Below, one piece after another: positions 1 through 64,000 of a stretch of DNA of 64,000 nt. The notes under the pieces were generated by a model. That model ran no database searches and was not told the origin of the DNA. It was given only the letters and a program-made list of their open reading frames with translations. Position 1 is the stretch's first letter, and every line of letters starts with the position of its first letter. The DNA lies in the NCBI GenBank assembly GCA_965208105.1, contig OZ242318.1:2528001-2592000 (forward strand). Direction: 5' to 3'. A program made the position numbers and the translations under genes. Origin of the DNA: Candidatus Latescibacterota bacterium (GTDB taxonomy: Bacteria > Latescibacterota > UBA2968 > UBA8231).

Positions 1-325
1 TGACATTCTCGTCGAACTAATGATCGTTCAACCAGCCTCGCCCCCACGCCTCTGCTCCCTGCGTGTGCAAGCCCATTATCCAGATGTGGCGTATTGGCAC
101 GAAAACGTTGGTTGCCTCCAGTTCACGAGTGCTCAACGTTCTCGCTGTGCGCCTATGGGTATTGTTACAGCGTTTCTGCGAAAGGAAATAGCGTGAAGTA
201 CCTTCCAAAGGAATCGACCCGCCCAAGCAGGGGCGATTGTCAGGTATTTACTGTAACTGTACAGCACTTCTTTCATGAGCGATTCTTCTCCATCGATACC
301 GGGTAGACCACTTTGACAAGACCTG

Positions 326-1291
326 TTATCTCTCAGTGATTACCCAATATTGGGTCCCGTCGGTTTGAATTTCAATATGGCCATATTCCCAGGTCCGATA
401 GATTTCCATGCTGGTCGCCTTCAACTGATTGTAAACCCGCTCCCCGTTTGGGTTGTTCACTGAAAGACCCCGAGGCATAGAAGCCACGCCGACTCTTGCA
501 TTCACAGCCTTAGCCCATGCTTCGCTGGTGCTACCGGCTCCGGCATGATGGCCTATCTTTAGAACGTCGGAGGTCAAATCTTTTCCCAACGCCATGATAC
601 GGTCTTCTTGTTCAAAGCCCGAATCCCCTGCAAGCATCATAGAGAAGTCCTTGTAGATGAGCCGCGTGACAATTGAATTATTGTTAATATAGTTTGGGAC
701 CTCCAACTCCGGCTCTGCCACTGACAAAACATCACCGAAAACACCGTCACCCAGGTCGAACATCTCTGCCTGTTTAACTTCAATCATAGGTATCTTCTTT
801 TTCGCACAGCCCTCTCTTATCTCCTGCACCATCTTTATGTAGATTGGCGCCCAACGCTCCGCCTCCAGGAGTTTCTCATCGGGTACAGGCGACCACAGAA
901 AAGCCTTAACCTCCACATCTTCTGACAGAAGGATTTCTGGCATTCCCCCAATATGGTCATCATGAATATGGCTGGCCATCATCCAGTCTATGGTGCTGAT
1001 GCCCCGCTGTCTCAGAAAGGACAATATCAAGTTTGTGCCATAACTGGGCTCTTTCCCGTTCGGATGAACAAAGTCAGAGGGCCATGAGGAATCGATGAGC
1101 ATAGTTTTGCCGCCAGGTGTAAGTATAAGAATCGCCTCGCATACAAACCCTTCAGGTGTTGCTGCGTTTTCATTATTGACGTTGAGCGTGATTATCCGCA
1201 GCAGGCTTTCTTCCCCGCCTTTGCTGAGACGTGGTGGCTCTTGGACCAGTTTGGCGCCCTGGTCTCTCCCATCTAGCAAGGTATAATTCAT
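326..1291 (-). CDS. ComEC/Rec2-like MBL-fold metallo-hydrolase
   Basis: SHIHDDHIGG (HxHxDH) motif, NNNSIV, LAGD, LKIGHH; AGGAG RBS; visibly more AT-rich than its neighbours. Confidence 0.8.
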   Translation of the reverse strand: MNYTLLDGRDQGAKLVQEPPRLSKGGEESLLRIITLNVNNENAATPEGFVCEAILILTPGGKTMLIDSSWPSDFVHPNGKEPSYGTNLILSFLRQRGISTIDWMMASHIHDDHIGGMPEILLSEDVEVKAFLWSPVPDEKLLEAERWAPIYIKMVQEIREGCAKKKIPMIEVKQAEMFDLGDGVFGDVLSVAEPELEVPNYINNNSIVTRLIYKDFSMMLAGDSGFEQEDRIMALGKDLTSDVLKIGHHAGAGSTSEAWAKAVNARVGVASMPRGLSVNNPNGERVYNQLKATSMEIYRTWEYGHIEIQTDGTQYWVITER

Positions 1292-1365
1292 GTTGGCTTT
1301 ATTTTCTCCTTTTTCAGCTTCTCAACTGCTTTGTTTCCACGAATCGAGGACCACATTGGTCCGAT

Positions 1366-2847
1366 TCACGAGCCGAATCTGTAAGAGTAAAGAACCCCGG
1401 GGCCGTCGACGCGGAAATGCAATCGCACCGTTTGATCTACAAACCGTCCCGGGTTGTTGCGTTGCGTTCCCCAGGTAATCTCGAAATCGGTCTGGTCGTC
1501 GCGCGTAAGCCCGTTGCAGGCCTCAAACCCGTATCCATCTGGCACCTCTGCGTCGCAAACGACACGAACGAGAATGCGCCCGTTCTCGCTTGACCCCTTG
1601 GTGCCGAAGACGCTGGCGTTTAGGAACAGCCGCGGAGCTTCGACCCGCACCGGTTCGGTCATCAGCTCGCCACCTCCCCCCGTGCACATCCCCACGAAGC
1701 CATCCTTGCGCAGAGTCGCAAGACCGATGGCCGCCTGAAATCTGTCATCGCTGCCGTGACGGCGCATGCCCGAATACCAAATGTGCAGGGTATTGTCTTT
1801 GAGTATGGGCGGATTCAGTGACGAGGATACCCAGCCGTTGTCCCATGCACCCGGGGATCCGATGGGCAGGAACGCTTCGCGCCGTGCCACCCGGCTCCAC
1901 TTCATGATGTCGCGGGCGGTGGCAAGTTCCGTCGCACCCTGGCCGGTTCCGGTGTAGAAAACCGCAAGAAACCCCAAGTACTGATTGCCGTAGACAAACG
2001 GCGTCATCAGCTCGAATTGGTCGCGCTCGTCGTCGAGGTCGTCCGGTTTCAGCACCGTTTGCATTGGCGTCCAGTGTGTGAAGTCTGCGCTCGTGCTCAG
2101 GGCGACCACTTTGCGGTACTGCTTCCACTGCAGAATGAAGTGATCAGCGATCGTGCCGGCGCGCCGAGACACTGCTATGTAACGCCGTTTCCCCGGATCA
2201 AAGAGTACGGCGCCGCCATCTCCCGATCTGGGGATAGCCGGTTCTTCATCCAGGGTCCAATGGATGCCGTCGGGCGAGTGGGCGGTGTACATTCCGTGCC
2301 TGTCGAGAACCGATTCAAAGTATCTCCGGCGCGCTTCTGGTGCAGCGCCTATCCCCGCTCTGGGAACATTGCCGGGGCGCTCCTGGTAATACCCCATCCT
2401 GTAACTCCGTTGCGGATCCGTTGCGTCGTCATCCTTGATGATCCCCCACGGATGCAGCGAGCTGTGTTCCGGGGGCGTTTCAGGCGTGGGATAGACGATG
2501 TTGTTGGCCTTGGAGCCGCGCCATACGCAGATGCCGAGCTCGGGCTTGTGCCAGCCAACGCCGTCCGGGGACGTGGCGTAACAGATGTACTTCTGCCCCT
2601 CATTCCCTGCGCCGGCGGGACCGTGAGTGAAATACCACATCTTGAAGAGGTTGTCGTTGCGGTCGTAAAGGACCGAACCCCACATCTGCACCGCTCTGCC
2701 CTCCCACGGTTGGTCGGCGCGCAGCACCGGCTCGACCTGCATCCGCGCCGGTTGCTGCACCTTGCGCACGAAGCCGGGATGATCCTGGATCTCGGCATCA
2801 TCCACGAAGAGGTGTAATCCTGGATCGTAGAGATCGCGGACCGTCAT
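1366..2847 (-). CDS. Five-bladed beta-propeller glycoside hydrolase-like protein (GH32/43/130 clan-like)
   Basis: HLFVDD N-terminus, FKMWY, YATSPDGVGWHKP and SPDGIHW repeats, GAWD, LRKDGF; paralogue of 15741-17246. Confidence 0.7.
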   Translation of the reverse strand: MTVRDLYDPGLHLFVDDAEIQDHPGFVRKVQQPARMQVEPVLRADQPWEGRAVQMWGSVLYDRNDNLFKMWYFTHGPAGAGNEGQKYICYATSPDGVGWHKPELGICVWRGSKANNIVYPTPETPPEHSSLHPWGIIKDDDATDPQRSYRMGYYQERPGNVPRAGIGAAPEARRRYFESVLDRHGMYTAHSPDGIHWTLDEEPAIPRSGDGGAVLFDPGKRRYIAVSRRAGTIADHFILQWKQYRKVVALSTSADFTHWTPMQTVLKPDDLDDERDQFELMTPFVYGNQYLGFLAVFYTGTGQGATELATARDIMKWSRVARREAFLPIGSPGAWDNGWVSSSLNPPILKDNTLHIWYSGMRRHGSDDRFQAAIGLATLRKDGFVGMCTGGGGELMTEPVRVEAPRLFLNASVFGTKGSSENGRILVRVVCDAEVPDGYGFEACNGLTRDDQTDFEITWGTQRNNPGRFVDQTVRLHFRVDGPGVLYSYRFGS

Positions 2848-2853
2848 AGGCGC

Positions 2854-3011
2854 TCAGATAATTTCGTGGTGTGTAACCCAGTACTCGATGAAGGCGAGGT
2901 CGGCATCGAGGCTGCCGTCGATGACCCAGTTCCGGCCCCAGTCCTCTACCTGCGCTTCCATGCCCAACCGCCACAGGAGCCGCACCGGCACGAAGAGCTC
3001 AACGGCTCGCA
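2854..3011 (-). pseudogene. 3' fragment of an unknown gene (…LRAVELFVPVRLLWRLG…EYWVTHHEII*) cut at an oriIS
   Basis: Coding-like frame ends 6 bp before the next start and runs upstream into the oriIS at 3016. Confidence 0.55.
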
Positions 3012-3015
3012 GAAG

Positions 3016-3089
3016 TATAGGAAGAATAAACACCGTTATCGGTAGTCGCGGCAAGCCAGCGGGTATGTGATCCTGTCCACCAGGCATTT
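3016..3089 (-). mobile_element. oriIS fragment of a second IS91/ISCR-like element
   Basis: Minus strand ends GTTTATTCTTCCTATA|CTTC, resembling the ISCR oriIS TTCCTATAC core; interior differs from the main repeat. Confidence 0.6.
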
Positions 3090-3093
3090 GAAG

Positions 3094-3272
3094 TATAGGT
3101 AAAATGAGGCACCTTTTTGGCCCTCTTGTCAAGGCGCCGAACACACCCAAGGGGCACAGGGTAAGCTTGCTGATGGTCGATACCAGCGGCCCACCACGCG
3201 CAGAAACACCGCCAGTACCTTCGAGACCCACTCGCCGTCGTAGGCGAGGCGGTAACGAATCGAGAGGGAGAG
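3094..3272 (-). mobile_element. IS91/ISCR remnant copy 1: 82-bp oriIS end fused to an N-terminal transposase fragment
   Basis: 3094-3175 matches the repeat; 3176-3272 minus encodes LSLSIRYRLAYDGEWVSKVLAVFLRVVGRWYR, overlapping the copy-6 transposase text LRVVGRWYRRQA. Confidence 0.8.
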
Positions 3273-3273
3273 G

Positions 3274-5703
3274 TTAGGGTACCCGCTTGCCGGTGCGCAG
3301 AAAGGTGATGTAGCGGCGCCGGTACTCCGCTTTGTAATCCGCGACGGCCTGCTCGTAACTCAACTGAGGTGCGTCGGCGATCGTGGCACCAACCAGTACC
3401 AGTTCGCGGGCCGCCAGTGGGAATAAGACGTGGCCGTCCTGCACGCGAATCTCGCTGCCGTCCAACTCGGCACGCTGCACATCGAAGAACCACGGTACCC
3501 GCACCCGCACCTGCTTCGGCGCCCAACGATATGCCGCGGGCAGGCGGATAATGATACGGTCGTTGTAGCGCTTCACCGTGAAGCTGAGCGGCCCGAACGA
3601 GGTGGGGGCATCACGGACCTCGAGGGGATTGTCCGGCTGCAGCCACTCGGGCGACAGGGCGGAGAGCAGGACGAGGTCCTCGCCCTGTTCGCGCACCAGC
3701 ATGTTGCGAATCAGCTCGATGGTCTTTGCCCCGGTAAGCCCCTGAGGTAGAAGATTGTGGGCGTGGTTCACCTCGCGGGTGCTCCACGGTATGGTGCCAA
3801 ACTCGCCCGGTAGATGGGTCGAGGTCGTGTGCAACAGCAGGGCATACAGAATGCGCACCGCTTCTTCCTGGTCAGCCAGGTGTCCCCGCACCAGCAGAGT
3901 TTGCGCATTGTTGGGCGACTGCCAGTAGTGGATGCCGGGTTGTTCGTTGTAGCGGATCTCATCGCCCTCCTCCGCGATCGCCATTGGCCAGGTGTAGGCG
4001 AGCAGACCTTCCTGGTAGCGTGCACGGGTGGTGTTCAGGGTAGCGTCGACGCGCGGGTCCTCCGGATCAAACAGTACCTCGGGGTACAGCGTCAGCAAGT
4101 TGTCCCAGTCGTTACCCGCCGTGGTGCGATCAAGTGCCGGCGGGATGTAACCACCGGTCAGCGCCGTCTGCTTCTCCAGCAGCCGCTCGAACGCCGCACG
4201 GAAGCGCTGCGCCTGCGCCTCGAAACGAGCCGCCTCGTCGGACCTGCCCATCTCCCGGGCCATGAAAACGGCGTGCCGCAGACCGATAAGGGCCCAAAAG
4301 TGCTGGCCCGTCTGGCGGCAATCCTTGAGGTAGGCATCGTCGGAAATCGTGGTCGTTGGAAAGACCCCAAACTCGTCGGCAGCGGTGATACGCTCGTGCC
4401 ACGCCACAGCTCTCAGCACCCCGGGATAGACGGTCTCGAGAAAGGTTCGGTCGCGGGTGAGCTGGTAGTGGCGACCCCAGTTCCACAGGTTCCAACCGAA
4501 CAGCTCCCAGTACCGCGGTTCCTCCTCGTCGTCGAACATGGGAAAAACTCCGTCAGGACGTTGCCTGGAGAGGAAGTACAGGAGCGCTTGCCGCGAGTCG
4601 TCGAGCAGTCCCATCAGTTCAAACGCGTGGACCATGGTGCCGGTGTCGCAGCCGCCGTACCAGTGGTGATACTGGAACTTGTTGACGTTGACGACCGTGT
4701 CATCGCCGATCTGATCGATGGCCAGCAGGTTCGAAACGGTGTTGGCCAGCAGATACTCCTGCACCTTCGCCTCGGGGAAACTGAACGGAGCGACCGCCGC
4801 GACCTTACCCTCCCAGAACGCCATCGTCTCCCGGAAGAGGGCATCGATGTCGGCGCCCCGGACCTGGCTGGCCGCGGACGAGTCGCCGGGTAGTGGCGTC
4901 AGCGGCAACCTGAAATCCAGCGACCTGCTCTGACCGGCCCCCAGCGGCAGGCAATAGATCGTCACCCCGAGCGGCGCGTGGGCGTCGAAGTGGTATTGCC
5001 GTTCCGACCCCGCCACACCAGGGCCGCGCTCGCCCTCGACCTCACCGGAGAAAAACCGCACCATGCGGACAGCCGCATCCCCCAGCGCCATGGTTCGTTT
5101 GGGCGCCGGGTCGGTCGGGAAGACGTATAACATGCGGTCGTCGCGCAGCAGCGCGTCGCTGCACCATGCGTAAGTCCAGGACGGGTCATAGTCCGTTTGT
5201 CCCTCGACCAGCTCTCGCTGGAGATGCTCCGTTTTTTGTCGAAAGCGGTAATCGGGCACGCCCCGGCTGTAGATCGTGTTTGCCGGTGCGCTGAATCGCC
5301 AGGCGGCGCTCACGTGCGGCGTGCGCGGTTCCGAAGTCAGCGTGTTCGTCACCGTGACACGCAGGAAGCTGACTGGCATTCCCCGCAGATCCCCGCCAAG
5401 GTCAGCGGCAAAACACTGGAAGAAGTACCTGACTCCGTCCCGATCGAGATCGTACTCGATCACGGGCAGGTAGCCGCGGTTACGGGTGCGGATGCGGGCT
5501 TCGACCGGCTCGGGCGGATTCCCGGTAAAGACCATCAATTCGCCGAACCCTGTGTAGAGATATCCTTCCGGGGTAACCTCCACCGCCACCGGCGCCCCCC
5601 AGGCACCCAAAACATCGTTCGGGTGTGCGAAGTACGAGAAGGGCTTGTCCGGAGGATCCATCCGTTCGGGATCCACCATGCCCAACGATTCGGTATTTAT
5701 CAT
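3274..5703 (-). CDS. Large six-hairpin (alpha/alpha)6 glycosidase-like protein, 809 aa
   Basis: KFQYHHWY, RQRPDG, HYQLTRDRTFLETVYP, C-terminal APTSFGPLSF, typical of GH15/GH63/GH116-like folds. Confidence 0.65.
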   Translation of the reverse strand: MINTESLGMVDPERMDPPDKPFSYFAHPNDVLGAWGAPVAVEVTPEGYLYTGFGELMVFTGNPPEPVEARIRTRNRGYLPVIEYDLDRDGVRYFFQCFAADLGGDLRGMPVSFLRVTVTNTLTSEPRTPHVSAAWRFSAPANTIYSRGVPDYRFRQKTEHLQRELVEGQTDYDPSWTYAWCSDALLRDDRMLYVFPTDPAPKRTMALGDAAVRMVRFFSGEVEGERGPGVAGSERQYHFDAHAPLGVTIYCLPLGAGQSRSLDFRLPLTPLPGDSSAASQVRGADIDALFRETMAFWEGKVAAVAPFSFPEAKVQEYLLANTVSNLLAIDQIGDDTVVNVNKFQYHHWYGGCDTGTMVHAFELMGLLDDSRQALLYFLSRQRPDGVFPMFDDEEEPRYWELFGWNLWNWGRHYQLTRDRTFLETVYPGVLRAVAWHERITAADEFGVFPTTTISDDAYLKDCRQTGQHFWALIGLRHAVFMAREMGRSDEAARFEAQAQRFRAAFERLLEKQTALTGGYIPPALDRTTAGNDWDNLLTLYPEVLFDPEDPRVDATLNTTRARYQEGLLAYTWPMAIAEEGDEIRYNEQPGIHYWQSPNNAQTLLVRGHLADQEEAVRILYALLLHTTSTHLPGEFGTIPWSTREVNHAHNLLPQGLTGAKTIELIRNMLVREQGEDLVLLSALSPEWLQPDNPLEVRDAPTSFGPLSFTVKRYNDRIIIRLPAAYRWAPKQVRVRVPWFFDVQRAELDGSEIRVQDGHVLFPLAARELVLVGATIADAPQLSYEQAVADYKAEYRRRYITFLRTGKRVP

Positions 5704-5721
5704 GGGTTGATCCCCTGCGAA

Positions 5722-6528
5722 TCAGGCGGGCGACCGGATCGCTTTGACGATCTCCTTGGTGTTGGTGATGTGGGTTATTGCCATCAACTCCAAGGTTTCC
5801 GGGGATAGACTCGCTCGGGTCTCTTCCGACAGGTCGACAACATCGATGCCGTAGTGCTGCGGATAGTACCGCAGGGCCAGGGTGCAACGATCCCGCTCGG
5901 CCGGCTTCCAGGGCAGGGTGCCGTGAGTGAGCAACTCGGAGATGATGACGAAATCACCGGCGCGCGGGGTAAGATTCACTACGCCGGGAGGGATGTCTGC
6001 CGTGATTTTATTGCCGCCATAAAACAGGTCGCGGGGACGTTCGAACTGTGATTTGTGGGAGCCGGGAACGACAATAAGGCCGCCGTCGCCGGGGAAAACG
6101 TCCGTGAGGTACGGGAAGACCACCAGATTGTCGCAGAAGATGCGGCCGTCTTCGATTGTATAGCGCGTGCCCGGCCCCTCCCAATCTTCGCGGGCGCAGT
6201 GCAGGTTGGTGCCCTCGTTTTTTCTGTCGACGAGCAATGTGCCGCTGCCGAAACGCGGCTTGTCGTGGGTGAGATCGCAAATGATGGGCAAAGTAACCGG
6301 ATGTCTGGTCAGGATTTCGAGAGCCTCGTCGAAGGCAAAGCCGTTGTCGTAGCCGTAAAACCCCGGCTCCAGCTCACGACAACCAAAGTCATGAGGCAGC
6401 TGCTCGGGCGGGGTGCTGACATAGCGCTTGACCGCCTCCTGTGCCCGGCGCAGTTCCTCGTCGCTGAGGGCGTTTTCGAGATGCAGGTAGCCGGTCACGT
6501 CGAAGAGATAGCGCTGTTCGGGCGTCAT
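5722..6528 (-). CDS. PhyH-family Fe(II)/2OG oxygenase, HCA variant
   Basis: MTPEQRYLFDVTGYLHL, GDGGLIVVPGSHK, ELLTHGTLPW; start taken at ATG 6528 after an AAAGGA RBS. Confidence 0.85.
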   Translation of the reverse strand: MTPEQRYLFDVTGYLHLENALSDEELRRAQEAVKRYVSTPPEQLPHDFGCRELEPGFYGYDNGFAFDEALEILTRHPVTLPIICDLTHDKPRFGSGTLLVDRKNEGTNLHCAREDWEGPGTRYTIEDGRIFCDNLVVFPYLTDVFPGDGGLIVVPGSHKSQFERPRDLFYGGNKITADIPPGVVNLTPRAGDFVIISELLTHGTLPWKPAERDRCTLALRYYPQHYGIDVVDLSEETRASLSPETLELMAITHITNTKEIVKAIRSPA

Positions 6529-6620
6529 TGCGGGTCCTTTCGTTGTTGGCCGCCGCGAGCTCGTTCGGTTACTCAAAACCGCGACGCGGTGTGATCATCG
6601 AGGGTCCAGAAGCCCCGGAG

Positions 6621-6770
6621 CTACAGAAAAATCGGATTCGACCACGCATATCCGTCTTCGCCGTCCCAGATCTCGCCGCGGAAATAGCACCCTGCCGGCA
6701 TCGGGTTGCTGATGAAGCCTAGTTCCCGCATTCCCGCGATCAGGGCCTCGGTCCGCGCCGGCGTCGCCAA
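6621..6770 (-). pseudogene. 3' fragment, possibly PHP/CehA-McbA-like metallohydrolase (…YFRGEIWDGEDGYAWSNPIFL*)
   Basis: Manual translation gives an AWSNPIF C-terminus; truncated upstream at oriIS copy 2. Confidence 0.55.
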
Positions 6771-6771
6771 G

Positions 6772-7043
6772 TATAGGTAAAATGAGGCACCTTTTTGGCC
6801 CTCTTGTCAATGCGCCGAACACACCCAAGGGGCACAGGGTAAGCTTGCTGATGATCGTTTGCAGGTCGTTGGGCAGGGCTCGCAGTACGGTTTGGTTGTC
6901 TGTGGGCCCGTATCGGGTCCAATCCGGTACTCGATGAGGCCATTCAGGACGCACTTCTCCCTACGGCTCTCGGCGCAGGGAGCGAATCGCGGATGAGATC
7001 AGGCGGCGAACTCGAACTGCGGCTGCGGCGGGGCCCTCGGCGG
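6772..7043 (-). mobile_element. IS91/ISCR remnant copy 2 (227-bp oriIS module + about 45 bp transposase tail)
   Basis: Near-identical to copies 3-5; flanked by CAAG on plus; tail PPRAPPQPQFEFAA*. Confidence 0.9.
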
Positions 7044-7107
7044 CGAATATCTTGACCATCGGGGTGATGAGGCCGTACATTCCGTAGGCGCAGATCTTTG
7101 TTGGCAT
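7044..7107 (-). pseudogene. 5' stub of an unknown gene (MPTKICAYGMYGLITPMVKIF)
   Basis: AGGAGAGGGG RBS plus ATG; frame runs into the transposase tail. Confidence 0.4.
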
Positions 7108-7424
7108 CCGTGATCCCCTCTCCTATCAGTTCAAACGCAGACCCAGAGAACCGTCTGACCCCTGTTGCGACCAATCTACGCGGCCGGGATCGGCCAGGGC
7201 AGCGGCTGCGGATTCCACGCCTGCGCTTTCAATGCCATAGAAAGCTTGGCGATTTCCGGCATCGGCGCCAGTGAGCGCGAGAATCCCGCTGCGAGGTAGC
7301 AGCGATGTCGGGGTTTTGGCACTTTTGAGTGTTCAACCGGGGCCGGCGACGGGTTGACGGCGCAGCGACTCGAACTGCAGGATGAACCTGCCAGACAGAA
7401 AGCCGTTGCCGAGCAGGATTGCGA

Positions 7425-8222
7425 ATGAACGAAAAAGAGCGGTTTCTGTTCGACCTGCGGGGTTACGTGGTCGTGGAGGATGCGCTCGCTCCTTCCGATT
7501 TGATCGCTGCCAATGCCGCGGTCGACCACCACCTCCATTTGATCCGGAAGCGGGAACCCGGACTCGCCCAGGGCGGGGAAAACCTGGTGGCGGCGACCGG
7601 TAGGGGGGAATTCCGACAGGATCCGCTGACGTTCGAACGTCCCTGGTGCGAACCGTTCCGGGAGATGCTGACTCATCCGGCGATCGTCGACATCTTCAAC
7701 GAACTTCTGGGCCCGGGATTCCGTCTGGATCACGGTCCCGGTCTCATCCAGATGGACAATACCACCGAAGGCCACCGGCTGCACGGCGGCATGACCTTCG
7801 ATCCCAGCCAGTACCATGGTTTCAGTCATGGCAGAATGCACTGCGGGCTCTGTGTCGCCGCCTGGCAGTTGACCGATGTGGAGCCCGGGGATGGCGGGTT
7901 CGCCTGTATTCCGGGCAGCCACAAGGCCAATTACAAACCGCCGCTGGAGGTGCTGAAACTCGACCAGGACTGGGGCTGCGTCGAGCAGGTGGCGGCGCCC
8001 GCCGGGGCACTGGTCATCTTCAACGAGGCCCTGGTTCACGGCACGCTGCCGTGGAGACCGCCCGATCGCCTGCGTCGCTCGGTCCTGTTCAAGTATTCCC
8101 CAGGGTTCATCTCCTGGGGCGCCCCACACCAACAATGCCCGATCGCCGATGCGACCCCCGAGGAAGCCGCACTCTACGAGCCGCCGCGGCGAACCGACCG
8201 CCCCGAACTGGGGGGAGCTTGA
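7425..8222 (+). CDS. PhyH-family Fe(II)/2OG oxygenase, HGG variant
   Basis: ERFLFDLRGYVVV, RLHGG, GDGGFACIPGSHK, EALVHGTLPW. Confidence 0.85.
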   Translation: MNEKERFLFDLRGYVVVEDALAPSDLIAANAAVDHHLHLIRKREPGLAQGGENLVAATGRGEFRQDPLTFERPWCEPFREMLTHPAIVDIFNELLGPGFRLDHGPGLIQMDNTTEGHRLHGGMTFDPSQYHGFSHGRMHCGLCVAAWQLTDVEPGDGGFACIPGSHKANYKPPLEVLKLDQDWGCVEQVAAPAGALVIFNEALVHGTLPWRPPDRLRRSVLFKYSPGFISWGAPHQQCPIADATPEEAALYEPPRRTDRPELGGA

Positions 8223-8351
8223 GGCGCCGCCTCGTCTGGCGTACTCGACCGACAACCGGAGCTTGCCGGGTGGTTGCTTTTTTGGTTAGGTATGGCCCGC
8301 CTCGACGTCACCTTCATCGCCACCAGAGCCCCCGCGGAGAAGACCGGAATC

Positions 8352-9674
8352 ATGCCTCAACCCAACATCCTTTTCATCCTTGCGGACGACTTGGGATGGG
8401 CTGATTTGGGAATGCATGGCGCTCCCGTATCGACCCCCAACATCGACCTGCTTGCCAAAGAGGGCGTGGAATTGATGGCCCACTACGTCTGCCCCATGTG
8501 CACGCCGACGCGGGCGTCGCTGCTGACCGGACGTCACCCCAGTCGTTTTGGACCCAACCCCACTTCGCCAACAAACCTACCGGTGCTGCCGGACGGGTAC
8601 GAAACCCTGGCGACACTGCTGCGAGACGCCGGCTACGATACCGGGTTGTTCGGCAAGTGGCATCTCGGCTCCAGCCCCCAGTTCGGACCCAACCACTACG
8701 GGTTCAACAGATCGTATGGCTCGCTGGCCGGCGGCGTGGATCCATTCAACCACTTCTACAAGGAAGGCGAGTATTCGACCACCTGGCACCGCAACGGCGA
8801 GCTTCTGGAAGAGCGCGGTCACGTTACTGACCTGATCGTGCGCGAAGCCCGCGAGTGGATCGAGAGCCGCGAGCAACCGTGGTTTTGCTACGTTCCGTTC
8901 ACCGCGGTGCACGTACCGATCAAACCCACCTCCGAATGGTACGCGCGATATGCCGGGGAGCAATTCGATGAGGACCCGCTGCGCGACCTCTCCTACAAGA
9001 AATACGCCGCCTATACCAGCCACATGGACCATGGGGTCGGTCTGTTGCTCGACAGCCTGGAGATCACCTGCCAACGCCAGGACACTATCGTCGTGTTCGC
9101 CTCCGACAACGGCGCTATAAACGATTGCCCGCTCCACGGAACGGACAAATATCCCGGCTGGCAGGTCGACTACCCGCGACTGGGTTCGAACCTGCCCTTT
9201 CGCGGTGTGAAGGCGCAACTCTACGAGGGCGGAATCCGCACTCCAACCATCGTCAACTGGCAGGGCAAGCTCGATCCTGGCGTGCGCGACCGACCGGTGC
9301 AGGTGGTGGATTGGATGCCGACGTTCATGGCTATGCTGAACCTGCAACCCCAGCGCGAACACCAGTTTGACGGCGTCGACATATGGCCGCTGATCTCTGC
9401 CAACAAGCCGGGGCCCGCACGCAATCTCTTCTGGAATTTCCGCGGTGATCGGGCATTGGGTTTGAGACACGGCGATTGGAAGCTGATCGACACTGCCGCG
9501 GAGAACGGTCGTGTGCGGGAGTTGTTCAACATCGCCGAGGATCCCGGGGAAGAAAAAGATCTGGCCTCAGAAAGGGCTGACCTGGTTGCGGAGCTGAGCG
9601 AATTGATCGAACAGGAACGCCGGCTGGACGGCAGCGAAGCGCGACCCGACGTGACCGACTACGAGGATATGTAG
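8352..9674 (+). CDS. Arylsulfatase (S1 family)
   Basis: PNILFILADDLGW, CTPTRASLLTGR (CxPxR), GKWHLG, SDNG, YEGGIR. Confidence 0.92.
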   Translation: MPQPNILFILADDLGWADLGMHGAPVSTPNIDLLAKEGVELMAHYVCPMCTPTRASLLTGRHPSRFGPNPTSPTNLPVLPDGYETLATLLRDAGYDTGLFGKWHLGSSPQFGPNHYGFNRSYGSLAGGVDPFNHFYKEGEYSTTWHRNGELLEERGHVTDLIVREAREWIESREQPWFCYVPFTAVHVPIKPTSEWYARYAGEQFDEDPLRDLSYKKYAAYTSHMDHGVGLLLDSLEITCQRQDTIVVFASDNGAINDCPLHGTDKYPGWQVDYPRLGSNLPFRGVKAQLYEGGIRTPTIVNWQGKLDPGVRDRPVQVVDWMPTFMAMLNLQPQREHQFDGVDIWPLISANKPGPARNLFWNFRGDRALGLRHGDWKLIDTAAENGRVRELFNIAEDPGEEKDLASERADLVAELSELIEQERRLDGSEARPDVTDYEDM

Positions 9675-9717
9675 AGGCGCCGGGGCTTCTTGCCGTTCCC
9701 GTTTGTCCTGTCCACGG

Positions 9718-10116
9718 GAAGGCTCCATGAAACTTCAAAGCAAAACCGTCCAGCATCTCTTCATCCGGTTGCTCGGGGAAGATACCTCCTTTGGTGGCCC
9801 CGGCTGCGTTTATCAGGATGTCGCATCGTCCGATTGCCCCGAGCGGAGCTTTGGTGGCCTCCTGGCAGCTGGTCAGCTCGCGCAAGTCGGCGGCATGGAA
9901 CGCCGTCTCCACGTACGGAAAGGTGTGATTCGGGTAGTTGTCGTAATAACGGAGGGCGTAGTTGCGGTACTGAGGTCCGTCCTGGCGCAGAAACGGTTGG
10001 GATGGATGCTCTTGTTGTAGCCTGACACGTTCGCCAAGCGCGTCAGTTGCCGCCAACCCCACCCATGACACGAGAATGAGGGCGATTATCATCGGTCTGT
10101 CATGCTTCTTGTTCAC
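9718..10116 (-). pseudogene. Chimeric remnant: N-terminus of a secreted protein fused to an internal SDR oxidoreductase fragment
   Basis: Signal-peptide-like MIIALILVSWVGLAATDA…, then an abrupt switch near 9910 to AADL…GRCDILINAAG…LKFHG. Confidence 0.6.
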
Positions 10117-10132
10117 ACTCGGACCCTGCCTG

Positions 10133-10933
10133 CTAGGCGGCGGCGAGACTGGTTTTCACGATCTCTTTCACATGCTTGAAACCCTGAAACTCGATGAGCT
10201 CGCGGGTCTCCGGCAGCAGCCTTTCCAGAACTACGTCAGGAATGCTGGTGGCTCCCCCTTCGTTCTGTGGTTTGTAGCGAAGTACCAGCGTCCGGCGATC
10301 GCGATCAGGCTTCCAAGGCAGGGTTCCGTGGGTCAATAGCTCGGAGATGATGACGATATCCCCTGCCTTCGGGGTTATATTCACCACCCCTTCTGGAATC
10401 TCATCGGTAATCTTTCCGTCGGGATAGAACATCTCGAGGGGTCGATCGAACTCCGCTTTGTGTGAGCCCGGCAACACTATCAAACCGCCGTCGCCGGGAT
10501 TCACGTCGGTGAGATACGGGAACACTACCAGATCGTCGCAGAAAATCTGGCCATTCCTGACTTCGTAACGGGTGCTGGGCCAACCGAAATCCTCGCGGGC
10601 GCAGTGCAGGCGAGTTCCGTGCTGCTTGCGGTTCACCAGAAGGGTGCCATTGGAGAGTCTGGGTCGTTCTCGCGTCAGCTCGAGTATGATCGGCCAGCTG
10701 GCTGGATGCATGGTGAGCTTCTCCAGTGCTCGATCGAAAGCAAAGCCGTACTCGAACCGGTACCATCCGTCGTCCTTGTGGTCGATGTTGAAACCGGGTG
10801 GAACCTCGTCGGGTTTCGTGTTGACGTAGCGCTCTGCCGCCTCCTGCGCGGCCGCGAGATCCTCGGGCTCGATGCCTCCCCTGAGGTGGAGATAACCGAA
10901 GATGTCGAAGAAATATCGTTGTTCGGGGGTCAT
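10133..10933 (-). CDS. PhyH-family Fe(II)/2OG oxygenase, HCA variant
   Basis: MTPEQRYFFDIFGYLHL, LHCARED, PGSHK, ELLTHGTLPW. Confidence 0.85.
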   Translation of the reverse strand: MTPEQRYFFDIFGYLHLRGGIEPEDLAAAQEAAERYVNTKPDEVPPGFNIDHKDDGWYRFEYGFAFDRALEKLTMHPASWPIILELTRERPRLSNGTLLVNRKQHGTRLHCAREDFGWPSTRYEVRNGQIFCDDLVVFPYLTDVNPGDGGLIVLPGSHKAEFDRPLEMFYPDGKITDEIPEGVVNITPKAGDIVIISELLTHGTLPWKPDRDRRTLVLRYKPQNEGGATSIPDVVLERLLPETRELIEFQGFKHVKEIVKTSLAAA

Positions 10934-10943
10934 GGTCTCCTGC

Positions 10944-11747
10944 TTAGGCAGCGGGTCTGCTCTTGTTCACGATCTTTTTTATGGTGTTGAAACCCTCTTC
11001 GGCTAGCAGCTCGCGCGTCTCCGGCAGCAACCGTTCCTGCACCGGCTCGGGTATGATAGTGGCGCCTCCCAGGTGCTGCGGCCGATAGCGGAGAACCAAC
11101 GTGCGGCGGTCGCGATCTGGCTTCCAGGTGAGGGTACCGTGGGTCAATGCTTCGGAGATGATGACGATGTCCCCCGCCTTCGGCGTGATATTCACGATGC
11201 CGTCGGGAATCTCGTCGGTGATCCTATCCTCGTCGTAAAACATGCCGGGCGGACGCACGAACGACGCCTTGTGGGACCCCGGCAGCACGACCAAACCGCC
11301 GTCGCCGGGATTCACGTCGGTGAGATACGGAAACACCACCAGGTTGTCGCAGAAGATCCGGCCGTCCTTGACCAGATAGTGGGTGCGCGGCCAGGCGATG
11401 TCCTCCTCCCGCGCGCAATGCAGGTGCGATCCCGGATCCACGCGATTCACCAGCAGCGTGCCGTTCATCAGCCGCGGGCGATCCTGGGTGAGCTCGCAGA
11501 CGACGGGAAAGCTGGCCGAGTGCATGGCGAGCTTCTCCAGGGGCCGATCGAAGGCGAAGCCAAACTGAAAAAGGAGAAAGCCTTCCGACGGCTCTTTGAT
11601 GCCGAACCCGGACGGCATCTCATCCGGCGGGGTCCTGACGTACCGTTCCGCGGCTTCCTGAGCCGCCTTCAAGTCATCCGGCTCAATGGCTCCCTTGAGG
11701 TGGAGGTAGCCAAAGACATCGAAGAAGTACCGTTGTTCAGGAGTCAT
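10944..11747 (-). CDS. PhyH-family Fe(II)/2OG oxygenase, HCA variant (tandem paralogue)
   Basis: MTPEQRYFFDVFGYLHL, LHCAREED, PGSHK, EALTHGTLTW. Confidence 0.85.
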   Translation of the reverse strand: MTPEQRYFFDVFGYLHLKGAIEPDDLKAAQEAAERYVRTPPDEMPSGFGIKEPSEGFLLFQFGFAFDRPLEKLAMHSASFPVVCELTQDRPRLMNGTLLVNRVDPGSHLHCAREEDIAWPRTHYLVKDGRIFCDNLVVFPYLTDVNPGDGGLVVLPGSHKASFVRPPGMFYDEDRITDEIPDGIVNITPKAGDIVIISEALTHGTLTWKPDRDRRTLVLRYRPQHLGGATIIPEPVQERLLPETRELLAEEGFNTIKKIVNKSRPAA

Positions 11748-12032
11748 CAGTCGATTTTTCCTCAGGACCCTGCGAATGGCTGCGGAGCGAACGGCCGGCA
11801 TGCCTGGTCGGCAGAGATCGCCCAGGGCCAATAAGGTGGAGCCATATAAGCAAAGTTATAAAACAATGGATGCAAATCCGACCGGGACCGTTGCCGCTTC
11901 ATTGCGGACGTCGGCACCGGGGACCGACCAACTGCTTCAACTACTGGTCCGGGTCAACGCAGTGCCTATTTTTTGGTTCGCTTCCCGATCGCGTCAGGAG
12001 GCCCGCTCAACGACCCCAACAGGATCGACGCC

Positions 12033-12156
12033 ATGAAAATCGAACAGCAGCCTCAGCTTCCGAAGACCCTTCGTCCAATCGTCTGTATTGGCGGTGGTGG
12101 CATCATGCGCGATGCCCACCTGCAGGCCTACCGAAAATCAGGTTTTCCAGTAGAAG
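12033..12156 (+). pseudogene. 5' fragment of a Gfo/Idh/MocA oxidoreductase
   Basis: MKIEQQPQLPKTLRPIVCIGGGGIMRDAHLQAYRKSGFPVE, cut exactly at GAAG|oriIS. Confidence 0.75.
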
Positions 12157-12575
12157 TATAGGTAAAATGAGGCACCTTTTTGGCCCTCTTGTCAATGCGC
12201 CGAACACACCCAAGGGGCACAGGGTAAGCTTGCTGATGATCGTTTGCAGGTCGTTGGGCAGGGCTCGCAGTACGGTTTGGTTGTCTGTGGACCCGTATCG
12301 GGTCCAATCCGGTACTCGATGAGGCCCTTCAGGACGCACTTCTCCCTACGGCTCTCGGCGCAGGGAGCGAATCGCGGAGGAGATCAGGCGGCGAACTCGA
12401 ACTGCGGCTGCGGCGGGGCCCTCGGCGGAGGCACCGCCGGCAGCCCTATGCCCTCCAAATAGGTCCGGATCGAGGCCGGATCGGTCAGGGCGGCGACGAT
12501 CCTCAGGCGCCCGCCACAGGTCGCGCATGCGCTGAGGTCGGAGGAAAACACCCGCGCCAGCAGGGCCGCCCACCC
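12157..12575 (-). mobile_element. IS91/ISCR remnant copy 3 (227-bp module + about 190 bp transposase tail)
   Basis: GWAALLARVFSSDLSACATCGGRLRIVAALTDP…RAPP is the IS91/ISCR transposase C-terminus. Confidence 0.92.
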
Positions 12576-12595
12576 GTGCTCGCGTCCGAGTCTGC

Positions 12596-15124
12596 TCAGC
12601 GCAACAGGAGCATCTTGCGGACTTGTGACCGTGAGCCGGCGTGCAGGCGGGCAAAGTACACCCCCGTAGCCAAGTCGTGGCCGCGGGAGTCGGCCCCGTC
12701 CCATGTCGCATGATGAACGCCGGCTTCGAGCAACCCGCTGCGCAACACTCGCACTTGCTGGCCCTGCAGATTGTAGATTGTCAGCTCTGCCCACATCGGT
12801 GCCGGCAAGGCAAAGCGGATCTTGGTTGCCGGATTGAACGGGTTGGGGCTGTTGGCGTCGAGCTGGAACGACCGCGGATTTGTGGCGGTGTCGGTGATCG
12901 ACGTCGGCCGCACGCGATCGGCATCGGGCGGCAACTCAGCGAAGAAGACATCATCGAAATAGACCTCGTCGCCCTTGCCAAGGCCGTACATTTCCAAGAA
13001 GATGAACGCGTGGCTGTTTACCGCAGTGAACTCCGGCACCACCAGCTGTGTCCATTCGCCATCCGAATTCTCCCACGAAACGTAGATGTCGTAATCGCCA
13101 CTGGCCTGGTAGAGGCCGATGCGTCCATACGACACCGCGCAATTGGCCTTCACCCACAACCGCGCGGTGTACTTCTTTCCCGGGGTGATCGGAATATTGG
13201 ACCTGCTCCAGCGGCCCTTGTTGGTCGAACCGTCGCGATAGACAATTCTGAACGACTTGTCGCCGGTATGCCCCGATCCAGAGGGCGTGTCAATCGTATA
13301 AGACCCACCCTGTATTCTTTCGGCCGACCAACCCATCGAGCCGCGTTCGGCGCCGGGATTGATCACCAGATTCTCCCCGATGCCGGGTATCGTGGCTGGA
13401 TCGACAGATATCGACTTCAGCCTGTCAAAGATCTCCTGCTCCGCCTGCACCGCATCGATATTGCTTTTTGAGCCTCCGCGCGCAGTTGCTGCCGCCTCAT
13501 CGAGGTGACGCTGCAGGCCGCCCATGGCATCGCGAAGGGCGGCAGGAAAGAGCTGGTAGGCGGAGGTATACATCGCCAGCGACGGCATGTTGCTCCGCAG
13601 GGTCGTCTCGTAGAGCGCATGGTAGGCCATCATGCTCGCCGCCGCCGGGCCGTACATCCTGGCGCTGTAATCGTCGAGAAGACCGTCATACCCGAGCGCT
13701 GTATCCCAGCCGCACTGGGCCAGAGCGTAGGCCGGCAGCCGCAGGCTGTCCCAGTGCCGGGGCTGCGTTTCCGCCACGATCCCTTTGAGTCCTGCTTCGA
13801 GCAGCTCCGGGTATTCCTCGCACAAGGTGCGGGCGATGGGCGATGGTGCGTAATCGACGCCCGAAAAGTAGTAGTATTCGTAGAGCGTCACGTGCTTGGC
13901 CTTGTTCAGCCAGCCCCGTAACTGCCGCATGATCGGGGCATTGCTCGGGTCGCTAGGGTCGGTGAGTTTTTTCAGGAAATTCCGGCCGGTGGTGGTCAAC
14001 CGGATCGCCACGTTGGGCGACACCTCGATGTCCGCCGGCTCGCGGTAATTGTCGTAGGCCAATGTCAGGAACAGCTTGTCAGGATATTCCTCCGCCAAGG
14101 CATCGGCCACCGTATTGACCAGCCGGATCAGACGATTGGAGTAGATCGCCGTACCCTGCTGGTCGCCGTCCCACGCCAGGCAGTCCGGGTTCTGGCACCA
14201 TCCGTAGCTGCCATCATTCGGAATGATGCCGAATGTTGTTAGCGTCGGATAAGCATCGAAGAGACCCCGCGCCTTGTCGATGATCACCTGTGCAACACCG
14301 GGTTGGGAAACACAGATCTGCATGTTGACGCTGTTCGAGCCGCTGCATTGTCGCTTGCCGCCGATCTCGGGGAAATATTCTGGATGGCTGTCGAAATACT
14401 CGTCGCACGGAACCAGCCAGTGAAAGGTGTGCTGGCCGCCGTCCGGATCGATGCCGCGCGCCGCCAGGCGGCCGGCTACCGAGCCCATGTGATACGGCAA
14501 CGTCGGCTTGTAGTTGAGCCGGTTGTGGGACATCCAGGCGACGATGCGATTTTCGTAATGGGGACCATCGACCTCACCGCCGATATGCAGACCTCGAAAG
14601 TCAAAATCGGGTGGTTCCCGGGTCATGTATATCTCGTCCACCGCAACCGTGGTCTGAAGCGGACCCAGCCGCATCGGACCACTGTCGTACGCCGGCCAGG
14701 AAACCTTCAGCACCTGCTCACAGAAGTCCATCGTTGCCCACATCACCTCGCGGTGCTCGCGGCCCACGATGTTAATGTCATCGCCCGAGCGGAATACGCT
14801 GATGTCCTGGTCGGCGGGAATGTCTATACCTGTTTCCGCAAATGCTTCCACGGTGCCCAGCCGAATTTCAGCCAAGCCGTCGATAGGACCGGTCTCCGGC
14901 CGCACGCCCGTCGCCGCTTCGAAGGCATCCGTCAGCTTGCGTGCGGCATAGGTTTCGACGGTGCGATAGCCGTACAGACGGCTGGGCTCGTCTCCGAGAA
15001 TGACGATGCAAACGTTGCTCCGGCCATTGTCGATCAGGGTAAGAGGTTCGGGAAAGGTGGGGGAAACCACGGTCAGAAGCGCAACCAATGAGCCGAAGGC
15101 AATGAGTCTGCTGTTCCTCAACAT
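12596..15124 (-). CDS. Secreted DUF4838-like glycoside hydrolase + CBM-like domain + FlgD/T9SS-like C-terminal domain
   Basis: Signal peptide; HTFHWLVP…YFDSHPEYF, PNDG…WC, LAY; NLVINPGAE; NSPNPFNP…WDG…GVYF…RKMLLLR. Confidence 0.75.
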   Translation of the reverse strand: MLRNSRLIAFGSLVALLTVVSPTFPEPLTLIDNGRSNVCIVILGDEPSRLYGYRTVETYAARKLTDAFEAATGVRPETGPIDGLAEIRLGTVEAFAETGIDIPADQDISVFRSGDDINIVGREHREVMWATMDFCEQVLKVSWPAYDSGPMRLGPLQTTVAVDEIYMTREPPDFDFRGLHIGGEVDGPHYENRIVAWMSHNRLNYKPTLPYHMGSVAGRLAARGIDPDGGQHTFHWLVPCDEYFDSHPEYFPEIGGKRQCSGSNSVNMQICVSQPGVAQVIIDKARGLFDAYPTLTTFGIIPNDGSYGWCQNPDCLAWDGDQQGTAIYSNRLIRLVNTVADALAEEYPDKLFLTLAYDNYREPADIEVSPNVAIRLTTTGRNFLKKLTDPSDPSNAPIMRQLRGWLNKAKHVTLYEYYYFSGVDYAPSPIARTLCEEYPELLEAGLKGIVAETQPRHWDSLRLPAYALAQCGWDTALGYDGLLDDYSARMYGPAAASMMAYHALYETTLRSNMPSLAMYTSAYQLFPAALRDAMGGLQRHLDEAAATARGGSKSNIDAVQAEQEIFDRLKSISVDPATIPGIGENLVINPGAERGSMGWSAERIQGGSYTIDTPSGSGHTGDKSFRIVYRDGSTNKGRWSRSNIPITPGKKYTARLWVKANCAVSYGRIGLYQASGDYDIYVSWENSDGEWTQLVVPEFTAVNSHAFIFLEMYGLGKGDEVYFDDVFFAELPPDADRVRPTSITDTATNPRSFQLDANSPNPFNPATKIRFALPAPMWAELTIYNLQGQQVRVLRSGLLEAGVHHATWDGADSRGHDLATGVYFARLHAGSRSQVRKMLLLR

Positions 15125-15164
15125 GGCGATGTCCTGGGAGCGAGGGCGCTGGGGCCGGGAGAAG

Positions 15165-15459
15165 TATAGGTAAAATGAGGCACCTTTTTGGCCCTCTTGT
15201 CAATGCGCCGAACACACCCAAGGGGCACAGGGTAAGCTTGCTGATGATCGTTTGCAGGTCGTTGGGCAGGGCTCGCAGTACAGTTTGGTTGTCTGTGGGC
15301 CCGTATCGGGTCCAATCCGGTACTCGATGAGGCCCTTCAGGACGCACTTCTCCCTACGGCTCTCGGCGCAGGGAGCGAATAGCGGATGAGATCAGGCGGC
15401 GAACTCGAACTGCGGCTGCGGCGGGGCCTCGGCGGAGGCACCGCCGGCAGCCCTATGCC
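15165..15459 (-). mobile_element. IS91/ISCR remnant copy 4 (227-bp module + about 68 bp tail)
   Basis: Repeat match; GAAG flank; oriIS lies 40 bp upstream of the 842-aa gene start. Confidence 0.9.
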
Positions 15460-15634
15460 GGCACCGTAAGGTGCGGTCGCACTGTTTGAAGACGATCCGC
15501 CGGAGCCACGGGGCGAAAGCCGCCGCGCCGTAGACCTTTTCCTGCCCGGCGAAAGCCTCGACGAACGCTTCCGGGGCCGCATCCTCGGCCAGGTGGAAAT
15601 CGCCGAGCACCGCCCCGGCGTACCCCACGGCCAT
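15460..15634 (-). pseudogene. ECF sigma-70 region-2 fragment
   Basis: MAVGYAGAVLGDFHLAEDAAPEAFVEAF…FAPWLRRIVFKQCDR. Confidence 0.7.
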
Positions 15635-15740
15635 GAAGCTGTTTCGTTTGGGCGTTTCGTGGCAAAAAACGGTATGGTAGGCGCGTTTTCATTTTCCCCC
15701 AGCATCCAAGTCAACCCCGTAGCATGCGATCCATAGGCCA

Positions 15741-17246
15741 TCAGACAAACTGAATGGTGTACAGGCAGACGCTGCGCATGTCCAGACGCAGGCGCACCGG
15801 CTCACCCTGCAGGCGCGACAGGTCCGCCCCTTCCCAGGACACCTCGTTAACCCCGCTCTCCAGAACGGTGGTTGAATTCTCGAAGGTGAAGCCCTCGATC
15901 GGGGCCCCCGACTGGTCTGCCAGGGCCGCGCGCACCTCGCACTCGTCGAAATTCCTCACCTCCCTGGGAAGCGCTTCCCCTATCGCCGCATCCACATCGA
16001 TGAGCAGCTTCGAACCCTCGAAGGTCAAGGGATGGGTGGTGATCCGCGCCTGCTTCGGTCCGGCCAGCAGGCCGGCCCAGCGGTCCTCGGGCAGGGTGGC
16101 CAGGGCGATGTTCGTCTCGCAGGTATCGCTGAGCCGCGTCGGGTTTTCGGCATGGGCGCCGCTGTATCCGGTGTAGTAGATCCAGATCTGGCCGTCCTGC
16201 ACGATCGGTCCCGACGGCAGCAGGTATCCCGCGTCGTAGGTGCCGATCTCGCCGCGCCCGAGGAAGGGCACGTGGCGGTCGACCCAGTTCCAGTGGAAGC
16301 CGTCGCGGCTGCTCATCAGGAACACGTCCCACACCTGGTCGTGGGTCTTGTGGATCATCAGGAAGCCGACGTAGAACTCGCCGCAGAACCCGGCCGTGAA
16401 GTACTGGTACTGGTGATCGACCCGGTCGCCGTCGTCAGGCGCCAGCATGATCCGCGTCGGCGTCCAGTGCTCGAAGTCGTCGCTCTCGGCGTAGCCCACG
16501 GTGCGGATGTGGCGATGGTGGCCGCTGCCGTCGATCTCGTGGGTGAGTGGGTGGCCGGGGCGGAAGTAGCCGACATACTTCTGCTTCTTCGGATCCCAGC
16601 CCAGCACGGTGGAGGCGTCGGCCACGTCGGTGGGGTACTGCACCACCGCCTGGTTGTTGTAAGTCCAGTGCAGGCCGTCGGGGGAATAGGCGTTCACCAT
16701 ACCGCCGGGGGGCTGATGGCCGCCCGGACCGTGCATCTCGCCCTGCGCCTTGTAGCGGCGCTGCGGGTCCGGATCGCGGGGATCCTTGAAGACGTTGTAG
16801 TAGTTGGGTTCACCCGCGTCGCCGCCCCGGCGGAGCATGTCGACGATATTGTTCTGCCTCGAGTCTTCGAACTCGATCAACCCCAGATCGGGCTTTTGCC
16901 AGTAGAAGCCGTCGGTCGACGTGGCGTAGCACCAGGGCCGGCGGCCATCGGGGAGGGCGGATGGCAGGTACCACATCTTGAAGAGGTTCTCTTCTTCGTC
17001 GTAGAGGACCGTCTGACCTACGAGCTGCACATCTCCAGTCTTGCCGCGGCCTCTGCCCTCCTCCCAGGGCCGGTCTGCCACCATGATGGGATTGCCGGCG
17101 TGCTTGTTGGGCCGGAACATGTAGTGGGAGATGCGGCTGGCTTCGTCGATGAGCAGGTCGTCGAGGAAATGCTGCTTGCGCTTGCCGATGTCGACGATGC
17201 CGGCTGCCGGGGTGGAGGCGGGTTCTATCATGGATCCGGTTTTCAT
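15741..17246 (-). CDS. Five-bladed beta-propeller glycoside hydrolase-like protein
   Basis: QHFLDD, FKMWY, YATSTDGFYWQKPDLG, YSPDGLHW, SSRDGFHW; paralogue of 1366-2847. Confidence 0.7.
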   Translation of the reverse strand: MKTGSMIEPASTPAAGIVDIGKRKQHFLDDLLIDEASRISHYMFRPNKHAGNPIMVADRPWEEGRGRGKTGDVQLVGQTVLYDEEENLFKMWYLPSALPDGRRPWCYATSTDGFYWQKPDLGLIEFEDSRQNNIVDMLRRGGDAGEPNYYNVFKDPRDPDPQRRYKAQGEMHGPGGHQPPGGMVNAYSPDGLHWTYNNQAVVQYPTDVADASTVLGWDPKKQKYVGYFRPGHPLTHEIDGSGHHRHIRTVGYAESDDFEHWTPTRIMLAPDDGDRVDHQYQYFTAGFCGEFYVGFLMIHKTHDQVWDVFLMSSRDGFHWNWVDRHVPFLGRGEIGTYDAGYLLPSGPIVQDGQIWIYYTGYSGAHAENPTRLSDTCETNIALATLPEDRWAGLLAGPKQARITTHPLTFEGSKLLIDVDAAIGEALPREVRNFDECEVRAALADQSGAPIEGFTFENSTTVLESGVNEVSWEGADLSRLQGEPVRLRLDMRSVCLYTIQFV

Positions 17247-17374
17247 TGGATTGGCTCCTCTGCGTGATGCCCCCTATGGCATGGACCGAAGAAGGGACGT
17301 TGTCTGTTGTCTGGGTCGTGCCGGCGCCAGCCGAAGACGCGGCCAGCCGGCGGGTGCGCAAACGGGCAATGTTC

Positions 17375-18112
17375 CTAACGGTCGAATGACTCCAACTGGT
17401 CAGGTACTAGTCGACAATGATCTCCCAGGCGCTCCCGGATGTCCTCACCCAGGGAGCCTGCGATTTCATACTGCGGCCGCGTATTCGGGCAGCTGAACCC
17501 GAGGTGAATCGCCCGTCTGGGCGACGAAGAAAAGTTCGCCCGTCCACCGTGCCAGACGTCTCCATGCAGTATGATCGCGGATCCCGCGGGACAGGTGGCA
17601 TATATCTCTCCAGGAATATCCGCCTTGGGATCTGAGACCACGTCTCGCGGCCAGGGGCCTTTGTGCGAGCCAGGAACGAGACGAGTTGCTCCGTTTTCCT
17701 TCGTCATCTCATCGATGGCCCAGACGACATTCAGATAGCCCGTGCAATTGGGGAAAAACGATCGATCGGCATGAATGGCCTGATGAGGACGGGGATCGCC
17801 CGGTATGGGATCGTGGAAATTCATCGCTTGCCAACGCACATCGCTCCCAATCTCTACTTGGGCGGATTCCAGCGCGAGTGGATCGGTGGCCAATTCCGCC
17901 AGCGAATCACCCTTGCCAATGAGGTTGCACAATCGCCGAACACCAGGCTGACTTGATCCTTCCGAGCCCGCCAGGTCACCCTCAAAGACGTACCTGTTCT
18001 CCAGCTCCTCTCGCAGTGCTTCCAGCCGTCCTTCTGTCAGCCAGCATTCCACGATCAGGTAGCCGTGCTCCAGGTAAAACTCCCATTGATGTGAGGATAT
18101 CATCTCATCCAT
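17375..18112 (-). CDS. PhyH-family dioxygenase (HAD motif)
   Basis: HGYLIVE, IHADRS, NGATRLVPGSH, VWHGG; start uncertain. Confidence 0.8.
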   Translation of the reverse strand: MDEMISSHQWEFYLEHGYLIVECWLTEGRLEALREELENRYVFEGDLAGSEGSSQPGVRRLCNLIGKGDSLAELATDPLALESAQVEIGSDVRWQAMNFHDPIPGDPRPHQAIHADRSFFPNCTGYLNVVWAIDEMTKENGATRLVPGSHKGPWPRDVVSDPKADIPGEIYATCPAGSAIILHGDVWHGGRANFSSSPRRAIHLGFSCPNTRPQYEIAGSLGEDIRERLGDHCRLVPDQLESFDR

Positions 18113-18196
18113 GTGCCTGGACTTCAGCCAATCCGGCGACTCGGGAAACGCGTCGAGGCGGAGCGGTGCTGGCAAATCCTCATCTTGAATGGATTC

Positions 18197-18687
18197 CTAA
18201 AGCAGGCTGTCCAATACTTCCGCATAGAGCATTTCTGCTCGAACGACGCATTTTTCAGGGAGTGGACCGGTCGTGCCACCACATTTTTCGCGTAATCTGG
18301 TAAAACCTTCTATCTCATAAGCCGCGGGTCGAAAGTTGTGTTCTGGTGGTACCGGTTGCCAGAATGCTTTCATCATGCGACTAGCAATTCGCGTATTTTC
18401 TTCGTCATCGAGGTACAGGCCCAGTGGCAGACCAGGACGGGCACGTTCGAGCATGAGCGTGCCCGATTCTTCATCGTAGTCGAGTAATTGAACGGCGCTA
18501 TTTCCATCACAAAGTTGCAGCGCATGGCATTCATTTTGTTCATTCTCCAATCTTTGAACGGGCGAGTTAATTTTGAGAATTACTTCCTGGCCGTCGGCGC
18601 GCCTTGCAGGTGCAATGTAGCTATAAGACATTTCGACATGTTCTTCGGTCATAGGTGCTTCCATGCGAAGTTCCCAGCGTTTCGAAG
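18197..18687 (-). pseudogene. Internal fragment of an aminoglycoside/hydroxyurea resistance kinase (APH(6)-like)
   Basis: MSYSYIAPARRADGQEVILK…LMLERARPG; lacks both the N-terminus and the catalytic HGD region. Confidence 0.7.
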
Positions 18688-19204
18688 TATAGGTAAAATG
18701 AGGCACCTTTTTGGCCCTCTTGTCAATGCGCCGAACACACCCAAGGGGCACAGGGTAAGCTTGCTGATGATCGTTTGCAGATCGTTTTACAGGGCTCGCA
18801 GTAGGGTTGGATAGCCTGTGGGCCCGTAGCGGGTCCAATCCCGTACTCGATGAGGCCCTTCAGGACGCACTTCTCCCTACGGCTCTCGGCGCAGGGAGCG
18901 AATCGCGGATGAGATCAGGCGGCGAACTCGAACTGCGGCTGCGGCGGGGGCCTCGGCGGCAGCCCTACCCCCTCCAGATAGGTCCGGATCGGTCAGGGCG
19001 GCGACGATCCTCAGGCGCCCGCCACAGGTCGCGCCTGCGCTGAGGTCGGAGGAAAACACCCGCGCCAGCAGGGCCGCCCACCCCAGGCGATGGGTGCAGG
19101 ACGGAGCGCTCGTATCGCCGTCCGCCGCCGGCTCGGCAACCGGCTTGGCCGGCACGATGCGGCCGCGGTCGCGGGCACGGGGGGCCAGGACCCCGTGGTA
19201 GCGC
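18688..19204 (-). mobile_element. IS91/ISCR remnant copy 5 (227-bp module + about 290 bp tail with two micro-deletions)
   Basis: RYHGVLAP…GWAALLARVF; 12-bp and 11-bp deletions relative to copy 6; diverged segment 18781-18842. Confidence 0.9.
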
Positions 19205-20117
19205 GGGCACTGGCATCTGCTCCGGCGAAGGGGGCATGTTACCCGAAGAGCAGGCGGAGAACAGTCGTTACTTTTATGAACTCGCCTCTGCATGCTTCGG
19301 CTATTCGTGGGATAAGCTGCATCTGGTTCAGGCGTTCCACTTCAAGGGTGGGCAGGGTGCGAAGACAGGCACCGGCGGCCACCTTCCCGGTGCAAAGGTG
19401 CAAGAAAAGATTGCTGAGGTTCGTGGTCTCGTTGCAGGGCAGCCGGCGATTTCTCCTGCACGCTTCCCAGACTGGCACACCTTGGACGACTTCAAAAACT
19501 TTGCCGAAGAAGTCCGCAAGGAAACCGATGGCATCCCGATTGGCTTTAAGTTATCTGCGCAACATATTGAGGAGGATATCGAAGCCGCAATCCAAATTGG
19601 GGCGGATTATATCATTCTTGACGGTCGGGGCGGCGCCACCGGTGCAGCACCGCTCATCTTTCGTGATAACATTTCGGTCCCAACGATGCCAGCGATTGCA
19701 CGAGCGAGGAAGTACCTTGATGAAACAGGCAATGGTGATATAACCCTGATCGCGACGGGCGGATTAAGATTGCCAGCGGACTTTGCTAAGGCACTCGCGC
19801 TTGGCGCAGATGGTGTTGCCATTGCGAACTCAGCGCTGCAAGCAATTGGCTGCGTGGGTATGCGTGCCTGCCATACGAACAGTTGCCCGGTCGGAATTGC
19901 CACGCAAAAAGAGTATCTCCGTGCCCGGCTCATTGTTCATCAAGCCGCCCGGCGGCTCGACCGATTCCTCGGAGCAGCGGTTGAATTGATGCAGGTAATG
20001 GCGCGTGCCTGTGGGCATACCCACCTGAATCAATTTTGCATTGGTGATCTCACAACGTGGAAGCGGGAGATTGCATATCTGACCGGGGTTAAGTACGCTG
20101 GGGTTGTTCCTCTATAA
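19205..20117 (+). pseudogene. 3' part of an FMN-binding glutamate synthase family gene
   Basis: Begins mid-protein at GTGICSGEGGML; KGGQGAKTGTGGHLP, DGRGGATGAAP, CVGMRACHTNSCPVG. Confidence 0.8.
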
Positions 20118-20183
20118 GGAAGTGCTAGGGCGTGTTGATATTTATGTAACACGTGCCCATAATTCGCCAATAAGTATCCAATC

Positions 20184-20368
20184 GTAGGGGCGAGGTTTCC
20201 TCGCCCAATCTCGATTTCATTGAGGATTCTCGCCTTGCGGAACAGGTTGGGCAACCCAACCCCTACGGGAATTGACCTAATGTAGGGGCAACCCTTGTGG
20301 TTGCCCAAAATACTACTTTATCAACAAAACCTAGGTAAACGTAGAAAACGCAGATCTGCGTTCCCTAT
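20184..20368. repeat. Cluster of GTAG-type REP-like palindromes
   Basis: GTAGGGGCGAGGTTTCCTCGCCC (20184), inverted GTAGGGGTTGGGTTGCCCAACC (20266-20245), GTAGGGGCAACCCTTGTGGTTGCCC (20282), degenerate GTAG..AACGCAGATCTGCGTT (20341). Confidence 0.75.
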
Positions 20369-20395
20369 AAGGTAAAAGTTGAATAGGAGGCAACT

Positions 20396-21154
20396 ATGCC
20401 CGACGAATTGATGACCACCTTTGAAAAACTCTGGGTTGCCCTGCGCGCTGCGTGGTGCGACAATCACGACCTCAATGGCGCATTGGCTTTCAGCCATGAC
20501 CGCGCAGCGATGGACTTCTTTCATCGCATTGTGCAGGTGAGCGTGGACGACGCCCAAGTAGACAGGATGATTGACGATGCGATTCGCCTGTTTCAAGAGC
20601 AAAAATACGATTGCATGTTCACCCTTTCGCCGCTAGACCGTCCCACTGATCTTGGCGAGCGGTTGGAGAGGCGCGGTTTCACAGAGGGTATGTTGGCATC
20701 GGCGATGGTCTATGATCCGCCCACGACACCGCCCCCTGTCCAAACTGTCGCAGAAATCGATGTCTCACCCGATGCGGAATATGACCTTTGGGCGGAGGTC
20801 ATGTGTCGTGGATTCGGTCATGACCAAACGATGGGAGAGGTCGGACGCGATGTGCTGATCGTGCCCGAAGTGCGCCGCTATCTAGCGCGTGTGGACGGTG
20901 CGGCGGCGGGCACAACGCTGGTCTACTCACAATTCGGTATGGGCTACGTTGATCATGTCGCAACACTACCAGAACATCGCCGCAAAGGGATTGCCTCTGC
21001 CATGGTTGCACGAGCGGTTGCGGATTCACAGGCGATGGGCAACCGCTGGACGACGCTGGAGACGACAACGGGCAGCAACGCCGAGCAGATATACCAGCGA
21101 CAAGGCTTCCGCATTGCCTATCATCGAAGGCGCTACATCATGCCTCATGGGTAA
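20396..21154 (+). CDS. GNAT family N-acetyltransferase
   Basis: VATLPEHRRKGIA motif A, IYQRQGF; AGGAGG RBS. Confidence 0.85.
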   Translation: MPDELMTTFEKLWVALRAAWCDNHDLNGALAFSHDRAAMDFFHRIVQVSVDDAQVDRMIDDAIRLFQEQKYDCMFTLSPLDRPTDLGERLERRGFTEGMLASAMVYDPPTTPPPVQTVAEIDVSPDAEYDLWAEVMCRGFGHDQTMGEVGRDVLIVPEVRRYLARVDGAAAGTTLVYSQFGMGYVDHVATLPEHRRKGIASAMVARAVADSQAMGNRWTTLETTTGSNAEQIYQRQGFRIAYHRRRYIMPHG

Positions 21155-21222
21155 GGGTAAGGTAGAATCCTTAGCAAAGAAGGTCTATCAAGCAATATTT
21201 CGACAAAAAAGGAGTTCATAAC

Positions 21223-21919
21223 ATGGCACTGCAAGCGTGGATACGCATCGGTCAACCCCTTGAGCCGGTGATGGACGATTACGAACGGATCTTTGATGCT
21301 TGGGAAGCCGGTGGAATCAAAGGCTTTGTTTTTGGTCGCACACTTTTTGCGGATACGCAGGGTCAATTTACTATTCCCGCTTTCCCTTCCAACCCGCAAG
21401 CCTATCGCAATCGCGGGTTAGAACCGAATGTCCGAGACACAGAAACCGATTCCGCCAAAGAGAGAATGCTCCATGCGATGCTTGATAACGCCAAGTCACG
21501 CGGTTGGGAGATTTTCATTTTTGCCCCCGGCAGCGGGGCAACGGGTGCGAAATCACTTCCACTAAAGGAAGATCCCTACGGTGCAGTTGCTATGGCAGCA
21601 GTTTGGGATGAGACATTCGGCAGCTTCCCACAAGTCGATGGTGGTATCATGGATGGTTGGACAGAGTCCGCTTATGAACTGGTATGGCATCACGGCAATG
21701 CCGTATTTGCGGATATACCTGAATCGACCAAAGCCCAAGCTGCTGTCAGAGGGTACGATCCAGATAGGCTTGAACGCGGCAGGCGACATCTCCATGAGCG
21801 TTTTCGTAGTTTAACCCCCGCTGAAGTCCGCTATTATGGCACCTACGGCGTACTGTCGGAGATGAATCTCTTTGATATCAACGAGGCTGCAGTTTACTGG
21901 CTGCGTTGGCGACGGGAGG
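21223..21919 (+). pseudogene. 5' part of a hypothetical protein truncated by copy 6
   Basis: AGGAG RBS; the stop codon is supplied by the IS repeat. Confidence 0.6.
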
Positions 21920-22653
21920 GATGAGGCCCTTCAGGACGCACTTCTCCCTACGGCTCTCGGCGCAGGGAGCGAATCGCGGATGAGATCAGGCGGCGAACTC
22001 GAACTGCGGCTGCGGCGGGGCCCTCGGCGGAGGCACCGCCGGCAGCCCTACCCCCTCCAGATAGGTCCGGATCGAGGCCGGATCGGTCAGGGCGGCGACG
22101 ATCCTCAGGCGCCCGCCACAGGTCGCGCATGCGCTGAGGTCGGAGGAAAACACCCGCGCCAGCAGGGCCGCCCACCCCAGGCGGTGGGTGCAGGGCGGAG
22201 CGCTCGTATCGCCGTCCGCCGCCGGCTCGGCAACCGGCTTGGCCGGCACGATGCGGCCGCGGTCGCGGGCACGGGGGGCCAGGACCCCGTGGTAGCGCAG
22301 GAGATGGAGCCGGGGCGGGGGGACCAGAGCCGCCAGCACGGGCTCCTCGGCGGCGAGCGGATCGGCTTGAGTGTCGTCGAGCAGGCCGTGTCGGCTACAC
22401 AGGCGGATGATGCGGCGCGCACTCGTCTCCACGATCTGCCGCACCGCTTGGTCCGACAACGGCGGGGCCGCTACGAAAACCGGAGCTTCATCCCCATCGG
22501 CGTAGACCCCGTCGAGCATGAGCACGTGTACGTGGGGATTGAGGTTCAACGAGGAACCGAATCTTTGGACGAAGGTTACCGAGCCCCAACGTGCGCGGTC
22601 ATGACCCATGGCCTGCGCCTGACGTCGATACCAGCGACCCACCACGCGGAGAA
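21920..22653 (-). mobile_element. IS91/ISCR remnant copy 6: longest transposase remnant, internally deleted, oriIS missing
   Basis: QRFGSSLNLNPHVHVLMLDGVY (HUH motif) jumps at LAAL directly to VPPPRLHLLRYHGVLAP; only the last 66 bp of the 227-bp module are present. Confidence 0.9.
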
Positions 22654-22728
22654 TAAACCGAACTGGACAATTCAAGCACCACCGGGAATTAGGTCAAAAC
22701 TTCGGGGGATAAATCAAGTAAATCCCAG

Positions 22729-22946
22729 CTACAACTTTTCCCAATCTGACCGACTGACCTCGGCCTGCTGCAAAATCTTGTTCAAAAGACCACGCCCAAC
22801 GTCACCACGATGTGGGTTGGGCAAGACCAGACGTATTGTTTCTCGGATCATATAGTGATGATTGCCCCAGGATACGGGCCTTCAAATCCCAATTGCTTCA
22901 AGTATCGAATTAGGTCGCGGCGACTGATCGGCCCAAATTTGGGCAT
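22729..22946 (-). pseudogene. hicA: HicA toxin, frameshifted
   Basis: MPKFGPISRRDLIRYLKQLGFEGPYP / GNHHYMIR…LPNPHRGDVGRGLLNKILQQAEVSRSDWEKL*; one G short in the G-run near 22865. Confidence 0.75.
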
Positions 22947-23188
22947 CACACAGGCTCCGATACGCGATCCAGGCGCAACCCATCCACCTCCGGAAGCCGG
23001 TGGTCCATTCTCAATCCGAGGATGATCCAGCCCTCAAGCACGGATTGCAATTCTTCCCTGCACTTTTCCAATGTATCCGCATTTGCATACACGCCTTGAA
23101 ATCCTGCGATTTCTCCATAGAACGATTGATCTTCGAGGATCTCGTATCTCGCGTGCTTCATAGCCGCTTGGATATATGCGGTCAACAT
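22946..23188 (-). CDS. hicB: HicB-family antitoxin
   Basis: MLTAYIQAAMKHARYEILED…GVYANADTLEKCREEL; TGATG overlap with hicA. Confidence 0.85.
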   Translation of the reverse strand: MLTAYIQAAMKHARYEILEDQSFYGEIAGFQGVYANADTLEKCREELQSVLEGWIILGLRMDHRLPEVDGLRLDRVSEPV

Positions 23189-23269
23189 ATAATGCTCACT
23201 TTCATTTGATTTGCACTATAGCCTCTCGCGCGGGAGTGATTCGCCCCACCTCGAACACCAACAGCGCAA

Positions 23270-24121
23270 CTACCCGCGCGCGGGCTCGCTCATCTTCTCC
23301 TTCGCCCGGCGCACGAGTTCGGCGAGATGGGAATCGTTGGCCATCACCTGTTCCAGGTGTATCCGCCGTTCGGCCGTCGCGGTGCGCACCATTATCTCGC
23401 CGTATTTGCGCTCTGTCCAGAAGCGAGCCGCTCCGCCGATGTAGTCCCGGAGGGCGTCCAGCTTTTCTTCGGGATAACGCTGGCAGAGGTTCATGGTGAA
23501 CATCCGCCGCCTCCTGCCGCCGCCGAAGGCCGCGTGCTTGGCATTGTGGTTGAACACCACCAGGTCGCCGGGCGTGGTCTCGAGAACCACCGCCGGCACG
23601 TCTTCGCCGCTCGTGTCCCACTTGGTCTCGCTTTCCCTAACATGCGCGCTCAGCGAGTCCGCGTAGCTGTCGCCGATGAGATGGCTTCCGGGAATCAGCC
23701 GCAGGGCGCCGGTATGGCGCGTGAGCGGATCGAGATAGAAGGCGATCTTGACGTGCATCGGGTCTTCCGGTTCATGCCTGCCATCGGAGTGCCAGTGCGT
23801 ATCTCCGACGTAGAAGTTGCCGTCGCTTCCCATATAGTTGAAATCGTCGCCCAGCAGGGCCCTGGCAATCCCCAGGATTCGCGGGTCGTCCAGCAGGGAG
23901 GACAGCTCCTCGCTCTGGTCGATGAAGGGTACCAGACACGAATGCGCCGCCCCTTCGTGGGGCTTGCCGTCGTGGCCGCCACCGTGCTCCACCCAGACCC
24001 TTTCAAAGGCTTGCTGGATCGCCTCGATGCGGTCCGCCATCAACCGGGGGAAGAGGAGGTAACCGAAGGTCCTGAAAAAGGAGATCTCCTCCTGGGTGAG
24101 CAAAGGGTGCTGCTGATTCAT
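23270..24121 (-). CDS. PhyH-family dioxygenase (HSD motif)
   Basis: FFRTFGYL, WHSDG, GALRLIPGSH, distal His in NAKHAAF. Confidence 0.85.
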   Translation of the reverse strand: MNQQHPLLTQEEISFFRTFGYLLFPRLMADRIEAIQQAFERVWVEHGGGHDGKPHEGAAHSCLVPFIDQSEELSSLLDDPRILGIARALLGDDFNYMGSDGNFYVGDTHWHSDGRHEPEDPMHVKIAFYLDPLTRHTGALRLIPGSHLIGDSYADSLSAHVRESETKWDTSGEDVPAVVLETTPGDLVVFNHNAKHAAFGGGRRRRMFTMNLCQRYPEEKLDALRDYIGGAARFWTERKYGEIMVRTATAERRIHLEQVMANDSHLAELVRRAKEKMSEPARG

Positions 24122-24222
24122 CGAACAAATCTTCCAGGTTTACGGGATGAGCTCTGAGGATTCCGTTTTCCCCGGTTATCCGCCGACCCTGAAACTGCCT
24201 GAACCTTCATCCTTTGCTCCGG

Positions 24223-26091
24223 TCAGCGCAGGAATACCATCTTGCGCGTCAGCGCCAGGGCTCCGGCCTCCAGGCGGTAGAGATAGACCCCGCTGGCGAC
24301 CACATGGCCGCCCTGGTCGCGGCCATCCCAGACCACATTGCGGCGCCCCGAGGCCACCAGTCCGTCGACGAGAGTGCGGACCCTCTGTCCCTGCAGGTTG
24401 TAGACGTGGAGGGCGGCGTGGGCGGAGCGCGGGGCGACGAAGGACAGGACCGTGCCCTGGTTGAAGGGGTTGGGAAAGTTCTGCGACAGCGCCCAGTTCT
24501 CCGGGACGGCTGCCGCGGTGCCGGCGGTTTCCACCTCGGTGAGGCGGCGGATGGTCTCGGGGGGTCCGGAGGTGTGGAGCCGTTCGATGGCGGCAGCGGC
24601 GGGTTGGCCGGCCGGCAGCGGGAAGGGGCGATCGCCGTCGGCAAAGGGGCGGGAGCGGACTTCGCGGCCGTCCGACAGGGTGACAATCAGCTCCCATTGC
24701 TCCAGCGGGGTGTCCTGCGAGCCGCCGCAGTCCCAGCGGGCGCCGGCGAAGCGGATGTTGCCGACCTGGGGCAGGTCGGGGTTGTAGGCGAACATGGGGT
24801 CGACGGTCATCTCGTCGGCCGAGAGGGTGGTGTAGAGCCGGGTGAGATAGGGCTTCTCGGCAAAGAGCTGCTCCACCTCTTCCAGCGGCTCGACGACGAT
24901 GTCATCCAGGTCGGCGGCGAAGGCTCCGGGATTGAAGGCGAGGTCGGCGGTCCAGCGGTCGTAGGCGCGCATATTGTTGTAGAAGGAGCGCTCGGCCAGG
25001 TCCTGGAGCCGGCCTTCATTCCGCGCCTGGTCATAGGCCTGGCGGTCTCCGCCGAACACAACTTCGAGCACCCCCTCCTCCAGCACCGCGGCCGGCATCG
25101 GGATGTGGCGGCGGACCAGGGTCTGCATCTGGGCATCGCGCGGAAAGCCCTGGCCCAGGGCGGCGTCGAGGAAGTCGGCCGGATGCGCCTGCCGACGCAG
25201 TTGCTCCAGATCGAACCTCCAGAAGAAAAAGTCCTTGACGATGCTGCTGGGGCCGGCATAGTCGGTGACGAAGGCCTGGCCGCCGGCCTCGTTGGCGGCG
25301 GCGGTGACTACCTCCGGATAGTTGAAGCCGCCGCTGAACCAGTCGATGAGGGCCTCGTTGATCTGCACGTGAAGGTAGTTCTCGGGGATGGCGCGCTGCT
25401 CTGCGAGAATCCAGGCGAGGACTCCCAGGTCGGGCACGGTGGCCACGGCGGTAAGGCGGATGGGAATGCCCGGGGTCTCTGCCGCGTAGGTCATGGCGAT
25501 GGGCTGCAGGTCGCCGACTTCACGGTCGGCGGCGAGCTTGAGGGCCAGAAAGTAGAAGCCTCCCTCGACGTAGGGGGCCAGCAGCGGAACGCCCAGGTCG
25601 CCGAGCTGGTATTCGTTGTCGACGAGCCAGTCGACGATGGCCTGGGGATCCTCGGAGGTGATGACCGCGGTGTCGTAGGGGCCGATCTGTTCCTGGGCTA
25701 CTACCTCGACGCCGGCTGACTCTACGGTTACGGCAACATCAGACCGGAGGATAATCGGCCGGAAGACGCAGTCGTCCTGCTCCTCGAAGTCCAGTTGGAA
25801 GCCGGGCCGGGTGGCGAACTGCAGGTTGGTGAAAATCTGGTTGTGGCTGACGGCCAGCTCCGGCACCGAGGGCAGGGGCAGGATCCAGGCGAAGTCCGAG
25901 GCCGTGCCGCTGTAAAGAAGCTGAACGTGGGTGGTAACCGTGCCCTCTCCCTGGACGAAGAGAATGTTCTCGGCCACCTGGTTCATGGGGAAGGTGGTGC
26001 AGAAGAAGCCGCCGCAGGCGCGGGAGGCCGGAACGCTGAATACAAAGGAGAGGAAGGCAGCGAGCAGCACTCTGGAGATCATTGCGTTCAT
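24223..26091 (-). CDS. DUF2330-domain secreted protein with FlgD/T9SS-like C-terminus
   Basis: Signal peptide then ACGGFFC, FAWILPLPSVPE, IPIRLTAVA; NFPNPFN…RKMVFLR; ATGA overlap with the upstream gene. Confidence 0.8.
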   Translation of the reverse strand: MNAMISRVLLAAFLSFVFSVPASRACGGFFCTTFPMNQVAENILFVQGEGTVTTHVQLLYSGTASDFAWILPLPSVPELAVSHNQIFTNLQFATRPGFQLDFEEQDDCVFRPIILRSDVAVTVESAGVEVVAQEQIGPYDTAVITSEDPQAIVDWLVDNEYQLGDLGVPLLAPYVEGGFYFLALKLAADREVGDLQPIAMTYAAETPGIPIRLTAVATVPDLGVLAWILAEQRAIPENYLHVQINEALIDWFSGGFNYPEVVTAAANEAGGQAFVTDYAGPSSIVKDFFFWRFDLEQLRRQAHPADFLDAALGQGFPRDAQMQTLVRRHIPMPAAVLEEGVLEVVFGGDRQAYDQARNEGRLQDLAERSFYNNMRAYDRWTADLAFNPGAFAADLDDIVVEPLEEVEQLFAEKPYLTRLYTTLSADEMTVDPMFAYNPDLPQVGNIRFAGARWDCGGSQDTPLEQWELIVTLSDGREVRSRPFADGDRPFPLPAGQPAAAAIERLHTSGPPETIRRLTEVETAGTAAAVPENWALSQNFPNPFNQGTVLSFVAPRSAHAALHVYNLQGQRVRTLVDGLVASGRRNVVWDGRDQGGHVVASGVYLYRLEAGALALTRKMVFLR

Positions 26092-26900
26092 CCTTCGTTG
26101 GCGGTGCCGGGCTGGTACTCGATGCGGCGCAGGAAGCGCTCGCCGATATCGTAGTCCGGCTGGCCGGAGACGAAGCGCCACAGCCGCACCCGCTGCATGA
26201 CCTCGTAGCGGTGCTCGTTGCCCTCCCAGCCGTGGTTGGTCATCAGGATGCCCCCGATCTCCGGGTCGTCCAGGTCCGCGGTGTCGAAGTTGCGGATCTG
26301 GGGCCGGGTCGGATTGAGCCGCAGCTTGTACATGAAGCGGTCCTCGCCGGTGTAGTTGCTTCGCGCCCCGTGCCATACCCGGGTGTTCCACACGTAGATG
26401 GTTCCTCCCGGACAGGTCGCCCAGATCTTGCCGCGCATGTGGTGATAGATGGCGATCTCCCCGGTGCGCACGTTGCGGAACTGGGTCCCCGGAACCAGGA
26501 AGGTGCCGCCCATCTCGTCCGTGGTGTCCGCCGGAAACAGCGACAACTGGATGTCGAAGTAGTTCTCGCGAAAGTCGATGACCGAGTCCTGGTGCATGTT
26601 GGGGCCCTTGGTCTGCTCGGCCAGGGTCAGGTGCGGAAAGTGGTGGTCGTAGAGGGGCTCGGGGCCGACCAGGGAGTGGATGAGGCTCCGAACCCGGGGC
26701 AGGCGGAAGGCATCACCAAGAGCGGTGCCCTTGGGCCAGGTCTCCTCGAAAGGCGTGCCCACCGCGAGGTATCCGCGATTGTGCTGCATCTCCTCGAGGC
26801 AGGCCCGGCACAGGTCTACCGGCACCATCTCCTCGAACTTCAGGTAGCCGGAGGCGACGAACCGCGCCATCTGCTTCGAGCTCAGAAGATGTTCGCTCAT
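26088..26900 (-). CDS. PhyH-family dioxygenase (HQD motif)
   Basis: FVASGYL, MHQDS, GGTFLVPGT, VWHGAR. Confidence 0.8.
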   Translation of the reverse strand: MSEHLLSSKQMARFVASGYLKFEEMVPVDLCRACLEEMQHNRGYLAVGTPFEETWPKGTALGDAFRLPRVRSLIHSLVGPEPLYDHHFPHLTLAEQTKGPNMHQDSVIDFRENYFDIQLSLFPADTTDEMGGTFLVPGTQFRNVRTGEIAIYHHMRGKIWATCPGGTIYVWNTRVWHGARSNYTGEDRFMYKLRLNPTRPQIRNFDTADLDDPEIGGILMTNHGWEGNEHRYEVMQRVRLWRFVSGQPDYDIGERFLRRIEYQPGTANEG

Positions 26901-27196
26901 CGCCCGGCTTCCTCCTCTTTCTGCAGCTCGTTGAATTTCGCCAGGACGGTCTGGTAGGGCAGCGGACCCAGCTCGTATCCTTCCCCGGGCGAGCGGTGCT
27001 TGAGCTCCGACATCTGGATGACCTGCCAGCCGTCGCGCATGGCGGCCATGGCGTCCTGGTATGGTGGTTCACTCTCCTCGACCAGGTCGTCGATGCCGGC
27101 ACCTCTGGAGGCCTCGTAGCGGGCCCAGGCGACGACCTGGGCGTCGAGCGCCGGGGTGGTCTGGAAGAATACAAGGATGTCCTGCACGAGGGGCAT
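26897..27196 (-). CDS. Small hypothetical protein
   Basis: AGGAAGG RBS; ATGA overlap with the PhyH gene; PPYQDAMAAMRDGWQVIQ. Confidence 0.65.
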   Translation of the reverse strand: MPLVQDILVFFQTTPALDAQVVAWARYEASRGAGIDDLVEESEPPYQDAMAAMRDGWQVIQMSELKHRSPGEGYELGPLPYQTVLAKFNELQKEEEAGR

Positions 27197-27267
27197 TGAA
27201 ACGCCTTCCTGCAAAGAGAGTCGAAAATTCAGGGGAGGTCGACAGCAGTACTGCGGTCGACTGAAAA

Positions 27268-27296
27268 ACAATAATTGGGGCAGGGATGACGGTCAA
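27268..27296 (-). promoter_or_regulatory. Sigma70-like promoter TTGACC-N17-TATTGT
   Basis: Read directly; 17-bp spacer, upstream of the operon starting at 27196. Confidence 0.55.
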
Positions 27297-27312
27297 GTGG
27301 AGGCCGCTGCAG

Positions 27313-28011
27313 TCAGGGCGGTCTGAACGGGATTCTTCCCTCCACCCTTATTCCTCCCACGCCCACCCGGGCGCGGCAGGCGATCACCTCTACCCCCGCG
27401 GCGACCGCCCTGGCCAGCTCGGCGGCGTAGTTGGGGTCGATGTCGGCGGCGGCTTCCATGCTGGTGCAGTCGCCCCGGTTGACCAAGAAGAACATCACCG
27501 CGCGCTGCCCTCCCCGGACCACCGACCGGAGCTCGACGAGGTGTTTCGCGCCCCGGGCGGTCACCGCATCGGGGAACAGGGCAACATCGCCGCGGGCAAG
27601 GGTCACGTTCTTGACCTCGACGTAACACCGTTCGGGGTCTTCCAGGCACAGATCGATCCGGCTGTTGCGGCCGTAGAGCACCTCCCGGCGGACGCTGCGG
27701 TAGCCTGCCAATTCCTCCACCCGGCCCCTGGCCACGGCTTCCTCGACCACGAGGTTGGGCATCATCGTGTTGACCCCCACCCACCAACGCCCCACCCGCA
27801 CCAGCTCCCAGGTGTGGCTCAGTTTGCGCTTCTTGTTCGGGCTCTCCGAAATCAGCACTTCCGATCCCGGGTCATCGCACCCCAGCATGGAGCCGGAATT
27901 GGGGCAGTGTACGGTCTGGATTTCGCCGCTTTCCACGCGCACGTCAGCGAGGAAACGCTTGTATCTACGCAGTAGCCGGGCGCGGCTGGTCTGACCCTGA
28001 AACCTCACCAT
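27313..28011 (-). CDS. sfsA: DNA/RNA nuclease SfsA
   Basis: RRYKRFLADV, HCPNSGSM, SRID, YVEVKNVT, FPDAVTARGAKHL. Confidence 0.95.
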   Translation of the reverse strand: MVRFQGQTSRARLLRRYKRFLADVRVESGEIQTVHCPNSGSMLGCDDPGSEVLISESPNKKRKLSHTWELVRVGRWWVGVNTMMPNLVVEEAVARGRVEELAGYRSVRREVLYGRNSRIDLCLEDPERCYVEVKNVTLARGDVALFPDAVTARGAKHLVELRSVVRGGQRAVMFFLVNRGDCTSMEAAADIDPNYAAELARAVAAGVEVIACRARVGVGGIRVEGRIPFRPP

Positions 28012-28086
28012 GGACACCTTCCCAAGGCTGATCGGCCCGCTTCACCAGGTGATTTTTTTCGCGCTGACAATTGCCTCCACCACTTT

Positions 28087-31000
28087 TCACGAGCGCAGCA
28101 GGATCAGTTTGTCCCACTCGGTCACGGTGTTGAACTCCTCCTTCATGATAGGGGCGAAGGGGCTCCGGCTCGCGGGCTCCCCGTTGATGCGCTCCATCTC
28201 GATTCTGGACAGAGGATCGACCCTCCGGCCCAGCAGATGCCGGAACAGGTCCAGCCCCTGGCGCAGGCGGGAATCTTCGGGCCCGACCCCGATGACGCTG
28301 ACGGCGCCATTGCGCTCGGAAGAAAGCAACAGCTCCGCTCCGCAGAACACGAGGTGGGAGCTGGAGCGCCTGGGAGGAAGCCAGCCTCTGAGCTCTTCCA
28401 GCGGCGCGCCGGCGAGCGACAGGGGGTCGGCGGCGTTCATCCAGTAGACCTGGTCGGGGCAGGAACTCCCCTGAAGGAGGTCCAGGCTGGCCGGGGCGAG
28501 GAACTGGGGACCTGGAATATCTTCGAAGAAGTAGCCCGAAATCAGCTCACCGGAAAGCTCCATCAGGCGCAGGGTGCGGAAGAGCTCGCTCCAGCGGAAG
28601 GCCTCGGCTTCCCGCTGCAGCAGCTCGCGGAAGAGGATGCCGTAGCGCCCGATCAACAGCCGCACGCGCTCCTTGTTGCGCTCCTCGCGCGCGGTGAAAT
28701 CGCTCTGCCGCGGCTGCGCCCCGGTCATGAACCAGTTCCCCGGAGCTCTTGTGGTACGCCGGCCCCGGCGCCGGACGGGGCCGGCCTCGGGCGCGCGGAA
28801 ACGGGTCTCGATCCCCTTGCGGATGGAAAAGAAACTGTCGTTGGAAAGCTCGCCGCGCCAGGCGGCCTCCCAGACGAGTTCCCGGACCCGGTCCTCTGAA
28901 AGTCCGGACTTCCGCGCCAGGGCCGCGAAGCTGTAGCGGGCGTCGCTCTCGCTCCAGAGGTCAGTCACGAAGGATTGGCAGTCCTTTCCGGGTTCTTCCC
29001 CTTCACGGGTCATCAGCTCCGCGTCCCGGTCGAGGCAGAAGGCTATGCGCTCGCGGCCGCAGCCGATCCAGTGCCAATCCTCGGTTGCCATGGCCGCATC
29101 CACCCACTGCGGGCGGTAACCGGGACACCGGGCGGGGAACAGGTCGCGCTCCCAAAGCGATGCGGGCGCGGGCAGACAGGCGAGGCGTTCGAGCAGCAAG
29201 GCGAAACCGTCTTCGTCGCCAGTGCCGCTCAACAGGCCCCCCTGGCGCGCCAGGAACCACTGCAGGTAGCGCAGGGGCAATGCTTCCGGGCTGGGCCGTC
29301 TGGCGCCGCTGCGGATGATGCGCTCGAGATTTTCGGCGTCGCACAGGTACTGCCCGCTGACGGAATCCAGGAGCTCGCCCACCACCACCTTGCGCGAGGC
29401 CTGCAGCGGCTGCAGCAGGCGCTCGAGTCCGGGCTCCGAGAAGCCCAGGGAGCGCGGGGGGAAATCGAGGGGGCGGGGCCCGTAGAATTGCAGCCACTGG
29501 TGCAGGAGCTCCGAGCCGCCATTCTCACCCACCCCGGCAGCCTGGAGGGGGAGCGGCGCGCCGGACAGATAGGCGGCCCTCGGCTCGGCGCCGGGGAAGA
29601 AAGCCGCCGCAATGCGCGCCACGTCCTCCACCGCGCATACAAGGGTCACTTCGACTGTGGCAAGGTCTACCAGACAGGCTTTCTTCCCGACCTCCCCCAG
29701 CAGGTCTTCCTCCACCAGCTGGTGGTCGCGCTCCATGCCCTCCAGCAGGCTGCGCCATTCCACCAGGGGGATCGCCACCCTTTCCTTGAGCCAGTCCAGG
29801 AGGGCCTGGCCGTTTTCAGGGGTGAAGCCCGGCGCCAGACGCTGCAGCCTGGCTTCGAAGGCGGCCACGGCCGCAGCCCCGACACGGGGGCGCAGCTGAT
29901 CCGTGAACACCACCTCCTGCAGCCAGTCCGACCCGATGCTGGAACGCACCCTGCCCTGAGGGCTGTCGTCCATGTACATGTACTGGTTCACCTGGCGCCA
30001 GGCGGAGGCGCGGACGAAGGGACTGCCGGTGGCGGTGGCAACCTCCGTGCAGCGGATCTCTCCGGATGCGATTTCGTCGAGCAGCCGATAGAGCGAGGCC
30101 ATCTCGAACTCGTCGCGGAGACAGGTGCGCCAGGCTTCCAGGAGGATGGGAAAGTCCTCGTAACCGAGCACCGCATCCATGAGCTTCCTGGACCGCAGCC
30201 GATTCATCCACAGCGGGGTGCGCTGACCGGGACGACCCCGCCCCAGCAGGAGGGCGCGGCCGGCGCATTCGCGGAAGCGGGCGCCGAAGAATCCTGAAGA
30301 TTCAATCTGGTTCCTGATGAGACGGTCCACGTTGCCGCGGTGAACCAGGTTCGTTACCTGGTGCCCTTCCACCCTCTCCGGAAGAACGAGATAGACCCCG
30401 TCGTTGGTGGGGTAGGACTCCAGGGACAGGCCGAAGCTCTCCTCCCACGCCGCCTCCAGGGCAAGGGAAAACGGACGGTTCACCCGCCCGCCCCACAGGG
30501 TGTGGAGCACCATCTGGTTTCCCGGCACCCCCTGGGGCCCGCTCTCCATGTGCTCCACCACCAGGTGATGGCGGTGGGGCAATTCCGCCCCGGAAATCCT
30601 CACCTGCGACCGCAGGTACTCCAACAGCTGGAGGGCCGCGGCGGGGGTGAGGGCGTAGTCCGTCTGCAGCTGCTGCTCGAAGGCCGGCTCCTCCAGCCGC
30701 GCCCCGGCCATCTCGAGAAACCTGCCTATCTCCTGAGCGAAGTGGAAACCGCGGTCCTGCCCATCGGCCTTCCAGAACGGCGCGGCGGCGGCATGGGGAG
30801 ATGGCGAGACGAAGACGTCGCTGGGGGTGATGCGCTCCACCCGCCAGCTCTGCGCTCCCAGGGAGAACCGCGACCCCTCGCGATTCTCCCACACGAATTC
30901 CTCGTCCAGCTCTCCCAGCCGCGCATTGGAACGGACGTGGCGCATCTGGAAGTACCCCCTGTCCGGTATGGTCCCCCCGCCGGCGTAGATCGCCTGCTCG

Positions 31001-32544
31001 GCCCCACGGTTTGAAGCGGCGGTCCCCTCCAGTCCGTCAACCGAAAGACGGGGCTTCAGCTCCCGTATTCGAGTGCGGGCGAAGCGTCCCGCCAGCATCT
31101 GCACGACGGCGTCGAATTGCCTGCGGGCGAGGTTGCGGTAGGGATGGCTGCAGCGGACCTCGGCGAAGAGCTCATCCAGGTTCCAGGTCTCCGCGCAGGC
31201 CATGGAAACGATTACCTGGGCGAGGACATCCAGAGGCGCTGCAATACTTTCGGTGGCTTCGATCTCGTGCCGCAGCACAGCCCGGCTCAGGACCGCGAGG
31301 TCCAGAAGGTCGCGCTCGTGGGTGGGCATGAAGGTACCCTCGCTCGCCACCCCTACCTGGTGTCCGGCGCGGCCCAGGCGCTGGACGGCGGAGGCCACCG
31401 TCGGAGGGGCCTGCACCAGGACCACGTGGTCTACGGCTCCAACATCGATCCCCAGCTCCAGGGAGCTGGTTGCCACGATCGCCCTCAGTTCTCCCCCCTT
31501 GAGTTTCTGTTCCACCTCGAGCCGGGTTTCGCGGGACAACGAGCCGTGATGCGCATACGCCAGCGGCGGGTTGTCCTCCCCGTTGATTCTGCTGGTGAGG
31601 AACTCGCACAGGCGGCGGCCGTTGACGAAGACGAGGGTGGACCGGTGGGCGGCGAGGGTGCGGCGCAACTCCTCCACCACGGGGGCCCAGAGGTCGACGG
31701 GGTCGGCCTCCTTCATCGAGCTGGCCTCCACCGAGATCCCGTACTTCTTGCGCCCGGCGGATCGCACTACCGACACCGGCCGGCCCCGGTATGCGGCCAT
31801 GTCTCCCCTGGTGGACAGAGCATAGCCTCCCACGAAGCCGGCGACCGCGTCGATAGGACGAATGGTGGCCGACAAGGCCACGCGCTGAAACTCTCCCGCG
31901 AGCCGCACCAGGCGCTCCACCGCCGTCATCAAGTGCACCCCGCGCTTGTTGCCCACGACGGAGTGGACCTCATCCAGCACCACACAGCGCAGCGAGGTAA
32001 GCACATCCCTCCCGCTGCGCGCCGTCAACATCAGGTTGAGACTTTCGGGAGTGGTGATGAGGATGGCCGGGGGATGCCTGGCGATGCGGCGGCGCTCGGC
32101 CGCGGTGGAATCACCGCTGCGGGTGAGGACCTCGATCCGGGGAAAGGGGATCCCGGCGGTGGAAAAGAGATCCCCTAGCTCGGCGAGGGGCTGCAGCAGA
32201 TTCTGCCGGATATCGTTGTTCAGCGCCTTCAGGGGCGATACGTAGAGGACGGAAGTCCGGCCGACGGTCAGTCTGCCGGCGATGAGCTGGTTGAGATACC
32301 AGAGGAAGGCGGCCAGGGTCTTACCGGTGCCGGTGGGCGCGGAGACCAGGACATGCTCGCCGCGGGAGATGCGCTCCCAGGCCTGGAGCTGAACTTCCGT
32401 GGGTTCGGAGTAGCGCTGGTAGAACCATTCCCCCAGGAGTGGGTGGAACCCCAGCCGCGATACCCATCCGGCGTCGCGGTCGGCGCCCCGTTGCCCGGCG
32501 CCGGCGGCTTCGACGCCACCCTTCCCTTCACCGCGCCGCGCCAA
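28087..32544 (-). CDS. lhr: Lhr-family ATP-dependent helicase
   Basis: APTGTGKT, TTPESL, DEVH, HHGSLS, SSLELGID, QRLGRAGH, GELDEEF; start uncertain. Confidence 0.9.
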   Translation of the reverse strand: MARRGEGKGGVEAAGAGQRGADRDAGWVSRLGFHPLLGEWFYQRYSEPTEVQLQAWERISRGEHVLVSAPTGTGKTLAAFLWYLNQLIAGRLTVGRTSVLYVSPLKALNNDIRQNLLQPLAELGDLFSTAGIPFPRIEVLTRSGDSTAAERRRIARHPPAILITTPESLNLMLTARSGRDVLTSLRCVVLDEVHSVVGNKRGVHLMTAVERLVRLAGEFQRVALSATIRPIDAVAGFVGGYALSTRGDMAAYRGRPVSVVRSAGRKKYGISVEASSMKEADPVDLWAPVVEELRRTLAAHRSTLVFVNGRRLCEFLTSRINGEDNPPLAYAHHGSLSRETRLEVEQKLKGGELRAIVATSSLELGIDVGAVDHVVLVQAPPTVASAVQRLGRAGHQVGVASEGTFMPTHERDLLDLAVLSRAVLRHEIEATESIAAPLDVLAQVIVSMACAETWNLDELFAEVRCSHPYRNLARRQFDAVVQMLAGRFARTRIRELKPRLSVDGLEGTAASNRGAEQAIYAGGGTIPDRGYFQMRHVRSNARLGELDEEFVWENREGSRFSLGAQSWRVERITPSDVFVSPSPHAAAAPFWKADGQDRGFHFAQEIGRFLEMAGARLEEPAFEQQLQTDYALTPAAALQLLEYLRSQVRISGAELPHRHHLVVEHMESGPQGVPGNQMVLHTLWGGRVNRPFSLALEAAWEESFGLSLESYPTNDGVYLVLPERVEGHQVTNLVHRGNVDRLIRNQIESSGFFGARFRECAGRALLLGRGRPGQRTPLWMNRLRSRKLMDAVLGYEDFPILLEAWRTCLRDEFEMASLYRLLDEIASGEIRCTEVATATGSPFVRASAWRQVNQYMYMDDSPQGRVRSSIGSDWLQEVVFTDQLRPRVGAAAVAAFEARLQRLAPGFTPENGQALLDWLKERVAIPLVEWRSLLEGMERDHQLVEEDLLGEVGKKACLVDLATVEVTLVCAVEDVARIAAAFFPGAEPRAAYLSGAPLPLQAAGVGENGGSELLHQWLQFYGPRPLDFPPRSLGFSEPGLERLLQPLQASRKVVVGELLDSVSGQYLCDAENLERIIRSGARRPSPEALPLRYLQWFLARQGGLLSGTGDEDGFALLLERLACLPAPASLWERDLFPARCPGYRPQWVDAAMATEDWHWIGCGRERIAFCLDRDAELMTREGEEPGKDCQSFVTDLWSESDARYSFAALARKSGLSEDRVRELVWEAAWRGELSNDSFFSIRKGIETRFRAPEAGPVRRRGRRTTRAPGNWFMTGAQPRQSDFTAREERNKERVRLLIGRYGILFRELLQREAEAFRWSELFRTLRLMELSGELISGYFFEDIPGPQFLAPASLDLLQGSSCPDQVYWMNAADPLSLAGAPLEELRGWLPPRRSSSHLVFCGAELLLSSERNGAVSVIGVGPEDSRLRQGLDLFRHLLGRRVDPLSRIEMERINGEPASRSPFAPIMKEEFNTVTEWDKLILLRS

Positions 32545-33499
32545 GCCGCACCACGCCCTTGATATAGCCGTCCACGGCGCCGGCGGCGACCGCCGCCAGG
32601 AAGGCTGGGTAATCGTCGAGGGACACGACGTGAGTCACGAGCGGCTCGAGCTCGATCACCCCCTTTTCGAGGAGGCGGATGGCCGGGGGAAAGGGGTCGC
32701 GCAACTGCGCTCCCGGAGACGAGTTGACCACGGTCAGCCCCTTGAGGTGCCAGACGCTGGGGTTGAATGCAGCGGTGTCGCCTTTGATCCAGCCGAACAG
32801 GTTGATGCGTCCGGCGCGGCGGACGATGTCGGTGGCCAAGTCGAGGCCGGATTGGGAGCCGCTGCTGTCGACCACGGTGTCGATGCCGCGGCCGCGCAGG
32901 TCCCGCCTGACGGCGCCGAAATCCTGAGCGGCGACGTTGTGAGCTTCGGTGGCCCCCATCTGCAGAGCGAGTTCGAGACGCCTGTGGTCCATGTCCAGAG
33001 CGATGATCTGATCCGCCCCGGCCCCGGCCAGACCCTGCAGCATCAACAACCCCATGAAACCGCACCCCACCAGCGCCAGGCGCTCTCCGGCGCGCAGGCG
33101 GCAGTGGTCCATGCCGGTGACGGCGCAAGCCACCGGCTCGACGATCCAGTGCGGGTCCACGAGGTCGGACTCGGGAATCCGGTGGACCCGGTCGGCGGGC
33201 AGGTTGCGCAACCGCGCGAAACCCCCGCCGGCGACCCGCTGCCCCACTTCGAAGCCGGTCACCCCCGGGCCCAGCCCGGCGACGTAGCCCACACCTTCGT
33301 GGCCGGGCGGTGCGGCATGGGCCGAATCGCCGCCGGCCTTGAAGGTCTGGATGTCCCATGAACAGATGCCGCAGGCAGCGCCTTCGACCTGAACCTCGCC
33401 GGGGCCCGGCGGTCCGGTCTCGACCTCCACGAGCCGGACGCCTCCTCCCGACATGTAGCTCACGGTCTTGACCTTCATGGTTGGCTCCGGCCCGGTCAT
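32528..33499 (-). CDS. Zinc-binding alcohol dehydrogenase family protein
   Basis: CGICSWD, GHEGVG, GCGFMG; GGAGGAG RBS. Confidence 0.85.
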   Translation of the reverse strand: MTGPEPTMKVKTVSYMSGGGVRLVEVETGPPGPGEVQVEGAACGICSWDIQTFKAGGDSAHAAPPGHEGVGYVAGLGPGVTGFEVGQRVAGGGFARLRNLPADRVHRIPESDLVDPHWIVEPVACAVTGMDHCRLRAGERLALVGCGFMGLLMLQGLAGAGADQIIALDMDHRRLELALQMGATEAHNVAAQDFGAVRRDLRGRGIDTVVDSSGSQSGLDLATDIVRRAGRINLFGWIKGDTAAFNPSVWHLKGLTVVNSSPGAQLRDPFPPAIRLLEKGVIELEPLVTHVVSLDDYPAFLAAVAAGAVDGYIKGVVRLGAAR

Positions 33500-33717
33500 G
33501 TCGCTCCTCCAACAGTCAAAATACATACAATTCCGCCGCATCGAAATAATCATTATTCTGTTGCTGTCGCCAAGGTTTTCTCCGGGCCTTCCCCGGGCCG
33601 CTGCGGACTTTCAGGCCCCAACGGGGTCCGTAGCAACTATCGGGAATTATTTCGCGCCAAACCCTTCAATCACCTTTGCGAGGGACACCTTCGGCCCTCG
33701 AGGAAAGGAGCTGAGCA

Positions 33718-34590
33718 ATGTCATCCAGAGCCAGCAAGGAATACCGCTACGAAAAACTCACCTGGCCCGAGATCTGTGACGCCATCGACGACGGCCAGGT
33801 CTGCATCGTTCCCTGCGGCGCGGTGGAGCAGCACGGACCCCACCTGCCCCTCGACGTCGACGTTCTGTGCTCGACCCAGGTCGCTTTGGGCGCGGCGGCG
33901 CGAACCCCGGCGAACTGTCTCGTTTTGCCCACGGTCAATTTCGGCTATACGGGGCACGTTGTCGATTTTCCGGGCACCATCAACAACGACTTCGAGCATT
34001 TCATCCATCACGTCCTCGACATCACCAAATCCCTCGCCTACCACGGCTTCAAGAAAATCGTCCTGCTCAACGGACACGGATCCAACATGCCCAACCTGGA
34101 CCTGGCGGCGCGGCGCGCCAACCTGGAAACGGACGCCGAGTGCGTCCTCATGGCGTGGTGGAACCTGCTCACCGTCGACAAGGACTTCATGCCGGGATGG
34201 AGGGAGAGCAAGTTCCCCGGCGGCTGCTCCCATGCCGGGGAGCTGGAAACATCCATGTATCTCTACCTCGACCGCGAGAACGTGCGCGAGGACCTGATCG
34301 AAAGCGGCACCATCTCGTTCAACGACGAGGACAGCCCCTTTCACTACATGGACCTCTTCGCCCAGGGCCCGGGCACGGTGGTCTCCTGGACCAGCAGCTA
34401 TTCCGAAACGGGGGTCCTCGGCGACGCCGAGCTGGCGAGCGTGGAAAAGGGGGAACGAGCCTACAAGGAGGCCGTCCGCCAGCTCGTCCGGTTCGTCGAG
34501 TGGTTCAAGGAAAGGCCCAGGGATCAGAGGCGCGAAAGGCATCGCCGCGCTCCGACGATGCCGACTCCCTGGGGACAGACGAGCCTGTGA
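33718..34590 (+). CDS. Creatininase family protein (MftE-like)
   Basis: EQHGPHLPLDVD, NGHGSN, HAGELETS. Confidence 0.9.
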   Translation: MSSRASKEYRYEKLTWPEICDAIDDGQVCIVPCGAVEQHGPHLPLDVDVLCSTQVALGAAARTPANCLVLPTVNFGYTGHVVDFPGTINNDFEHFIHHVLDITKSLAYHGFKKIVLLNGHGSNMPNLDLAARRANLETDAECVLMAWWNLLTVDKDFMPGWRESKFPGGCSHAGELETSMYLYLDRENVREDLIESGTISFNDEDSPFHYMDLFAQGPGTVVSWTSSYSETGVLGDAELASVEKGERAYKEAVRQLVRFVEWFKERPRDQRRERHRRAPTMPTPWGQTSL

Positions 34591-34657
34591 CGGCGGTGGA
34601 AGGATGGTGGCCTGCTGCTGTTCCCTGGGCCGCACCCGGGCAGAGCAAGGGGCGGCC

Positions 34658-35551
34658 TCAGCTGGCGGGAAAGCGGAGGAATCTCTGCGCCGTATTTCCC
34701 ATGATTTCCGCGTGCTCGGCGTCGCTCAGAGAGGGAAGCAGCTCCCGCACCACCGTGGTCAGGGGGCCGTATCCGGGATCTTCGCATATCCAGGGAAAAT
34801 CGCTGGCCCACATCAGCCGCCGCGGGCCGTAGCAGGCCAGCAGGCGCTCGTGCCAGCGGGCGAGGTCGCGGTAGGGAAATGGCTCGCGGCTGAAAGCGTA
34901 GTGGCCGGAGAGCTTCACCACCACATTCTCGTAACCGGAGAATCGGTAGGTGGTGTGGAAAGCCGGACTGTAATGCGGGGTATCGATCCGGGGCCGGCCC
35001 TTCTCGTCGCGGGAGGCTTGGCCTTCCCCCGGACACACGCCCAGATGGTTGAGCACCACCCGGACCCCGGGGAAGGCCTCCAGCAGATGGGGGACCAGGT
35101 GCACCTCGGCGGCCGGCGGATAGAGCCAGATAACGTGATCGTTGGCGGCGGCGTGCTTCCAGATGCGGTAGGTCTGCAGCTCCTCCGCCGCCACGGGGGC
35201 AAAGGGGTCCCGCGGTCCGCCCACCGCGAAGAGACGGAAACCGATCAGGCCCGGGGCCTGCGCCAGGCGGTCCATCAGCGCTTCGGGCTCGGGGTGGTCC
35301 GGCGCAATGGCGGCAATGCCGAGGAAACGAGGTCCGTGGCGCTCGAGGCAGTGAAGCAGGTAGGCGTGGTGCTCAAACTCGTTGCCTCCCAGTTGCACCA
35401 GGACCGCCGCGTCGATCCGCTGGGAATCCATGGCCGCGATCAGCTTTTCCACCGGCTCCTGGCGCTCGGCCGGGCAGTAGCTGTCGGGGAGGCGGGGGAA
35501 CCTGTCCGAGGCGCGGGCGAAAACGTGGACGTGTGCGTCGATTCGCGCCAT
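34658..35551 (-). CDS. Amidohydrolase_2 family protein
   Basis: IDAHVH, NHLG, VKLSG, LMWASDFP. Confidence 0.85.
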   Translation of the reverse strand: MARIDAHVHVFARASDRFPRLPDSYCPAERQEPVEKLIAAMDSQRIDAAVLVQLGGNEFEHHAYLLHCLERHGPRFLGIAAIAPDHPEPEALMDRLAQAPGLIGFRLFAVGGPRDPFAPVAAEELQTYRIWKHAAANDHVIWLYPPAAEVHLVPHLLEAFPGVRVVLNHLGVCPGEGQASRDEKGRPRIDTPHYSPAFHTTYRFSGYENVVVKLSGHYAFSREPFPYRDLARWHERLLACYGPRRLMWASDFPWICEDPGYGPLTTVVRELLPSLSDAEHAEIMGNTAQRFLRFPAS

Positions 35552-36270
35552 CAGGCCTCCAGGCAGAAGAGCCGGCGCCGTTCATCCCCGGCGCAGCGCT
35601 CGCGCAGAAACTCGAAGGGGCTTCTCTCCACCCTATCGGCCTCGGTCCTCTGGTGATAGGTGAGTATGATCGACTTTCTCGGCACCGAGCCGTCGTTGTC
35701 CAGGGCGGTGTGCCAGCCGTAGCAGTTGAACATGATCGCGGTCCCCGCCCGGCCGGTGAAGCGGACCATGCCCGGCATGTCCTCCTGGCGGGCGGGAATT
35801 CCAAAAGGCCCCGAACCCGGGCGGTGGCTGCCGGGGATGTAGGCGAACTCGCCGCCGCCTGCGGCCAGGTCGTTCAGGTAGACCTGGACCTTCACGTGCA
35901 GGGGACGATTGCGGGGGGTATCGGGATGCCAACCGCTGTAACTGACCGGCGCGGGGGGGACGATGCGCACCTGGGTCGCCTGAAAAATCGGCTCGCCGCC
36001 GCAGAACGCCCTGAGGCAGCCGTAGTAGCCGGGGTGGTCGGCGATCTCCCAGAACAGATCATCCCGCTCCAGTGAATCGGGGATATCGTAGAAGGAAGAA
36101 GCCACCTCGCCCCTGGCCACCGCCGCGAGCCAGTCCTCCTTGCACCTGGCCGACCAGTGGTCGACCGCCTCTTGCAGCCTGCGCAGCAACCCGCCGCCGA
36201 TGGCGTTCTCGAAAACGAGATAGCCGTCCTCTTCCCACTGTCTGCGCTGTCCCGGAGTGGGACCTTTCAT
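35551..36270 (-). CDS. PhyH-family dioxygenase (HPD motif)
   Basis: EDGYLVF, WHPD, IPGSH, WHTA. Confidence 0.85.
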   Translation of the reverse strand: MKGPTPGQRRQWEEDGYLVFENAIGGGLLRRLQEAVDHWSARCKEDWLAAVARGEVASSFYDIPDSLERDDLFWEIADHPGYYGCLRAFCGGEPIFQATQVRIVPPAPVSYSGWHPDTPRNRPLHVKVQVYLNDLAAGGGEFAYIPGSHRPGSGPFGIPARQEDMPGMVRFTGRAGTAIMFNCYGWHTALDNDGSVPRKSIILTYHQRTEADRVERSPFEFLRERCAGDERRRLFCLEA

Positions 36271-36424
36271 CTCGACCTCCTCCTGTGCGCCTCGACCGCG
36301 GCGCCCCGGTCAGCTCGCCGGCGACTGGCGCTCTTCCGCCCGGCGAAGGTTCAGCGCGCGGTCCCGGCCGCCTTGCCTGCCTTTCCGGGGGCGGCCGCTG
36401 AACCGGCCAGGGAACAGCTTTTCC

Positions 36425-37354
36425 TCAGAAGCTGCCGCTCAGGGCAAGGCGGTGGACCTCTCCCAGCTCCGGAAGAGAAGAGAAGGCATAGTCCAGGCGG
36501 TATCCCTGCACCAGGAAGCCGGCTCCACCAGTCGGACCCAGAGGTTGGCTGCCCTCGCTGCCAACCTGCCGGGTGCTGTACCCCGGCCGCAGATAAAGGC
36601 CCCTGCCGACGCGAAACTCCACCCCGGCGGCCAGGTAGGGATCGTTGTCGTTGGGCACGTTCAGATCGGCGAGGACGATCATGGGAAGCGGGGTATGCGC
36701 CGGACGGTGGGACAAGCCGAGGCGGATATTGACCGGAAGGGAGTCCTTGGAACCGCCGGAATATCCGCTGCGCACCGTCCCGAGGTTGGTCAGGGAAGCG
36801 CCCATCGTCATCCCGCCGATGGGTGTTGGCGCGAGGACCCCGATATCGACCATATAGGCGTCCGAAGAATAATCGCCGATTCTTGAGTAAACCGCCTTCA
36901 GGTTGAGTCCCAGGGTGATCCTGTCGTTCCACATGCGCTGAGCCACGGTGGCGTAGGCGGCAAGGTCCGCGGGGCTGAAAGTGCCCAGGTCCGCCCCTTC
37001 CTCGTCGGTGCGCCGCATTTCCCCCGCAGAAAAATAGTTCAGACTGAAACCCCAGACCCGCTCTTCACCGGGGAATGCCACGCTGAGGAAACCTGCCTGG
37101 GTATCGACCAGGTACCGGGTCATGGAGATTGTGGCCGCCCTGCTTGGAAGACCCAGTAGGCCCGCCGGATTCCAGTGGGTGGATTCGAGGTCGCCGGCGA
37201 CGGCGGCGAAAGCGCCTCCAAGAGCGGTGGGCCGGGCCCCGACGCCGATCTTGAGGGAATTGAAGCCCGTGGTCCCGGCGTTTTCGTTGATGGCGGAGAC
37301 CGGTTGCAGGCTCGCGAGGAGCAAGGCCGCGGCGAAGACGATATTCCTGAGCAT
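36425..37354 (-). CDS. PorV/PorQ-family outer-membrane beta-barrel protein
   Basis: Signal peptide, LKIGVGARPTALGGAF, HWNPAGL, C-terminal HRLALSGSF. Confidence 0.75.
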   Translation of the reverse strand: MLRNIVFAAALLLASLQPVSAINENAGTTGFNSLKIGVGARPTALGGAFAAVAGDLESTHWNPAGLLGLPSRAATISMTRYLVDTQAGFLSVAFPGEERVWGFSLNYFSAGEMRRTDEEGADLGTFSPADLAAYATVAQRMWNDRITLGLNLKAVYSRIGDYSSDAYMVDIGVLAPTPIGGMTMGASLTNLGTVRSGYSGGSKDSLPVNIRLGLSHRPAHTPLPMIVLADLNVPNDNDPYLAAGVEFRVGRGLYLRPGYSTRQVGSEGSQPLGPTGGAGFLVQGYRLDYAFSSLPELGEVHRLALSGSF

Positions 37355-37458
37355 GAGGTACTCCAGCGTTGGTGAATTTTCCCCGGGGTGGCCGGCGGGA
37401 TGGCAGGCCCGCATCCTCCGCTTCACTCTCCGGGATCAAATATAGGCCATCGAAGGCG

Positions 37459-38904
37459 TTATTGCAGCGACTGCTCCAGGACGTGGGCGGCGCGCAGAAG
37501 GCGTTCCTCCTGAAAGGGGCCAGCCAGCAGCTGCACGGCAATGGGCAGGTTCTCACTGTTGGTGGCAACGGGAAGGGCGATGCCCGGTATGCCGGCCAGG
37601 TTGACCGAGACGGTATAAATATCGTTGAGGTACATCTGCAAGGGGTCATCCATATTTTCGCCGAGGCGAAAAGCCACCGTCGGTGCAACCGGTGATAGCA
37701 GCACGTCGCACCGGGAAAAAGCCCGGTCGAAATCTTCCCTGATCAGGGTCCGCACCTTCTGGGCCTTGAGGTAATACGCGTCGTAGTAGCCTGCGCTGAG
37801 GGCATAGGTACCCAGCATTATGCGCCGTTTCACCTCTGCGCCGAAGCCGGAGCTGCGGCTCTGGCAGTATAGCTCCCGGAGGTTGCGGGCCTCGCCGGAG
37901 CGGTATCCGTACCTGATTCCGTCGTAGCGGGTGAGGTTGGCCGATGCCTCCCCCATGGCAATCAGGTAGTATGCGCCGATGCAGTACTCGGGATGGGCGG
38001 CAACCGGAAGGGAAACGTCGACCAACTCGGCCCCCGCTTCCCGCAACCGCTCGGCGCTGTGCATCACCGCCCGGTGAATCTCCCCGTCCAGCCCTGCGCC
38101 AAGGTGCTCTCTGGCCATGCCCACCCTGAGTCCTTTGATTTCGCCCCCGAGCGCCGCCCGGTAGTCGGGCACGGCAATATCCACGGAGGTGGAGTCTTTC
38201 GGGTCGTGCCCGGCGATGGCGCCGAGAAGGAGGGCCGCATCCTCCACGTCCTTGGCCAGGGGGCCTATCTGGTCCAGGGAAGAGGCATAGGCCACCAGGC
38301 CATAACGCGAAACACGTCCGTAGGTAGGCTTGAGGCCGACCACGCCGCAGTAGCCCGCGGGCTGGCGCACCGAACCCCCGGTGTCGGACCCCAGCGCGAG
38401 GATGGTCTCGTGGGCGGCCACCGCGGCGGCCGACCCGCCGCTGGACCCTCCGGGAACGCGCTCCGGGTCCCGGGGATTGCGAGTGGGACCGAAGTAGGAG
38501 CTCTCGGTGGAAGAGCCCATGGCGAACTCGTCCATGTTGGTCTTGCCGACCAGTACCGAGTCGGCCCGGCGCAGCCGGGCGACCACGGTGGAATCATAGG
38601 GGGCGACGAAGTTTTCCAGAATGCGCGAGCCGCAGGTGGTGCGGCCGCCCTCGACGCAGAGGACATCCTTGAGGGCCATGGGAATGCCGGCCAGTGGTCC
38701 GAGCCGGTCGCCGGCCGCCCGCTTCCGGTCGATGGAGCCGGCCCGTTCGAGGGCCTGTTCGGGATCGACGCTGATGAAGGCGTTGATGGTGGGGTCGGTC
38801 TTGTCAATTGCCTCCAGGACATCCGCGGTGATCTCTCGAGACGAGATTTCTCCTGCGGCCATCCTGTCGCTCAGCTCGTGAGCCGTCAACTCGTTCAGGG
38901 ACAC
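37459..38904 (-). CDS. gatA: Asp/Glu-tRNA amidotransferase subunit A
   Basis: [45 protein letters not shown]. Confidence 0.97.
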
Positions 38905-38916
38905 TTCTGCGCAGCT

Positions 38917-39252
38917 CTATTGATTCCTGGACGTTCCCGCCTCTTTATCCGCCGATTCTGAATCCGCTGTCCCAGAGCCGGCGGGTTCCTGCGCTACTGA
39001 TTGGGGCGGCGCAGAGACGGCAGGTTCCTGCGCTGCCGATTGCGGTGGCGCAGAGGGCTCGATTCTCTTGTCGGGCTTGCCGGGGGAAGGGGCGTTGACA
39101 TCGATTTCTTCCTGGACGTCTCGCATGGCGCTTCTGAACTCCCTGATCCCCTTGCCCAGCCCCTGGGCCATTTCGGGGATGCGCTTGGCGCCGAAGATGA
39201 GCAGAATGACCAGAAGGATTATGAGTATTTCCCAGTGACCCATGCCGAACAT
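38917..39252 (-). CDS. tatA: Twin-arginine translocase TatA/E
   Basis: GHWEILIILLVILLIFGAKRIPEMAQGLGKGIREF. Confidence 0.92.
   Translation of the reverse strand: MFGMGHWEILIILLVILLIFGAKRIPEMAQGLGKGIREFRSAMRDVQEEIDVNAPSPGKPDKRIEPSAPPQSAAQEPAVSAPPQSVAQEPAGSGTADSESADKEAGTSRNQ
38980..39055. repeat. Two imperfect 39-bp tandem repeats in the tatA tail
   Basis: Encodes SAPPQSAAQEPAV / SAPPQSVAQEPAG. Confidence 0.8.
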
Positions 39253-39281
39253 GGCTCAACCTCCAAATTTGAAACTCCGCT

Positions 39282-39590
39282 TCAATAGGAGTATTTGAAA
39301 TAGTACCAGCCGACGAAAATGCCCAACAAGGTAATGACGTTGAATTTCAGCAGCAGCTCGAAGGAGAAGGAGAGGACCACGAGGTCGAACATGTGGGGGC
39401 CGATGTGGTAATCGAAGTAGGGCAGGAGCGCCCGTTCGACAATGCTGTCTTCCCCGGCCACGTAGCGAAGGGTGACGCGCAGCGCCTCGCCGATGACATT
39501 GGCCCCCATCATGCTGATGAAGAGTATGATAATCAGGTGCACGACCCCCTTGTTTTCGTTGCCGAATCCACCCTTTTGCCAACTAGGCAT
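39282..39590 (-). CDS. Small membrane protein (DUF4321-like)
   Basis: Hydrophobic segments; overlaps the pssA stop. Confidence 0.55.
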   Translation of the reverse strand: MPSWQKGGFGNENKGVVHLIIILFISMMGANVIGEALRVTLRYVAGEDSIVERALLPYFDYHIGPHMFDLVVLSFSFELLLKFNVITLLGIFVGWYYFKYSY

Positions 39591-40293
39591 GCTGGGTAAC
39601 CTCGTCGCTGTGGAAGCCGATGATCCAGCGGTAGATGCCGGAAAGAATATATGTCATCACCATGGGGAAGAAGAGATGCTGGGTAGAAGGATGAATTATC
39701 AATGAAACCGATCCGATGAAATATACCTGCTTGAAGCGATTCCAGAACCCGGAGTTGCGGAAATTGGGCAGTGGATCGTAGGGCATTCGACTTACCATCA
39801 AGGCGGAGAGAAGCAGCACGAGAAGGGCGGCCATGGCCGCGGCGTGGGCGCTTTCCCAGGTGCGCTCGGTGAAGGCCACGTACTGAGTGAGGCAAACCGC
39901 CGCCATGGGAATGGGCAAACCCATGTAAAAGGGTCCTCTTTCTTCGTTGTTCAGGCTGAGCGTGTTGAACCGGGCAAGACGCACCGCGCCGCAAAGGAGA
40001 TATGCGAATGCAAGGCCCAGGCCCCAGATAGAATGCAGCTGGCTGTAGTAGATCATCAGCGCCGGCACCACTCCAAAGGTGCAAACGTCCACGAGCGAGT
40101 CGAACTCGATTCCGAACTTCGAATCCTTGCCGACGAAGCGGGCGATCTTGCCATCCATCTTGTCGAGCACCGCTCCCAGGAGAATGAGCCAGGAAGCCGA
40201 TATGAAATTGTCCTGAAGGACGTAGCGGATGGCGAGGAAACCGCAGAACAGGTTGCCTATCGTAAACAGGTTTGGAAGCACGATTTTATACAT
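39583..40293 (-). CDS. pssA: CDP-diacylglycerol--serine O-phosphatidyltransferase
   Basis: LPNLFTIGNLFCG, DKMDGKIAR…FGIEFDSLVD, RLARFN. Confidence 0.93.
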   Translation of the reverse strand: MYKIVLPNLFTIGNLFCGFLAIRYVLQDNFISASWLILLGAVLDKMDGKIARFVGKDSKFGIEFDSLVDVCTFGVVPALMIYYSQLHSIWGLGLAFAYLLCGAVRLARFNTLSLNNEERGPFYMGLPIPMAAVCLTQYVAFTERTWESAHAAAMAALLVLLLSALMVSRMPYDPLPNFRNSGFWNRFKQVYFIGSVSLIIHPSTQHLFFPMVMTYILSGIYRWIIGFHSDEVTQHA

Positions 40294-40933
40294 TGTCGAT
40301 CGCTCCGATAATGGTTTCGCCCGCCCTGACCCGATCCCCCACTGCGACGCGGAGATCGGCACCCGACGGTAAAATCAGGTCAACCCGGGAGCCGAAGCGG
40401 ATCAGGCCGAATCTCTCTCCCGCCCTCACTGTTTCTTTGCCCTGCAAACGGCATACGATGCGGCGAGCCAAGATCCCCGCGATCTGCTTGACGACGATTC
40501 TGGTGGTGCCGCTGCGAATGCCGATAATACTCTGCTCGTTCTCGGTGGACGCCTCCGCCTTGTAGGCGAGGAGAAAGCTGCCCGGGCGCCACCTGACGAA
40601 ATCCACGACTCCGGAAATGGGTATGCGATTCACGTGGACGTCGAAAACCGAAAGAAAGATACTGACCTGCACTGCCCCTCCGCCCAGGTAATCATTGGTC
40701 CCGGCATCTTCTATGCAAACTACCTTGCCGTCGGCGGCGGCGACAACCACTCCTGGCTCGGACGGAGTACTGCGGTCCGGGTCGCGAAAGAAGAAGAGCA
40801 CCAGGAGACTCGCAAATCCGCAGATCCCCGAGGCGTAAACAAGGACGGGGAAGAGATCGGCTCCGAGCCAGAGCAGCAGGGTCAGTGCCGCCCCCCCTCC
40901 CAGGAAGGGAAGCCCCTCGCGCGCCACCCTCAC
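40286..40933 (-). CDS. psd: Phosphatidylserine decarboxylase
   Basis: FFFRDPDR, AADGKV, IFLSVFDVHVNR, FGSRVD; GTG start after GGAGG. Confidence 0.93.
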   Translation of the reverse strand: MRVAREGLPFLGGGAALTLLLWLGADLFPVLVYASGICGFASLLVLFFFRDPDRSTPSEPGVVVAAADGKVVCIEDAGTNDYLGGGAVQVSIFLSVFDVHVNRIPISGVVDFVRWRPGSFLLAYKAEASTENEQSIIGIRSGTTRIVVKQIAGILARRIVCRLQGKETVRAGERFGLIRFGSRVDLILPSGADLRVAVGDRVRAGETIIGAIDNV

Positions 40934-42096
40934 TACCACCTCCGCCGTGACCGGGGACGTTCTCCAAAGCGCAAGATGATATTCTCCAGGCCGCCGTTGC
41001 GGGCGACGGTCAGGGTGCATTCCTCGTCCACCCGGAAGGGTTGCAGCAATCGCACTGCCTCGTCGGCGCCGCGGACCTTCTCTCCATCGATGGCTACGAT
41101 TACATCGCCTTCCTCCAACCCGGCCAGATACGCGGGACTGTCGACATCGACAATGATCTTCACTATCAGCGCCCCCTCCGTGGAGGAAAGCGAAAGGTAC
41201 TCGGCCAGTAGCGGGGTGAGATTCTGCAGGCTGAGGATGCCGGTCCAGGGCCGCCGCACCTGGCCGTGCCGGCGAATTTCCTCCAGGAAGCTGCGGGCGG
41301 CGTTTATTGGGATGGCGAAGCCGATCCCGATCGATCCTACACTGAATTCACCGCCCGTGTAAATGAAACTGTTGATGCCGATGACTTCCCCCGCGGCATT
41401 TACCAGGGGGCCGCCGCTGTTTCCCGGGTTGATGGCCGCATCTGTCTGGATCATGTCGCGGTAGTAGTAGTTGCCCTTGGGCTCCTGAAAGTCCCTCTCC
41501 ACGGCGCTGACCACGCCGATGCTGACCGTGGGGCCCAGATCGAATGGATTGCCGATGGCAATCGCCCATTCGCCCACCAGAATATCGTCTGAATTACCCA
41601 GGGGCGCAACCGGGAGATCGTCCTCCTCCACCTTGAGAATAGCCAGGTCGAAGGAGGTATCGTGGTCGATATACTCGGCCGCAAAGGCGCGGCCGTCCGA
41701 GAGAGAAACCACAATCTTGGTGATACTTCGGGAGTTGCCGATTACGTGGCCGTTGGTGAGGATGTAGCCCCCTTCGGTGATGATCCCCGATCCCCCGGAG
41801 GTGCGGTTTCTCTCTCCAGGTATGACGCGATAGTAAGGGAAAAAAAAGTCCATGAAGGGATCCCGGGAACGGTAAAACACCTGTTCCCGGTGGGTGACGT
41901 GGACGCTCACCACGGCCGGCCGCACCTCCTCGACCGCCCGCACAACGGCGGTTTGCCTCGACGTGGTGATGGGGTCGCTCCACGCAAGGCTGCACAGGAA
42001 CAGATTCAGGGAAAGTACGGGAATGAGCGGACGTGTCTTCGGATTCAGAAAATCTGTCATGACCGCTAAACTAATATTAATGAATATGGGATTCAA
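40933..42096 (-). CDS. HtrA/DegP-like serine protease with PDZ domain
   Basis: GSGII, TNGHV, DLAILK, QTDAAINPGNSGGPL. Confidence 0.92.
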   Translation of the reverse strand: MNPIFINISLAVMTDFLNPKTRPLIPVLSLNLFLCSLAWSDPITTSRQTAVVRAVEEVRPAVVSVHVTHREQVFYRSRDPFMDFFFPYYRVIPGERNRTSGGSGIITEGGYILTNGHVIGNSRSITKIVVSLSDGRAFAAEYIDHDTSFDLAILKVEEDDLPVAPLGNSDDILVGEWAIAIGNPFDLGPTVSIGVVSAVERDFQEPKGNYYYRDMIQTDAAINPGNSGGPLVNAAGEVIGINSFIYTGGEFSVGSIGIGFAIPINAARSFLEEIRRHGQVRRPWTGILSLQNLTPLLAEYLSLSSTEGALIVKIIVDVDSPAYLAGLEEGDVIVAIDGEKVRGADEAVRLLQPFRVDEECTLTVARNGGLENIILRFGERPRSRRRW

Positions 42097-42126
42097 GCTG
42101 TTCCGGCTGCTGCCGGCGGCCCGGCC

Positions 42127-42885
42127 TCATGGGTAGGAAACGCGGAGGAGGCAGAGGCCTTGGGGGGGCGCGGTTGGTCCGGCCTGGCCCCGGTCGGCGC
42201 CGTCCAGGAGGGTGGACAGGGACCCGGGGGGACGTCGGCCGGCCCCGATTTCCACCAGAGTGCCTACGAGGATGCGAACCATGTGGCGCAGAAAGCGGTT
42301 GGCCTCAATTTCGAAAACCAGCTCCCTGCCACGGCGCTGCCAGGAGCAGTGGGTGATGTGACAGAGGAAACTATCCGGAGGCGGAGCCTGTTTGCAGAAG
42401 GCTTCAAAGGAGTGGGTCCCCGGAAGGAGCCGGGATGCCTGCTGGACGGCGTCGAAATCGAGGCGGCGGTATATGGTCCAGACCCTGCTGCGATCCAGGG
42501 CGGCTTTGCTGCAACTGATGCGGTATCGATAGCGCTTGCTCGCGGCGCAGTAGCGGGCGTGGAAGTCCCGGGCGGCCTCCTCCACCTCGAGCACCGCAAT
42601 ATCGGAGGGCAGCAGGCCGTTGAGAGCGGCCAGAATGCGCTCCACGGGCTCCTCTGATTTGGTGTGGAAATGAGCAACCTGGCCCGCGGCATGGACCCCT
42701 GCGTCCGTCCGGCCCGAGCCGATGGGACATGTGGGCTCGCGCAGAAAGACCCCGAGGGCCTTTGCCAGTTCTCCCTGTACGGTGCGGTCTCGCCGCTGAA
42801 TCTGCCATCCCGCAAAGTTGGTGCCGTCGTATTCGAGCAGCAGGCGAATATTGCGATGTTCTAGGGCAGCAGGCGAGGCAGGCAT
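42127..42885 (-). CDS. truA: tRNA pseudouridine(38-40) synthase
   Basis: YDGTNFAGWQ, GRTDAGVHA, FHARY, FLRHMVR. Confidence 0.95.
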   Translation of the reverse strand: MPASPAALEHRNIRLLLEYDGTNFAGWQIQRRDRTVQGELAKALGVFLREPTCPIGSGRTDAGVHAAGQVAHFHTKSEEPVERILAALNGLLPSDIAVLEVEEAARDFHARYCAASKRYRYRISCSKAALDRSRVWTIYRRLDFDAVQQASRLLPGTHSFEAFCKQAPPPDSFLCHITHCSWQRRGRELVFEIEANRFLRHMVRILVGTLVEIGAGRRPPGSLSTLLDGADRGQAGPTAPPQGLCLLRVSYP

Positions 42886-43673
42886 AACAGGGCGGCAACC
42901 AGGGAAAGCACGGCGAGGGCGGCGCGCCGGTCGCGGCCGGCAAAGCGCAGCGGCCGAAAACTGGTGCGGCCGACGCCTCCGCGGTAGCACCGGCTCTCCA
43001 TGGCCAGGGCAAGGCGGTCTGCCCGGGCAAAAGCGGATATGAAAAGCGGGACCAGAAGAGGAATCAGGGTCTGGGCGCGGCGGATTGGATTGCCGCCGAA
43101 ACTCGCTCCTCGAGCCAGTTGGGCCTTGTAGAGACGCTCGGCTTCTTCGACCAGGACGGGTACGAACCGGAGGGCGATGGTGGCCATCATGGCCAACTCG
43201 TGAGCGGGAAACCCGATCCTGCGCAAAGGGCTGAACAATTTCTCCAGGCCCTCGGTCAGTTCCGCGGGCGAGGTCGTCAAGGTCAGGAGGGAAGCAGTGA
43301 TGATGGCGGCGGCCAGACGCAGGCAATAGAAGGCGGCGCGCAACAGGCCGTCGGCAGTGATGGCTGCGTCAAAGTAGGGCAGGCGCCACAGGACGTTCCC
43401 CGGCGTCAGGACGGAATGCAGCACGAAGGTAAAGAGAAAGAGCCAGATGAACGGGCGCAGATTCCTGAGGACCAAAGTGGCCGGAAGTCCGGACAAGGAG
43501 ATGGCAACGGCCAAAAAGAGGAAAAAGAACCCCAGGGGTGCGAATCCCTCGGCGCTGAAGACAGTGACCATGAGCCCCAGGGCAGAGATGAACTTGGTTC
43601 TCGGGTCCAGGCGGTGCAGCGGCGAGTCACCGGGAAAGTACTTGCCCAGGGTGATGTCCTGCAGGAAAGCCAT
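42861..43673 (-). CDS. ecfT: Energy-coupling factor transporter T component
   Basis: LHRLDPRTK, IALRFVP, AQLARG, AMESRCY. Confidence 0.9.
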   Translation of the reverse strand: MAFLQDITLGKYFPGDSPLHRLDPRTKFISALGLMVTVFSAEGFAPLGFFFLFLAVAISLSGLPATLVLRNLRPFIWLFLFTFVLHSVLTPGNVLWRLPYFDAAITADGLLRAAFYCLRLAAAIITASLLTLTTSPAELTEGLEKLFSPLRRIGFPAHELAMMATIALRFVPVLVEEAERLYKAQLARGASFGGNPIRRAQTLIPLLVPLFISAFARADRLALAMESRCYRGGVGRTSFRPLRFAGRDRRAALAVLSLVAALLCLPRLLP

Positions 43674-43684
43674 GGAGGAACTGC

Positions 43685-44650
43685 TCAGGGAAGAAACCGC
43701 GTGGTGAACGCTGAGGTCTCGTCAAGGGTATCGGCGGTGATGATATCGGCTTCGACCATCTGCTGCAGCAAAGCCTCCCAGCGCCGCTCGGACATGTGGC
43801 CGAGACCCTCCCGGAGGGCCACCTCGTCGAGAACCAGCGGCACCGACTCGGCGGCGCCGAATGCCAGGATTTCCAGGCTCATCTCGGGATTGAGCTCGCC
43901 GATGTATTCGTTTGTTGCCTCCGGCTCGCGCAGGTAGTGTTGCCAGCCTTGCACCGATGCCAGGACCATGGCGGAGACCACCTGCTCGCGCCCGGCGACG
44001 CTGGCCTCGTCGGCGATCAGCACACTGGCATATGGATTGAAGCCTGTGTCTGCCACCAGCAGGGCCTTGGGGTCCGCGCCTTTGCTGCGCGCCACAAATG
44101 GCTCGCTGAAGATATACCCCTGCTGGCCGAACATCGGGTCCGCGAGGAATTGGGTGACGTTTCCGAGATAGGGAACGATGGTGACCCCGGACAAAGGGAA
44201 CTTCTTGCGCAGGTAGTGGGAGAAGGCCGGCCGTTGAGAAAGGGCAAGGGTCATGTTCTCAATGTCCTCGATGCTCTCGATGCCGGAGCCGGCGTGCACC
44301 ATGATGCAACGGGGATTGATCTGGTAGGGCGCCATAAGGGCTACCACAGGCGCCTCCTGGGCGCGGGCGCTGAGGACATCGTCGGCGTTGGTGACGCCAA
44401 ACTCCACCGCCCCCGTGGCAACTCGCTGGATGACCGGAGCATCCGGCCCCCCACCGAGAATTTCCACTGCCAATCCGCGTTGCTGATAATATCCGTGCAC
44501 CGAGGCGGCGTAGAACCCTCCGTGTTCCACTTCAGGAAACCAGTTGAGGGCAAGCCGGACCCGGGCAAGACCCGAGGTCGACTCCTGCCGGCCGTTTTCG
44601 CCGCAGGCTGCCAAAAGGCCGATCAGGCAAAAAATCAGGCTCTTGAGCAT
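43685..44650 (-). CDS. ABC substrate-binding lipoprotein, NMT1/THI5-like
   Basis: Lipobox LAAC, LNWFPEVEHGGFY. Confidence 0.85.
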   Translation of the reverse strand: MLKSLIFCLIGLLAACGENGRQESTSGLARVRLALNWFPEVEHGGFYAASVHGYYQQRGLAVEILGGGPDAPVIQRVATGAVEFGVTNADDVLSARAQEAPVVALMAPYQINPRCIMVHAGSGIESIEDIENMTLALSQRPAFSHYLRKKFPLSGVTIVPYLGNVTQFLADPMFGQQGYIFSEPFVARSKGADPKALLVADTGFNPYASVLIADEASVAGREQVVSAMVLASVQGWQHYLREPEATNEYIGELNPEMSLEILAFGAAESVPLVLDEVALREGLGHMSERRWEALLQQMVEADIITADTLDETSAFTTRFLP

Positions 44651-44659
44651 AATTTCAGA

Positions 44660-45445
44660 TTACTCCTTTCCCCCTCCCAAGCGATCCTGAAGAAAGTTAC
44701 TCAAAACGCCCACAACAGTAAATATGCTCAGACCGAGCAATGTACAGAAGAGGATGCAGGCGAACAGGTAGTCGGTCCTGGCCTGGCCATTGGTCAGGAT
44801 GATCAGGTAGCCCAGGCCGAAATCCTCGGTGCCGTATCCGGCAAAGAACTCGCCGACGATGGCGCCGATAACCGAAAGGCCGCTGGAGACCTTGGCACCC
44901 GTGAGCAGGTTGGGAAGAGCATGGGGCACGCGCAATTTGAACAGGATTTGCCAGCGGCCCGCGTCGTTCATGGCGAAGAGATCGAGGAGGTTCGGCTCCA
45001 CCGTCGTCAGCCCCGTGGTGGTGTTGGCGATTATGGGAAAGAGGGAGATGATGAAAGATACCGCCACGACACCGTAGAACCCGTGGCTGATCCAGAGGAT
45101 GACCAGGGGCGCAATGGCGACGATCGGCACCGTCTGCAGAAAAATGGCATAGGGGTAGAGGCTGCGCTCGATAATCTTCGACTGGGAGAAGACCAGGGCG
45201 GCCAGAAATCCTGCGGACAGGCTCAGGGAAAAGCCGGCGAGGGCCGCCGACGCCGTGAGCCACGCCGCACCGATGAGGGAGCTGAAGTGGAGCTTGATGG
45301 CTGCTGCCACCTGCAACGGTCCCGGCAGGAGAAAGGGCTTGATGTCGAACAGCCCGACCACCATGTGCCACATTGCGAGGACGAGGGCGAACAGCAGCAG
45401 CGGCGGAAGGAGCACCCGGGCCGCCCGGGAGATCAGTCGAATCAT
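44660..45445 (-). CDS. ABC permease (SsuC/TauC-like)
   Basis: QTVPIVAIAP, GAIVGEF. Confidence 0.88.
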   Translation of the reverse strand: MIRLISRAARVLLPPLLLFALVLAMWHMVVGLFDIKPFLLPGPLQVAAAIKLHFSSLIGAAWLTASAALAGFSLSLSAGFLAALVFSQSKIIERSLYPYAIFLQTVPIVAIAPLVILWISHGFYGVVAVSFIISLFPIIANTTTGLTTVEPNLLDLFAMNDAGRWQILFKLRVPHALPNLLTGAKVSSGLSVIGAIVGEFFAGYGTEDFGLGYLIILTNGQARTDYLFACILFCTLLGLSIFTVVGVLSNFLQDRLGGGKE

Positions 45446-46218
45446 TGGGGCCGCACCTCGCGCAGGTGGTGCGATACCTCCCCGACGACGGCGTTGAAGG
45501 CCGAATCGGTGCGCAGGTCGGAAACGCGGGGATAGTCAAAGGGCACGGTAACGGCGGACAGGATGCGTCCAGGACGGGGACTCATGACCAGGACCCGCCG
45601 GCTCAGGAACACGGCCTCGGGAACGCTGTGAGTTACGAATACACCGGTCCAGCGGTCTCTCTGCCAGAGGTCGAGAACTTCCTCGTTGAGGCGCTGCCGG
45701 GTGATTTCGTCCAGGGCGCCGAAAGGCTCGTCCAGCAGGAGCAGACCGGGCCGGGTCACCAGGGCCCTGGCAATGGAGACCCGCATGCGCATGCCACCGG
45801 ACAACTGCCGCGGATAGGCCCTGGCGAAATCGGCCAGGCCCACCATTTCCAGGGCGCGTTCGACCAGGGACCTTGTTTCCGCCCGGCCGTGGCCGCGGAG
45901 CTCGAGCGGAAGGGCGACGTTCTTCGCCACCATGCGCCAGGGCAACAAGGTGGGATCCTGAAAGACATAGGCCAGGTCCTGGCGCCTGCGCCGCGCCGCT
46001 GGAGGCGGCAACCCGGCGATGGTCAGGTTGCCCGAGGTGGCCCGGGTCAGCCCGGCGATCAACCGCAGCAAGGTAGACTTGCCGCAGCCGGAAGGACCTA
46101 CTATGGAGACGAACTCGCCCGCCCCCACCTCCAGGTCTATCCCACGAAGGGCCTCGACTCCGCTGGCAAAGCGCTTGCCGACATTTCGGGCGACCACCTG
46201 GCCGGTGCCTTGAATCAT
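45442..46218 (-). CDS. ABC ATP-binding protein (SsuB/TauB-like)
   Basis: GPSGCGKST, LSGGM, LLDEPFGALD. Confidence 0.92.
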   Translation of the reverse strand: MIQGTGQVVARNVGKRFASGVEALRGIDLEVGAGEFVSIVGPSGCGKSTLLRLIAGLTRATSGNLTIAGLPPPAARRRRQDLAYVFQDPTLLPWRMVAKNVALPLELRGHGRAETRSLVERALEMVGLADFARAYPRQLSGGMRMRVSIARALVTRPGLLLLDEPFGALDEITRQRLNEEVLDLWQRDRWTGVFVTHSVPEAVFLSRRVLVMSPRPGRILSAVTVPFDYPRVSDLRTDSAFNAVVGEVSHHLREVRPQ

Positions 46219-46224
46219 GGTTTT

Positions 46225-47166
46225 TCAGCCACGGGGATGGTAGGTGCGGTGGACTTCCTTGAGATCCTTGTGGTCGAGCCGGGCGTAGACCTGGGTGCTG
46301 GATATGTCCGCGTGGCCGAGAAGCTCCTGCACCTCGCGCAGATTGGCCCCGCCTTCGAGCATATGGGCGGCAAAGGAATGGCGCAGTGTGTGCGGACTGA
46401 TCTCCTTTTCCATCCTCGCTCTGGAGGCTGCGCCGCGGATGATTTTCCAGATCCCCATGCGCGAAAGCCCACCGCCCTGAGCATTGAGAAAGACTATCTC
46501 GCCCGAGTGGGGCCGAACCAGCCGAGGCCGCACATCCCGGGTGTAGCTCCGCGTGTAAAAGACCGCCTTCCTCCCGATGGGCAAGAAACGCTTGCCGCTG
46601 CTCTTGCCCTCGATGCACAGCAGGCGGTCGTCGAGAAGCAGCGAGGAACTGACGAGGGCGATCAGCTCGGAAACCCGCATCCCGGTCGCGTAGAGCAGCT
46701 CGAGAATGGCTCGGTCGCGCAGCCCGAGTGGCTCCGCGCTGTCTACCGCCTGCATGAGCTGATCTATTTCACCGACGCTGAGAAAACCGGGGGGCTTGCG
46801 GTCGAGTTTGGGCGGGTCGAGGTTTGCCGCAGGATCCTCCCGGCACATGCCCCTCACCAGGAGGTAGCTGTGGAAGCGCTTGATGGAGGTCAGGTTGCGG
46901 GCGAGGGTAGAGGGACTGAGACCGGCTTCGCGCAGATGGTGGAGCAGTCCGGCGACGTGCTGCGGCCGCACCTCGTCGGCAGCATGGACCCCCTGCCGCG
47001 CCAGACCCTGGAGGTAGCGCGACAAATCGCGGCGGTAGGCCTCGAGAGTATTAAAAGAGAGACCTCTTTCCCTCTCCATGGCGGTGAGGAAGAGGCCGAG
47101 CGGGTTCCCGAGTCCAGGCGGCAGCGGCGCCGGGTGAACCGTTTCCTCAGATTTGAACCCGGCCAT
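46225..47166 (-). CDS. xerD: Tyrosine recombinase XerD
   Basis: RDRAILELLYATGMRVSEL, HTLRHSFA, LLGHADISSTQVY. Confidence 0.88.
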   Translation of the reverse strand: MAGFKSEETVHPAPLPPGLGNPLGLFLTAMERERGLSFNTLEAYRRDLSRYLQGLARQGVHAADEVRPQHVAGLLHHLREAGLSPSTLARNLTSIKRFHSYLLVRGMCREDPAANLDPPKLDRKPPGFLSVGEIDQLMQAVDSAEPLGLRDRAILELLYATGMRVSELIALVSSSLLLDDRLLCIEGKSSGKRFLPIGRKAVFYTRSYTRDVRPRLVRPHSGEIVFLNAQGGGLSRMGIWKIIRGAASRARMEKEISPHTLRHSFAAHMLEGGANLREVQELLGHADISSTQVYARLDHKDLKEVHRTYHPRG

Positions 47167-47677
47167 GCTCGACAGAGATCCCTTCCAGCTCCAGCAGGGC
47201 TTCTTTCCAGGCCGTTCCGGCGGAGTAGCCGGTGAGGCTCCCGGTAGAAGCCACGACGCGGTGGCAGGGGAAGAGAATGGGAAGGGGATTGCGGCCACAG
47301 GCACTGCCCAGGGCGCGGGCGTTGCCAGGCGGAAGGCCGATTCTCTGAGCAAGGCCTCCATAGGATTCGACCTTGCCGTAGGGAATCTCCTTCAGAGCCG
47401 TCCAGATTTTGCGCTGGAACCGGGTCCCCGACCTCTCGGGTAGACTGCACTCGAAGTCTACCGGCTCGCCGTGGAAGTAGGACAGGATTTGAGCCACCAG
47501 ATCCCGGGCCCTTTTGCCGGGTGGTGCCTGTCCTCCGATCCGGATGGGGCGGCACGGATCCTCCGCAAAGGGACCGAGGCAAACACTGTACAACTCCTCG
47601 TCCCGCCAGTTCAGACGCACGGTTCCAAAGCGGCTGGAGACCTCTGTAGAACCACTGATTACAGGATCATTTGACAT
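47147..47677 (-). CDS. ogt: Methylated-DNA--protein-cysteine methyltransferase
   Basis: IPYG…SYG, NPLPILFPCHRV. Confidence 0.92.
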   Translation of the reverse strand: MSNDPVISGSTEVSSRFGTVRLNWRDEELYSVCLGPFAEDPCRPIRIGGQAPPGKRARDLVAQILSYFHGEPVDFECSLPERSGTRFQRKIWTALKEIPYGKVESYGGLAQRIGLPPGNARALGSACGRNPLPILFPCHRVVASTGSLTGYSAGTAWKEALLELEGISVEHGRVQI

Positions 47678-49514
47678 TTTTCCTCGCGTCTGCGCCCTCG
47701 AGGTGGGACTTGAGTTCGGCGGCGAGCTTCATACCCACACCTTTCACACTGGCGATCTCCTCGACCCCGGCCTCCTTGAGACGCCGGACGGAACCGAAGG
47801 TTTGCAGCAGGACGGCGCGGCGGCCCGGTCCGATTCCGGGAATGTCGTCCAGGGCTGAGCTCATGGTGCGCTTGCCCCGCAGATTGCGGTGGTGCCTCAG
47901 AGCGAAACGGTGGGCTTCGTCGCGAAGGGCCTGCAACAGTCGCAGGGAAGCGGAAGTCCTGGGCAGCAACAGGGGATCGGCGCGACCGGGCAAGAACAAT
48001 TCTTCCAGCCGTTTGGCCAATCCGACCACCGGCTGATCCTCGAGGCCGAGTTCGCCAAGGGCTTGCAGGGCACTCGACAACTGGCCCTTGCCGCCGTCTA
48101 CCACCAGAAGATCGGGGAAAGACTCGCCCCGTTCGCGCAGGCCTCTGAAGCGACGCAGGACCACCTGGTGTATGGATGCGAAATCGTCGGGGCCCTCGAG
48201 ATCGGCGATCTTGAACTGGCGGTACTCGCTTCGGCGTGGGCGCCCGCCGACAAAGCATACCAGTGAGCCCACCGAATCCTCCCCTTGCAAGTTGGAGATG
48301 TCAATGCACTCGATGCGGTCCGGGGGATTGACAAGGCGCAGGTCGCGCTGCAGTGCGGATACGGATTGCGAGACGCGGCCCTTCTGCAGTTCGCGCCTCA
48401 GGCGGCGTTCTTCGAGCAGGTGCTCCGCGTTGCTGCGTGCCATTTCCAGCATCCTGGCCTTGTCCCCCCTTCGAGGCACTGAAAGGGCGACCTTGCGCTG
48501 AATCTTCGAGGACAGCCAGGCAGAGATGGCGGCGGAATCTGACGGAGCGGAGGGCAAGTGAATCTCGGCAGGAATAAAATCGGTTCGCAGGTAGAACTGG
48601 CAAACGAAGGCGGAGACGATCTCGGCATCCGCAGACTCCATGACACCGCTGAGAAAGTGGTGCTTCTTGCCCAGAAGGCGGCCTTCGCGAATCTCCAGGA
48701 TGCTGCAGCAGGCATCGTCGTCGCTGCGGGCGAGGCCGATCACGTCGCGGTCGATGGGCCGGTCCAGCATGGCCTTCTGCCGGGCGCTCATGGATTCGAG
48801 GGCCCTGATCTGGTCGCGCAGCTTGGCAGCTCTCTCAAAGCGAAGTTCCGCCGCGGTCTGCTCCATGCGCTTGCGCAGTTCTCTCAGGATATCGGAGTTT
48901 TTGCCCTGCAACAGGCGGACGGCGCAATCGACGCTTCGGGAGTAATCGGCGGCCCTGACCAGCCCTTCGCAGGGACCTTCGCAGCGATTGATGTGAAAGT
49001 CGAGGCAAACCCTGACTTTATCGGAGGGCAATTTGTAGTCGCAGCTGCGCACGGGGAAGATCTTGTGCATCATGTCCAGGGTGGTGTACATGGCACGGAC
49101 GTTGCTGAAAGGACCGAGGTAGCGCGAGCCGTCCTGGACCAGGTCACGGGTGGCGAAGATGCGGGGAAAAGGTTCGTTGGTTATGCGTATATAGGGATAT
49201 TTCTTGTCGTCCTTTAAGTGGACGTTGTACCTCGGCTTATGCGCTTTTATCTGATTGGCCTCGAGGATGAGGGCCTCCTGCTCGCTCTGTGTGACGATGC
49301 AGTCGAAATCGGCGATGTTTCGCACCAGAGCCTTGAATCGAAGGCGGCCGTCGCCGCCTGAGTCCTGAAAGTAGGAGCGGACGCGATGGCGCAGACTCTT
49401 GGCTTTGCCGATGTAGATTATGCGCTCCTTTCGATCCTTCATCAGGTAGATGCCCGGTGCTGCCGGCAATGCCTCCAGTTTGAGGCTCAAGTTCTCGAGG
49501 ATGGGCTGCTTCAT
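47667..49514 (-). CDS. uvrC: Excinuclease ABC subunit C
   Basis: PGIYLM…YIGKAKSL (GIY-YIG), DGGKGQ, RDEAHRFA, HhH. Confidence 0.97.
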   Translation of the reverse strand: MKQPILENLSLKLEALPAAPGIYLMKDRKERIIYIGKAKSLRHRVRSYFQDSGGDGRLRFKALVRNIADFDCIVTQSEQEALILEANQIKAHKPRYNVHLKDDKKYPYIRITNEPFPRIFATRDLVQDGSRYLGPFSNVRAMYTTLDMMHKIFPVRSCDYKLPSDKVRVCLDFHINRCEGPCEGLVRAADYSRSVDCAVRLLQGKNSDILRELRKRMEQTAAELRFERAAKLRDQIRALESMSARQKAMLDRPIDRDVIGLARSDDDACCSILEIREGRLLGKKHHFLSGVMESADAEIVSAFVCQFYLRTDFIPAEIHLPSAPSDSAAISAWLSSKIQRKVALSVPRRGDKARMLEMARSNAEHLLEERRLRRELQKGRVSQSVSALQRDLRLVNPPDRIECIDISNLQGEDSVGSLVCFVGGRPRRSEYRQFKIADLEGPDDFASIHQVVLRRFRGLRERGESFPDLLVVDGGKGQLSSALQALGELGLEDQPVVGLAKRLEELFLPGRADPLLLPRTSASLRLLQALRDEAHRFALRHHRNLRGKRTMSSALDDIPGIGPGRRAVLLQTFGSVRRLKEAGVEEIASVKGVGMKLAAELKSHLEGADARKNVK

Positions 49515-49851
49515 GGATAGGCGTCGTACCAGGAGTTTTGCCGGGATCGGGTTATTATGTAAAGTATGGCAAGCGACTGCGCAGCACAACCCCGAACGGG
49601 GTCCGCGGTGATACATGCCGGAAATTCCAGGTCCGGCGGGAAGCCGGAATTCCGCCTGGTGCCTGCGCTCCCGCTCAAGCCAACGAACCGGGGCGCCTCA
49701 GCACCCGCCTCGCCAGACTCTTGAACGAGTCGTACCTGGAGCGTGCCGCGAGCGGGGGCGAAGACGCGGAACGGGATGCAGCGGCGGCCGGATTCACGCG
49801 GAAACCCGCAGGAAGGCACCGGCCATGGAAACCCCGGATCTGGCGCTGATT

Positions 49852-50433
49852 TCAGGCGGGGCCCCCTGCCGGCTTCGATCGGCCGGGATTTCGGCGTTCC
49901 TTTCCCCGTGCTTGCCCAGTGGTATCACGCCGGGTGCGCCCGACTCGATCAAGCAGGTCGAGGACCAGGCTCAAATTTGTGGACACCTGCAACAGCTCGG
50001 AGACTTCGGTGCCACTGGCAGGATCGTTAAACCGCCGTTCCACCTCGCGGAATTTTTCCAGCAAAATTTCGTGGAGGCGGCGCAGGCTGCGCGGATCCTC
50101 GGAGGGCAGAAGGTCGCCTTGAAAGAGGGTTTTTGCGAGGTGGATGGCCTTGAGCTCGGCAGCGGAAAGACCAAGGGCGTCGAGCAGCCTGCATTCCTCG
50201 CAGGTGTAGGCGGGCCCATCCAGACCATGGCCGTCACAGCCAGGCGGAAGCAGCCAAAGATCGGTGGCCAGGGTGCGGCTGTGGATCTTCAACGGCTGTT
50301 TCAGTTGGTCGAGGCTGCAGAGGAGAATGTCGCTCACCGGATTTCGGCCCGCGTCGGTTCTGCTGCTGACAATGGCATGGAGCCGGTCTGGATTGCATCG
50401 GCGGGGAAAGAGCCGATGCGGCCCCTGGTTCAA
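49852..50433 (-). CDS. Hypothetical protein with CxxH…CxxC
   Basis: Follows the HD gene in the same orientation; start uncertain. Confidence 0.5.
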   Translation of the reverse strand: MNQGPHRLFPRRCNPDRLHAIVSSRTDAGRNPVSDILLCSLDQLKQPLKIHSRTLATDLWLLPPGCDGHGLDGPAYTCEECRLLDALGLSAAELKAIHLAKTLFQGDLLPSEDPRSLRRLHEILLEKFREVERRFNDPASGTEVSELLQVSTNLSLVLDLLDRVGRTRRDTTGQARGKERRNPGRSKPAGGPA

Positions 50434-50452
50434 GCTCTCAATCTGGGACGCC

Positions 50453-51799
50453 TCAGTTCAGATGGCGTTTCACCTGGCTTCTGACCAGTTCTCGAAGGGC
50501 GGGATCGTCGAGGCAGAATATACGGAAGATCTTGGCCTGATCTTCGAAGTTGAGAAGAAGGGAATCGCGCAGCCGCGAGACTTCCGGATCGTCGAAGGTC
50601 AGGGGGTCCGCCTTGTCGCCGGGCATCTCCTTCCCGTAGAAAACCTTTAGATCTACCTCGGGGCTTTTGTCGAAGCTGGGGATATCGATGAGGATCTCGT
50701 GGCCTTTCAGGTCGCGTCCCAGGCGCCGGCCGAATTCCCGGCACAACTCGATCTCCTTGGCGCGCCGCTTGTGAGGGTTGCGGTAGAGATCGTAGAAATA
50801 ATGCACCAGGTTTTGTTTGCGCTCTCCAGGAGCGATAAAGCTTCCGACTTTGTGAAGACGTCTGAGGAGGGTAATCCTTTTTAGCAGCTGGGCAGACCCT
50901 TCGAGGCCGAGGCGCTCTTGCTCCTGGCGCAGTATGAGGAGCAGTTCGCTCTCGGTAACCCGGTGGAAATCGGAAATTTGCAGGCCGCAGTCCGGGTGCA
51001 GCAGAATGTCCTGGACGGCGCGCTTGAACATGGCCGTCGCCGATCGCACCGAGTGGTGCCAGTAGACGTTGCGGTAGGTCAGGTAATTGGCGAAAATCAG
51101 GGCTTCGACCGCCGACACGCCTTTGCTGGTGATAGCCAGACGCATGTGGCTGGGGTCGAACTTGATGGATGCGATAAGCCGGTCGCGGTTGACGCTTTCG
51201 CCAAAGGGAACCCCGCAGAATAGCGCGTCGCGCAGCAGGTAGTCGATCTTGTCGGGATCGAGTGTGCCGCTCAGAATGTTGGCCAGCAGCATATCGCGGG
51301 GTGGGATGGTGCAGTTTCTGTTCCTGTAGTCGATGACGTTGGCGACGTGCACGGGATCGACCCCGAACTCCCTTTCGAGGATCGGGTATATGCTCCCCTT
51401 CGGGTCCATGATGAGGTGGCGCGCCCGCTCCTCGTGGTGGACGAAATAGGAGGTCAGCTCCTCCAGCGAGTGCGAAAACGGATAGTGTCCGATATCGTGC
51501 AACAAGGTGGCGGCGACGAACACGCGGATATCCTCGTCTTCCAGCACGAGGGGAGGTTCGGATCTGAGCAGGCGGACAAGGAACTGTTTAGCCAGGTGGT
51601 AGACGCCCAGGGAATGTTCAAAGCGCGAATGGCGCGCCCCGGGGTATACCAGGTGGACGAAACCAAGTTGGGTGATGTTGCGAAGGCGCTGGAAGTCTTC
51701 AGTGTCTACAAGGGATAGCACGGGCTCCGGAACGTAGATGTATCCCCACACAGGGTCGCGTATGGCTTTGCCCCGGTTTTCCAGAAGAGGATGATCCAT
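50453..51799 (-). CDS. HD-domain phosphohydrolase (SAMHD1/dNTPase-like)
   Basis: IRDPVWG, FQRLR, HSRFEHSLG, LLHDIGHYPFSH, DPDKIDYLLRD. Confidence 0.9.
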   Translation of the reverse strand: MDHPLLENRGKAIRDPVWGYIYVPEPVLSLVDTEDFQRLRNITQLGFVHLVYPGARHSRFEHSLGVYHLAKQFLVRLLRSEPPLVLEDEDIRVFVAATLLHDIGHYPFSHSLEELTSYFVHHEERARHLIMDPKGSIYPILEREFGVDPVHVANVIDYRNRNCTIPPRDMLLANILSGTLDPDKIDYLLRDALFCGVPFGESVNRDRLIASIKFDPSHMRLAITSKGVSAVEALIFANYLTYRNVYWHHSVRSATAMFKRAVQDILLHPDCGLQISDFHRVTESELLLILRQEQERLGLEGSAQLLKRITLLRRLHKVGSFIAPGERKQNLVHYFYDLYRNPHKRRAKEIELCREFGRRLGRDLKGHEILIDIPSFDKSPEVDLKVFYGKEMPGDKADPLTFDDPEVSRLRDSLLLNFEDQAKIFRIFCLDDPALRELVRSQVKRHLN

Positions 51800-51807
51800 G
51801 GCCGGCG

Positions 51808-51836
51808 AATGTAGCTCTGCCGCAAAGCCCTGTCAA
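51808..51836 (-). promoter_or_regulatory. Sigma70-like promoter TTGACA-N17-TACATT for the HD gene
   Basis: Read directly; the -10 box ends 8 bp before the ATG. Confidence 0.65.
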
Positions 51837-51948
51837 GTTCAGGTTCCCCATGGAGAGCGGTGGAACCAGACTGGATCCAGAGGCGAAATTTAATGGTTAA
51901 CTATATATTTTACTCCTATTTATGATATATTTTCCAGATTCCGGATAG

Positions 51949-51977
51949 TTGACGCAGCGCAGATGATTCCTTATTAT
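51949..51977 (+). promoter_or_regulatory. Sigma70-like promoter TTGACG-N17-TATTAT for the ndk operon
   Basis: Read directly, downstream of an AT-rich UP-like tract. Confidence 0.7.
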
Positions 51978-52034
51978 AGACGGTTTCCCAAAACGGTGTA
52001 GACCTGTAGCCACCTGCAGCCCGGGTTCATCCAT

Positions 52035-52442
52035 ATGGAACGCACATTGATGATCATCAAGCCGGACGCCGTCGCCAGAAGCGCGACGGGCGAGATTTTG
52101 CGCCGGGTCGAGGCCGAGGGGTTCGTGCTGCGCCGTTTGCACATGAGGCACCTTTCCAGGGAGCAGGCCGAAGGATTCTACGCCGTTCACAAGGAACGGC
52201 CGTTTTTCGCCGACCTTGTCGAGTTCATGATCTCCGGACCAGTGGTCCCCATGGTGCTGGAACGCGAAAATGCCGTAGCCCATCTGCGGCGATTCATTGG
52301 TGAGACGGACAGCAGCAAGGCCGCCGCGGGCACGATACGACGGGATTTTGGCACGGACGTCCAGTGCAACGCGGTCCATGCCTCCGATTCGGTTGAGAAT
52401 GCGGCTCGGGAGATCGCCTATCTCTTTGCCGGAGATTCCTGA
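52035..52442 (+). CDS. ndk: Nucleoside diphosphate kinase
   Basis: [28 protein letters not shown]. Confidence 0.97.
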
Positions 52443-52990
52443 TGCCTGCACGGAAGATCGACGCTGCTTCCACCACCCTTGTGCTCGACGAATTGGACGA
52501 AGGGACCTCCCTGATCGAACTGGAGATATCCCCTCCGGACCTGGAGCTGGAAGACAGCTATTTCAACTTCCCCGGGTCCCTCCGGGCCTCTCTCGAGGTA
52601 AGCCGCAGCATCAATACCTATACAGTCAGCGGCAAGATCAGCGGCCTGATCCAATCCGAGTGCTGCCGCTGCCTGGCCGAGGTAGACCAGATTCTGGAGG
52701 CCCCCATGCGCATGCTGTTTCAGCGCAGGCAGGCCAGCGAGGAAGAGTTGGAGGCTGTCGCCGCGGACGAAGATATGGAGATCTACGATCCGGGAACCCG
52801 GGAGATCGACCTGAAGAGCCAGATCTGCGACGCGGTCGTTCTCGAACTCCCCTTGAGAATCTTCTGCAGCGATACCTGCAGGGGCCTCTGTCCCCAATGC
52901 GGCCAGGACTTGAACCAAGAAGCATGCAACTGCAAGGCCGAAGCCGAGGACCCGCGCTGGGCGGCCCTCAAGAAGGTTAAATTTTCCTGA
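52442..52990 (+). CDS. DUF177/YceD family protein
   Basis: CCRCL, CRGLCPQCG, DPRWAAL; upstream of rpmF. Confidence 0.9.
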   Translation: MPARKIDAASTTLVLDELDEGTSLIELEISPPDLELEDSYFNFPGSLRASLEVSRSINTYTVSGKISGLIQSECCRCLAEVDQILEAPMRMLFQRRQASEEELEAVAADEDMEIYDPGTREIDLKSQICDAVVLELPLRIFCSDTCRGLCPQCGQDLNQEACNCKAEAEDPRWAALKKVKFS

Positions 52991-53039
52991 TCCTCCACCT
53001 CCTGAGGTGTGGGCCCATTGCCGAAAGGAAAAAGTCAAA

Positions 53040-53222
53040 ATGCCTGCCGTACCTAAAAGGCGCATTTCGCGCACGCGCCGGAACAAGCGCCGAACCCACT
53101 GGAAAATGGCCGCGCCGGCCACCACCACCTGCTCCCATTGCGGCCAACCCGCCGTGCCCCATCGAGTCTGCAGCAGTTGCGGGTTCTATCGCGGAAGAGA
53201 GTACGTCGAAGCGGAGGTTTAG
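53040..53222 (+). CDS. rpmF: 50S ribosomal protein L32
   Basis: AVPKRRISRTRRNKRR, CSHCG…HRVCSSCGFY. Confidence 0.97.
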   Translation: MPAVPKRRISRTRRNKRRTHWKMAAPATTTCSHCGQPAVPHRVCSSCGFYRGREYVEAEV

Positions 53223-53375
53223 CTCGGGCACATCCACTCCGGGGCACGCGGATTTCTGAAATATCCACTGGTTCCAGAGCGAGGCCGGGAGCGTGGCGAA
53301 TGCCGCCGCGGCTGTCCCGCCGATTCCCCGGGGATGCTGACAGCAATGAAGCCGATTCAGACGAGAGGGATTTGA

Positions 53376-54380
53376 GTGCCCGCGCGCGGGAAAAAATACA
53401 ACGCCATCATCTCGGCTGTCGAACACAGCCTGCCAGAAAAGGTCCTGACCAACTCCGACCTGGAAAAGATCATCGATACCTCCGATGCCTGGATTCGCGA
53501 GCGCACGGGAATCGTCGAACGGCGTATCCTTCAGGGGCAGCCCACATCGGCAATGGCCGTCGAGGTCGCGCGGAAGATCCTGGAGCGCCGGCAACTGGAT
53601 CCAGGGGAAATCGACCTCATCATCGTGGCGACCATCACTCCCGACATGGTCTTTCCCTCCACGGCATGCCTCGTGCAGGACAAGATCGGGGCCACCCGGG
53701 CATGGGCTTACGATCTGTCCGCCGCCTGTTCGGGTTTTGTCTATGCCCTGGCCGCAGGAGCTCAGTGCATAGAAAGCGGAGCACACCGCAAGGTGCTGGT
53801 CATAGGAGCCGACAAGATGAGCGCCATCACCGACTTTGAGGACAGGTCAACCTGTATCCTCTTTGGAGACGGCGGCGGCGGCGTTCTGCTCGAGCGCTCG
53901 GAGGACCATGGGCTGGGCCTGCTCGATTTCGAGTTGCGCGCCGACGGCTCGGGAGTCGAGTGCCTCCACATGAAAGGTGGGGGCAGCCTCCACCCCGCCT
54001 CGCACGAATCCGTGGACCAGCGCCTGCACTACATCCGGCAGGAGGGACGCACCGTCTTCAAGTTCGCCGTGCTGAAGATGGCGGAATCGTCCATGGAGCT
54101 GCTGGAAAGGAACGGCCTGACCAGTGCAGACCTGAGCCTCTTCATACCCCACCAGGCCAATTTGCGCATAATCAACGCCACCGCCGAGCGCATGAACCTG
54201 CCTCCCGAAAAGGTGGCGATCAACATCGACCGCTACGGCAACACCACCGCCGGCACGATTCCCATCGCCTTGTCCGAAGCTCACGAGGAAGGACGGCTGG
54301 ACGTAGGAGACCTCCTCCTGATGACCGCGGTCGGCGGTGGGCTGACATGGGGGAGCGCACTCTTCCGCTGGGCGATATGA
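53376..54380 (+). CDS. fabH: 3-oxoacyl-ACP synthase III
   Basis: AACSGF, PHQANLRI, GNTTAG. Confidence 0.96.
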   Translation: MPARGKKYNAIISAVEHSLPEKVLTNSDLEKIIDTSDAWIRERTGIVERRILQGQPTSAMAVEVARKILERRQLDPGEIDLIIVATITPDMVFPSTACLVQDKIGATRAWAYDLSAACSGFVYALAAGAQCIESGAHRKVLVIGADKMSAITDFEDRSTCILFGDGGGGVLLERSEDHGLGLLDFELRADGSGVECLHMKGGGSLHPASHESVDQRLHYIRQEGRTVFKFAVLKMAESSMELLERNGLTSADLSLFIPHQANLRIINATAERMNLPPEKVAINIDRYGNTTAGTIPIALSEAHEEGRLDVGDLLLMTAVGGGLTWGSALFRWAI

Positions 54381-55330
54381 CCGACTTTGCCTTTTTGTTT
54401 CCGGGACAGGCCTCGCAGTTTGTGGGCATGGGGAAGGACCTCTACGAAGATTCCGCGGCAGCCCGCGCCATTTTCGATGAGGCCGACGAAGTGATGGGAA
54501 CTGCGCTGACCGAGCTGTGTTTCTCCGGACCCAGGGAGGCCCTGCAACAGACAGCAATCACCCAGCCGGCAGTCTTCGTGCACAGCGTGGCCGCCTGCCG
54601 GCTCCTTCAAGCCCATGGGTTGGAGCCCGCCTTCGTGGCAGGGCACAGCCTGGGGGAATACTCGGCCCTGGTGGCCGCGGGTTCCCTCGCCTACAGGGAA
54701 GGGCTGGAACTGGTCAAGAGGCGCGGACAACTGATGCAGCAGGCCGGCGCGGACTCCCCCGGAACCATGGCCGCCATTATCGGCCTGGACGACGAGGTGG
54801 TCAGCGCGCTTTGCCAGCAGGCCGGGGAGGCGGGGACCGTGGTTGCTGCCAACTTCAATGCACCTGGCCAGGTGGCCGTATCGGGGGAGACAGCCGCCGT
54901 TGAGCGGGTACGGGAATTGGCCCTGGAAGCCGGGGCCAAGCGGGCTTTGGAGCTGGAGGTCAGCGGCGCATTTCACTCACCCCTGATGGAGCCGGCCGCC
55001 CGCGAGATGAGGGAGATCCTTCAGGAAGCGGAAATAAGAACACCCGGCTCCCCGGTAGTTACCAACGTCGCCGCCCGCCCCGTAGGCCATCCGGAGGAAC
55101 TGCGCAAGCACCTGATCGCCCAGATTACTCAACCGGTGCGCTGGACCGAGTCCATCCTCTCCCTGCACGCCAACGGCGTGGTGCGCGCCGCAGAGGTGGG
55201 ACCGGGGGCCGTGTTGAAGGGGCTGGTACGGCGCATCGAACGCCGCATGCGGGTAATTTCGGCAGGCACGGCTGCGGACCTCGCCGCCGCGGCCGCCAAC
55301 ATTGGAACAGGCCAAGCTTCGCGCCGGTAA
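54377..55330 (+). CDS. fabD: Malonyl-CoA:ACP transacylase
   Basis: FLFPGQASQ, GHSLGE, GAFHS; ATG overlaps the fabH stop. Confidence 0.96.
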   Translation: MTDFAFLFPGQASQFVGMGKDLYEDSAAARAIFDEADEVMGTALTELCFSGPREALQQTAITQPAVFVHSVAACRLLQAHGLEPAFVAGHSLGEYSALVAAGSLAYREGLELVKRRGQLMQQAGADSPGTMAAIIGLDDEVVSALCQQAGEAGTVVAANFNAPGQVAVSGETAAVERVRELALEAGAKRALELEVSGAFHSPLMEPAAREMREILQEAEIRTPGSPVVTNVAARPVGHPEELRKHLIAQITQPVRWTESILSLHANGVVRAAEVGPGAVLKGLVRRIERRMRVISAGTAADLAAAAANIGTGQASRR

Positions 55331-55430
55331 ACCCCGGTGGATATCCTTCCCGGAGCCAGGAGACCGCCCGCCTTCCGTCCATGTCTTTCACCTGCACCGG
55401 CCATTCGCCATCAGGCCAACGAGGACAATT

Positions 55431-56177
55431 ATGCAACCACTTCTTGGAAAGGTAGCCCTGGTAACGGGAGGGTCGCGCGGCATCGGCCGGGCCATCGCCC
55501 TTCGCCTTGCCGAGGCCGGCGCGAGTGTGGCCGTTTGCTCTCGCAATCTGGAAGCGGCCCAAGCCGTCGGGGACGAAATATCGGCCGGGGGGGGGAATTT
55601 TCTCGCACGGCAAAGCGACGTGGCCGATGCTGCCCAGGTCGACCAGCTTATCAAGGATATCACGGCTACCCTGGGGAGTCTGGACATCCTCGTGAACAAC
55701 GCCGGGATCAACCGGGACAACCTGCTGCTGCGCATGAAGGAAGAAGAGTGGGACAGGGTAATGGACATCAATTTGAAAGGCACCTTCAACTGCTGCAAGG
55801 CTGCCGCCCGGCCCATGGTCAAGGCCCGGGGCGGGCGCATTGTCAACATTTCTTCCGTCGTGGGCATCAGCGGCAATCCCGGACAGGCCAACTACGCCGC
55901 CTCCAAGGCCGGCTTGATCGGCTTTACCAAGACTCTGGCGCGGGAATTGGCCTCCAGGAGCATCACCGCAAACGTCGTGGCTCCGGGCCTGATCTCCGAA
56001 ACCGGGATGACCTCCGACCTGCCCTCACAAGTGGTGGATCAAATGTTGGCGCAAATTCCACTGGGACGCCCCGGCACGCCCGACGATGTCGCCCGGGCCG
56101 TCCTCTTCTTGACCTCGGACCACGGGGCATACATTACAGGGCAGGTAATTCAGGTCGACGGCGGCATGGCCATGTAG
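55431..56177 (+). CDS. fabG: 3-oxoacyl-ACP reductase
   Basis: [20 protein letters not shown]. Confidence 0.96.
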
Positions 56178-56262
56178 CTGGACTTTCTCCATCTTTTTTT
56201 TATACTTGCTTGTGTTGCCGAAAAAATTACAACCCAAACTCAATTTTCACGGAGGTTTCAAA

Positions 56263-56502
56263 ATGTCTTCTATCGATGAGCGCGTAAGCGATCTGGTCGT
56301 CGAACAACTGGGTGTAAGCCAGGATCAGGTTACTCCCGAGGCTTCGTTCATCGATGATCTGGGGGCTGATTCCCTGGACACCGTCGAGCTGGTCATGGCC
56401 TTCGAGGAAGAATTCGGAATCGACATTCCGGACGAGGACGCCGAGAAGATCGTGACCGTTTCCGACGCCATTAAATATCTGGACGAGCACAGCAAAGCCT
56501 GA
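56263..56502 (+). CDS. acpP: Acyl carrier protein
   Basis: [20 protein letters not shown]. Confidence 0.97.
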
Positions 56503-56522
56503 GCTTATCGGGGAGCGATTCC

Positions 56523-57767
56523 TTGTCTAGACGAAGAGTAGCAATCACAGGGGTGGGCGTTCTGGCGCCCAACGGCAACGATTTCGAGTCCTTCTGGAAC
56601 AACCTCCTCAACGGCCGCTCCGGCATCGGTCTGATCACCCACTTCGACACCTCGGACCACGCCGTAAAAATCGCCGGCGAGGTCAAGAATTTCGACCCTT
56701 CGGTTGCGCTTGACCGCAAGGAGGTCCGGCGCAACGATCCCTTCGTCCATTACGCAGTCTATGTCGCGGACCAGGCCGTCGCCGACGCCGGGCTCGATAT
56801 GGCCGCTCTCGATTCAGATCGGGTCGGTGTCATCTTCGGTTCCGGCATAGGTGGGATCAATGCACTGGAGAATCAGCATTCCACCCTGATGCGAAGAGGT
56901 CCCAGGCGAATAAGTCCGTTCTTCGTGCCCATGATGATCAGTGACATGTCGGCGGGCATGATCTCCATGAAATTCGGCGCCAAGGGACCCAACTACACCA
57001 CCGTATCGGCCTGTTCGTCCGCGGCTCACGCCATTGGCGAGGCCGCCCGCAAGATTCAGTACGGAGAGGCCGACGTCATGATCACGGGCGGCTCCGAAGC
57101 AGCGATTTCGCCCATATCGCTGGCGGGGTTTACCTCCGCCCAGGCCCTGTCCCCTCGCAACGACGAGCCCGAGCGCGCCAGCCGCCCTTTTGACGCCGAG
57201 CGCAATGGCTTCGTTATCGGCGAAGGAGGGGGCGGCCTGGTGCTTGAAGAGCTGGAGCAGGCTCGCCGCCGCGGCGCCAGCATCTGGGGCGAGTTCCTGG
57301 GGCTTGGATTCACGGCGGACGCCTACCACCAGACTGCCATGGCTCCCGGGGGCGAAGGAGGGGCGCGGGCAATGAGAGTGGCTCTCGGCGACGCGAGTGT
57401 ATCCCCTGGAGACATCGGATATCTGAATGCGCATGGAACCTCCACGCCACTGGGAGACAGCGAAGAAACCGCAGCGGTCAAGACCGCGTTCGGCGCGGAC
57501 GTCAACTCACTCGCCATTAGTTCGACCAAGTCGATGACAGGCCATCTGCTGGGTGCCGCGGGAGCTGTCGAGACCATTGCGTGCCTGGGCGCGCTCAAGC
57601 TCGGCGTCCTGCCGCCCACCATCAACTACGAACATCCGGACCCGGCCTGTGACCTCGACTACGTCCCCAATTCCGCCCGGGAAGCCGACGTTCGCTATGC
57701 GATGAATAATTCCTTCGGCTTCGGCGGACACAATGTCTCCCTGGTCTTCGGGCGTTTTGATGGTTGA
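56523..57767 (+). CDS. fabF: 3-oxoacyl-ACP synthase II
   Basis: SACSS, NAHGTST, KSMTGHLLG, NSFGFGG. Confidence 0.97.
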   Translation: MSRRRVAITGVGVLAPNGNDFESFWNNLLNGRSGIGLITHFDTSDHAVKIAGEVKNFDPSVALDRKEVRRNDPFVHYAVYVADQAVADAGLDMAALDSDRVGVIFGSGIGGINALENQHSTLMRRGPRRISPFFVPMMISDMSAGMISMKFGAKGPNYTTVSACSSAAHAIGEAARKIQYGEADVMITGGSEAAISPISLAGFTSAQALSPRNDEPERASRPFDAERNGFVIGEGGGGLVLEELEQARRRGASIWGEFLGLGFTADAYHQTAMAPGGEGGARAMRVALGDASVSPGDIGYLNAHGTSTPLGDSEETAAVKTAFGADVNSLAISSTKSMTGHLLGAAGAVETIACLGALKLGVLPPTINYEHPDPACDLDYVPNSAREADVRYAMNNSFGFGGHNVSLVFGRFDG

Positions 57768-57773
57768 GACGAA

Positions 57774-58694
57774 ATGAGCTGGCTTGCAGCCCTCAGAAGC
57801 CGTCTCATACCCCCACCCGGCCTTCGCGCAGCCGCCAAAGCGGTTTCCCGGCGCCGCCTTCCCTCGCCCTACCGGCGAGGATACGGCCCCATCGGTCGCC
57901 TGGCCCACGGGCTTTTTGCCCGCCCCCACGGACCCCAGAGGATCTCGGCAAGGTTTCTCCTTGGCCGCCGCTACCGCCTGACCATACCGGACGGATTGTC
58001 TGCCGACACCCTGCGGGAACTGGAAGAGAAGATAGACTACCGGTTCGGCGATCTTTCGCTCCTGGTCACCGCCCTCAAGCACCGCTCGTACGTCTACGCG
58101 CTGCATGGGCACGGCATCGAATCAAACGAAAGGCTCGAGTACCTGGGAGATGCCGTCCTGGACCTGGTCGTCGCCGATTTCCTCTTCCGCAGGTTCAATG
58201 ACAAACGCGAGGGGGACCTGACCCAGATGAAGTCCCTGATCGTAAGCCGCGCAATCCTCGCCCAGAAAGCGCGCAACATCGACCTGGGTCGATATGTCCT
58301 CCTGAGTCCCGAGGAACACAGCGCCGGTGGGGCGAAGCAGCCTTCCATCCTCTGCGATGCCTTTGAAGCCCTTATCGGGGTAATCTACCTTGACGGCGGG
58401 ATCGGAGCTGGACGAAACTTCGTCGAGCGCTTCGTGTTGAACGATTTTGACGAAATGATCCGGCGCGACGACTACATCAACTTCAAGAGCAAATTGCTGG
58501 AGCACACCCAGAGCACGGGCTGCGGACATCCCAAGTATATGGTCCACGCCGAGGAAGGGCCGGACCACCGCAAGGTGTTCAGCGTCGAGGTGAGCGTGAA
58601 TACCGAAAAGCTGGGCTGGGGAAGGGGGCGCAGCAAAAAAGAAGCTCAACAGATGGCAGCCAGGGATGCACTCCAGCGTCTGGGCACACTGTGA
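57774..58694 (+). CDS. rnc: Ribonuclease III
   Basis: NERLEYLGDAVL, DAFEALIG, dsRBD; long basic N-terminal extension. Confidence 0.93.
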   Translation: MSWLAALRSRLIPPPGLRAAAKAVSRRRLPSPYRRGYGPIGRLAHGLFARPHGPQRISARFLLGRRYRLTIPDGLSADTLRELEEKIDYRFGDLSLLVTALKHRSYVYALHGHGIESNERLEYLGDAVLDLVVADFLFRRFNDKREGDLTQMKSLIVSRAILAQKARNIDLGRYVLLSPEEHSAGGAKQPSILCDAFEALIGVIYLDGGIGAGRNFVERFVLNDFDEMIRRDDYINFKSKLLEHTQSTGCGHPKYMVHAEEGPDHRKVFSVEVSVNTEKLGWGRGRSKKEAQQMAARDALQRLGTL

Positions 58695-59581
58695 TGCGGG
58701 CATGGCGCTTCGTCGATTCCGGAAAGGCGCGCGGCGCCTTCAACATGGCGGTGGACGAAACCCTGGCGGAAGGACTGAGAGACGGGGAAGGAATGCCGGT
58801 CCTTCGCATGTTCGGCTGGAATCCCCCTGCGGTTTCCCTTGGCTATAATCAGCTTCTTCACAGGGAAGTTGATGTTGAAAAGTGCAGGAGGGCTGGAATC
58901 GACGTGGTTCGGCGTCCAACAGGCGGCCGCGCAGTGCTGCACTGGGAAGAATTGACCTACAGCGTGATCTGCCCGGAGGGCGATGCGAAGCTGGGAGGCA
59001 CCATCGACCTCACCTGCCGGATCGTCGGTGAATGTCTGGCGCTCGGGTTGCAACTCTTCGGAGTCGACGCCACCCTTGAATTGGCTGGGCCTAAAAGGAA
59101 TGCCCTGCGGCCGCGGACCGCGGCGGCGCCGTGTTTCTCCAGCATCTCGCGATGGGAAGTAACCTGCAAAGGCCGTAAATTGATTGGCAGCGCCCAGCGC
59201 CGCATGCAGGGTGTGATCCTGCAGCATGGATCGCTGCTGCTCGGGGCGCAGCACAGAAAGCTGGTGGAGCTGCTGCCGACCTCCGCTCGACCCGTTCGCG
59301 CGCAGTGGACAAGGAGGTTGGAAGAGGGCAGCATTCACCTCCAGGCCTGCACCCCGCAAAAGGTCGACACCTCCGCCCTGGCAGCCTGCCTGGCCGAGGG
59401 CTTCCGCCGCCACTTGCAGGTGGAGATGCAGCCCGAGACTCTGAATTTTCCGGAAAGGCAGCGTGCCGAAGAGCTGATGGCCGAGAAATACGACGACCGC
59501 GAATGGACCTGGAACGCCAGCGCCGGCGCGCAAGAAGCGGCGGCCGGCAGGCCGGGAGTGGAGTCAGGGTTGAATGTCTGA
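58694..59581 (+). CDS. Lipoate-protein ligase/octanoyltransferase (LipM/LplA-like)
   Basis: [28 protein letters not shown]. Confidence 0.9.
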
Positions 59582-60557
59582 AACTCCTCTATTACGGGTT
59601 CGCGACCTGAGGACCTATTTCTACACGGAAGAAGGCGTCGGCCGTGCAGTGGACGGAGTCACCTTCGAGGTGGACCGCGGGGAAACCCTGGGACTGGTAG
59701 GGGAGAGTGGTTGCGGCAAGAGCGTGAGCGCCCTGTCGGTAATGCGCCTGGTCCCCGAGCCTCCCGGTAAAATCGAATCCGGGCAGATTCTGCTGAAGGA
59801 GCGAAATCTGCTGGAGCTGACCGAAGACGACATGTGCGCCATTCGCGGAGACGACGTGGCCATGATCTTCCAGGAGCCCATGACCAGCCTGAATCCGGTT
59901 CTGACCTGCGGCTACCAGATTGTGGAAGCCGTACTGCTGCACCAGGAGGTTTCAAAGCAGGAGGCCCGGGCAAGGGCCATCGAGATGCTGAAGATGGTCG
60001 GCATTCCCGCTCCCGAACAGCGCATCGACGACTACCCGCATCAATTGAGCGGCGGGATGCGCCAGCGCGTCATGATCGCCATGGCGCTGTCCTGCAATCC
60101 GGACCTGTTGATTGCCGACGAGCCCACCACGGCACTCGACGTGACCATCCAGGCTCAAATCCTCGAACTGCTGGAGCGTCTGCAGGAGGACCTGAGCATG
60201 GCCATACTGTTGATCACCCACGACCTGGGAGTGATCGCCGAAACAGCCGACCGGATAGCGGTCATGTACGCGGGGAAGATCGTCGAGTACGCGTCCACGG
60301 AAAAACTGTTCGGAAATCCCTCACATCCCTATTCCGAGGGGCTTATGCATTCCATTCCCCGCCTGGGCCAACTCCGGGAACGCCTGGAGATCATCCCTGG
60401 CATAGTTCCCGATTCCAGGTACTTTCCAAAGGGGTGCCGGTTCTCTCCCCGCTGTCCCCTCGCCGATGCGCACTGCAGGGAGGAGGAACCCCGGCTGGAA
60501 AAACTGGAAGAAGGACACTGGGTCAGCTGCTGGAAGGCAGAATCAGGAGGGGGTTGA
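59574..60557 (+). CDS. Oligopeptide ABC ATPase (OppD/DppD-like)
   Basis: [26 protein letters not shown]. Confidence 0.92.
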
Positions 60558-60566
60558 GGCTCGCAG

Positions 60567-61592
60567 ATGGATGGATCCGGAGTACTCCTGCAGGTAAACG
60601 AGTTGAAGAAGCACTTCCCTGTGCGCACGGGACTCTGGGGACGGGTGCGAGCCTATGTCAGAGCGGTAGACGGGGTGTCCTTCAATGTGCGCCAGGGAGA
60701 GACTCTGGGAGTTGTGGGAGAAAGCGGATGCGGCAAGACCACGCTGGGACGGCTTCTCCTGCGCCTGATCGAGGCCACCGCCGGAGAGGTCTTCTTCGAT
60801 GGAGTGGATCTGCTGCAGCTGGACAAGGGGACGATGCGCTCGAGGCGTCGGGAGATGCAGATCATTTTTCAGGACCCCTACAGTTCGCTGAACCCGCGCA
60901 TGACCGTGGGACGCATTATCGGCGAAGCACTGAAAATCCACCGTCTCGCCAGAGGCAAGGATCTTCATCGCCGCGTCAGCCAGTTGCTGGACATGGTCGG
61001 ACTGCCGGCGAGCCATTCCCGGAGGTATCCGCACGAATTCAGCGGAGGCCAGCGCCAGCGCATAGGCATTGCCCGGGCCCTGGCGGTCAGCCCGCAGTTC
61101 ATCGTCGCCGACGAGCCAGTGTCGGCCCTCGACGTGTCGATTCAAGCCCAGATTATCAACCTGCTGCAGGATTTGCAGCGCGACCTGGGGCTGACCTATC
61201 TTTTCATATCCCATGATCTCAGCGTTGTGGGGCACATCTGCGACCGGGTGGCAGTCATGTACCTGGGCCGAATTGTAGAAATGGCAACCCGCGATCAGCT
61301 CTACGCGGCACCCTCCCATCCCTACACTCGAGCATTGCTGTCCGCCGTTCCCGTGCCCGATCCGGGTTCGAAGCACCAGCGCCAGGTACTGCAGGGGGAC
61401 GTCCCCAATCCAGCCGCCGTACCTTCGGGCTGTCCATTTCATACCCGCTGCCCCGAGCGCCGGGATTTCTGCAGCGAGATCGTCCCCGAGCTCGCCAACC
61501 TCGGCAATGGACACCAGGTGGCGTGCCTGTTGCGCTATCCGGATAAGGAAAAACTCCGGGTGGGGGTTCCGGTGGAAGCGGCGGCCGAATAG
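60567..61592 (+). CDS. Oligopeptide ABC ATPase (OppF/DppF-like)
   Basis: [26 protein letters not shown]. Confidence 0.92.
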
Positions 61593-61625
61593 CTTGGCAC
61601 ACACTCCAAAGAAGAAGAAAAGCTT

Positions 61626-63440
61626 ATGATGACCAAGTTGCGGGAACGCACCGCAATAATCCTATGGATCGTGATTTTCGCCTTCGTCGGCCTGATCGTG
61701 GTAGAGTGGGGGGCCGACTATTCCGGCTCGGGCTCGAACCCCGCCGGCGACGCCGTCGGCGTGGTCAACGGCGAGAAGATCACCCTGAAGCAGTTCCAGC
61801 AGGCTCTGCGTTTCGCCGCCCAACGACAGCGGGCAGCCGGAGAGGCATCAGACCAGGACGGACTCGTGCGAGAGTTGTGGGACGAGTTCGTCCGCGACGT
61901 TCTGGTGAGCCAGGAGATTGAGAGGCTGGGGATCGAGATAACGGACAAGGAGCTCGCGCTCGTCACCAGGACTCAACCTCCGCCGGCGGTGCAGAACATG
62001 GAAGTATTTCAGACCGAAGGAGTGTTCGATCCCGTCAAGTACAATCAATTTCTCAGCGATCCGACCACCTACAGCGATCCCAGGAACAAGTTCTTCGTCA
62101 TGCAGGTCGAAGACATAGTCCGGCAGCAATGGCTCAACTACCGGCTGCAAAACATCCTCAAGGAGACCGTGCAGGTGAGCCCCGCGGAACTGCGGGAGTA
62201 CTTCGAAGACCGCAATGAATTGGCGGAAGTGGAATACCTGTTCGTCCCCTCCAGCTCCATACCCGACGGCGAGGTGACCCTTAGCGAGGGAGACCTGGAA
62301 GCATATTTCCAGGAAAACGCGGAGGATTACCGCCACCCGGAGCAGATCCGCATCGAATTCGTGGCCTATCCAAAGACAGCCAGCGCCGAGGATTCGGCAC
62401 TCGTCGCCAAGGAAATCAGAACCCTGCGCAAGGAGATCCTCGCCGGCGCAGATTTCGAAGCCCTGGCCAAGTCGGTGTCCGAGGACGAGGGCTCGGCTGT
62501 AAACGGTGGCGACCTGGGGGTATTCGGACGCGGACGCATGGTGCAGGCCTTCGAGCAGGTTGCTTTCGAGCTGGAGCCGGGACAGGTCTCCGACCCGGTG
62601 ATGACCCCCTTCGGATGGCACCTCATCAAGGCCGAGGAACGCCTGGAGGAAGGGGGCCAGGAACAAATCCGGGCGCGCCACATTCTCCTCAAGATCAGTT
62701 CCTCCCGCCGGACCCAGGAGTCCCTGTCGGAAAAGGCCGAGGAGTTCCGCGAGGTTGCCGAGAACCTGGGATTTCTCGAGGCCGTCGGGGTTACCGGGAT
62801 GCAGGTTCGCGACAGCGGCTATCTGCAAAAGGGCCAGGCCGTACCCAGTCTGGGGCCCGACACGGCCTGGCTGGTCAACCAGTTCTTCGAAAGCGAGATG
62901 GGAATGGTAAGCCAGGTCCTCCAGAACGAGCGGTTTTTCTGGGTGGCGCAACTGAGCGAGCGCAGGGATGAGGGAGTGGCAGCCCTGGAAGAGGTGCGCC
63001 AGCAGGCCGAGCGCATGGCGCGACTGCAAAAAAAGGCCGAGATCTGCAGCCGCAGGCTGGAAGGGGTGCGCCAGCAGGTCCTGAGCGGCCGCACCCTGGA
63101 CCAGGCCGCGGCAGAGGAAAACCTGGAGGTGAGAAGGCCGGAACCGTTCGCCCGCAGTGAATCCGTTCCCGACGTAGGCCGCAGGAATGCCTTCGTCGGC
63201 GCCGCATTTCGCCTGGAACCCGGGGAGTTGAGCGAGGTCGTCACCCTTCCCCGGGGGGCTTATCTGCTCAGGTCGGTGGACAAGGTTGCCGCCGACGAGG
63301 ACCAGTTCCAGGCCGAGCGCGAGCAACTGGTGCAGCAGCTCCTGATGGAGCGCCAGAACGAGGTGCTGCAGACCTGGTTCACGCAGATTTTCCAATCGGC
63401 CGATATCCAGGATAATCGGCATCGATTCTTCACATTTTAG
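61626..63440 (+). CDS. SurA/PpiD-like peptidyl-prolyl isomerase
   Basis: N-terminal TM helix, SEDEGSAVNGGDLG, TPFGWHLI, ARHIL. Confidence 0.88.
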   Translation: MMTKLRERTAIILWIVIFAFVGLIVVEWGADYSGSGSNPAGDAVGVVNGEKITLKQFQQALRFAAQRQRAAGEASDQDGLVRELWDEFVRDVLVSQEIERLGIEITDKELALVTRTQPPPAVQNMEVFQTEGVFDPVKYNQFLSDPTTYSDPRNKFFVMQVEDIVRQQWLNYRLQNILKETVQVSPAELREYFEDRNELAEVEYLFVPSSSIPDGEVTLSEGDLEAYFQENAEDYRHPEQIRIEFVAYPKTASAEDSALVAKEIRTLRKEILAGADFEALAKSVSEDEGSAVNGGDLGVFGRGRMVQAFEQVAFELEPGQVSDPVMTPFGWHLIKAEERLEEGGQEQIRARHILLKISSSRRTQESLSEKAEEFREVAENLGFLEAVGVTGMQVRDSGYLQKGQAVPSLGPDTAWLVNQFFESEMGMVSQVLQNERFFWVAQLSERRDEGVAALEEVRQQAERMARLQKKAEICSRRLEGVRQQVLSGRTLDQAAAEENLEVRRPEPFARSESVPDVGRRNAFVGAAFRLEPGELSEVVTLPRGAYLLRSVDKVAADEDQFQAEREQLVQQLLMERQNEVLQTWFTQIFQSADIQDNRHRFFTF

Positions 63441-63463
63441 TTTTCAGTCAAGGAGGAGAGCAA

Positions 63464-64000
63464 ATGCCAGCGGAGCCCGAAAATACCAGGATCGGATTCG
63501 TCGGCCTGGGAATCATGGGCAGTCCCATGTCGAAGAACCTGATGAAAGCCGGCTACCGGCTGAAAGTATACAATCGCAGCGACCGTCCCGCCGTGCAGGA
63601 AGTGGTGGATGCCGGAGCGGAGCGCGTCGCCACCCCCAGGGCGGCGGCGGAAGGAAGCGATATCACCATAACCATGGTGACGGATTCTCCGGACGTGGAA
63701 GCCGTAATCATGGGCGATGACGGCATTATCCATGGGGCCGGCAGGGGATCGACGGTAATCGACATGAGCACCATTTCCCCGCGGTTGACCCGGGAAATCG
63801 CATCCGCGCTGAAAAAAAAGGGCGCGAACATGCTCGACGCACCGGTCAGCGGGGGCGATGTAGGAGCTATAAACGGCACCCTCTCGATCATGGTAGGCGG
63901 CGACCAGGCGGTTTTCGACGAATGCCTGCCGGTCTTCGAAGCCATGGGGAAAAACATCAACCTGATCGGCGGGCACGGCGCCGGACAGACCACCAAGCTG
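63464..64000 (+). CDS. garR: 2-hydroxy-3-oxopropionate reductase / NAD-dependent beta-hydroxyacid dehydrogenase (runs off the window)
   Basis: Manual translation: RIGFVGLGIMGSPMSKNL…DAPVSGG…GAGQTTKL; AGGAGG RBS. Confidence 0.8.
   Translation, partial: MPAEPENTRIGFVGLGIMGSPMSKNLMKAGYRLKVYNRSDRPAVQEVVDAGAERVATPRAAAEGSDITITMVTDSPDVEAVIMGDDGIIHGAGRGSTVIDMSTISPRLTREIASALKKKGANMLDAPVSGGDVGAINGTLSIMVGGDQAVFDECLPVFEAMGKNINLIGGHGAGQTTKL

What the first reader, a model, noticed from the sequence alone, without database searches (positions are those of the whole stretch)
2854..23200. Serial gene-capture array built from non-autonomous IS91/ISCR oriIS ends (Helitron-like cassette array)
Seen in sequence: six same-orientation copies of one element start at 3094, 6772, 12157, 15165, 18688 and 21920 (3.0-5.4 kb apart). 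Copies 2-5 keep an invariant 227-bp non-coding module from the transposase stop codon to a sharp end. The transposase side is cut at a different point in each copy (C-terminal tail of about 0, 45, 190, 68, 290 and 670 bp). Each interval holds unrelated cargo: intact genes plus trimmed neighbours. Established knowledge: IS91/ISCR HUH transposases initiate at oriIS, often miss terIS and mobilise adjacent DNA, and ISCR1 builds resistance arrays this way. Inference: this is an integron-like acquisition platform for catabolic rather than resistance genes, with no integrase or attC sites. It would be driven in trans by a transposase encoded elsewhere, through one-ended transposition or circle re-integration via the shared 227-bp homology.
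Basis: partly seen in the sequence, partly recalled or inferred. Interest (0 to 1): 0.92.

Follow-up and report, generated by a model that had tools for sequence, protein, structure and literature searches.

The report
Stacked rolling-circle transposon origin ends
A sponge-associated bacterium carries long chromosomal stacks of gene blocks, each headed by the starting end of the same broken ISCR-like jumping gene, which suggests this kind of element can build large, fast-changing gene islands outside the clinic.

Summary
Five copies share a sharp end (TATAGG..., preceded by NAAG) followed by a 224-nt non-coding module and a transposase tail cut at a different point in each. The sixth lacks that end.

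The transposase is IS91-family, ISCR-like (Pfam Y2_Tnp). A full-length relative is 39% identical to a plasmid ISCR-type enzyme.

The window holds only the right third of a 62-kb array of 15 same-strand remnants. A second 80-kb array lies elsewhere, and this genome has no intact transposase.

Related Latescibacterota genomes carry the same arrays. In a same-genus genome 17 of 17 remnants keep the origin end and 2 keep the terminator end. Across five genomes, origin-end matches number at least 110 against 20 terminator-end matches.

The window's 18.7 kb of cargo is missing from that relative, where one intact element lies between the same flanks. Other array segments are 97-99% identical between the two genomes, against an 80-87% background.

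Best reading: ISCR-type one-ended rolling-circle capture stacked into multi-origin composites and reshuffled by recombination between modules.

The integron-like cassette reading and trans-mobilisation here are not shown. I rate it a new variant of a known kind.

The parts
3090..3261 (-). Copy 1. GAAG tetranucleotide, then origin-end positions 1-84 fused to internal transposase positions 1202-1287 with a 4-nt overlap at the joint.
   Evidence: The left flank and the first 84 nt are 99.35% identical to the flank and origin end of the intact element in the same-genus genome G001.
3262..6767 (.). Cargo block 1. An 809-aa ORF at 3274-5703 (-) with no Pfam hit, a PhyH dioxygenase at 5722-6576 (-), and a short trimmed ORF at 6595-6768 (-).
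   Evidence: Not found in G001-G005 above paralog level.
6768..7043 (-). Copy 2. CAAG, then origin end and module, positions 1-269 (45 nt of transposase 3' end).
7044..12152 (.). Cargo block 2. A 359-aa ORF (7176-8255, -), a sulfatase (8274-9674, +), a partial short-chain dehydrogenase (9526-10116, -), two PhyH genes (10133-10933 and 10944-11831, -), and a + strand ORF from 11870 that is cut by copy 3.
12153..12575 (-). Copy 3. GAAG, then positions 1-415.
12576..15160 (.). Cargo block 3. One 842-aa gene (12596-15124, -) with DUF4838, CBM_4_9 and FlgD_ig domains. Its ATG lies 36-40 nt from the next sharp end.
15161..15455 (-). Copy 4. GAAG, then positions 1-289.
15456..18683 (.). Cargo block 4. 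A 501-aa ORF (15741-17246, -) of an uncharacterised family, a PhyH gene (17375-18175, -), and a partial APH_6_hur-like kinase gene (18197-18667, -).
   Evidence: Deletion variants inside the kinase fragment occur in two other runs.
18684..19207 (-). Copy 5. GAAG, then positions 1-543. It is the most diverged of the five end-bearing copies.
19208..21919 (.). Cargo block 5. An N-terminally cut Glu_synthase-domain gene (19236-20117, +), an AT-rich spacer with small palindromic repeats (about 20175-20310), a GNAT acetyltransferase (20396-21154, +), and a 233-aa ORF (21223-21924, +) that runs into copy 6.
21920..22660 (-). Copy 6. Positions 160-579 plus 904-1231. It has no sharp end, and its open 235-aa frame is a transposase fragment with an in-frame deletion of about residues 253-363.
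22848..23215 (-). A HicB-like antitoxin ORF (UPF0150, 22946-23215) and a short HicA-like N-terminal fragment. They lie where the transposase N-terminus and the terminator end would be.
   Evidence: The HicA likeness is recalled and has no Pfam hit.
23270..24121 (-). PhyH gene. This is the right chromosomal flank of the array and is collinear with G001 from here to at least window 31982, at 84-89% identity.

Best explanation
The stretch is the right-hand third of a 62-kb chromosomal stack. The stack was built by an ISCR-like member of the IS91 family of rolling-circle (HUH) insertion sequences, in a sponge-associated Latescibacterota genome.

Proposed steps, all inferred unless marked:
1. The element copies itself starting at its origin end (oriIS, downstream of the transposase gene, next to an NAAG tetranucleotide). 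It sometimes reads through its terminator end (terIS) and so carries neighbouring DNA along. One such read-through copy is seen in the relative.
2. New copies or circles land beside resident copies, or recombine with them, always in the same orientation.
3. Microhomology deletions remove the terminator end and the N-terminal part of the transposase in the inner copies. Several origin ends then share one downstream terminator, giving a multi-origin 'sandwich' composite of the kind proposed for ISCR28. This step would explain why origin ends survive and terminator ends do not.
4. Recombination between the near-identical modules then adds, removes and exchanges multi-kb blocks, also between species.

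In this genome every transposase copy is broken and no terminator end is left, so the array is now a fossil that can change only by recombination or with an incoming element.
For: Family:
- Y2_Tnp is present in the window fragment.
- The full-length relative P0001 has Zn_Tnp_IS91 plus Y2_Tnp.
- P0001's best NCBIfam model is ISCR_clade_Ia.
- P0001 is 39% identical over 493 columns to a plasmid IS91-family enzyme lying between floR and erm(42). The zinc-finger, HUH and LERLCRY motifs are conserved.

Ends:
- The sharp end is preceded by NAAG in 16 of 18 type-A ends of this genome.
- No terminal inverted repeat and no target duplication appear around the intact copy.

Asymmetry:
- 12 of 15 remnants here and 17 of 17 in G001's array keep position 1 of the origin end. 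0 of 15 and 2 of 17 keep the terminator end.
- Equal 120-nt queries in five genomes give 20 terminator-end matches against at least 110 origin-end matches.

Orientation: all 15 remnants of array 1 lie on one strand, and all 17 matches of array 2 on the other.

Read-through: G001's intact copy carries 530 bp beyond its terminator end. Of this, 418 bp is a 98.6% copy of the PhyH gene end that flanks the array's terminal copy 43 kb away.

Deletions: internal joints overlap by 4-12 nt, and two remnants share one joint (153|619). Two tails are shorter here than in G001's copy of the same unit.

Turnover and exchange:
- The window's 18.7 kb of cargo has no counterpart in G001. There, one intact element lies between the same left flank and a copy of the PhyH end.
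- Shared array segments are 97-99.35% identical, against 80-87% for syntenic chromosome.
- The differences between the two arrays are multi-kb blocks bounded by modules.

Young modules: the 120-nt ends are 95-100% alike within and between the two genomes.

Minimal form: a relative carries origin end plus 543-nt tail, 2.5 kb of cargo, then a full element, with the two modules 99.4% alike.

Reality: contigs from 4 runs of 4 studies cover each cargo block.
Against: - No transposition step was observed. The order of events is inferred from end states.
- The one read-through copy does not end at an NAAG on the transferred strand; the shared sequence stops after ...GGCTTC. It could therefore be a segmental duplication.
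- Terminator ends also occur inside G001's third array, so 'one terminator per stack' is not strict.
- Inner origin ends are not needed for a composite to move, so their retention needs the extra assumption that they are young.
- Array 2 is more decayed: about 10 of 18 remnants have a recognisable end.
- Gene-sized cargo pieces occur at 96-97% identity in another genus in a 12-kb stretch with no module. Some cargo exchange therefore needs no IS91 end.
- Both MAGs have high estimated contamination (8% and 12%). I cannot exclude that some of the 99% sharing comes from cross-assembly.
Confidence: 0.55

Rival explanations
1. True cassette system. Every NAAG^TATAGG junction would act both as origin and as terminator. 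The transposase would cut out any origin-to-origin unit as a single-strand circle and put it back at another such junction, giving an integron-like platform that runs on HUH chemistry.
For: - Units are bounded on one side by an exact junction.
- The origin end is retained in 29 of 32 remnants of the two arrays.
- Two end subtypes with the same TATAGG start both form arrays.
- Unit content differs between close relatives.
- IS91 moves through single-strand circles (PMC13181058, abstract and passages).
Against: - Self-comparison of the three arrays found almost no duplicated cargo, and no unit was seen in two different neighbourhoods.
- The tail-cargo joints are irregular and look like ordinary deletions.
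- Module-bounded differences are explained equally well by homologous recombination.
- Short-read contigs cannot tell a circle junction from the array junction.
Confidence: 0.15
2. IS graveyard. Many independent insertions of the element went into a tolerant, horizontally acquired region, followed by ordinary deletion decay. The 'cargo' would simply be whatever lay between the insertions.
For: - Remnants are riddled with microhomology deletions.
- No transposase is intact here.
- Tails have shortened since the split from G001.
- GC content does not jump at each copy.
Against: - Random decay should leave terminator-end pieces about as often as origin-end pieces. The observed counts are 2 of 32 against 29 of 32 in two arrays, and 20 against at least 110 matches in five genomes.
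- All copies of an array share one strand, and the strand does not follow the replichore.
- No module separates two halves of one gene in the window.
- The modules are 95-100% alike, so they are young.
- The blocks are not syntenic in the same-genus genome.
Confidence: 0.15
3. The origin-end modules are kept because the host uses them, for instance as outward promoters for the gene that follows, as reported for ISCR1. The asymmetry would then reflect selection, not mechanism. This can hold together with the best explanation.
For: - In a crude ORF map, the first ORF beyond the sharp end runs away from it on the transposase strand in 25 of 29 cases.
- Two window genes start 17-40 nt from the end.
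- A TTGACA hexamer is conserved in both end subtypes (read by eye).
- ISCR1 has outward promoters (PMC6218425, abstract in a search listing only).
Against: - The consensus scan found no sigma-70-like promoter in the module on either strand.
- The background strand bias of the arrays is already 2:1.
- No RNA data were available.
Confidence: 0.2
4. Assembly artefact. A metagenome assembler joined unrelated contigs at a repeat.
For: - The genome is a MAG with 8% estimated contamination.
- The repeats are 270-520 bp long.
Against: - The same architecture, with different cargo, appears in at least five independent assemblies.
- The copies differ in tail length and in SNPs, so they are not one collapsed repeat.
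- In 4 runs of 4 studies, contigs cover each cargo block and run 25-30 nt into the module at both ends. Cargo depth is even within each run, for example 27-34 in X1.
Confidence: 0.03

Closest known systems
ISCR elements (ISCR1, ISCR2, ISCR28) of the IS91 family
   Same: - The transposase is of the same clade: best NCBIfam model ISCR_clade_Ia, and 39% identity with shared zinc-finger, HUH and single-RY motifs.
- The origin end lies downstream of the gene, with no inverted repeats.
- Cargo lies beyond the origin end and is mostly co-oriented.
- Truncated copies that keep the origin end flank the cargo. This matches the 'sandwich' of two sequential oriIS described for ISCR28 in PMC12772301 (passages read; the original paper, Yuan et al. 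2024, not seen) and the incomplete ISCR2 copies beside floR and tet(X4) in PMC11239352 (passages read).
   Different: - Scale and setting: 15-17 stacked remnants over 62-70 kb, several arrays per genome, on chromosomes of uncultured sponge-associated Latescibacterota.
- The cargo consists of enzymes, not resistance genes.
- Two end subtypes occur, with NAAG and NATG flanks.
- The scores fall below NCBIfam's cut-offs (354 against 925 bits), so this is a distant relative and not a named ISCR.
IS91, IS801 and IS1294 one-ended transposition
   Same: - The two ends are functionally distinct.
- A tetranucleotide lies next to oriIS (CTTG, GTTC or GTCC in the family; CTTN here when read on the transposase strand).
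- There is no target duplication.
- Terminator read-through at 1-14% mobilises adjacent DNA (PMC13181058, passages read).
- One such read-through copy is seen in G001.
   Different: - The match to the IS91 equivalog model is weak (104 against 125 bits).
- There is no orf121.
- The experimental systems give single insertions, not stacks.
Integron cassette arrays
   Same: Both are same-orientation series of short gene units separated by a recurring sequence, with content that differs between close relatives.
   Different: - No integrase was found among the ORFs scanned.
- The recurring sequence is a transposon end with a transposase remnant, not an attC hairpin.
- Units hold one to five genes on both strands, plus gene fragments.
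Helitrons (eukaryotic rolling-circle transposons)
   Same: Both use HUH rolling-circle chemistry, have asymmetric ends, capture genes by terminator bypass, and have many non-autonomous copies (PMC4778049, abstract in a search listing only).
   Different: There is no Rep-helicase fusion, and the host is a bacterium. The likeness is one of mechanism, not descent.

Membership tests
IS91 family (ISCR clade) | Transposase with an N-terminal zinc-binding domain and an HUH/Tyr catalytic domain (Pfam Zn_Tnp_IS91 plus Y2_Tnp). | tested here: met
   - Window fragment: Y2_Tnp, E = 6e-12.
- Full-length relative P0001: both domains.
- Motifs align with a plasmid IS91-family enzyme.
- In the window itself the gene is only a 235-aa broken piece.
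IS91 family (ISCR clade) | Score above the curated family cut-off of NCBIfam. | tested here: not met
   ISCR_clade_Ia scores 354 bits against a cut-off of 925. transpos_IS91 scores 104 against 125. This is a distant relative. The ISCR model is an 'exception'-type model made for near-identical named elements.
IS91 family (ISCR clade) | Two unlike ends without terminal inverted repeats, with the origin end downstream of the gene. | tested here: met
   The end 224 nt past the stop codon is sharp and conserved. The other end, about 105 nt upstream of the ATG, is defined by four relatives. The two ends are not inverted repeats of each other, as read.
IS91 family (ISCR clade) | Specific tetranucleotide next to the origin end, and no target-site duplication. 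| tested here: met
   NAAG precedes 16 of 18 type-A ends (GAAG in 10). NATG precedes the type-B ends. The flanks of the intact copy share no duplication.
IS91 family (ISCR clade) | Rolling-circle transposition that starts at oriIS and ends at terIS. | not testable with these tools
   The only support is indirect: one read-through-like copy and the end asymmetry.
Integron | Tyrosine-recombinase integrase (intI) beside the array. | tested here: not met
   None of the 27 ORFs scanned against Pfam in window 326-26391 is a recombinase. The rest of the 62-kb array was not scanned.
Integron | attC recombination sites between cassettes. | not tested
   No attC model was run. The recurring sequence between units is the IS91-type module, and Rfam found nothing in window 1-27000.
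Multi-oriIS 'sandwich' composite (as proposed for ISCR28) | Cargo enclosed between a remnant that keeps oriIS and a complete element with terIS, all in one orientation. | tested here: inconclusive
   The feature is met in relatives: G003 has its minimal form, and G001 has 8 and 9 origin ends upstream of a terminator end. It is not met in this window or genome, where no terminator end and no complete element remain.

The most novel reading that the evidence does not exclude
The arrays are a working gene-cassette system that uses rolling-circle (HUH) chemistry instead of an integrase. Each NAAG^TATAGG junction would serve as both start and stop. Any origin-to-origin unit could then be lifted out as a single-strand circle by a transposase supplied from any copy in the community and set down at another junction. 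This would give sponge-associated Latescibacterota a shared, cross-genus pool of enzyme genes.
Probability: 0.15. Interest if true: 0.85.

Novelty: new variant of a known kind. Interest (0 to 1): 0.64.

Why it matters
ISCR elements are known almost only from clinical plasmids. There, one to three copies sit beside resistance genes, and how they pick up genes on their origin side is still argued.

Here the same kind of element has left dozens of origin ends per genome, in stacks of 60 kb and more, in an uncultured symbiont lineage. Natural 'before and after' states are available between close relatives.

This offers a large comparative data set for testing the capture models: terminator read-through, two-origin sandwich, and recombination through the common region. 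It also suggests that rolling-circle elements can build and exchange large accessory gene islands in environmental bacteria.

The strong excess of origin ends over terminator ends is a concrete regularity that any model must explain.

Tried and rejected
- Replichore bias as the cause of the common orientation. The cumulative GC skew peaks near 0.38 Mb and is flat at 2.2-3.0 Mb. Copies at 0.79-1.02 Mb and array 2 share a strand although their local skew has opposite sign. Rejected as the sole cause.

- Premature termination at a tetranucleotide as the source of the tails. The tail-cargo joints of copies 2, 3 and 4 do not follow an NAAG. Rejected.

- Nested insertion into resident copies. This would put a new sharp end directly after a tail, which is not seen in 32 remnants.

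- Promoter in the module. The consensus scan found none.

- Hairpins at the end. Small stems exist 17-40 nt from the end in both subtypes, but folding energies are no better than shuffles (z = +1.1 to +1.9, and -0.02 for one strand).

- Rfam found no family in window 1-27000.

- Search for an 'empty site' of the partial copy in G003 among 61 genomes of the family. None was found.

- Search for the extra unit of this genome (cargo between remnants 3 and 4) in five relatives. It returned one 86% partial match in G002.

- Search for duplicated units within and between arrays. Only a 432-bp piece is repeated.

- Read laying:
  - No listed contig spans two modules.
  - Contigs run 25-30 nt into the modules, which is short of the tool's 31-letter rule for bridging. 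Unit order is therefore not confirmed by reads.
  - Parts without long pieces say nothing.
  - A joint 22623>3176 in run X1 is most simply a longer transposase copy elsewhere in that sample.

- Literature. Four searches listed no paper on such arrays or on IS91 elements in Latescibacterota. The library lacks most subscription journals. Toleman et al. 2006 was not held and Yuan et al. 2024 was not seen. Supplements were not opened.

Full report
**1. The observation**

Five of them start with the same sharp end, TATAGGTAAAATGAGGCACC..., at 3094, 6772, 12157, 15165 and 18688. Each is preceded by GAAG, or by CAAG at 6768.

Copies 2-4 are 98.3-98.9% identical to each other. Copy 5 is about 95% identical to copies 2 and 4.

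On the minus strand the copy at 21920-22693 has an open 235-aa frame that matches Pfam Y2_Tnp. The sharp end therefore lies downstream of the transposase stop codon.

**2. A reference element**

A search for longer relatives of the fragment found 476-aa proteins with Zn_Tnp_IS91 plus Y2_Tnp. Their loci come from records titled Candidatus Latescibacterota MAGs.

The intact copy in locus L001 defines a 1760-bp element. Comparison of four relatives fixes the far end about 105 nt upstream of the ATG. The coordinates below are counted from the origin end, with the stop codon at 225 and the ATG at 1655.

On this scale the window copies cover:

| copy | positions covered |
|---|---|
| 1 | 1-84 + 1202-1287 |
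| 2 | 1-269 |
| 3 | 1-415 |
| 4 | 1-289 |
| 5 | 1-543 |
| 6 | 160-579 + 904-1231 |

- Copy 1 is an end fused to an internal transposase piece.
- Copy 6 lacks the end and has an in-frame deletion.
- The internal joints overlap by 4-12 nt, as microhomology deletions do.

**3. The family**

- P0001 scores best against NCBIfam ISCR_clade_Ia (354 bits) and more weakly against transpos_IS91 (104 bits). Both scores are below the curated cut-offs.
- It matches IS91-family genes on at least 5000 plasmids at about 40% identity.
- One of these lies between floR and erm(42) on an IncC plasmid. From memory this is the ISCR2 setting.
- The pairwise alignment is 39% identical end to end. The zinc-finger cysteines, the HUH motif (HVH against HYH) and the LERLCRY motif are conserved.
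- The ends behave as described for the family in PMC13181058 (abstract and passages read): unlike ends, no target duplication, and a tetranucleotide next to oriIS.
- In this genome 16 of 18 type-A ends are preceded by NAAG, which reads CTTN on the transposase strand. GAAG accounts for 10 of them.
- A second end subtype (type B) starts TATAGGAAAAATAAGGCACCGATATCGG and is preceded by NATG. It merges with type A from position 170 onward.

That the sharp end is the origin end is an assignment by position and family analogy. It is not a tested property.

**4. The true extent**

The window lies in a single 4.85-Mb contig. The element's remnants run from 2488480 to 2550653. That is 15 remnants, all on the plus strand, of which the window holds the last six.

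- 12 of the 15 keep position 1 of the origin end. One of these starts at position 4.
- Two start inside the element, at positions 114 and 160.
- One is a fragment near the terminator end (1522-1712) that lacks the end itself.

A second array at 4302185-4384709 gives 17 matches, all on the minus strand, and mixes types A and B. About 10 of its roughly 18 remnants have a recognisable end.

This genome has no intact transposase:
- The Pfam family search of the whole genome finds six short pieces.
- tblastn with P0001 finds only fragments.
- tblastn with 120 diverse full-length IS91-family proteins gives a longest alignment of 256 aa, which is copy 6.

**5. Relatives**

Five related genomes (G001-G005) all hold the module. 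G001, G002 and G004 each gave more than 40 matches, clustered in same-strand groups.

In the same-genus genome G001 the array sits at the same chromosomal place. The right flank is collinear from the PhyH gene onward at 84-89% identity. A 1.1-kb left-flank piece is 96% identical.

G001's array has 17 remnants, and all 17 begin at position 1. Their extents are 138 to 1760 nt. Only two keep the terminator end: the intact copy and the last copy next to PhyH.

Equal 120-nt queries for the two ends gave these match counts in G000-G004:

| end queried | G000 | G001 | G002 | G003 | G004 | total |
|---|---|---|---|---|---|---|
| terminator end | 1 | 8 | 4 | 1 | 6 | 20 |
| origin end | 21 | at least 40 | 20 | 6 | 23 | at least 110 |

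Notes on the counts:
- The one terminator-end match in G000 is partial.
- The origin query sees type A only.

The module also turned up in at least five genera of the family among 61 genomes searched.

**6. Cargo**

Pfam and NCBIfam scans of the long ORFs give:
- four PhyH dioxygenases inside the window part of the array, and a fifth as the right flank;
- a sulfatase;
- a DUF4838/CBM protein;
- a GNAT acetyltransferase;
- several proteins without family, one of which resembles uncharacterised proteins common in Poribacteria and Planctomycetota (a lead only);
- trimmed genes at the unit borders: a Glu_synthase domain lacking its first third, a partial APH_6_hur-like kinase, a partial short-chain dehydrogenase, and ORFs that run into modules.

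No module in the window separates two halves of one gene.

In a crude ORF map, coding is about 2:1 on the transposase strand. The first ORF beyond a sharp end points away from it in 25 of 29 cases.

GC content ranges from 0.53 to 0.66 without a step at each copy.

**7. Is the cargo native?**

The 18.7 kb between copy 1 and copy 6 was searched in G001-G005 and in 40 relatives. Apart from the modules, the hits were of two kinds:
- paralog-level matches at 66-79%;
- a few short pieces at 90-96% in other genera (G013, G009).

In G001 the same left flank (99.35% identical through the first 84 nt of the end) is followed by one intact element.

Other array segments are collinear with G001 at 97-99.35% identity. 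These are own 2488685-2501600 and 2525654-2531179.

By contrast, 15-kb samples of ordinary chromosome are 80-87% identical. Array DNA has therefore been exchanged between the two species far more recently than they split. The alternative is that the assemblies share reads, which I cannot exclude; contamination estimates are 8% and 12%.

The differences between the two arrays are blocks of 4, 24, 19 and 43 kb whose borders fall in modules.

Pieces of own cargo occur at 91-92% in another G001 array, and at 91-97% in another genus. In G013 two gene-sized pieces lie 2.2 kb apart in a 12-kb stretch that has no module. Their borders sit just outside the genes.

**8. Direct trace of capture**

G001's intact copy is followed, past its terminator end, by 530 bp. 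Of this, 418 bp repeats the DNA past the terminator end of the array's last copy at 98.6% identity, namely the spacer and the 3' end of PhyH.

There the sequence continues as the full gene. This is what terminator read-through (one-ended transposition) produces.

The shared sequence does not end at an NAAG on the transferred strand, so a plain duplication is not excluded.

A relative (G003) shows the smallest stack: an end with a 543-nt tail, 2.5 kb of cargo, then a full element. The two modules are 99.4% alike.

**9. Reads**

The stretch is held by runs labelled sponge or marine metagenome. 17 runs hold half or more of its sampled words, and the 20 holders come from 9 studies.

Contigs of four runs from four studies were laid on 2700-22650:
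- Each cargo block is covered by contigs at 99% identity or better.
- The contigs stop 25-30 nt inside the modules, as de Bruijn contigs do at repeats. This is one to six letters short of the tool's 31-letter rule for bridging, so unit order is not confirmed.
- Cargo depth is even within each run.
- Bins that contain a module have two to four times the depth.
- Two runs carry deletions inside the kinase fragment, and one joins the end of cargo 5 deeper into copy 6.

**10. How it most likely works**

Random decay of independent insertions would leave both ends about equally often, but that is not what is seen (paragraphs 4 and 5). Three simple models fail:
- Premature termination at a tetranucleotide fails because the tails do not end at NAAG.
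- Nested insertion fails because no tail is followed directly by a new end.
- A replichore effect fails because strand does not follow GC skew.

The model that fits best is the one proposed for ISCR28. I know it only as described in PMC12772301, where cargo is 'sandwiched' between two sequential origin ends.

A copy that lands on the origin side of a gene can mobilise that gene, together with the element beyond it, only after losing its own terminator end. Each layer of a stack therefore records one intact origin end and one deleted terminator end.

G001 fits this. It has eight origin ends upstream of the intact copy's terminator and nine upstream of the last one.

Three observations point to later change by ordinary deletion and by recombination through the modules:
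- tails that have shortened since the split;
- a joint shared by two remnants;
- block differences bounded by modules.

The modules' 95-100% identity shows that the stacks are young or homogenised.

Shown: the anatomy, the asymmetry, the turnover, and the high identity of shared segments. Inferred: every mechanistic step.

**11. Comparison and verdict**

This works like an ISCR element and is a distant member of that clade of the IS91 family. It is not an integron and not a Helitron.

What is new is the scale and regularity of the stacks, their chromosomal and non-clinical setting, the two end subtypes, and the measured excess of origin ends. Four literature searches listed nothing on this, but the library is incomplete.

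I rate it a new variant of a known kind, of fair interest. A cassette-like mode of action is not excluded, at about 15%.

Noticed in passing
G000 contig 4302185-4384709 (outside the window; loci L090-L094): A second 80-kb array of remnants of the same element, all on the minus strand. It mixes the window's end type with a second type (TATAGGAAAAATAAGGCACCGATATCGG..., preceded by NATG). It is more decayed than array 1.
   Followed up: partly
window 20175-20310: An AT-rich spacer with three small GC-rich palindromes of the form GTAGGGGC...GCCC. In all four runs this bin has 77-647x contig depth, against 5-35x for most cargo bins, and many length variants. It looks like a REP- or MITE-like repeat that is very common in these sponge metagenomes.
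   Followed up: no
window 22848-23215: A HicB-like antitoxin ORF (UPF0150, E = 9e-31) and a truncated HicA-like start. They sit between the broken transposase of copy 6 and the PhyH gene, where the relative has the transposase N-terminus and the terminator end.
   Followed up: partly
L096 (G013 6117984-6123412) against G000 2502055-2503554 and 2526266-2527998: Two gene-sized cargo pieces of this genome's array are 96-97% identical to DNA of a different genus. There they lie 2.2 kb apart with no IS91-type module in 12 kb. The homology stops within a few tens of bases of the gene ends.
   Followed up: partly
L085 1596-2758 and L089 1-713 (G000 301596-302758 and 2508001-2508713): Another multi-copy element of about 1.16 kb is shared at 92-98% with three or more places in G001, one of them inside G001's third array. 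It is probably a different insertion sequence.
   Followed up: no
window 18104-18441: Two runs from other studies carry 205-bp and 219-bp deletions inside the partial kinase gene. This pseudogene is decaying differently in different populations.
   Followed up: no
G000 contig 2.2-3.0 Mb: GC skew is flat for about 0.8 Mb around array 1, while the rest of the chromosome shows two clear arms. This suggests rearrangement or much foreign DNA near the skew minimum.
   Followed up: no
G001 1733280-1733535 (L080): A third copy of the PhyH 3' end (94% identical to this genome's gene) lies just left of G001's array. The array there is therefore bracketed by repeats of the same gene end.
   Followed up: no
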